DNA of 26,062 bases from Deltaproteobacteria bacterium TL4 (GTDB taxonomy: Bacteria; SAR324; NAC60-12), in assembly GCA_051382335.1 (NCBI GenBank), contig JBBCAX010000359.1, forward strand, positions 1-26,062, read 5' to 3'. Both the position numbers and the translations under genes were made by a program. Below the pieces are notes generated by a model, which was not told the origin of the DNA, made no database searches, and saw only the letters and a list, made by a program, of their open reading frames with translations. Position 1 is the stretch's first letter, and each line of letters starts with the position of its first letter. This document shows, piece by piece, positions 1-26,062 of the stretch.

Positions 1-83
1 CAAAAAAATATGAAAGAACTGTTTTTTGAGCAAGTTATTAATTTCATTAATAAAATTGCAGCGTAAAAACATTCATGCACGGG
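1..83 (+). mobile_element. Possible 3' end of an IS (IS1380-like): last codons of an ORF followed by a terminal repeat
   Basis: Frame 1 is open from the window edge to TAA at 64-66 (QKNMKELFFEQVINFINKIAA*). It is followed by ATTCATGCACGGG, whose reverse complement CCCGTGCATGAA resembles CCCGAGTCATGAA at 7309. The family assignment is tentative. Confidence 0.3.
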
Positions 84-372
84 TATTGAGGCTAAGGCTG
101 CTGACTTTGAAACTAAGGTCGAATTGAGAACTGAAGAAAAAGCACTCAGCGCTTCAAAAATACAATACATCGTAAAAAGCTGATTTTCTCGCTTATATTT
201 CCCCGCACGAAGGGTTAAGGACGCTAGACAGAGACATACGATCAGTGTTAAGAAGGGAGGAATCCCGTAAGGAAAGAGGTATTCAAAATGAAAAATTTCT
301 GTCATTATGCCGCGTCGTCAATTTTTGAAACAGGGATTATTGTTATGTTTCTCATTGACACATTGGAGGCCT

Positions 373-477
373 ATTGACAAGGATTATTTTCTTCAGAGAG
401 AACCTGTTCTGTTAGGTGATCTGATAATGACTGAAGTTCTTCAAGGATTTCAAACTGACAGAGACTTTGACCTATGA
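373..477 (+). pseudogene. Internal fragment of a PIN-domain (VapC-like) toxin
   Basis: Translates to IDKDYFLQREPVLLGDLIMTEVLQGFQTDRDFDL*. The GDLIxTEVLQGF motif is typical of a VapC subfamily. The N-terminal xxVDSS motif and the C-terminal half are absent. Confidence 0.6.
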
Positions 478-482
478 TGGCC

Positions 483-3400
483 CTATTTGATTTTTGCGAC
501 AATTAACGTGATGTCATCTTCCTGAGGCGTTGTTCCGTAATGTTGATAGGCTTTTTCGATGATACGATTTTTAATTTCTTCAGCACTGAGTCCCTGTGCC
601 TTCTGAAAGACATGCTTGAGTCGACGGATTCCGAAATACTCTTCCTTTTCGTTGTAATTTTCAGTAATGCCATCGGTGTACCAGACGATCACATCATCCT
701 GTTTCAACTCCATCGTTTCGAGCCTATAAGCTTGTCCAGGCGTGGCGCCCAAAGCATGACCAGGAATGAACAGCTTTGAGAATGGATTTGTCTTCTTTGG
801 ATTGCCCTCCACTTCAAAACCGGAAGGACGCCAGACGTAACAGGGGTTGTGAGCGGCACTTGAATAAATAATCCGTTTATGCTTTAAGTCAATCACTGAA
901 TAAAACATCGTCATGTGATACAGTCCCCTGGTGGTATCACACAAGACATCATTGAGCAGTTCCATAAAATAGCTGGGATGCAACAAATGCGTTGAGTCCA
1001 GGCCCATCTCACCTGATTTCAATTCCTGGGAGGCCACCGCGTTATAGAGGCTATTCACCATGGCGGTAATCAACGCGGCCGGAACGCCATGTCCTGTAAC
1101 ATCTCCGATCACCACATCCAGCGTTTGAATCTCCGGGTGATAATAATAATGGTACCAGTCTCCTCCAATTTCTGAAGCGGATTTATAGAAACTGGAAATT
1201 TCAATCGTAGCTAAAATAGGGTCTGATTTGGGAATAAGAAGTTCTTGTACCGTCTGTGCTGTTTTTAATTCCATTTTTTGGCGCTCGCCTTCTTTGAGCA
1301 CTTCCACGGCTTCCTTGATTTTCAAATGAGAATCCACACGGCTTAAAAGCTCTTCTTTATGAAAAGGTTTGGTCAAATAATCACTGGCACCACAGTTGAA
1401 CCCGTGGACCAAATCATTGAGCTGATTTTTTGCGGTCAGCATCACAATGGGTAACGTCGCTTTATTATAAGTGGTTCTGACTTGTTGACATACTTCATAA
1501 CCACTCATGCGGGGCATCATTAAATCGAGTAAAATCAAATCAGGGAGAACCCCTTTTTCTGCTTGTTCACGAAGAAGTTCCAAGGCCTGTAACCCATTTT
1601 GGGCGGTTAGGGTTTGATACTGTTTCATCCCCAATTGATTTTGTAACACCTGAATATTGACAGGCTCATCATCAACAATCATGATGGTATATTTTTGATT
1701 TGCCGCATCATTTTTGCTCATAGATTGACGCGTGTCTTCAGCTTCAGACCTCAAATTTTGGCGGCTGTCGAGCGCTCCTGTTGTGTCCGGAACCTGCGCT
1801 TCTGTCACCCTTTCCACTTGTTGAGGAAAATGTCTTTTGTCCTTTTCCTGAGCCGGATTTTGATTTGAAGCGACAGGTAGGGAAAAAGAAAAAACAGAGC
1901 CCTGCCCTTCCTGGCTCTCGACCTTGATAGTTCCCCCATGTAATTCTACTAATTGCTTGGTCACCGTCAAACCCAAGCCTGTCCCGCCATACTCCCTCGC
2001 GGTGCTCCCATCAACTTGCTCAAAGGAAAGAAAAATTCGCTGTTGTTTGTCTTTGGGAATGCCAATGCCCGTATCGGAGACGCTAATGATGACGATACAC
2101 TCAGGATTGATGTTTTCGTTCCTCTGGTGAACTTCCTCCTTACCAACGGACTCCCCATGGCTCTCGATTTTTAGGTTTGCCTTAACTTCAGCAGACACAA
2201 GCACGGTGCCTGCATGCGTAAATTTAAGCGCGTTTCCCAGCAGATTGATGAGAATCTGCTGTAAACGATTTTCATCAGCCCATACCAGTAAAAAATCCTG
2301 GGGTACCTCACTCGTCAGATGAATGGCTTTATTCCCAATTAACGTTTGCGACAGTGCCAAAACAATGTCTACGGTACTTTTAATATCCACCGGTCTGAGT
2401 TGTAATTGCAGTTCTTGATTTTTCATTTTTGAAAAATCGAGTAAATCATTAACCAGATTGGATAAGCGTTTCCCGCTTTGAACAAGCATTCTTAAATTTT
2501 CAGCTTGTTTGACAGTAACCGGACCGCCAACTCCGTCTAAAATAGACTCTCCCAGACCAATAATTCCGTGAAGAGGCGTTCGGAGTTCATGTGAGGTATT
2601 CGCAAGGAACTCGTCTTTTAACTGATCCGCTTTTTTAAGATTCTCGATCGCTTCCTGCTGGGCTTGCAAGGTTTGATGCTGCGCTATAGACTTTTCGCGT
2701 TTCAGATGATTGATTCTTGCGGCTAAACCTAAGGACAGCAACATCATCTCGAGAACCGAGCCAATTTGATAGGAGTGTTTGACGATAAAATGACCAGGAA
2801 GCACTCCCATCATGCCAAGGAGTACCAAGACAATGCCAGCGATTAACGTGCTCCAGGCCAACATAAAATATTTTGCGCTGGGGACTTGGAGCCACAAGCA
2901 TTTAAGCCCAATCCATAAAAGCAAAAACAAACTGATAGCCGAGATAATAGCGCCTGTTCTGGCGGTGGTGGCATAAGGCATAAAAAAGGTCGTCACAAAC
3001 CACAAGGAAACCAGAACCAGCACCCTTATTAGCCATTGATCCAGCGTGGGTGTGTTTTGAGGCGTATTGAGAAAGTTTCGGGCAAACAAGAAGATGGAAT
3101 AGATGAATCCCACTGTTGAAAAAATCAAATTATACTTGGAAAACTCAGGAGAGTCAGGCCATAAAAACTCATTGGCAAAGCCATGTGCCGAGAGTTGATA
3201 CGAAATAAAAAATCCTAGATAGAGGACATAGTACAGGTAGCTTTTGTCTAGAATGGCCCCATAGAGCAAAAGGTTGTAAAATAACATAATGAGCATGGTT
3301 CCATAATACACGCCAAAGAGATACTGCTCATACCGTACGTGTTCAATCAAATTTACGGTGCTTCTTAGATTGGCTTCAATGGAGATCGTGCTTTGGCTTT

Positions 3401-3911
3401 TAATGCTGAAATAGTAGGTTAGACTTTGATTCGCTGAAATTTCAACAGGAAATAAGAAAAGTCGGTGTGGAATTTCTCTCGTATTGTAGGGAAGCAGAGC
3501 TCCCGTCTTTTTTTTCAAATAGGTCTGTTGTTGGGGGATATAAAGCGTGAGATAGTCGAGGTACGGAGGACCTATCTCCAAGACAAACTGTTTCTTTACA
3601 GGGAGCGGGTTCTTAATCGTTAGCCGAATCCAAAATGTTGAAGAGGAATATCCCACATTGGGTTCGTTGCTTTGGGACGGTACAAATGAAGAACTCGGTC
3701 CGGCATGACTTATCGTCTCAATGGTTTTGTTCCCTTCCGGATCCTCCAGAAGGTCCAAATAGGGACCAAGCCTATAAAAATCAGACGGGTCGGCGAGTAC
3801 CAAAGTCTCTGCCTTGAGCGACGAGGGACTCCAAAGAAACAAGCACAATAACAGGATAGAACGATTCATTGAGGAAGGTGTTATTTGTTGAAGAAATACC
3901 TTTAAGTTCAC
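483..3911 (-). CDS. Hybrid sensor: 7TMR-DISM extracellular + 7TM domain, histidine kinase, receiver, SpoIIE/PP2C phosphatase
   Basis: Signal peptide; DISM-like WIRLTI...LDYLTLY; seven hydrophobic helices; H-box FLANTSHELRTPL; N/G boxes NLLGNALKFT, DTGIGI, GGTGLGL; REC IVDDEP/LDLMMP/DYLTKPF; PP2C motifs GGDWY, GDVTGHG, YTDG, DDIT. Confidence 0.93.
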   Translation of the reverse strand: MNLKVFLQQITPSSMNRSILLLCLFLWSPSSLKAETLVLADPSDFYRLGPYLDLLEDPEGNKTIETISHAGPSSSFVPSQSNEPNVGYSSSTFWIRLTIKNPLPVKKQFVLEIGPPYLDYLTLYIPQQQTYLKKKTGALLPYNTREIPHRLFLFPVEISANQSLTYYFSIKSQSTISIEANLRSTVNLIEHVRYEQYLFGVYYGTMLIMLFYNLLLYGAILDKSYLYYVLYLGFFISYQLSAHGFANEFLWPDSPEFSKYNLIFSTVGFIYSIFLFARNFLNTPQNTPTLDQWLIRVLVLVSLWFVTTFFMPYATTARTGAIISAISLFLLLWIGLKCLWLQVPSAKYFMLAWSTLIAGIVLVLLGMMGVLPGHFIVKHSYQIGSVLEMMLLSLGLAARINHLKREKSIAQHQTLQAQQEAIENLKKADQLKDEFLANTSHELRTPLHGIIGLGESILDGVGGPVTVKQAENLRMLVQSGKRLSNLVNDLLDFSKMKNQELQLQLRPVDIKSTVDIVLALSQTLIGNKAIHLTSEVPQDFLLVWADENRLQQILINLLGNALKFTHAGTVLVSAEVKANLKIESHGESVGKEEVHQRNENINPECIVIISVSDTGIGIPKDKQQRIFLSFEQVDGSTAREYGGTGLGLTVTKQLVELHGGTIKVESQEGQGSVFSFSLPVASNQNPAQEKDKRHFPQQVERVTEAQVPDTTGALDSRQNLRSEAEDTRQSMSKNDAANQKYTIMIVDDEPVNIQVLQNQLGMKQYQTLTAQNGLQALELLREQAEKGVLPDLILLDLMMPRMSGYEVCQQVRTTYNKATLPIVMLTAKNQLNDLVHGFNCGASDYLTKPFHKEELLSRVDSHLKIKEAVEVLKEGERQKMELKTAQTVQELLIPKSDPILATIEISSFYKSASEIGGDWYHYYYHPEIQTLDVVIGDVTGHGVPAALITAMVNSLYNAVASQELKSGEMGLDSTHLLHPSYFMELLNDVLCDTTRGLYHMTMFYSVIDLKHKRIIYSSAAHNPCYVWRPSGFEVEGNPKKTNPFSKLFIPGHALGATPGQAYRLETMELKQDDVIVWYTDGITENYNEKEEYFGIRRLKHVFQKAQGLSAEEIKNRIIEKAYQHYGTTPQEDDITLIVAKIK

Positions 3912-3917
3912 GAGACT

Positions 3918-3926
3918 ATTATATCA
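3918..3926 (-). promoter_or_regulatory. Extended -10 promoter (TGn-TATAAT) for the sensor kinase
   Basis: The minus strand reads TGA TATAAT AGTCTC GTG, a perfect -10 with TG extension 6 nt before the GTG start. Confidence 0.5.
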
Positions 3927-4098
3927 TGCCTTGTTTGTTCCAGAGTTTCCAGGCTATTTTCAAGTTCAGTCTGAGCGAGTTTTTCTTTAGGAGCACCGAT
4001 CAGAAATTTCCAATTTCTAAACCAGTAAAATCAAAGCAGACAGAGGATTTTTTCTTTTTCTTCCTTGCGTCTTTTTTTAAGACCTGTTCACTTAAGTC

Positions 4099-4197
4099 TA
4101 GTGCTTAAGGAAAGTTTTGTCCTGGGAGCGAGGGCCTCTTGCCCTCACCGGAGGGCGGGACGCCCTCCCCCCGAGACAAAATTTTTCTGGACATCTA
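4099..4197. mobile_element. MITE-like element (IS630-like ends) with a REP-type palindrome doublet, copy 1
   Basis: TAGTGCTTAAGGAAAGTTTTGTCCTGGGAGC-GAGGGC ctctt GCCCTC accg GAGGGC gggac GCCCTC-...ACAAAATTTTTCTGGACATCTA; a homologous copy lies at 19611-19711. Confidence 0.7.
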
Positions 4198-4356
4198 TAA
4201 TATTGGTGACGGCTTTGCGCAGGTTTTTGAATTTTTTCAAACTCTTCAAGATTAATGAACTCAAACAGCCTTTCGACCAACGATAGACGCAGTGTTCTCG
4301 TTGAATTGAAAGTCAAGGAAACAATCAGGTTAATATTTTGACATCAGGAGAACCGC

Positions 4357-5526
4357 ATGAAAACCGTTTCAACTAAAAAAAACACCTCGAAAACACAAAC
4401 CCCGTCTTCCAACCATTCCGCGAAGGAAGCTCCCTACACTCATTACGCCACTGAGGTCTCGTTATATTCTGGAAAAACCAGGGCCTATCTCCGTTATAAA
4501 GATATCCCTTTTATTGAAGTCATCCCCTCCAGAAAGGTTTGCAAAGAAATTCTGATTCCCCAAACAGGAAAGCGTATGGTCCCTGTCCTCATGTCACCTG
4601 ATGGCCTTTGTGTTCAGGATACCACAAAAATCATTGATTTTCTGGAAACCCGTTATCCTGAACCTTCTGTCTATCCATCAACGCCCTGGCAACGGTTGGT
4701 TGCGTTATTACTTGAGGTTTATGGGGATGAGTGGCTGCTCATGCCCGCGATGCACTATCGCTGGCATTATAAGAAAGACAATTTATGGTTCATCCTGCAA
4801 GAATTTGGAAATTGGGTTGAACCGGAGTGGCCTGAGGAGCTTAAACGAATTGCCGGAATCCGCCTGGCTCTCTACTTTGGAGAACTCTATAAGCCTGTCC
4901 TGGGCATTTCCCGTAAAATCCACAAACCTCTTGAAGCCTGGTATGAAGAATTTTTAAGATGCTTCAACGAACACTTGGACATTCATCCCTTTTTATTGGG
5001 AACTCGTCCCTGCCTTGGCGACTTCGGTTTTATGGCTCCCTTGTACGCGCACCTTTATCGGGATCCTTATCCTGGAAAATTAATGCGGCGGATTGCTCCC
5101 AATGTATGCCGCTGGGTCGAACGGATGAATGCGCCGATTCCTGGCAGTGGAACCTTTTTACCTAAGGACGAAGTGCCTGAAACCTTATACCCCATTCTGA
5201 AAATGATGTTTTCAGAGCAATTTCCGGTATTGCTCGATACGGTCAACAAGGTTGATAAATGGCTTAAAAACTATCCCAAAGAAATGACGGTTCCCCGATT
5301 CATCGGTCTTCATGATTATGCTATTGGCAATGTCAAAGCAAAGCGCACCATCATGCCTTATTCCCAGTGGATGTTTCAGCGTCCGGTCATGTTTTACCAA
5401 GGTTTAAGCGCTGAGGAAAAAGCTCCCCTCAATAAATTCCTGAAGCAACTGGGAGGTTATGAAGGACTGAATGTGAACATTCAGACCCGGTTGCAGTATG
5501 AAAATCACAAACTCACTCGCCTGTAG
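4357..5526 (+). CDS. Glutathione S-transferase family protein (long type)
   Basis: SLYSGKTRAYLRYKDIPF, MVPVL (cis-Pro), QDTTKII, DEWL..AMHYRW, FLLGTRPCLGDFG; RBS CAGGAG upstream. Confidence 0.88.
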   Translation: MKTVSTKKNTSKTQTPSSNHSAKEAPYTHYATEVSLYSGKTRAYLRYKDIPFIEVIPSRKVCKEILIPQTGKRMVPVLMSPDGLCVQDTTKIIDFLETRYPEPSVYPSTPWQRLVALLLEVYGDEWLLMPAMHYRWHYKKDNLWFILQEFGNWVEPEWPEELKRIAGIRLALYFGELYKPVLGISRKIHKPLEAWYEEFLRCFNEHLDIHPFLLGTRPCLGDFGFMAPLYAHLYRDPYPGKLMRRIAPNVCRWVERMNAPIPGSGTFLPKDEVPETLYPILKMMFSEQFPVLLDTVNKVDKWLKNYPKEMTVPRFIGLHDYAIGNVKAKRTIMPYSQWMFQRPVMFYQGLSAEEKAPLNKFLKQLGGYEGLNVNIQTRLQYENHKLTRL

Positions 5527-5544
5527 TTACAAAGAAAGGAAACA

Positions 5545-6282
5545 ATGACAGAAACGAAACCACTGATCTCCCAGAACATTTCCAAATATCTCAAAGTCGC
5601 TGTTCAAGGAATCACGAACGATGTGGACTTGAATACGCCTTTGTGGGCCATAAACTGGTTCGATTTACGGAGCAAACGTTCTTATGATTTCTACAATATC
5701 CTCGCGCAGCCCTTCTTGTTGAAGGTTAAAGGTCGGGCTCACTTTAAGGGCCATCTCCTCAAAAAACTGGAAGGCTATACTCACTATGATCGAGAAATGT
5801 TACTCATCGTTTACTACCCCGGTGCGGATAGTTTTTTGACGATGGTGACTAAAAAGGCCTTCCAGGCGCTCAGCCTCTTCCGACTGTTGGGCGTTCGTCA
5901 TTTCGTGTTTGGTTTTACAGAACGAATGGATGCCGGTCCGCTTCCTCCTGAAATGCCTCGAAAATACAAAGGAAAATCTATCTATCTGGTTCATCATTTT
6001 CAGGTTGAAACAACCGCCTTGCCTCATTTTCATGAAAATTTACCGACGCTAACTGAGAAATATGGTACGGTTTTACACTTCGCGGGAAGTACCAAGGGCA
6101 GGCTTGGAACCATCAAAGGAAAAAGTGAGGTCAAGACCGTTCCCTTTTTCATGGATGGGATTTTCGTTATTAAAGCACCTGATCAGGCTGCTGTTGCAAA
6201 ATTGTTGGAGGACCCCGTCTATCAGAACTTCCGGAATCAAGCGAAAACCAACTCGCTTTACTTGTTTGGACGCGAATTCTAG
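5545..6282 (+). CDS. Hypothetical protein, possibly a DUF1330-like duplicated alpha/beta-barrel domain; probably co-transcribed with the GST
   Basis: 245-aa ORF with RBS AAGGA, 18 bp after the GST. It has two loosely similar halves (D.MLLIVYYP..DSFLTM / DGIFVIKAP....L..P.YQ..R). Confidence 0.65.
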   Translation: MTETKPLISQNISKYLKVAVQGITNDVDLNTPLWAINWFDLRSKRSYDFYNILAQPFLLKVKGRAHFKGHLLKKLEGYTHYDREMLLIVYYPGADSFLTMVTKKAFQALSLFRLLGVRHFVFGFTERMDAGPLPPEMPRKYKGKSIYLVHHFQVETTALPHFHENLPTLTEKYGTVLHFAGSTKGRLGTIKGKSEVKTVPFFMDGIFVIKAPDQAAVAKLLEDPVYQNFRNQAKTNSLYLFGREF

Positions 6283-6310
6283 AGTTTAAAGGATTGCCTT
6301 AATTTTTGTT

Positions 6311-6339
6311 TTGACAATAAGAACCACCCTAGGTATCAA
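6311..6339 (+). promoter_or_regulatory. Candidate sigma70 promoter of the cytochrome locus
   Basis: TTGACA-17 bp-TATCAA; perfect -35, imperfect -10; implies a leader of about 280 nt. Confidence 0.4.
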
Positions 6340-6626
6340 CAGCTCTGGTATTTTTTTTGCTCATACAGCAGGGGGTTCTTTGTGATAAATCGAACTCTAA
6401 CATGGTGTTTGGTTGTTGGCAGAATAACAGGGATGTTTCGTTGTGACACTGTGAATTGGTTCGCTCCGGACAAGCGTTCAACCGTCTTTAGTAAGGATGG
6501 AAAGTACGTAGTTTTACTAGTGGAATTAGAACGCTATAGGGAGTAGAACGGGGGCGGAATTTTCAAGTTAAGCTTAGTTGACAAATCAAAAGGCCATTTC
6601 AGTAAACATAATCAAAAGGAGGTTGC

Positions 6627-7292
6627 ATGCGTTTTAATAAAGGTTTTCTAATGTTCTTGGTATGTGGATTGATAGGGTTCTTTTCTTTCACCACAAGTAG
6701 TGAAGCCAAGTCATTCAAATATGTGGGCGTTGATAAATGCAAAAAATGTCACAAGAAAAAAGACGAAGGAGCTCAATACGACATTTGGAAAAAATCCAAA
6801 CTTTCAAAAGCTTTCGAAACTTTAAAATCTGATAAAGCTGCGGAAGTAGCCAAAAAAGCAGGAATCACCGGCAACGCTTCTGAAAGTCCAGAGTGCTTGG
6901 CATGTCACGTTACCGCGTTTGGTGTGGATAAAAAATCGTTGGACAAAAAGTTCAACGTGGAAGATGGCGTTCAATGTGAAGCTTGTCATGGTCCTGGAGA
7001 AAAATACGCTAGTAAAAAACCTAAAAAGGAGATCCCAAAGTTGAGAAAAGCTTTGGCTAAACTGAAAGAAGGTACCCCAGAGTACGCGAAAGTAGCTGCA
7101 GATCTCAAAAAAGAACGAGATGGTTTGGTAGCGTTAGGGATGACCTATCCTGAGGAAAAAGCCTGTAAGATATGTCACGCCGCAGAAATTACCGTTGGTG
7201 GAAAGACCTACAAAAACCCAAGTTGGGATCCTGCAAAGGGCTTCGATTTTGAAAAAGCCAAAAAGGATATTGCTCATCCCAGACTTAAATAA
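6627..7292 (+). CDS. Periplasmic tetraheme cytochrome c, c554-like family
   Basis: Sec signal (..SSEA/K); YVG..CKKCH, CLACH, GVQCEACHGPG, CKICH; very Lys-rich; RBS AGGAGG. Confidence 0.9.
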   Translation: MRFNKGFLMFLVCGLIGFFSFTTSSEAKSFKYVGVDKCKKCHKKKDEGAQYDIWKKSKLSKAFETLKSDKAAEVAKKAGITGNASESPECLACHVTAFGVDKKSLDKKFNVEDGVQCEACHGPGEKYASKKPKKEIPKLRKALAKLKEGTPEYAKVAADLKKERDGLVALGMTYPEEKACKICHAAEITVGGKTYKNPSWDPAKGFDFEKAKKDIAHPRLK

Positions 7293-7308
7293 TTCATAAT
7301 CAAACACA

Positions 7309-7451
7309 CCCGAGTCATGAAGATTCATGGCTCTTAACGCAAAGACGTTGAGGCCATCTGAAAGCCCTTTAGCGAAAGATCCTCTACGTTCTTTGCGTCT
7401 CTACATTGAATGAAGTCAACTTAACTTTGGTTCGGATTTGCCCCGGTTAGG
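7309..7451. repeat. Palindromic MITE-like insert (CC...GG ends, IS1380-like?)
   Basis: Hairpin GAGTCATGAA/TTCATGGCTC (7312-7333); inverted arms ACGCAAAGACGTTGAGG (7337-7353)/CCTCTACGTTCTTTGCGT (7381-7398); ends in TTTGGTTCGGATTTGCCCCGGTTAGG. No target duplication seen. Confidence 0.45.
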
Positions 7452-7631
7452 TTGAGAAGACTATTGGTATTCTTTAAGACTGCAAAATAGATAAGAGATG
7501 AAGCGCCATAAACCCTCGCAAACTTTTAAAGTACCCGTCGTTCGCCGTTTACTCCATCCCTTTTTACATTTGCTTAAAGAAGCGGAAACAGATGCCCCCT
7601 TTTGTTAATCACATAACTTAATGGTTTTTAT

Positions 7632-9155
7632 ATGCCTATTCAAGAAACAGAAACCCAGCCAGAGAGACCAACTCCGAAAACCGTATATAATTTAGTCAGC
7701 ATTGTTGGGGCGGCTATCGCTATTTTCGGTACCGTCGGCGAGGTGTTTTTCTTCGCGATGGAACTGATGTCCAGCCAAACTCCCGCCTATCAGGGGTTGG
7801 TTTATGTGTTGCTTTTGGTCCTGATCGTTGTGGGGCTCGGAACCTTCTTTTGGGGATATCGACGGGAGAAAAAACGTCGCCAGTCAGGGTTGGGGCCAGG
7901 GATCTCTGCCAAGTTCATCGCGGAAAATACACTGCTTATCTTTTTGTTCGGTATAGGCTTGATTGCCGCCTTGACCATTGTGGTGGGTATGGGGTCCTAT
8001 AAAGTTTACCACATGACAGAGTCTAACGAATTTTGTGGGCAAACGTGTCACAGTGTCATGAATCCTGAGTATGTGACCTACCACAGTTCCTCTCATGCCC
8101 GTGTCCGGTGTGTGGAATGTCATATCGGGTCAGGAGCCGGATGGTATGTCAAATCCAAGTTGTCAGGACTCAGACAGGTGATCGCGGTTGCCGCTAACAC
8201 GTATCCTCGTCCAATCGAAACCCCTATCCACAATCTGCGTCCTGCTCGTGAAACCTGTGAACAGTGCCATTGGCCGAAAAGATACATCGGCTACAAGGAA
8301 GTCATTCGTTCCTATTTCCTGTCAGATGAAAAAAATACACCGCTCAAGTTGAGAATGCTGATGAAAATTGGAGGGGAAAAGACAGGCTTCATGAAAGGTT
8401 CAGGTATCCATTACCATATGCTGCTCGCCGCCAAAGTGGAATATATTTCTCGTAGCGAAAAAAGGCAGGACATCCCTTGGGTTCGAATCCTCCGTGACGA
8501 TGGCAGTGTGACCGTCTACAATCATCAGGAAAAACCTCTCAGTGAGGCCGAAATGAAAGAGCTGCCCGTTCGCACCATGGACTGTATGGATTGTCATAAT
8601 CGGCCTGCGCATAAGTTTTTGACACCCATGGAAGCGGTCAATCGTGCCTTGGAGGAAAATGCTATTTCTCCTGAAATTCCGATGATTAAATTACAAGCTG
8701 TCAAGGCACTGGATGCTGATTATAAAACTACCGAAGAAGCACTCACGGGTATTGCCAGTAGCTTGCGTACCTATTACCAAAAAAATTATCCCGAGGTTCT
8801 TGAACAGGATCGATGGCAAAATACCGTCAAGGAAGTTCAACGTGTCTATCAAAAGAACATTTTCCCGGAAATGAACGCTAAATGGTCCGCTTATCCGGAT
8901 AACATCGGGCATCGTGATTGGCCTGGATGTTTCCGTTGTCATAACGACCAAATGAAATCCGCTGAAGGCGACACTATTTTTACCACGTGCAACAAGTGCC
9001 ATCTGCTGCTTGCACAGGGTCAGGAGGTAGATCAGGTGAATGTCGATTTTTCAGAGGGGTTGACCTATGTCCATCCAGGCGAGGATGAAGAATCCATGGA
9101 TAAATATACGGACTGTAGCGACTGCCATACAGGCGGTGCGGAAACATACAACTAA
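7632..9155 (+). CDS. imcH: ImcH-like inner-membrane NapC/NirT-domain multiheme cytochrome c (quinol dehydrogenase), 7 hemes
   Basis: Three N-terminal TM helices; FCGQTCHSVM (CX3CH), CVECHIG.GA.WYVKSKLSG, RPARETCEQCHWP, CMDCHNRPAH, CFRCH, CNKCH, CSDCH. This topology and heme count are those known for Geobacter ImcH. Confidence 0.82.
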   Translation: MPIQETETQPERPTPKTVYNLVSIVGAAIAIFGTVGEVFFFAMELMSSQTPAYQGLVYVLLLVLIVVGLGTFFWGYRREKKRRQSGLGPGISAKFIAENTLLIFLFGIGLIAALTIVVGMGSYKVYHMTESNEFCGQTCHSVMNPEYVTYHSSSHARVRCVECHIGSGAGWYVKSKLSGLRQVIAVAANTYPRPIETPIHNLRPARETCEQCHWPKRYIGYKEVIRSYFLSDEKNTPLKLRMLMKIGGEKTGFMKGSGIHYHMLLAAKVEYISRSEKRQDIPWVRILRDDGSVTVYNHQEKPLSEAEMKELPVRTMDCMDCHNRPAHKFLTPMEAVNRALEENAISPEIPMIKLQAVKALDADYKTTEEALTGIASSLRTYYQKNYPEVLEQDRWQNTVKEVQRVYQKNIFPEMNAKWSAYPDNIGHRDWPGCFRCHNDQMKSAEGDTIFTTCNKCHLLLAQGQEVDQVNVDFSEGLTYVHPGEDEESMDKYTDCSDCHTGGAETYN

Positions 9156-9183
9156 ACATGTCATAGCATTGAGGAGGATTTTG

Positions 9184-9996
9184 ATGATCAATATTCGTAT
9201 AAAACGGCATTTATTTGGGGGAAACACAGGTTTGGGTGTCGTGTTGGCCTTGGTTGTGCTAATATTTCTGGTGCCGGGAGGAATCCTGCTTGCGGAAGAA
9301 GTCGATAATTCCTGTGTGGATTGTCATAGTAATCCGGATTTCGTCGTGACTAACAAGAAGCTTTACAATTATTTTCAAGAATGGAAATTATCCACCCATC
9401 AGCAGGAAGGGATCACTTGTTCCGATTGTCATGGTGGAAATCCCAAGCTTACGGACAAGAATGCTTCTCATGGCGATAGTGTGGGGGAATCGAAAAAGAA
9501 AAATGCTGTTAATTTTGAAAATATTCCAGCGACTTGTGGTGAGTGCCATGAAGACATTTACAACGGGTATCGTCAAAGTCCTCACTTTAAGCATCTCAGC
9601 AAAAAGAACCAGGAACAACAGGGGCCGAATTGTGTCACTTGTCATGGTTCCATTAACGTAGCGGCTCTGAATGTCAACACCGTACAAAAAACCTGTGTGC
9701 AGTGTCATAACCAAAAAACAGGAAATCATCCTGATATTCCTGACAAAGCTCACCAGTTACTCAACAAGTTCCTCTCCCTCCATCGGTTTTACCGCTTCAT
9801 CAGTATCAGAGGCGAAGCTAAGGAGACGCGAGAGTTTCTTGAAAAGGTCGATGCGCAAATCGAAAGTCTGTCCAATAACTGGCATACCTTCGACCTTGAG
9901 ATCATTGAACTGAAAACCCAAAGTCTGCTTGAGTTACTCAAAGCGAAACGGAATGAAATAAAAAATCGGCAATCTCCACCTAAAGCAGGAAAATGA
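9184..9996 (+). CDS. Exported or membrane-anchored pentaheme cytochrome c with a helical C-terminus
   Basis: Start reassigned to ATG 9184 (RBS GAGGAGG at 9171); hydrophobic N-terminal segment; CVDCH, CSDCH, CGECH, CVTCH, CVQCH. Confidence 0.88.
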   Translation: MINIRIKRHLFGGNTGLGVVLALVVLIFLVPGGILLAEEVDNSCVDCHSNPDFVVTNKKLYNYFQEWKLSTHQQEGITCSDCHGGNPKLTDKNASHGDSVGESKKKNAVNFENIPATCGECHEDIYNGYRQSPHFKHLSKKNQEQQGPNCVTCHGSINVAALNVNTVQKTCVQCHNQKTGNHPDIPDKAHQLLNKFLSLHRFYRFISIRGEAKETREFLEKVDAQIESLSNNWHTFDLEIIELKTQSLLELLKAKRNEIKNRQSPPKAGK

Positions 9997-10739
9997 AAAA
10001 TTTTACTTACAGTCTGATCGGATTAATAACGCTTTTCATCGGATTCCTGGGAGGAACCGTGATTGTGCTTTCTTGCTATGACGCTACTGTTGCGGCAGCA
10101 GAGAAAGAAGACGGAAGCACAGAGGAAGGGGAACTCAAGTTGTCTCAGGACTCTGAAGTCACGCTCGGTAAAGTTCGTGACTTTTGGAAAAAAGAACAAA
10201 TCAAACACAAACGGCTCCTGCCGGAATTTTCTCCTTTTCGTGTTCCTCCCCGCAAAGAAACGCAACTGGAGGCGTTTCCCTGTTCGGATTGCCATGAAGA
10301 TGACGAAATCAATATTGACAAAGAACGCAAATTAACGGAAGAGCATCAAAGCATTGTCCTGGATCATGGAGGAGGCCGTTTTTGGTGTTTGACGTGTCAT
10401 AATTTGAAAAATATGAATTATTTACGCTCTCTCAAGGATAAAGAAATTGATTTTAATCAATCCTATTTGCTTTGTGGACAGTGTCATTCCCCCCGTCAGA
10501 AAGATTGGTTTCTGGGTGCCCATGGAAAAAGAGTGTCCACTTGGACTGGTGAGCGAATCATTTTGCTTTGTACAGAGTGTCACAATCCTCACTCCCCTTA
10601 CATCAAACCCAAACAGCCGGATCCTCCTCCAAAAAAACATAAAGGAGTTCTCCCTATGGATAAGCATTTAACCCAAAAGGAGCGAGAGACGAAATCCAAA
10701 TTTGATATGTGGAATTTCAAATTTGAAATAAAAAAATGA
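9993..10739 (+). CDS. Tetraheme cytochrome c subunit of NrfCD-type module 1 (CbcS-like)
   Basis: Signal/anchor; CSDCH, RFWCLTCH, CGQCH..RQKDW..G.HGKR, CTECHNPH; ATGA overlap with the upstream gene. Confidence 0.88.
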   Translation: MKNFTYSLIGLITLFIGFLGGTVIVLSCYDATVAAAEKEDGSTEEGELKLSQDSEVTLGKVRDFWKKEQIKHKRLLPEFSPFRVPPRKETQLEAFPCSDCHEDDEINIDKERKLTEEHQSIVLDHGGGRFWCLTCHNLKNMNYLRSLKDKEIDFNQSYLLCGQCHSPRQKDWFLGAHGKRVSTWTGERIILLCTECHNPHSPYIKPKQPDPPPKKHKGVLPMDKHLTQKERETKSKFDMWNFKFEIKK

Positions 10740-10780
10740 GTGTGAGTTACCAATATTTGAAAAAACGTATTAGGAGTTCC

Positions 10781-11749
10781 ATGTCAGATCAAGAAGATTC
10801 GAATCCTCAGGAGAATGAAAGCGCTCCTGTCAGTACAGTTTCCAGACGGGATCTGTTAAAGAAAATGGGGTTGGCAGGAGGAGTGGCTGCTATGGCAGCA
10901 GGAACCGCTTCAACGGTGGTCGCTAGTACCGTTGAGGGGGAAGCGTTTAGTGATGGACTTAAAGCGTTCTTCCAAAGTCATTACCAGCAGATGACCAAAG
11001 AGGAAATTGAAGAGGTTTTGGCACGTCTGGAACGCGGCGTAAAGCGGGAGTATGGTGTGGACATTCAGATTGAAAATACCCCTCCGATGGATAATGTCGT
11101 TTTCGGTTATGCGTTGAATATCTCAAAATGCAAAGGCTATCGTAAATGTGTTGGGGCCTGTATGAAGGAAAATAATACAAGCCGCGAACTCCAGATTCAG
11201 TACATTCGTGTTTTGGAACTGGATAGAGGTTCCATGAACCTTGAAAAATCAAACCATTATTACGATTCTGAAACGGTTCCTCTGCCAGGGAAAACCTATT
11301 TGCCCATCCAATGTCATCATTGTGAAAATCCACCCTGTGTCAGGGCTTGTCCTACGAAGGCGACCTGGAAGGAACCGGATGGGGTGGTGGTCATTGATTA
11401 CAACTGGTGTATTGGCTGCCATTATTGTGTAGTAGCCTGCCCTTACTGGGCGCGACGCTTCAATTGGGAAGCTCCTAATTTGCCGAAAGACGAAATCAAC
11501 CCCAACACTCACTACCTGGGGAATCGACCTCGGATGCGGGGTGTGATGGAGAAGTGTACCTTTTGTGTGCAACGGACCCGTAAAGGAAAATTACCCGCCT
11601 GCTTGGAGGCCTGTCCCACAGGTGCCAGGGTTTTCGGAAACCTGATGGATCCTAAAAGTGAAATTCGTTACATTTTGTCCACCAAAACCGTCTTTCGTCT
11701 GAAAGAGGAATTAAATACAAATCCCAAATTTTGGTATTATACGGATTGA
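10781..11749 (+). CDS. Tat-exported iron-sulfur subunit, NrfC/DsrO/CbcT-like, module 1
   Basis: Start at ATG 10781 (RBS AGGAG); twin-arginine SRRDLLK; CKGYRKCVGAC, CHHCENPPCVRACP, CIGCHYCVVACP, KCTFC...PACLEACP. Confidence 0.92.
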   Translation: MSDQEDSNPQENESAPVSTVSRRDLLKKMGLAGGVAAMAAGTASTVVASTVEGEAFSDGLKAFFQSHYQQMTKEEIEEVLARLERGVKREYGVDIQIENTPPMDNVVFGYALNISKCKGYRKCVGACMKENNTSRELQIQYIRVLELDRGSMNLEKSNHYYDSETVPLPGKTYLPIQCHHCENPPCVRACPTKATWKEPDGVVVIDYNWCIGCHYCVVACPYWARRFNWEAPNLPKDEINPNTHYLGNRPRMRGVMEKCTFCVQRTRKGKLPACLEACPTGARVFGNLMDPKSEIRYILSTKTVFRLKEELNTNPKFWYYTD

Positions 11750-11759
11750 GAGAAGAGCT

Positions 11760-12971
11760 ATGAATATACTTTACTTTTTTTGGGATGCAGGAAAAGAGAT
11801 CTTCAAGGGAGGGAAACATTACTGGAGTTGGATGGGCTTGTTGAGCCTGGGTGCCCTTTTTGGAATATACTGCTATGTCCAGCAATTTCACTATGGAGCA
11901 CTCCACACTACCGGTTTGGGTGAGGAAGTTCCTTGGGGGATTTATATCGCGAATTTCGCGTTTTTGGTGGGAATCGCGGCGGCCGCTGTGATGTTGGTCA
12001 TCCCTGCTTATATTTTTCATCACCAGGAAATCAAGAACGTGGTCATTTTGGGAAAAATGATTGCGGTGGCTGCCTGCATTATGTGTATCCTTTTCATTCT
12101 ATCAAGTTTGGGCCGCCCTGATCGGCTTTGGCACATCCTCCCCTTTATTGGCAGATTGAATATTCCAAACTCGATGCTGGCTTGGGATGTGATCGTCATC
12201 AATGGCTACCTGATCCTCAATATCATCATTCCTTTTTATATCCTTTACTCCAAATACATGGGGGGAGAGCCCAAAACAAAAATTTATTATCCCGGGGTGT
12301 TGATTTCCATTGGTTTCGCCATTTCCATTCATACCGTGACAGCTTTTCTGTTTTCCTCCAACGTTTCCCGTCCTTTTTGGCATACCAGTATCCTGGGACC
12401 CCGCTTTTTAGCCTCCGCGTTTACCTCGGGTACTGCACTGATGATCATCACGCTTCAGGTGATTCGTTCTCAAACCAAGTTCAAAGTGGACGAGGCCGTG
12501 ATTGAAGTTTTGGCGATAATCACTGCCATTTCGCTGCAAATTAGTTTGTTTCTGTTGGCGGTAGAATTATTTACCGATTTTTATAGCCAAACCCAACACG
12601 CAAGTTCGATCCAATATCTCTTTTTTGGTTTGGAAGGACATGCCTCTCTGGTTCCCTGGATTTGGACCGCTGTGGTTTTGAATGTGACTGCCGTGATCAT
12701 TCTCAGTATTCACAAACTTCGGGAAAATCTAAAACTCCTGAATGTTGCCTGTGTTCTGGTTATGGTGGGGATTTGGATAGAAAAAGGGATGGGACTGGTC
12801 ATCCCTGGGTTTATTCCGACTCCCTTGGGTGATATTGTGGAATATACTCCAACGTTTTACGAAACCGGGGTTTGTATTGGAATATGGTCTATCGGCGCCC
12901 TCATTTTTACGGCTTTGGCGAAAGTGGCTATTCCCGTTGAAATGGGTCTGCTAACACGGAAAAAATCGTAG
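11760..12971 (+). CDS. nrfD: NrfD/PsrC-family integral membrane quinol-interacting subunit (DsrP/CbcU-like), module 1
   Basis: About 10 TM helices; WGIYIANF.FLVG.AAAAVM, LGRPDR.WH, S.LAWD, SIHTVTAFL, GPRFLASAF, WIEKGMGLVIPGF. The symbol is family-level only. Confidence 0.9.
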   Translation: MNILYFFWDAGKEIFKGGKHYWSWMGLLSLGALFGIYCYVQQFHYGALHTTGLGEEVPWGIYIANFAFLVGIAAAAVMLVIPAYIFHHQEIKNVVILGKMIAVAACIMCILFILSSLGRPDRLWHILPFIGRLNIPNSMLAWDVIVINGYLILNIIIPFYILYSKYMGGEPKTKIYYPGVLISIGFAISIHTVTAFLFSSNVSRPFWHTSILGPRFLASAFTSGTALMIITLQVIRSQTKFKVDEAVIEVLAIITAISLQISLFLLAVELFTDFYSQTQHASSIQYLFFGLEGHASLVPWIWTAVVLNVTAVIILSIHKLRENLKLLNVACVLVMVGIWIEKGMGLVIPGFIPTPLGDIVEYTPTFYETGVCIGIWSIGALIFTALAKVAIPVEMGLLTRKKS

Positions 12972-13055
12972 GTAACCTCAGTTAGTAAAAAATAGTGAGT
13001 TTAGTTTTGCCCCGGCTAAATATTCGCTGTTGAAGGATTAAATGTTTGTGTCAAT

Positions 13056-13122
13056 CCCTGACGAAAGGGTCAAACCCCTCGTAAGTTTTTTAACTTACAA
13101 GAGGTAGGATTTTTGTCATCGG
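13056..13122. repeat. Degenerate palindromic (REP/MITE-like) element
   Basis: Inner palindrome CCTC-GTAAGTT-tttt-AACTTAC-aa-GAGG (13077-13104), enclosed by TGACGAAA/TTTTGTCA arms. Confidence 0.4.
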
Positions 13123-13184
13123 TCAAAAGGACGTGAATTTTTATTTTGGAGACAGTAATCATAATTTAGAAATGGAGACAGAAT

Positions 13185-13865
13185 ATGATATTCAATAAAG
13201 GGCAGAACGTTGACTCACCTAATGACGATGTTCTCACGTCAGAAAGCTTAGATATGGACTGGTTCGAAAAATTATTAGAAATCTACAAGACGGATAAAAT
13301 CTTGGCTTTCGGTATTATGGACAAAATTCCAGCCAAAAAACTTAACTATATCAAACTCCTTGAACTCCAAAAATCAGAAGATGCTGATGTTCGCAAGTTG
13401 GCCGCGGAGATGGCTTGGGACGTTCCCGCGAAACACCTGGACTGTGGGTGCCTCTTTGATTTTCAGGAATCTGACAATGCCCATGTCCGTGATTTGGCAG
13501 CAGAACTGTTGCAGCGAGTTACAAGTTCCCAACTCAACTATCATAAACTTGACGAATATCGAAAGTCCGAATCCCCACACGTCAGAAACAAGGCCGCTTT
13601 GCTGCTAATGAAATATTATGTCCAGCGTCTCAGCCATGAGAGACTCCTTGAGTTCCAGAAGTCAGATCAGAAGGAAGTCAAAATCAAGTCGACGGTGCTC
13701 CTGTTGAAGTATTTTGAAGAACAGTTTAGCGATGAGGAACTTTTTCAGTTGAGAGACTCAAAAGACAGTGACGTAAGTAATCTGACACGTAAAGCGTTAC
13801 GAAAACGAGCTCTGGAGTATAATACTGCCAAAAGAATCGAAAAGTACATTACCAAGTTTTTTTAA
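13185..13865 (+). CDS. Cytoplasmic HEAT-like helical repeat protein (32-aa repeats)
   Basis: Five repeats of consensus L.E.QKS....VR..AA.LL......L at 32-aa spacing; no signal peptide; RBS GGAG. Confidence 0.75.
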   Translation: MIFNKGQNVDSPNDDVLTSESLDMDWFEKLLEIYKTDKILAFGIMDKIPAKKLNYIKLLELQKSEDADVRKLAAEMAWDVPAKHLDCGCLFDFQESDNAHVRDLAAELLQRVTSSQLNYHKLDEYRKSESPHVRNKAALLLMKYYVQRLSHERLLEFQKSDQKEVKIKSTVLLLKYFEEQFSDEELFQLRDSKDSDVSNLTRKALRKRALEYNTAKRIEKYITKFF

Positions 13866-14082
13866 CGGCAGCGCTGGATTGTCTTCCCGCTCATTTTGTG
13901 GGGACGTGATCCTCAACCCTTACATCTGAAGGCAATTTCGCAGTAGCGGTTGGTTGGTGATGCCAGAGTAAATAAAGTGCTTGACGCTTAAAAAAGCCTG
14001 GACTTTATGTTTCAAAACGAAGAATATGCGAAATTTGTAATCGGTATCTCAGGTGAGTAACGTTCATTCTAAACAGTGTCTT

Positions 14083-15588
14083 ATGAAATACTTAGCCCTT
14101 TTCCTGTTGATTTCTCTTTGGCTGTTCCCCAGTTTCGCGTGGAGTAACGAAGATGAAAATGAAGATGAAGATGAAGATGAGGATACGGTCCAAACGTCGG
14201 AAGCTCAAAGTAGCGACGATGAAGATGAGGATGTGGTCGAAACGTCGAAAGCTCAAAGTAGCGACGATGAAGAAGATGAGGCTACGCTCGAAACGTCGAA
14301 AGATCTAAAAAAAGAGCATACTCTGAGCATGACGGGATATGTGTCCGGTAAATACCTTTCCAGAACAACTCAAGTTTTGGGTGATGAGGTCAAAGACACA
14401 GATCTCCAGGGGCAAATGCGTTTCGATGTGACGTCTCCTGCCAACTCCTATGAATTCCATTTTTTTGGTACGGTCAGTGGGGATCTGGATCAAGATTCAA
14501 ACCAGACCCGCTTTTCTCCCTTTGAAGACAGCAACAACACCGGAGCTGAGGACTGGAAACAATACCTGTATGAAGCCCATTTTGCTTGGAACCAGTTTCT
14601 TCCTCATTTCAAGCAACTGCGACTTGGCCGACAGTCAGGGACGCGTGATGAAATAGTCTATTTTGACGGACTTGCCTTCGATCTTGAGTTTTTCCAGAAG
14701 TTGGCTTTGGCAGTATACGGCGGGTTACCCGTTCATTTCTTTGACTTGGAGCAAAGTGACAATACGCTCAGTGGTCTGGGCGTTGATTATACCCCTCAAA
14801 AAAGCACCCGCTTGAGCTTGGATTACCTGTCCACTCAAGAAGTCCAGGAAGTGAGAGTCAATGAAAAGATTGAAGACTCTACGTTACAGGACTCCTTAAC
14901 TTCCTTGAAAATCTTGCAGTTTTTTTCACCTAATGCCAAAGGGATGCTCCGCTATCGCTGGATCAATGGGGAAAATCGTGACTTCAGATTCCGTTCCACC
15001 AATAAGATTACTGCTGTTGATCTTGAGTTGAACTTGGGTTATTTTAGGCAATTTCGTGTTCAGAATGTGTTGACTCAGGAACTTTCTCCTTTTTATCAGG
15101 TTCTGGGACAATCTTATCCCTTTCAAACGGTGGAATTCCAACTCAGAAAACCCTTTGGTGAACACTATGCCTGGGAGCTTGGCTACAATGAACGAAACCT
15201 TTTGGAAGATTATGAAGAAAGCGCCTTCAACCATGATTATAAACACCTCTATTCCGTGTTTGAAATTTATAACCGTCTGATGCAGGATTTGACCTTATCC
15301 GTTACAGCGGAGCGGTGGGAAAGCGAGCAAACCGTGGATTCCGCAGGCTGGGACATTAAGTATCAGAAACGGGGTGCCATGAAAACCAAGATTCAGATCG
15401 GATCCTATTATAGCCTCTATAAGTACGATGAATATTTTGATCGTGGCGAACAGGCTGATGTTCGAACCTACTATCTCAAAGGAAACTATCCTCTCGGTGA
15501 CCATTTTTCTGTCAATGGCAGTTATGAGATGGAAAACAGTCATGATGACTATAATGCTTTGAAAATGGGAGCAAAGTATGAGTTTTAA
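14083..15588 (+). CDS. Outer-membrane beta-barrel protein (putative porin of a porin-cytochrome conduit)
   Basis: Sec signal MKYLALFLL...SFA; alternating amphipathic strands; C-terminal MGAKYEF (BAM-type terminal Phe); the stop overlaps the start of the 12-heme gene. An alternative GTG start lies at 14053. Confidence 0.85.
   Translation: MKYLALFLLISLWLFPSFAWSNEDENEDEDEDEDTVQTSEAQSSDDEDEDVVETSKAQSSDDEEDEATLETSKDLKKEHTLSMTGYVSGKYLSRTTQVLGDEVKDTDLQGQMRFDVTSPANSYEFHFFGTVSGDLDQDSNQTRFSPFEDSNNTGAEDWKQYLYEAHFAWNQFLPHFKQLRLGRQSGTRDEIVYFDGLAFDLEFFQKLALAVYGGLPVHFFDLEQSDNTLSGLGVDYTPQKSTRLSLDYLSTQEVQEVRVNEKIEDSTLQDSLTSLKILQFFSPNAKGMLRYRWINGENRDFRFRSTNKITAVDLELNLGYFRQFRVQNVLTQELSPFYQVLGQSYPFQTVEFQLRKPFGEHYAWELGYNERNLLEDYEESAFNHDYKHLYSVFEIYNRLMQDLTLSVTAERWESEQTVDSAGWDIKYQKRGAMKTKIQIGSYYSLYKYDEYFDRGEQADVRTYYLKGNYPLGDHFSVNGSYEMENSHDDYNALKMGAKYEF
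14173..14303 (+). repeat. In-frame 48/51-bp tandem repeat encoding an acidic linker
   Basis: GAAGATGAGGnTnnGnTCnAAACGTCGnAAGCTCAAAGTAGCGACGAT twice plus a partial third copy, preceded by GAAGAT iterations. Confidence 0.9.
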
Positions 15589-16579
15589 CCGCGTCTCCAT
15601 AAGAAAAATGTCGATCTTCGCGCGTTTGAGTGTTATTTTGGCACTCTGGCTTTTCATGTCCGCGTGGAAGTTGTCTTGGCCATGGGCGGAAGAAAGCGCC
15701 CGAACCATTAAATTCCGCCATTCGATTCATGTTCAAAAAGAAGAAATGGAGTGTACCGATTGTCACGAAGGCGCAGTGGAAAAAGAGAAGGCGGGAATGC
15801 CTGCCAAAAAATTCTGCATGGATTGCCATGAGGAAAAAATGGACATGGATGACAAGGAAGGTTGTCTATTTTGCCATAACGTGGAAATCTCACAACTGGA
15901 TTCGATCACTGAGTTAGGTCGTCCGAAAGGCTCGTTGGGAATGGTTTTGGGACCAAAGCGCCTCAACAAGGATGTGAAATTTTCTCATAAACACCACGCT
16001 GAAAAAGAGGTTGGCTGTCCGAAGTGTCATGGTGATGTTGGCAAGGATGAGGGGCCTCTCATGCCTCGTGATATTTATGTACCAACGCAGGCTCAATGTC
16101 GTGAGTGTCATACTCAGGAACAGGTTTCTCTGGAATGTACGGTCTGTCACAAGACGTTCAACAAAGATAATCCTCCGGAGGGGCATCAAGGCGGTTGGCG
16201 AACTTTTCATGGGATGTCCGCCACTTTGAACCAAGTGGGACAGCATGGGAAGGATTGCCTCACCTGTCATGTGAAAAACGATTGTACGGCTTGTCATACA
16301 AGTGAAGCGCCAAGAGACCATACCCGTTTCTGGCGGACTCAGGGGCATGGCCTGATGGCAGGTTGGGACAGAGAACGTTGCTCCAATTGTCATCGACAGG
16401 ATTTTTGTGTGACTTGCCACAGTGAAACAGCACCACGGAGTCATGTCAGTAACTGGGATGCGAATCATTGTACTAACTGCCATTTAGAGTCTAACAGCAA
16501 CGCAGAAGGGGGTGGATGCAGGCTTTGCCATCGTCAACCCGCGCATTTGGATGCGATTAAATGGCCACCATTGAAGTAG
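15578..16579 (+). CDS. Periplasmic dodecaheme cytochrome c
   Basis: N-terminal signal; 12 CXXCH motifs: two c7/c3-like triheme units (FRHSIH, FSHKHH) followed by three P..H...W...H diheme repeats. Confidence 0.92.
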   Translation: MSFNRVSIRKMSIFARLSVILALWLFMSAWKLSWPWAEESARTIKFRHSIHVQKEEMECTDCHEGAVEKEKAGMPAKKFCMDCHEEKMDMDDKEGCLFCHNVEISQLDSITELGRPKGSLGMVLGPKRLNKDVKFSHKHHAEKEVGCPKCHGDVGKDEGPLMPRDIYVPTQAQCRECHTQEQVSLECTVCHKTFNKDNPPEGHQGGWRTFHGMSATLNQVGQHGKDCLTCHVKNDCTACHTSEAPRDHTRFWRTQGHGLMAGWDRERCSNCHRQDFCVTCHSETAPRSHVSNWDANHCTNCHLESNSNAEGGGCRLCHRQPAHLDAIKWPPLK

Positions 16580-16670
16580 TGGCACAGAAACATGGGCTGG
16601 AAAGTACAAGGACCGGAGTTTAACAAAAGAGTCTATTTATTAACAGTTGGCAGTTTAATTGTGTGTGATT

Positions 16671-18863
16671 ATGAAAAGCAGGATGAATGGAATGTTGAGA
16701 ATATTACTGTTGGGGGTGACTTCATTGATTTTTATCAGTTGCGGTACGCCTGAAGAGGGAAAAGATTCTATTGCCTCAGTCATTGACGGAAAAAAGGCGG
16801 CGACTGATGGCGAGGTTTTGTATCAGCAGTATTGTGCCTCCTGTCACCATGAATTGTCGAACACCAATAAGCCTAATCGAACTGCGGAAGGCATTCAAAA
16901 AGCCATTGAGGACAATGCCGGGAACGAACACGATGGATATATGGGAGACCTGAAGGGGCTTATTGGGAACTCAGGCGTAGTGAGTATGAAACTCGAAAAA
17001 ATAAAGTCTGCTTTGTTGAGAGAAGAGAGCCTTTCTGATGGAGATACACTTTATGCGGACTACTGTGCTGGCTGTCATGGCGCGCTTTCAAACAGCAAAA
17101 AAACCAGAAGAACGGCAGAGAGTATCCGGTATGCCAATCAGCAGGTAGCGGACATGAACTTTTTAAGTAATGTCCTTTCTCCAGCGGCACTTGACGCCAT
17201 CGGAAGTTCGCTGGCCTCCGCTCCGCTCCCTACCATTGCGGATTCGGATGGTGGCGTGCTATACACGGAGTATTGCTCAGGGTGTCATGGTCCTCTGGCC
17301 CAAACGGCAAAAGCACAGCGTCCGATTGCGAGTATCATTTACGCCAATCAAAACATTAAAGAAATGTCCTTTCTGAATGCGGTTCTTTCCGCGGAAGCGG
17401 TTAATTCCTTAGGTATTTCGCTGGCGGCCGTTACACCCTCCATTGCTGAGACCGATGGCACCGCGTTATACAGCTATTATTGTGCAGGATGTCACGGATC
17501 CTTGTCCAGTACAACCAAAGCACTGAGGAGTGTTGCCAGCCTTCAGTCTGCCAACCAGAACGTTGACGCCATGAAGTTTCTCACGCCTTTGCTATCCCCA
17601 ACCGCTTTGGGTAGTGTGGTTACTTCTCTGGCGACGATTACCCCCTCTTTTCCTGAGACGGATGGAGCGGGTCTTTACCGTTATTATTGCGCTGGATGTC
17701 ACGGGACTTTGTCTGTAAGCTCCAAAGCTAAGAGAAATTCCGCTAGTATCCTGTATGCCAGTGATAAAATTGAGGCGATGAAATTTCTCTTTCCGTTACT
17801 GTCTGCTACTGCGCTGTCAGCAATCGGAACCTCTTTGGACGGTGTGACTCCTCCTGATATCGCAAATTCGGATGGTGCCGCCATTTATAAATCCTACTGT
17901 TCCGGATGTCATGGTGCGTTAACTAACAGTACGAAAGCCAAAAGGAATAGCAACAGCGTTCAGTACGCAAATCAAAAAGTGGCCGCTATGGCGTTTTTGC
18001 AACCGCTACTTTCAACGGGAGACACCACTAAAGTTGCCGCAGAACTTGCTGGCGTTACGCTTTCAAGTGTCAGCGAGTCTGATGGTCCAGCCCTTTATCA
18101 GTCCTATTGTTCCGGATGTCACGGGGAACTGGCGAATACTGCTAAAGTTCAAAGAAGCGTTGCCAGCATTCAATACGCGAATGAAAAGGTCGGTGCAATG
18201 ACGTTTTTGAGCGATGTTAAAGTCCTGTCTTCGAACGCCATCAGCTCGATTGCGGCAACTCTTGGCACGATCAGTGCGCCAAACATCACTGCTGGAGATT
18301 CGCTTTACAGTGCGTATTGCGCCGGATGCCATGGAACATTGGCAACCAGTACGAAAGCTAAACGGAGTGCTGAAAGTATCTCTTACGCGAAGACAGAAAT
18401 TGAAGCTATGAAATTTCTCAGTTCTCTATTGTCATCCAATGCGTTAGCGGCCCTGGAAACCTCGCTTTCCACGACGACACTGCCCAGTATTTCTGAAACC
18501 GAGGGCACGGTTCTCTATGCTTACTATTGCTTAGGATGTCATAATGCTTCGGCCAAAGCCAGAAGAACGAAAGCTTCTATCGATTATGCTACCCTGGGAA
18601 TCAATGCCATGAATTTCCTCAGTCCCCTTCTTTCTTCCAAGTCAGTAACCGCAATAGCCGATTCCTTGGCAAATATGGCTCCCCCAACCATTGCGGATAC
18701 CGATGGTGTCGGCCTTTACGCTTATTATTGCTCAGGCTGCCATAGCGATACAATGATCGGCGTAACGGCAAAAGAAATTCAAAGTGCAATATCCATCAAC
18801 GCCATGCGATTCCTTAATACGCTTTCCACCACCCAAGTGAATGCGATTGCGGGCCTTCCATAA
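16671..18863 (+). CDS. Lipoprotein with ten tandem class I (His/Met) monoheme cytochrome c domains, PgcA-like
   Basis: Lipobox IFIS/CG; ten repeats of about 70 aa, DG..LY..YC.GCH...K..R...SI.YA.....M.FL..LS......I...L. The start could be 16671, 16683 or 16692. Confidence 0.9.
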   Translation: MKSRMNGMLRILLLGVTSLIFISCGTPEEGKDSIASVIDGKKAATDGEVLYQQYCASCHHELSNTNKPNRTAEGIQKAIEDNAGNEHDGYMGDLKGLIGNSGVVSMKLEKIKSALLREESLSDGDTLYADYCAGCHGALSNSKKTRRTAESIRYANQQVADMNFLSNVLSPAALDAIGSSLASAPLPTIADSDGGVLYTEYCSGCHGPLAQTAKAQRPIASIIYANQNIKEMSFLNAVLSAEAVNSLGISLAAVTPSIAETDGTALYSYYCAGCHGSLSSTTKALRSVASLQSANQNVDAMKFLTPLLSPTALGSVVTSLATITPSFPETDGAGLYRYYCAGCHGTLSVSSKAKRNSASILYASDKIEAMKFLFPLLSATALSAIGTSLDGVTPPDIANSDGAAIYKSYCSGCHGALTNSTKAKRNSNSVQYANQKVAAMAFLQPLLSTGDTTKVAAELAGVTLSSVSESDGPALYQSYCSGCHGELANTAKVQRSVASIQYANEKVGAMTFLSDVKVLSSNAISSIAATLGTISAPNITAGDSLYSAYCAGCHGTLATSTKAKRSAESISYAKTEIEAMKFLSSLLSSNALAALETSLSTTTLPSISETEGTVLYAYYCLGCHNASAKARRTKASIDYATLGINAMNFLSPLLSSKSVTAIADSLANMAPPTIADTDGVGLYAYYCSGCHSDTMIGVTAKEIQSAISINAMRFLNTLSTTQVNAIAGLP

Positions 18864-18870
18864 AGTCAAA

Positions 18871-18894
18871 TCCCGGCTACTCACTCAGCCGGGA
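18871..18894 (+). terminator. Stem-loop after the lipoprotein gene
   Basis: TCCCGGCT-8 nt-AGCCGGGA, 7 bp after the stop; no U-tract on +. Confidence 0.35.
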
Positions 18895-18989
18895 AATCTC
18901 AGAAAATAGTTGTAGATCTGGAGTACCAAAGCTTGCTTTAGCCAAATGTCTGTAGGATTGTCAGTGCTTGTTTGGACCAAAATTTTGAG

Positions 18990-19028
18990 TTGAAAAACCT
19001 GTCCGGAAAGTATACGTTAGACATATAC
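18990..19028 (+). promoter_or_regulatory. brnTA promoter with an overlapping inverted repeat
   Basis: TTGAAA-17-TACGTT; GTATA-N9-TATAC (19010-19028) spans the -10, as expected for an antitoxin operator. Confidence 0.5.
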
Positions 19029-19050
19029 ACGCTGCTGAGAATAGAGGGAT

Positions 19051-19335
19051 ATGTTTACAGAATGTGACAGTTTTGATTGGGATGTTGGTAATTTAGAAAA
19101 AAACTGGATAAAACACAAAGTTTTCAAAAGTGAATGTGAACAAATATTTTTTAATATCCCATTGGTACTGTTAGAGGATGATGAGCATTCCATTGAAGAA
19201 AAACGTTATGTGGCATTATCCCAAACAGATGCGGGACGTCTACTCACAGTCATATTTACTATAAGGAAACATAAAATCCGCGTTATATCCGCAAGCGACA
19301 TGAGTCAAAAAGAAAGAAGGTTTTATGCCAAATAA
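19051..19335 (+). CDS. brnT: BrnT-family toxin
   Basis: FDWD.GN..KN..KH.V...E.E..F, H...E.R, L.VIFT.R...IRVISA; the usual SAR motif reads SAS here. Confidence 0.9.
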   Translation: MFTECDSFDWDVGNLEKNWIKHKVFKSECEQIFFNIPLVLLEDDEHSIEEKRYVALSQTDAGRLLTVIFTIRKHKIRVISASDMSQKERRFYAK

Positions 19336-19597
19336 AATACCTGAGTTCAAGAATGAGGATGAAGAACACGAGTTTTGGATAAATCACGATGTCACTGATT
19401 ATTTTGACATAAGCACAGCAAAACGAGTTAGCTTTTCAAAGCTAAAACCCTCCACAAAAACAATCTCAATTCGCTTGCCAGAGACGATGCTGGATTCTTT
19501 ACGTCTATTAGCCAATAAAAGGGATATCCCCTATCAGTCACTGATCAAAACCTTTTTGCAAGAACAAATTGATAAGAATTTTGAAAAAATTTCGTAG
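19325..19597 (+). CDS. brnA: BrnA/CopG-like antitoxin
   Basis: IPEFKNE.EE.EFW..HD..DYFD; RHH-like TISIRLP...L..L...A.KRDIPYQSLIK; overlaps the toxin gene. Confidence 0.88.
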   Translation: MPNKIPEFKNEDEEHEFWINHDVTDYFDISTAKRVSFSKLKPSTKTISIRLPETMLDSLRLLANKRDIPYQSLIKTFLQEQIDKNFEKIS

Positions 19598-19610
19598 AAC
19601 GAGACACGTA

Positions 19611-19711
19611 TAGTGCTCAAGATAAGTTTTGTCCTGGGAGCGAGGGCGTCCCGCCCTCCGGTGAGGGCAAGATGCCCTCGCTCCCAGGGAAAAAACTTTC
19701 CTGAACAGCTA
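19611..19711. mobile_element. MITE-like element (IS630-like, TA-flanked) with a REP doublet, copy 2
   Basis: TA|TAGTGCTCAAGATAAGTTTT...AAAACTTTCCTGAACAGCTA|TA; internal CTGGGAGCGAGGGC gtccc GCCCTC cggt GAGGGC aagat GCCCTCGCTCCCAG. Confidence 0.75.
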
Positions 19712-19957
19712 TAATAAAAAAATCAAGAAGGATTGGACGGATGCGGTTTTTTTTACTTGTGTTTTGTTCTGCTGCGAGTAAAGAGTTACCCTCTCCCAAC
19801 GTCTCCGGGAAAAGGTATCAGGAATAGGACATCAAGCCTTAAGACGGGAATTTTGATGGGTGCCGCTTCGCTAACCCCTCCTGCCAACCCCTCCTCGGAC
19901 GGCTCCTGGAGCAAAAACGACTTTTCGTGAATTCTGTGCATGTTGCATCAGTAATTG

Positions 19958-20115
19958 GGGGTTGGTCACATTTTCGGCCATGTGTCAAAAAACGGTCTTT
20001 GCTTTACCACCTGGTTTGGGTTTTGTTCTGTAGGCAGACCTGAGTGTCTGCCCGGGATCAGCGCGAACACACAGGTTCGCCCCTATAATTTGTGGCCGAA
20101 AATGTGACCAACCCC
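19958..20115. mobile_element. 158-bp MITE with perfect 23-bp TIRs and an 8-bp target duplication, carrying a GTAG-type REP pair
   Basis: TIR GGGGTTGGTCACATTTTCGGCCA (19958-19980 / 20093-20115); TSD AGTAATTG (19950-19957, 20116-20123); internal GTAGGCAGACctgagtGTCTGCCC and GCGAACacacagGTTCGCCCCTAT. Confidence 0.9.
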
Positions 20116-20152
20116 AGTAATTGAAAGAAAACCCTTTTGAAAATATAGAGTT

Positions 20153-20824
20153 ATGAAAATTTTTAAATTTTTCAGCAGGCTGAGGTTAGTGCTCATAGTG
20201 GCCTTGCTTCTTTTTGGGGGAGTGCCATTGATGGCCGATGAGGATGCGGATGAAGACAGTAAAGCGCCTCCGGTTCCCATGGAACAGATCCTTTCCTATG
20301 AAGAACAGGTGCCTGCTTTTAGGGTGAAAACCCGTAAAGAAAATTTGGAGGCCTATCCCTGCTCTGACTGTCATTTGGATGAAAAACCGAATCCGAAAGA
20401 GCGGGAGCTCAAAGAAGAACATGCAGATCTCAAACTGAAGCACGGAGAAGGGCGTTTTTGGTGTCTGACTTGCCATCATGAAACGGAAAGGAATTATTTA
20501 CGTTCCATGAAAAACAACCTTATTGATTTTGACCGACCTGATCGTTTATGCGGACAGTGTCATTTTCAACGTCAAAAGGATTGGCTCTTTGGGGGACATG
20601 GGAAGCGCTTTGGTACTTGGGAAGGTGTCCGTCAAATGTATTTGTGTACGGAATGTCATAATCCCCATGATCCTACGATCAAACCGCAGCCGCCCAATCC
20701 TCCTCCCCAGCCCAGAAAAGGGTTGCTTAGGCCGCCGAGCGCACATCCCTCCCATCATCTGGGTCACAGAGTATGGGAACGACAACAAATGCATCAGAGC
20801 AAGGAGGAATCCCATGGAAAATAA
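20153..20824 (+). CDS. Tetraheme cytochrome c subunit, module 2 (paralog of 9993-10739)
   Basis: Signal peptide; CSDCH, RFWCLTCH, CGQCH.QRQKDW..GGHGKR, CTECHNPH. Confidence 0.88.
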   Translation: MKIFKFFSRLRLVLIVALLLFGGVPLMADEDADEDSKAPPVPMEQILSYEEQVPAFRVKTRKENLEAYPCSDCHLDEKPNPKERELKEEHADLKLKHGEGRFWCLTCHHETERNYLRSMKNNLIDFDRPDRLCGQCHFQRQKDWLFGGHGKRFGTWEGVRQMYLCTECHNPHDPTIKPQPPNPPPQPRKGLLRPPSAHPSHHLGHRVWERQQMHQSKEESHGK

Positions 20825-21767
20825 ACCAGAGTTTCCAATAATCTCACCGGAGCTGACAAGGCGAGATCTGCTCAAAAAAGCAGGTGTTGTGAGCGCAACA
20901 GTCGCTACGGCCACCGTCGCAGGTACCGTTGTCGCCGGAGACGAAATGGAAAAGGGCCAGACGTTCAGTGAAACTGTCGCCGATTTTTTCCAAAAACATT
21001 ACAAAAGAATGACCCCAGAGGAGGTTGAAGAAGCCATCGCCCGTTTGGAAAACCAATATAAACGCAAATATGGAGTAGCTGTGAAGGTGGGAAATACGCC
21101 TCCTTTGGAGGGGGTCTTGTTTGGTTATGCCCTCAATCTCTCCAAGTGTAAAGGCCTTCGTAAATGTGTGGATGCCTGTGTCGCTGAAAACAATCAGAAT
21201 CGTGATTCCCAAATTCAATACATACGGGTACTCGAAATCGAGAAAGGCAGCATCAACATAGAAGAGGCGAATCACTATTACGATCCGGAAACCGTGCCTC
21301 AGGAGGATAAATTTTATCTACCAGTGCAGTGTCACCAATGCGAGGATGCCCCTTGTGTCAAGGCCTGTCCTACGAAGGCAACCTGGAAAGAGCCGGACGG
21401 GATCATTGTGGTTGATTACAACTGGTGTATTGGCTGTCGCTATTGCATGACCGCGTGCCCTTACTGGTCTCGTCGTTTTAACTGGAATGATCCGAAAATT
21501 CCGCAAAATGAACTTAATCCTGATACGCATTACCTGAGCAATCGCCCCCGGTTCAAGGGTGTTGTCGAAAAATGCACCTTTTGTCTCCAGAGAACACGTC
21601 AAGGCAGACTCCCGGCTTGTCATGAAGCGTGTCCTACAGGAGCCCGTGTTTTTGGTAATCTCCTGGATCCTGATAGTGATATACGTTACATTCTGAAGAA
21701 CAAAACGGTTTTCCGCTTGAAGGAAGACTTGAAAACAGATCCCAAATTTTGGTATTACACCGATTAA
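20814..21767 (+). CDS. Tat-exported iron-sulfur subunit NrfC/DsrO/CbcT-like, module 2
   Basis: Start at ATG 20814 (RBS AAGGAGG); TRRDLLK; CKGLRKCVDAC, CHQCEDAPCVKACP, CIGCRYCMTACP, KCTFC...PACHEACP; same PKFWYYTD C-terminus as module 1. Confidence 0.92.
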   Translation: MENKPEFPIISPELTRRDLLKKAGVVSATVATATVAGTVVAGDEMEKGQTFSETVADFFQKHYKRMTPEEVEEAIARLENQYKRKYGVAVKVGNTPPLEGVLFGYALNLSKCKGLRKCVDACVAENNQNRDSQIQYIRVLEIEKGSINIEEANHYYDPETVPQEDKFYLPVQCHQCEDAPCVKACPTKATWKEPDGIIVVDYNWCIGCRYCMTACPYWSRRFNWNDPKIPQNELNPDTHYLSNRPRFKGVVEKCTFCLQRTRQGRLPACHEACPTGARVFGNLLDPDSDIRYILKNKTVFRLKEDLKTDPKFWYYTD

Positions 21768-21884
21768 TCGTTGTTAGCGGTCATAAACATAATGTACTGA
21801 CGCGGGAGGGCCTTCCCGCAAAATAATCATCCCACTTTGGGTGGGTAGAGGACCAACCGAAACAGGTACCTCCGGAGGAAAACC

Positions 21885-23093
21885 ATGATAAAATTTTTTA
21901 GTTTTTTAATTGCTGTGATTCGAGAGTTCTTCAGTGGCAGCAAGTTGTTTTACGCCTGGATGACGGTTCTGACAGGCATTGTCCTGACAGGAGCGTGGTG
22001 TTATCGTTTGCAGCTCGAACAGGGATTGATCGTCACCGGAATGAGTGATCAGGTTTCATGGGGGATTTATATCGCGAATTTTGTTTTTCTGGTGGGCGTG
22101 GCCGCGGCGGCTGTGATGCTGGTGATTCCTTCCTATATCTTCCATGATCACCAACTCAAGCACGTTGTACTGCTGGCGGAAATGTTGGCCATTGCGGCTT
22201 GTATCATGTGCATGTTGTTTGTGACGGTGGATTTGGGACGGCCTGATCGGTTTTGGCATTTGATTCCTTACATGGGAGAATTTAATTTCCCGCTCTCCAT
22301 GCTGGCTTGGGATGTTGTGGTGCTGAGCGGCTATCTGGTTCTCAATATAGCCATTCCTTTTTACATTTTGTTCAGCAAATATAGAGGAAAGGAACCCAAT
22401 CTCCGTGTGTATTTTCCGTTTGTGGTGCTTTCGATTCTCTGGGCTATTTCCATCCATACGGTTACCGCCTTTCTGCTGACTTCCAATGTCGCTCGTCCTT
22501 TTTGGCATACCGCCATTTTGGGACCGCGTTTTTTGGCTTCCGCTTTCAGTGCGGGACCTGCTTTTTTTCTGCTGACCTTGCAAGTCATCAAGAAAAAAAC
22601 AACCTTTCCTGTGTCCCCGGTCGTGATCAGTCGGATCGCTATTATCGCTACAGTCGCTTTGCAAATTAATTTATTTTTGCTGTTAGCGGAAGTATTTACA
22701 GAATTTTATCATCAAACCGAACATGTTTCCTCCGCGAGTTATCTCTTCTTCGGAATGGCTGAAATGAAAGCGTTGGTTCCCTGGATTTGGAGCGCGATTG
22801 CCATGAACGTGACGGCTGTCTCTATTTTGACGATTCATTCTTTGCGAAACAATTCCTTCCTCTTGACGATTGCCTGCATTTTGATGGTGTTTGGTGTTTG
22901 GATTGAAAAGGGAATGGGGTTGATTATTCCGGGATTCATTCCCACCCCTTTAGGCGAATACTTTGAATACTCCCCTACCTGGATAGAGATCGGGGTCTCC
23001 CTCGGCGTTTGGGCTATTGGCCTGATCCTCTACACCGCCCTCGCTAAAACGACAATCGCCATTGAACAGGGAAAAATACGCATGAAACCGTAA
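21885..23093 (+). CDS. nrfD: NrfD/PsrC-family membrane subunit (DsrP/CbcU-like), module 2
   Basis: TGMSDQVSWGIYIANF, DLGRPDRFWH, SIHTVTAFL, GPRFLASAF, WIEKGMGLIIPGF; RBS GGAGG. The symbol is family-level only. Confidence 0.9.
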   Translation: MIKFFSFLIAVIREFFSGSKLFYAWMTVLTGIVLTGAWCYRLQLEQGLIVTGMSDQVSWGIYIANFVFLVGVAAAAVMLVIPSYIFHDHQLKHVVLLAEMLAIAACIMCMLFVTVDLGRPDRFWHLIPYMGEFNFPLSMLAWDVVVLSGYLVLNIAIPFYILFSKYRGKEPNLRVYFPFVVLSILWAISIHTVTAFLLTSNVARPFWHTAILGPRFLASAFSAGPAFFLLTLQVIKKKTTFPVSPVVISRIAIIATVALQINLFLLLAEVFTEFYHQTEHVSSASYLFFGMAEMKALVPWIWSAIAMNVTAVSILTIHSLRNNSFLLTIACILMVFGVWIEKGMGLIIPGFIPTPLGEYFEYSPTWIEIGVSLGVWAIGLILYTALAKTTIAIEQGKIRMKP

Positions 23094-23228
23094 AAACCCA
23101 TTTAACCTTAAGGATTGTTCGGGAAATCGCTGGTGGTTGTCTTAAAACTCATAGGGTGGGTTAGACGCCCCCAGTGAAGTTGTACCCCACTCATAGAATC
23201 CTTCCCCCTCTCCTAATCTCCCTCCCCA

Positions 23229-23263
23229 TTTTTTTATTGCTCTTGTTGTTACCTTTGATATAA
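23229..23263 (+). repeat. Direct repeat of the promoter segment at 25463-25497
   Basis: TTTTTTtATTGCTCTTGtTGTTACCTTTGATATAA versus TTTTTTcATTGCTCTTGcTGTTACCTTTGATATAA (33/35). Confidence 0.85.
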
Positions 23264-23410
23264 CACAGGGTCTTAACACACTGGTTACCCACATAAAGCG
23301 GGACAAAATAGTAGGATGGGCTTTCCCATTGCAACTGCCAACGTCGTAAATGATGGGCAAGCCCATCCTACCCGCTAACCTGTTGATTTTAAAGTTGTCC
23401 CAGCTTAAGT

Positions 23411-23838
23411 CATATCGTTATACATAAGTTTTTGTCAGGCATCTTTTGTCCCGGAGGGACATCTGAAAATAGCCCAGCGATTCATCGCTGGGAACAAGAT
23501 TATAACAAATTTCAGTCCCGTAGGGACGGCTGAAATCCAAGATTCCCGCTAATTTCAGCCGTCCCTACGGGACTAGAGGGTTTGTAGTTTTCATTTTCCC
23601 AGCGATGAATCGCTGGGCTATTTCCGTACGTCCTTTCAGGACTGATAAAATCTGTGCTGGCAGACTTATGTATAACGATAGGCTACCTGCTTAAGCTGGG
23701 ACAAATGTAGGGTGTGTTAGTGAGCTTGCGAACGTAACGCACCAGAACAATGCTATGTTTATTGGTGCGTTACGCCTTGCGGCTAACACACCCTACATGA
23801 AATGTTGTCCCGCCTTAAGTGCGTAGCCTAACGATATG
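23411..23838. mobile_element. MITE B (CATATC ends, 9-bp TSD, IS4-like) with a four-hairpin palindromic cargo
   Basis: TIR CATATCGTTATACATAAGT / ACTTATGTATAACGATA(TG); TSD AGCTTAAGT (23402-23410, 23839-23847); cargo AATAGCCCAGCGATTCATCGCTGGGAA and AGTCCCGTAGGGACGGCTGAAAT, each present with its reverse complement. Confidence 0.88.
23681..23828. mobile_element. MITE C (GGCTAC ends, 8-bp TSD, IS1595-like) with a GTAGGGTGTGTTAG REP pair
   Basis: GGCTACCTGCTTAAGCTGGGACAA / TTGTCCCGCCTTAAGTGCGTAGCC; TSD TAACGATA (23673-23680, 23829-23836). Confidence 0.9.
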
Positions 23839-23869
23839 AGCTTAAGTGGGTAGCCAAGAAGAGAATTAA

Positions 23870-25315
23870 ATGGAAAAAATGGATTTGACAGAACTCAAAA
23901 ATTTAATTTCTTGTGGTGAGGATAGTCACCATCAGTTTAAAGAAGATATTCGTAATGTCGACTCCCTGGCTGCTGAAATGGGAGCCTTCGCCAACAGCGA
24001 TGGTGGTATATTGTTTATTGGTGTGAGCGATAAGGGAGGCCTGACAGGACTGGACGCGGAAGGTGTTGCTCGTGTTAACCAGTTAATCAGTAATGCTGCC
24101 AGTCAACATATTCGTAGCCCTTTGGCCGTGCAAACCCAAAATATACTGATAGAGAATAAACGCATTGTGATTCTGTTAACGATTCCTGAAGGAATGGATA
24201 AACCATATTTTGATAAAAACGGAGTGATTTGGTTAAAGAATGGCTCTGACAAAAGACGTGTAAACTCTAAAGAAGAATTACGTCGAATTTTTCAGAGTGT
24301 TGATTTGCTTCATGCAGATGATATTCCGACAAAAGCAGGAATTGAAAAGTTGGATCAACTACGATTTCGTGATTTTTTACAAGCCTTTTATAAGATGAAT
24401 CTTCCAGAAGATAAAGAAGAGCTTTTAGGACTACTTCAGAACATGAATTTGGCTGTTGATAGTGGTGTACTTAACCTTGCTGGCGTTCTCCTGTTTGCGG
24501 AGCATCCAGAATGGATCAAACCTGTCTTTATTGTTAAAGCGGTTACTTATCCTGGAACGGATATCCACGTGAGTGAATACATTGATAGTGAAGACTTTGT
24601 TGGTCCCTTGAAAAAAATATTTGATGACTCTCTTGCCTTCATTAAACGCAATTTGAAACGAATTCAAGATGGACAAAATATCAATAGCCTTGGGAAATTG
24701 GAAATTTCAGAAGTTGTTTTTGAAGAGTTACTGGTCAATGCTCTGGTTCATCGTGATTACATGATCAGTGCCACCATACGCATTTTTGTCTTTGACAATA
24801 GGGTCGAAATTGTCAGCCCGGGACATCTCCCAAATCACCTTACTGTGGAAAAAATTTGTGCAGGAAATTCCAATATACGAAATCCAATTCTTGTCTCATT
24901 TGCTTCAAAAGGGTTGTTGCCCTATCGTGGATTGGGCTCAGGAATTCGTAGAGCTTTGGAAGAATGGCCGAATATTGATTTTTTTGATGACCGTGATGGA
25001 TGCACCTTTAAATCGGTGATATGGAGACAAAAAGGAAATAAACCCCAGAAAAATGCACCTTTAAACGATAATTTCAATTTAAAGGTGCATGACGAACAAG
25101 AAAATGCACCTTTAAATGCACCTTTAAATGATTTCCAGATGAAAATTTTGAGTGTGATTCAAAAAAATACGGCAATTTCTTACGAGGAATTATCCTCTAC
25201 TATGGGTAAAGATCGGAGCACTATTATGAGACATATTCAAACAATGAAAGATAAAGGTTTTCTTATTCGGGTAGGTTCAAAAAAGACAGGGCATTGGGAG
25301 ATCCTAAAAATTTGA
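23870..25315 (+). CDS. AlbA_2 (Schlafen-like) + HATPase_c_4 ('RecG C-terminal') + winged-HTH protein
   Basis: GEDSHHQFKE, AFANSDGGILFIGVSD, ELLVNALVHRDY, FDNRVEIVSPG.LP, SNIRNP, GLGSGI, C-terminal RVGSKKTGHW. Confidence 0.9.
   Translation: MEKMDLTELKNLISCGEDSHHQFKEDIRNVDSLAAEMGAFANSDGGILFIGVSDKGGLTGLDAEGVARVNQLISNAASQHIRSPLAVQTQNILIENKRIVILLTIPEGMDKPYFDKNGVIWLKNGSDKRRVNSKEELRRIFQSVDLLHADDIPTKAGIEKLDQLRFRDFLQAFYKMNLPEDKEELLGLLQNMNLAVDSGVLNLAGVLLFAEHPEWIKPVFIVKAVTYPGTDIHVSEYIDSEDFVGPLKKIFDDSLAFIKRNLKRIQDGQNINSLGKLEISEVVFEELLVNALVHRDYMISATIRIFVFDNRVEIVSPGHLPNHLTVEKICAGNSNIRNPILVSFASKGLLPYRGLGSGIRRALEEWPNIDFFDDRDGCTFKSVIWRQKGNKPQKNAPLNDNFNLKVHDEQENAPLNAPLNDFQMKILSVIQKNTAISYEELSSTMGKDRSTIMRHIQTMKDKGFLIRVGSKKTGHWEILKI
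25053..25128. repeat. Four intragenic copies of ATGCACCTTTAAA, one of them inverted
   Basis: Direct copies at 25053-25065, 25104-25116 and 25116-25128; reverse complement at 25078-25090. Confidence 0.9.
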
Positions 25316-25470
25316 TCGAAAATTTGAAGATTCAACGGAACTTTAACTTTGCAATAATTCATAGATGGACCTTTGTCAACGACCCCTGAGCTGAAGACTC
25401 AGTGGCTTGGAATGTGATTTCAAGCCCAGTTGCTTCCCCATTCCCGATACATTCCAAATATATTTTTTCA

Positions 25471-25515
25471 TTGCTCTTGCTGTTACCTTTGATATAATTT
25501 GTAACAAAGGTAACA
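25471..25515 (+). promoter_or_regulatory. TA promoter and operator
   Basis: TTGCTC-16-TATAAT with a TG extension; the perfect 11-bp inverted repeat TGTTACCTTTG/CAAAGGTAACA brackets the -10. Confidence 0.75.
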
Positions 25516-25532
25516 TTAAATATGGAGGTAAT

Positions 25533-25772
25533 ATGCCATCTACGCCTATTCGTATAGATGATGATATCCTTGCTTCTGCGACGATAGCGTCAAAAGCAAA
25601 CCATCGTCCTTTATCGAAACAAATCGAGTATTGGACTATGATTGGACAAATATCCGAGGAAAATCCTGATCTGAATTTTGAGGCAATGAGGGTACTCCTT
25701 CAAAGTGAAGCTGATCTTGAAAATGATAATGTGGAGGCTTATGAATTTCGGATAAAACGTAGGTCTGCTTGA
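25533..25772 (+). CDS. ParD-like antitoxin
   Basis: Start at ATG 25533 (RBS GGAGG); IRIDDD...A......HR.LSKQIEYW..IG...EENPDL. Confidence 0.85.
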   Translation: MPSTPIRIDDDILASATIASKANHRPLSKQIEYWTMIGQISEENPDLNFEAMRVLLQSEADLENDNVEAYEFRIKRRSA

Positions 25773-25960
25773 AAGTTATTCAAACTCGTACCTTCAAGAT
25801 GCAGATCTCAAAATTTGACGATGACCAACAAGAAATACTAGATGATATCATTTGGGAATTAAGTATAGATCCTACGCTTGGTCAACAAAGACGTAATAGA
25901 TTTAAACGTTATTGGTTTTATGACTATCAGGATTCTTACCGGCGCCTAAACCAATGCTGA
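25769..25960 (+). pseudogene. RelE/ParE-family toxin, apparently C-terminally truncated
   Basis: MKVIQTRTFK.Q.SK....Q...LD..I..L..DP.LGQ; only 63 aa, and it lacks the usual last strands and HENFY-type tail; coupled to the antitoxin through TTGA. Confidence 0.62.
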
Positions 25961-26062
25961 TATCAATAATCCAGATCTGGCCGTTGGAAAAGGCCAAAGG
26001 GTGTGGTAACGATAAAGATGGTCGGACCTGGTTCTGAAGACGAAGGATAGATAGACGAGTAA

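Follow-up and report, generated by a model that had tools for sequence, protein, structure and literature searches.

Gene content and layout of the locus

The window analysed, a whole contig of 26,062 nt, belongs to the genome of an uncultured SAR324 bacterium that also carries a magnetosome gene cluster; because the window is the entire contig, no truncation falls inside the span described here. ORF and motif checks identified seven co-oriented c-type cytochromes, two iron–sulphur (FeS)/NrfD modules and a porin, with all ORFs on the forward strand. The cytochromes contain 45 CXXCH motifs (4, 6, 5, 4, 12, 10 and 4 in gene order) and one CX3CH motif, in agreement with the 46 haem motifs reported in the initial annotation; the CIGCH of the first FeS protein belongs to an FeS motif and does not count as a haem site. 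Seven of the 21 ORFs in the genome with at least four CXXCH motifs are located on this 26-kb contig of a 6.59 Mb assembly, so their grouping is not attributable to chance. The contig ranked 94th of 117 by tetranucleotide distance, the locus correlated with the genome mean at 0.946, and an identical gene set was found in the sister genome G048, which makes mis-binning unlikely. Recent transfer into the genome is likewise unlikely, since the five SAR324 porins form a single clade, placed beside the Nitrospirota (FastTree, support 83).

The span is divided into at least three blocks by intergenic gaps of 339, 213, 187, 187 and 555 bp, a HEAT-repeat ORF (13185–13865, +; weak HEAT matches) and a BrnT/BrnA-type toxin–antitoxin pair (19051–19597, +; PF04365 E 7e-20, PF12441 E 3.5e-32). 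The HEAT-repeat ORF had no homolog in the related clusters of other genomes and is probably outside the electron-transfer system; the BrnT/BrnA pair has no part in the pathway. A promoter scan returned 25 sites against 26.6 expected, and its sites were set aside. A listing of RNA data showed no holder for 14053–18863, which says nothing either way about expression. As first noted, none of the molybdopterin, NrfA, HAO or catalytic Dsr families reached its curated cut-off in the window.

Quinol-side cytochromes and membrane modules

The first gene encodes a tetrahaem cytochrome c554-like protein with a signal peptide (6627–7292, +; 4 CXXCH), matching PF13435 (E 2.6e-20) and the c554 structure 1bvb (E 7.9e-9). 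It adjoins ImcH/CbcSTU also in G048, G006, G008, G019 and G078, and its product is likely a periplasmic shuttle. It is followed by an ImcH-type inner-membrane quinol dehydrogenase of 507 aa (7632–9155, +) with three transmembrane helices and six CXXCH motifs, to which CGQTCH at residue 135 adds the seventh haem motif. Residues E130, H140, K176, Q182 and Y191 correspond to the published E127, H137, K173, Q179 and Y188 at a constant offset of +3, a match made by position and not by alignment to the Geobacter protein; matches to NapC/NrfH were also obtained. ImcH of Geobacter sulfurreducens is likewise described as having 507 aa, three transmembrane helices, seven haems and E/H/K/Q/Y quinol-site residues (10.1101/2023.05.03.539133). 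In contrast to that species, the ImcH-like gene here stands beside a porin conduit, and the multihaem ORFs of the genome include no PpcA-type trihaem partner.

The next gene encodes a pentahaem cytochrome with a C-terminal three-helix bundle (9067–9996, +; 5 CXXCH; model pLDDT 84), whose true start is probably downstream of 9067. An alignment of 67 rows contained just four invariant non-motif histidines for the five haems. The protein lacks CXXCK, and its sequence matches to NrfA were weak (E 3e-4 to 9e-3). Foldseek found nothing similar to the model at E≤0.001, a wide search returned helical-bundle matches only, and only unnamed multihaem clusters were matched in the Atlas. A CbcU-like gene was found nearby in 17 of 27 loci of at least 6 kb, consistent with a role as companion of CbcSTU.

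The two predicted Tat-FeS/NrfD modules were recovered as paralogous CbcSTU-like sets. Copy 1 comprises a membrane-anchored tetrahaem CbcS-like cytochrome (9993–10739, +; 4 CXXCH, N-terminal helix), a Tat-type CbcT-like FeS protein (10736–11749, +; Fer4_11 E 2.3e-21, SRRDLL leader) and a CbcU-like NrfD/DsrP-type integral membrane subunit (11760–12971, +; PF03916 E 5e-41). The corresponding genes of copy 2 lie at 20153–20824 (+; 4 CXXCH), 20814–21767 (+; Fer4_11 E 5e-21, TRRDLL leader) and 21885–23093 (+; PF03916 E 2.7e-42), with identities between copies of 61 % over 139 aa, 65 % and 59 %, respectively. Likened by description, the order of anchored tetrahaem cytochrome, FeS protein and membrane subunit is identical to that of Cbc4/CbcSTU (GSU0068–0070; 10.1101/2025.04.14.648717), from which the window differs by its second copy and the conserved pentahaem companion. 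In the same source, cbcS mutants are reported to grow as wild-type on Fe/Mn oxides, and the Cbc4 FeS subunit is described with four [4Fe-4S] clusters. The window proteins have 15 cysteines, and their first motif (CxxYxxC or CxxLxxC) lacks the second cysteine, so that one [3Fe-4S] cluster is likely, as in ActB/QrcC. CbcU-like copy 1, with about 10 hydrophobic segments, exceeded the DsrP cut-off and CbcT-like copy 1 fell just under that of DsrO (195.6, cut-off 200), but DsrM, DsrK and DsrJ had no match in the window and a DsrMKJOP reading was rejected. A search for dsrAB in the genome gave PF01077 matches on contigs C173 and C150, the C150 protein scoring as NirB/NirA-like and not as DsrA/B.

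Predicted outer-membrane conduit and PgcA-like lipoprotein

The porin (14053–15588, +) was modelled by AF2 as a 22-strand barrel (pLDDT 83.6) without a plug domain and with an acidic disordered stretch at the N-terminus, in line with the barrel fold first proposed. The best structural match was the TonB-receptor barrel 5fp2 (Z 19.5, rmsd 4.4, 353 aligned), and the model fits 22-strand barrels. Foldseek and VIA gave generic barrels only, with no solved cytochrome–porin among the matches listed, and the porin profile had no match at E≤1 to PDB sequences. The family, with 884 representatives at 50 % clustering, is missed by annotation based on Pfam or NCBIfam because neither has a model for it; in GTDB, a single-protein search found nothing and an alignment-based search recovered homologs. 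PF11854 (MtrB_PioB) matched none of 95 family members in Pfam, and its absence from the host and from all 88 SAR324 genomes led to rejection of an MtrAB reading.

The porin gene overlaps by 11 bp that of a 12-haem periplasmic cytochrome of 333 aa (15578–16579, +; 12 CXXCH, 25 His). The N-terminal half (haems 1–6) consists of two c7-like domains with matches to c7/GSU1996/ActA, and haems 7–12 form a conserved core retained in all 22 short forms. Complex prediction for the pair scored 0.67 against 0.01 for the best control, with at least 54 % of contacts in agreement between runs and partner pLDDT of at least 60. The predicted interface covers residues 167–248, spanning haems 7–10, inside the part retained by the short forms. 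Of 157 solved pairs 116 passed the score mark, as did 2 of 215 mismatched pairs. This calibration applies only roughly with our own alignments, and the result for the present pair may come from its resemblance to solved MtrAB. The cytochrome is therefore predicted, as initially proposed, to sit in the barrel via haems 7–10.

The partner cytochrome gene was directly 3′ of the porin gene in 60 of 61 GTDB loci across phyla, bearing out the proposed synteny, and 44 of the 49 porin loci with room had a further multihaem gene no more than 1.5 kb away. The porin family is well represented among Nitrospirota and Planctomycetota, anammox bacteria among them. The Pcc of Ca. Kuenenia stuttgartiensis (kuste4024/4025; Shi et al. 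2014, PMC4245776) is likewise described as a porin followed by a periplasmic cytochrome of 12–14 haems and ~340 aa, and Pcc porins are given 18–22 strands there. The window porin has 25 % identity over 429 aa (E 4e-29) to Kuenenia P0343 (CAJ74787, Q1Q443), which is probably kuste4024, as judged from size, haem count and a single-cluster statement and not from a locus tag; the literature searched did not connect either accession with that name. In L043, which the tree places as its sister, the porin gene is followed by a 14-haem gene of 338 aa. An anammox ortholog of kuste4024/4025 is reported as expressed in electrode-respiring Brocadia (10.1101/855817). Compared with the two-gene Kuenenia cluster, a third, PgcA-like gene and the inner-membrane modules are added here. 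MtrCAB/MtoAB share the design of a cytochrome within a barrel plus a surface cytochrome, but the window porin is smaller and its cytochrome is c7-based.

The third gene (16659–18863, +) encodes a predicted lipoprotein with ten tandem PgcA-like monohaem domains, matching the PgcA domain structures 8qj6/8qjg (E 1.3e-6, 1.9e-6). The domains are spaced 67–77 aa apart (DNA period 210 bp), a methionine lies 21–26 residues past the haem histidine in domains 2–10, and nine of the ten appear His/Met. The hydrophobic leader ends in a lipobox-like FISC with Phe at −3, missed by a strict lipobox regex, and the protein would be located at the cell surface. By our own pattern, at least ten domains were present in 11 of 120 homologs listed, query included; proteins named from Sideroxydans/Sideroxyarcus (P0121, P0157) carry such arrays as well. 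The arrays in these two proteins, the His/Met domains and the Phe at −3 are points against the outward chain proposed below. Domains I and II of G. sulfurreducens PgcA (PMC11520253, PMC5732950) are homologous tandem monohaem domains with the His/Met pattern. However, that protein has three domains (one to six in the Geobacter homologs discussed) at a spacing of 91–94 aa, and the window protein lacks (PT)x or (PA)x linkers and a clear His/His mineral-binding domain. PgcA helps Fe(III)-oxide reduction (PMC5732950), with iron-oxide binding ascribed to the His/His domain only and none to the His/Met domains (PMC11520253). The proposed ImcH, CbcSTU-like and PgcA-like identities hold, by the five quinol-site residues, by gene order and domains, and by the 8qj6/8qjg matches, respectively.

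Proposed pathway and alternatives

The cluster is a variant of known extracellular electron transfer (EET) clusters and its component kinds are already known; co-location of porin–cytochrome genes with quinol-side cytochromes has also been described (PMC4245776). We consider it probable, at roughly 60 %, that the cluster encodes an outward EET chain, likely for solid minerals. In this chain, membrane quinol would be oxidized by ImcH and the two CbcSTU-like complexes. Electrons would then cross the periplasm on the c554-like and pentahaem cytochromes and leave through the 12-haem cytochrome, which is predicted to thread the 22-strand porin; on the cell surface, the ten-domain lipoprotein would hand them on to Fe(III)/Mn(IV) oxides or humics. 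The surface location of the lipoprotein, the sequence of partners, the flow direction and the acceptor are inferred. Such a chain could allow a facultative O2-respiring magnetotactic cell to keep respiring beneath the oxic–anoxic boundary.

The initial annotation had regarded the locus as one self-contained EET module. This is overstated: the HEAT-repeat and toxin–antitoxin genes split the span, which is not one operon, the inner module is a general quinol hub that often occurs without the porin, and related genes lie on other contigs. The latter include an OmcA/MtrC-type decahaem cytochrome above its family cut-off (C207), a CbcL-like pair (C25) and Hmc-like genes; the first two probably complete the chain.

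Inward flow is possible because the genome encodes a cbb3 oxidase above cut-off, an aa3-like oxidase and alternative complex III. Electrons from humics, Fe(II) or reduced minerals would then enter at the surface haems and be passed by the NrfD modules and c554-like protein to the quinone pool or the cbb3/aa3 oxidases, supplementing the energy of a heterotroph at the oxic–anoxic boundary. His/Met haems are usually of higher potential, which would suit this direction, as would PgcA-like homologs whose names point to Sideroxydans, Sideroxyarcus and Nitrosomonadales. Porin–cytochrome pairs without a fixed outer cytochrome are also described in Fe(II) oxidizers (PMC4245776). However, ImcH, CbcL-like and OmcA/MtrC proteins have been characterized in reducers, and the genome search found no RuBisCO; an inward conduit is considered unlikely. 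Genome searches also found no NrfA or MtrB, and these absences, that of RuBisCO, the OmcA/MtrC-type protein and a complex I subunit count in favour of the outward chain.

It is similarly improbable that the ImcH, c554-like, pentahaem and CbcSTU-like proteins form a general quinol-to-periplasm hub that mainly supplies soluble terminal enzymes, such as the Tat Mo enzyme on contig C93, with the porin trio as a separate unit nearby. The inner block is kept without this porin in G006, G008, G009, G019 and G078, the inner module has a Mo enzyme as neighbour in G078 and, among long metagenome loci, in 6 of 27, and none of 79 metagenome loci of the module, most of them short, held the porin. Within the host genome, contig C93 carries Psr/Phs-like Mo and FeS genes without NrfD on the contig. 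The interruptions in the span and the shortage of spare histidines in the pentahaem protein also fit this reading. Conversely, ImcH was present in 14 of 88 SAR324 genomes, including all five with the porin, where it lies on the same contig or in the same cluster (the G087 cluster is split across two contigs), and G048 has the ten genes in one uninterrupted, co-oriented run that a 10-haem gene closes. The inner modules without porin, the Mo-enzyme neighbours, the presence of ImcH or CbcU in only 10 of 35 porin loci of at least 15 kb and the cbcS mutant phenotype are further points against the outward reading.

Association with magnetosome genes

The porin was found in all four SAR324 genomes with magnetosome genes (MCR domains and MamK) and in 1 of 84 others; within the family the counts were 4/4 and 0/41. 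In a quick RpoB tree the four are not one clade: G046 is paired with a sister lacking both traits, and so is G049. Fisher tests gave p of about 1e-5 to 1e-6 with kinship ignored and were not relied on. A conduit mainly serving magnetosomes, by supplying Fe(II) for uptake through reduction of Fe(III) at the surface or by storing charge on redox-gradient swims, would account for this match but is improbable. The cluster (C359) and magnetosome genes (C333) are unlinked, G087 lacks magnetosome genes yet carries the porin, and the porin is common in Nitrospirota and Planctomycetota, magnetosome genes having been compared within SAR324. The pattern can also be explained by a common sediment habitat, by sampling and by gaps in MAGs (G047 is 88 % complete).

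A broader and tentative possibility is that magnetotactic SAR324 are electroactive, and that magnetosomes and an ancestral porin–cytochrome conduit were retained or lost as a pair within the family because the cells navigate between O2 and solid Fe/Mn acceptors. A single wire with a ten-bead haem chain at its end might then serve mineral respiration and perhaps also the mobilization of iron for magnetite.

Literature searches found no report of an EET conduit in SAR324, consistent with the initial view of a lineage not known as electroactive. The locus provides a concrete, testable EET pathway, tied to members with magnetosome genes, in a phylum mostly studied as a marine water-column lineage. 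If the proposal is true, part of the magnetotactic bacteria would cycle iron by respiring minerals, beyond acting as iron sinks, and magnetotaxis would gain a new purpose in shuttling between O2 and solid acceptors.

Organization of the cluster

The open reading frames of the initial annotation were all present on the + strand, in an assembly (G000) with 100 % completeness and 2.6 % contamination, of which the window takes up one entire contig (C359). Its count of 46 haem motifs was reproduced as 4, 6, 5, 4, 12, 10 and 4 CXXCH motifs in gene order plus one CX3CH in the second protein, and its two FeS and NrfD modules were supported by Pfam and NCBIfam; neither database placed a catalytic Mo, NrfA, HAO or Dsr subunit above cut-off in the window. 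The genes fall into an inner block (6627–12971, +), a conduit block (14053–18863, +) and a second CbcSTU-like block (20153–23093, +). The proposal of one locus holds for co-location but not for a single operon, because a HEAT ORF (13185–13865), a BrnT/BrnA pair (19051–19597) and gaps of up to 555 bp set the blocks apart. Parts of all these types have been described before, as have gene clusters that reach across both membranes (PMC4245776, PMC7399161, PMC10732223 and the peat preprint 10.64898/2026.05.27.727921).

Upstream of the cluster lie genes for a 7TM-DISM hybrid kinase with SpoIIE output and for GST-like and DUF1330-like proteins (483–3911, −; 4357–6282), and downstream a Schlafen/AlbA-HATPase-HTH gene and a ParD-like gene (23870–25772). 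Intergenic palindromes surround the second CbcSTU-like block (19614–19707, 19958–20115, 23311–23371 and 23448–23642); some are perfect over 23 nt and they look like small REP-type hairpin repeats.

Inner block and CbcSTU-like modules

The 507-aa ImcH-like protein has three hydrophobic helices and retains, at a constant +3 offset, the five residues that have been singled out in ImcH of Geobacter (here E130, H140, K176, Q182 and Y191), supporting its assignment. Both trios share the tetrahaem-FeS-NrfD architecture of CbcSTU, as had been proposed; they are mutually 59–65 % identical, with 15 Cys in each FeS subunit. In an alignment of the pentahaem protein (9067–9996) with metagenomic homologs (67 rows covering 66 of 79 loci; 13 excluded for stops or partial or duplicate matches), four spare His were invariant for five haems, so the protein may have a catalytic role.

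Predicted porin–cytochrome conduit

The porin (14053–15588) was predicted by AlphaFold2 (95 rows of 96 matches, P0089 excluded) to be a barrel of 22 listed strands (pLDDT 83.6), as anticipated. Its best structural alignment was with TonB-dependent receptors, over their barrel portion, and the plug is absent. The N-terminus is acidic and disordered in the model; three repeats of 48–51 nt (14167–14313) code for this stretch, whose length differs between homologs.

The complex of the porin with the 12-haem cytochrome (15578–16579) scored 0.67 against 0.01 for the best control, in favour of the proposed housing of the cytochrome. Of 157 solved pairs 116 attain the score mark, and of 215 mismatched pairs two do; for the present alignments these figures are only a rough guide, and resemblance to solved MtrAB may contribute to the score. 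Runs agreed in at least 54 % of contacts, with a partner pLDDT of at least 60, and the confident interface joined cytochrome residues 167–248 (haems 7–10) to residues spread around the barrel.

Pfam and NCBIfam hold no model for the porin family (one or two weak matches among 95 members), which numbers 884 representatives at E≤0.001 and includes Brocadia, Jettenia and Kuenenia proteins. The 61 GTDB porin loci were from Nitrospirota, Planctomycetota (anammox included), SAR324 and some Proteobacteria. The expected synteny was borne out: a homolog of the 12-haem gene, with 5–19 haems, directly followed the porin in 60 of 61 loci. Another multihaem gene lay within 1.5 kb further on in 44 of the 49 loci that extended far enough, and ImcH or CbcU was also present in 10 of 35 loci of at least 15 kb. 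Short forms of the cytochrome (n=22) all kept haems 7–12 and lacked haems 1–6. Nitrospirota-type loci with a short 6–7-haem partner (L002–L022, L047 and L052) usually have a divergently transcribed 7–9-haem gene upstream of the porin, which may replace the missing periplasmic half.

The window porin is 25 % identical to Kuenenia CAJ74787 (E 4e-29), through which its pair is probably of the kuste4024/4025 type. One Pcc cluster of Kuenenia comprises a porin and a 14-haem cytochrome of 338–344 aa (Shi et al. 2014, PMC4245776). Locus L043, sister to CAJ74787 in the porin tree (60 rows; five short loci excluded), has a 338-aa 14-haem neighbour; given this resemblance, CAJ74787 is probably kuste4024.

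The adjoining predicted lipoprotein (16659–18863, +) has ten monohaem domains matching PgcA domains I and II, consistent with its PgcA-like annotation. Domains are spaced 67–77 aa apart, a Met lies 21–26 residues beyond the haem His in domains 2–10, and the (PT)x linker is absent. Because only the His/His domain III of PgcA bound iron oxide (PMC11520253), the ten-domain protein may serve to relay electrons or to store charge, and the OmcA/MtrC protein of contig C207 may make mineral contact in its place. G048 and G049 also have a 10-haem gene within the cluster. By a loose pattern, long arrays are not rare, with at least ten domains in 11 of the 120 homologs listed of 199 found. The best homolog listed, P0098 (11 domains, 1024 aa), is labelled Ca. 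Methanoperedens sp.

Electron route and alternatives

The module had been described as self-contained, which does not hold: multihaem genes also occur on contigs C25 (a CbcL-like pair with 13 and 19 haems), C207 and C397 (OmcA/MtrC family, above and below cut-off respectively) and C62 (an Hmc-like set), so the cluster is not the whole EET inventory of G000. On C25 (L089) and C62 (L090), the CbcL-like pair and an Hmc-like 16-haem/FeS/NrfD-pentahaem fusion, respectively, each come directly after an Rnf-like operon.

An outward chain is the most likely reading, with a probability of about 0.6. Quinol would be oxidized by ImcH or the CbcSTU-like complexes, which would pass electrons to the c554-like and pentahaem carriers. 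From these, electrons would enter the 12-haem cytochrome by its c7-like half, cross the barrel and reach the PgcA-like chain and OmcA/MtrC, with extracellular Fe/Mn oxides or humics as the final acceptors.

Inward flow, from the conduit to oxidases, is unlikely, although G000 encodes cbb3 and aa3-like oxidases and ACIII. The genome also encodes a complex I subunit and a NiFe hydrogenase, and RuBisCO, NrfA and MtrB were not found in it.

It is also improbable that the cluster is a collage whose inner block feeds periplasmic enzymes. G000 has a Psr/Phs-like Mo enzyme, a candidate periplasmic electron sink. Its locus (C93, L084:3711–12608) encodes a Tat FeS protein and the Tat Mo enzyme (below all cut-offs) and includes cofactor and TorD-like genes; an NrfD anchor is missing from the contig.

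The inner block of the cluster represents a general quinol hub. ImcH matched 14 of 88 SAR324 genomes and, in porin-less genomes, lay beside c554-like, pentahaem, CbcSTU-like or CbcL-like genes in five of eight fetched regions (G006, G008, G009, G019 and G078), all GC-rich, where ORF pruning was unreliable; its neighbours in G078 include a Tat Mo enzyme. Of 79 metagenomic pentahaem loci (from the best 80 of 381 matches), none had a porin of this family; only 27 were at least 6 kb, of which 17 had a CbcU-like gene and six a Mo enzyme. In G008, G006 and G021 (L121, L124 and L127), ImcH or MtrC-like genes lie beside a conserved dihaem ORF, with neither MtrB nor a porin of this family.

Distribution in SAR324 and magnetosome genes

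Contig C333 of G000 encodes homologs of MamE, P, Q, T, K, M, O and A, of which MamK and MamM score above their cut-offs. Its cluster (L077:5061–19613) has two MamE-like and two mamK genes, the second mamK at C333:1555–2556. Magnetotactic SAR324 genomes are already published (PMC7602337), in a main text with no occurrence of 'cytochrome' or 'electron transfer'. Cyc2-like genes are reported in SAR324 (PMC9769843), which is unmentioned in the portion of PMC12133095 covered. Among the open-access matches listed, titles and abstract openings mentioned neither a SAR324 porin–cytochrome conduit nor its link to magnetosomes; supplementary tables may list the genes.

The porin occurred in G000, G046, G048, G049 and G087 of the 88 genomes, MCR domains with MamK only in the first four, and among the 45 genomes in the family of G000 these four were the ones marked by the porin, by ImcH and by magnetosome genes alike. 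Several points speak against a causal link: the genomes are few, the MAGs incomplete and physical linkage absent, G087 has the porin without magnetosome genes, ImcH or MtrC-like genes occur in further SAR324 genomes that lack magnetosome genes, and the genomes with both traits probably share a habitat. That the conduit serves iron supply or buffering for magnetosomes is doubtful.

In a quick RpoB tree (29 of 88 genomes; G063 excluded for a split gene), these four were not one clade: the sisters of G046 (G047) and of G049 (G043) lack both traits, and G000 and G048 were sister to seven genomes also lacking both. All five porins from SAR324 group together as a single clade (support 83), in keeping with old inheritance and repeated loss.
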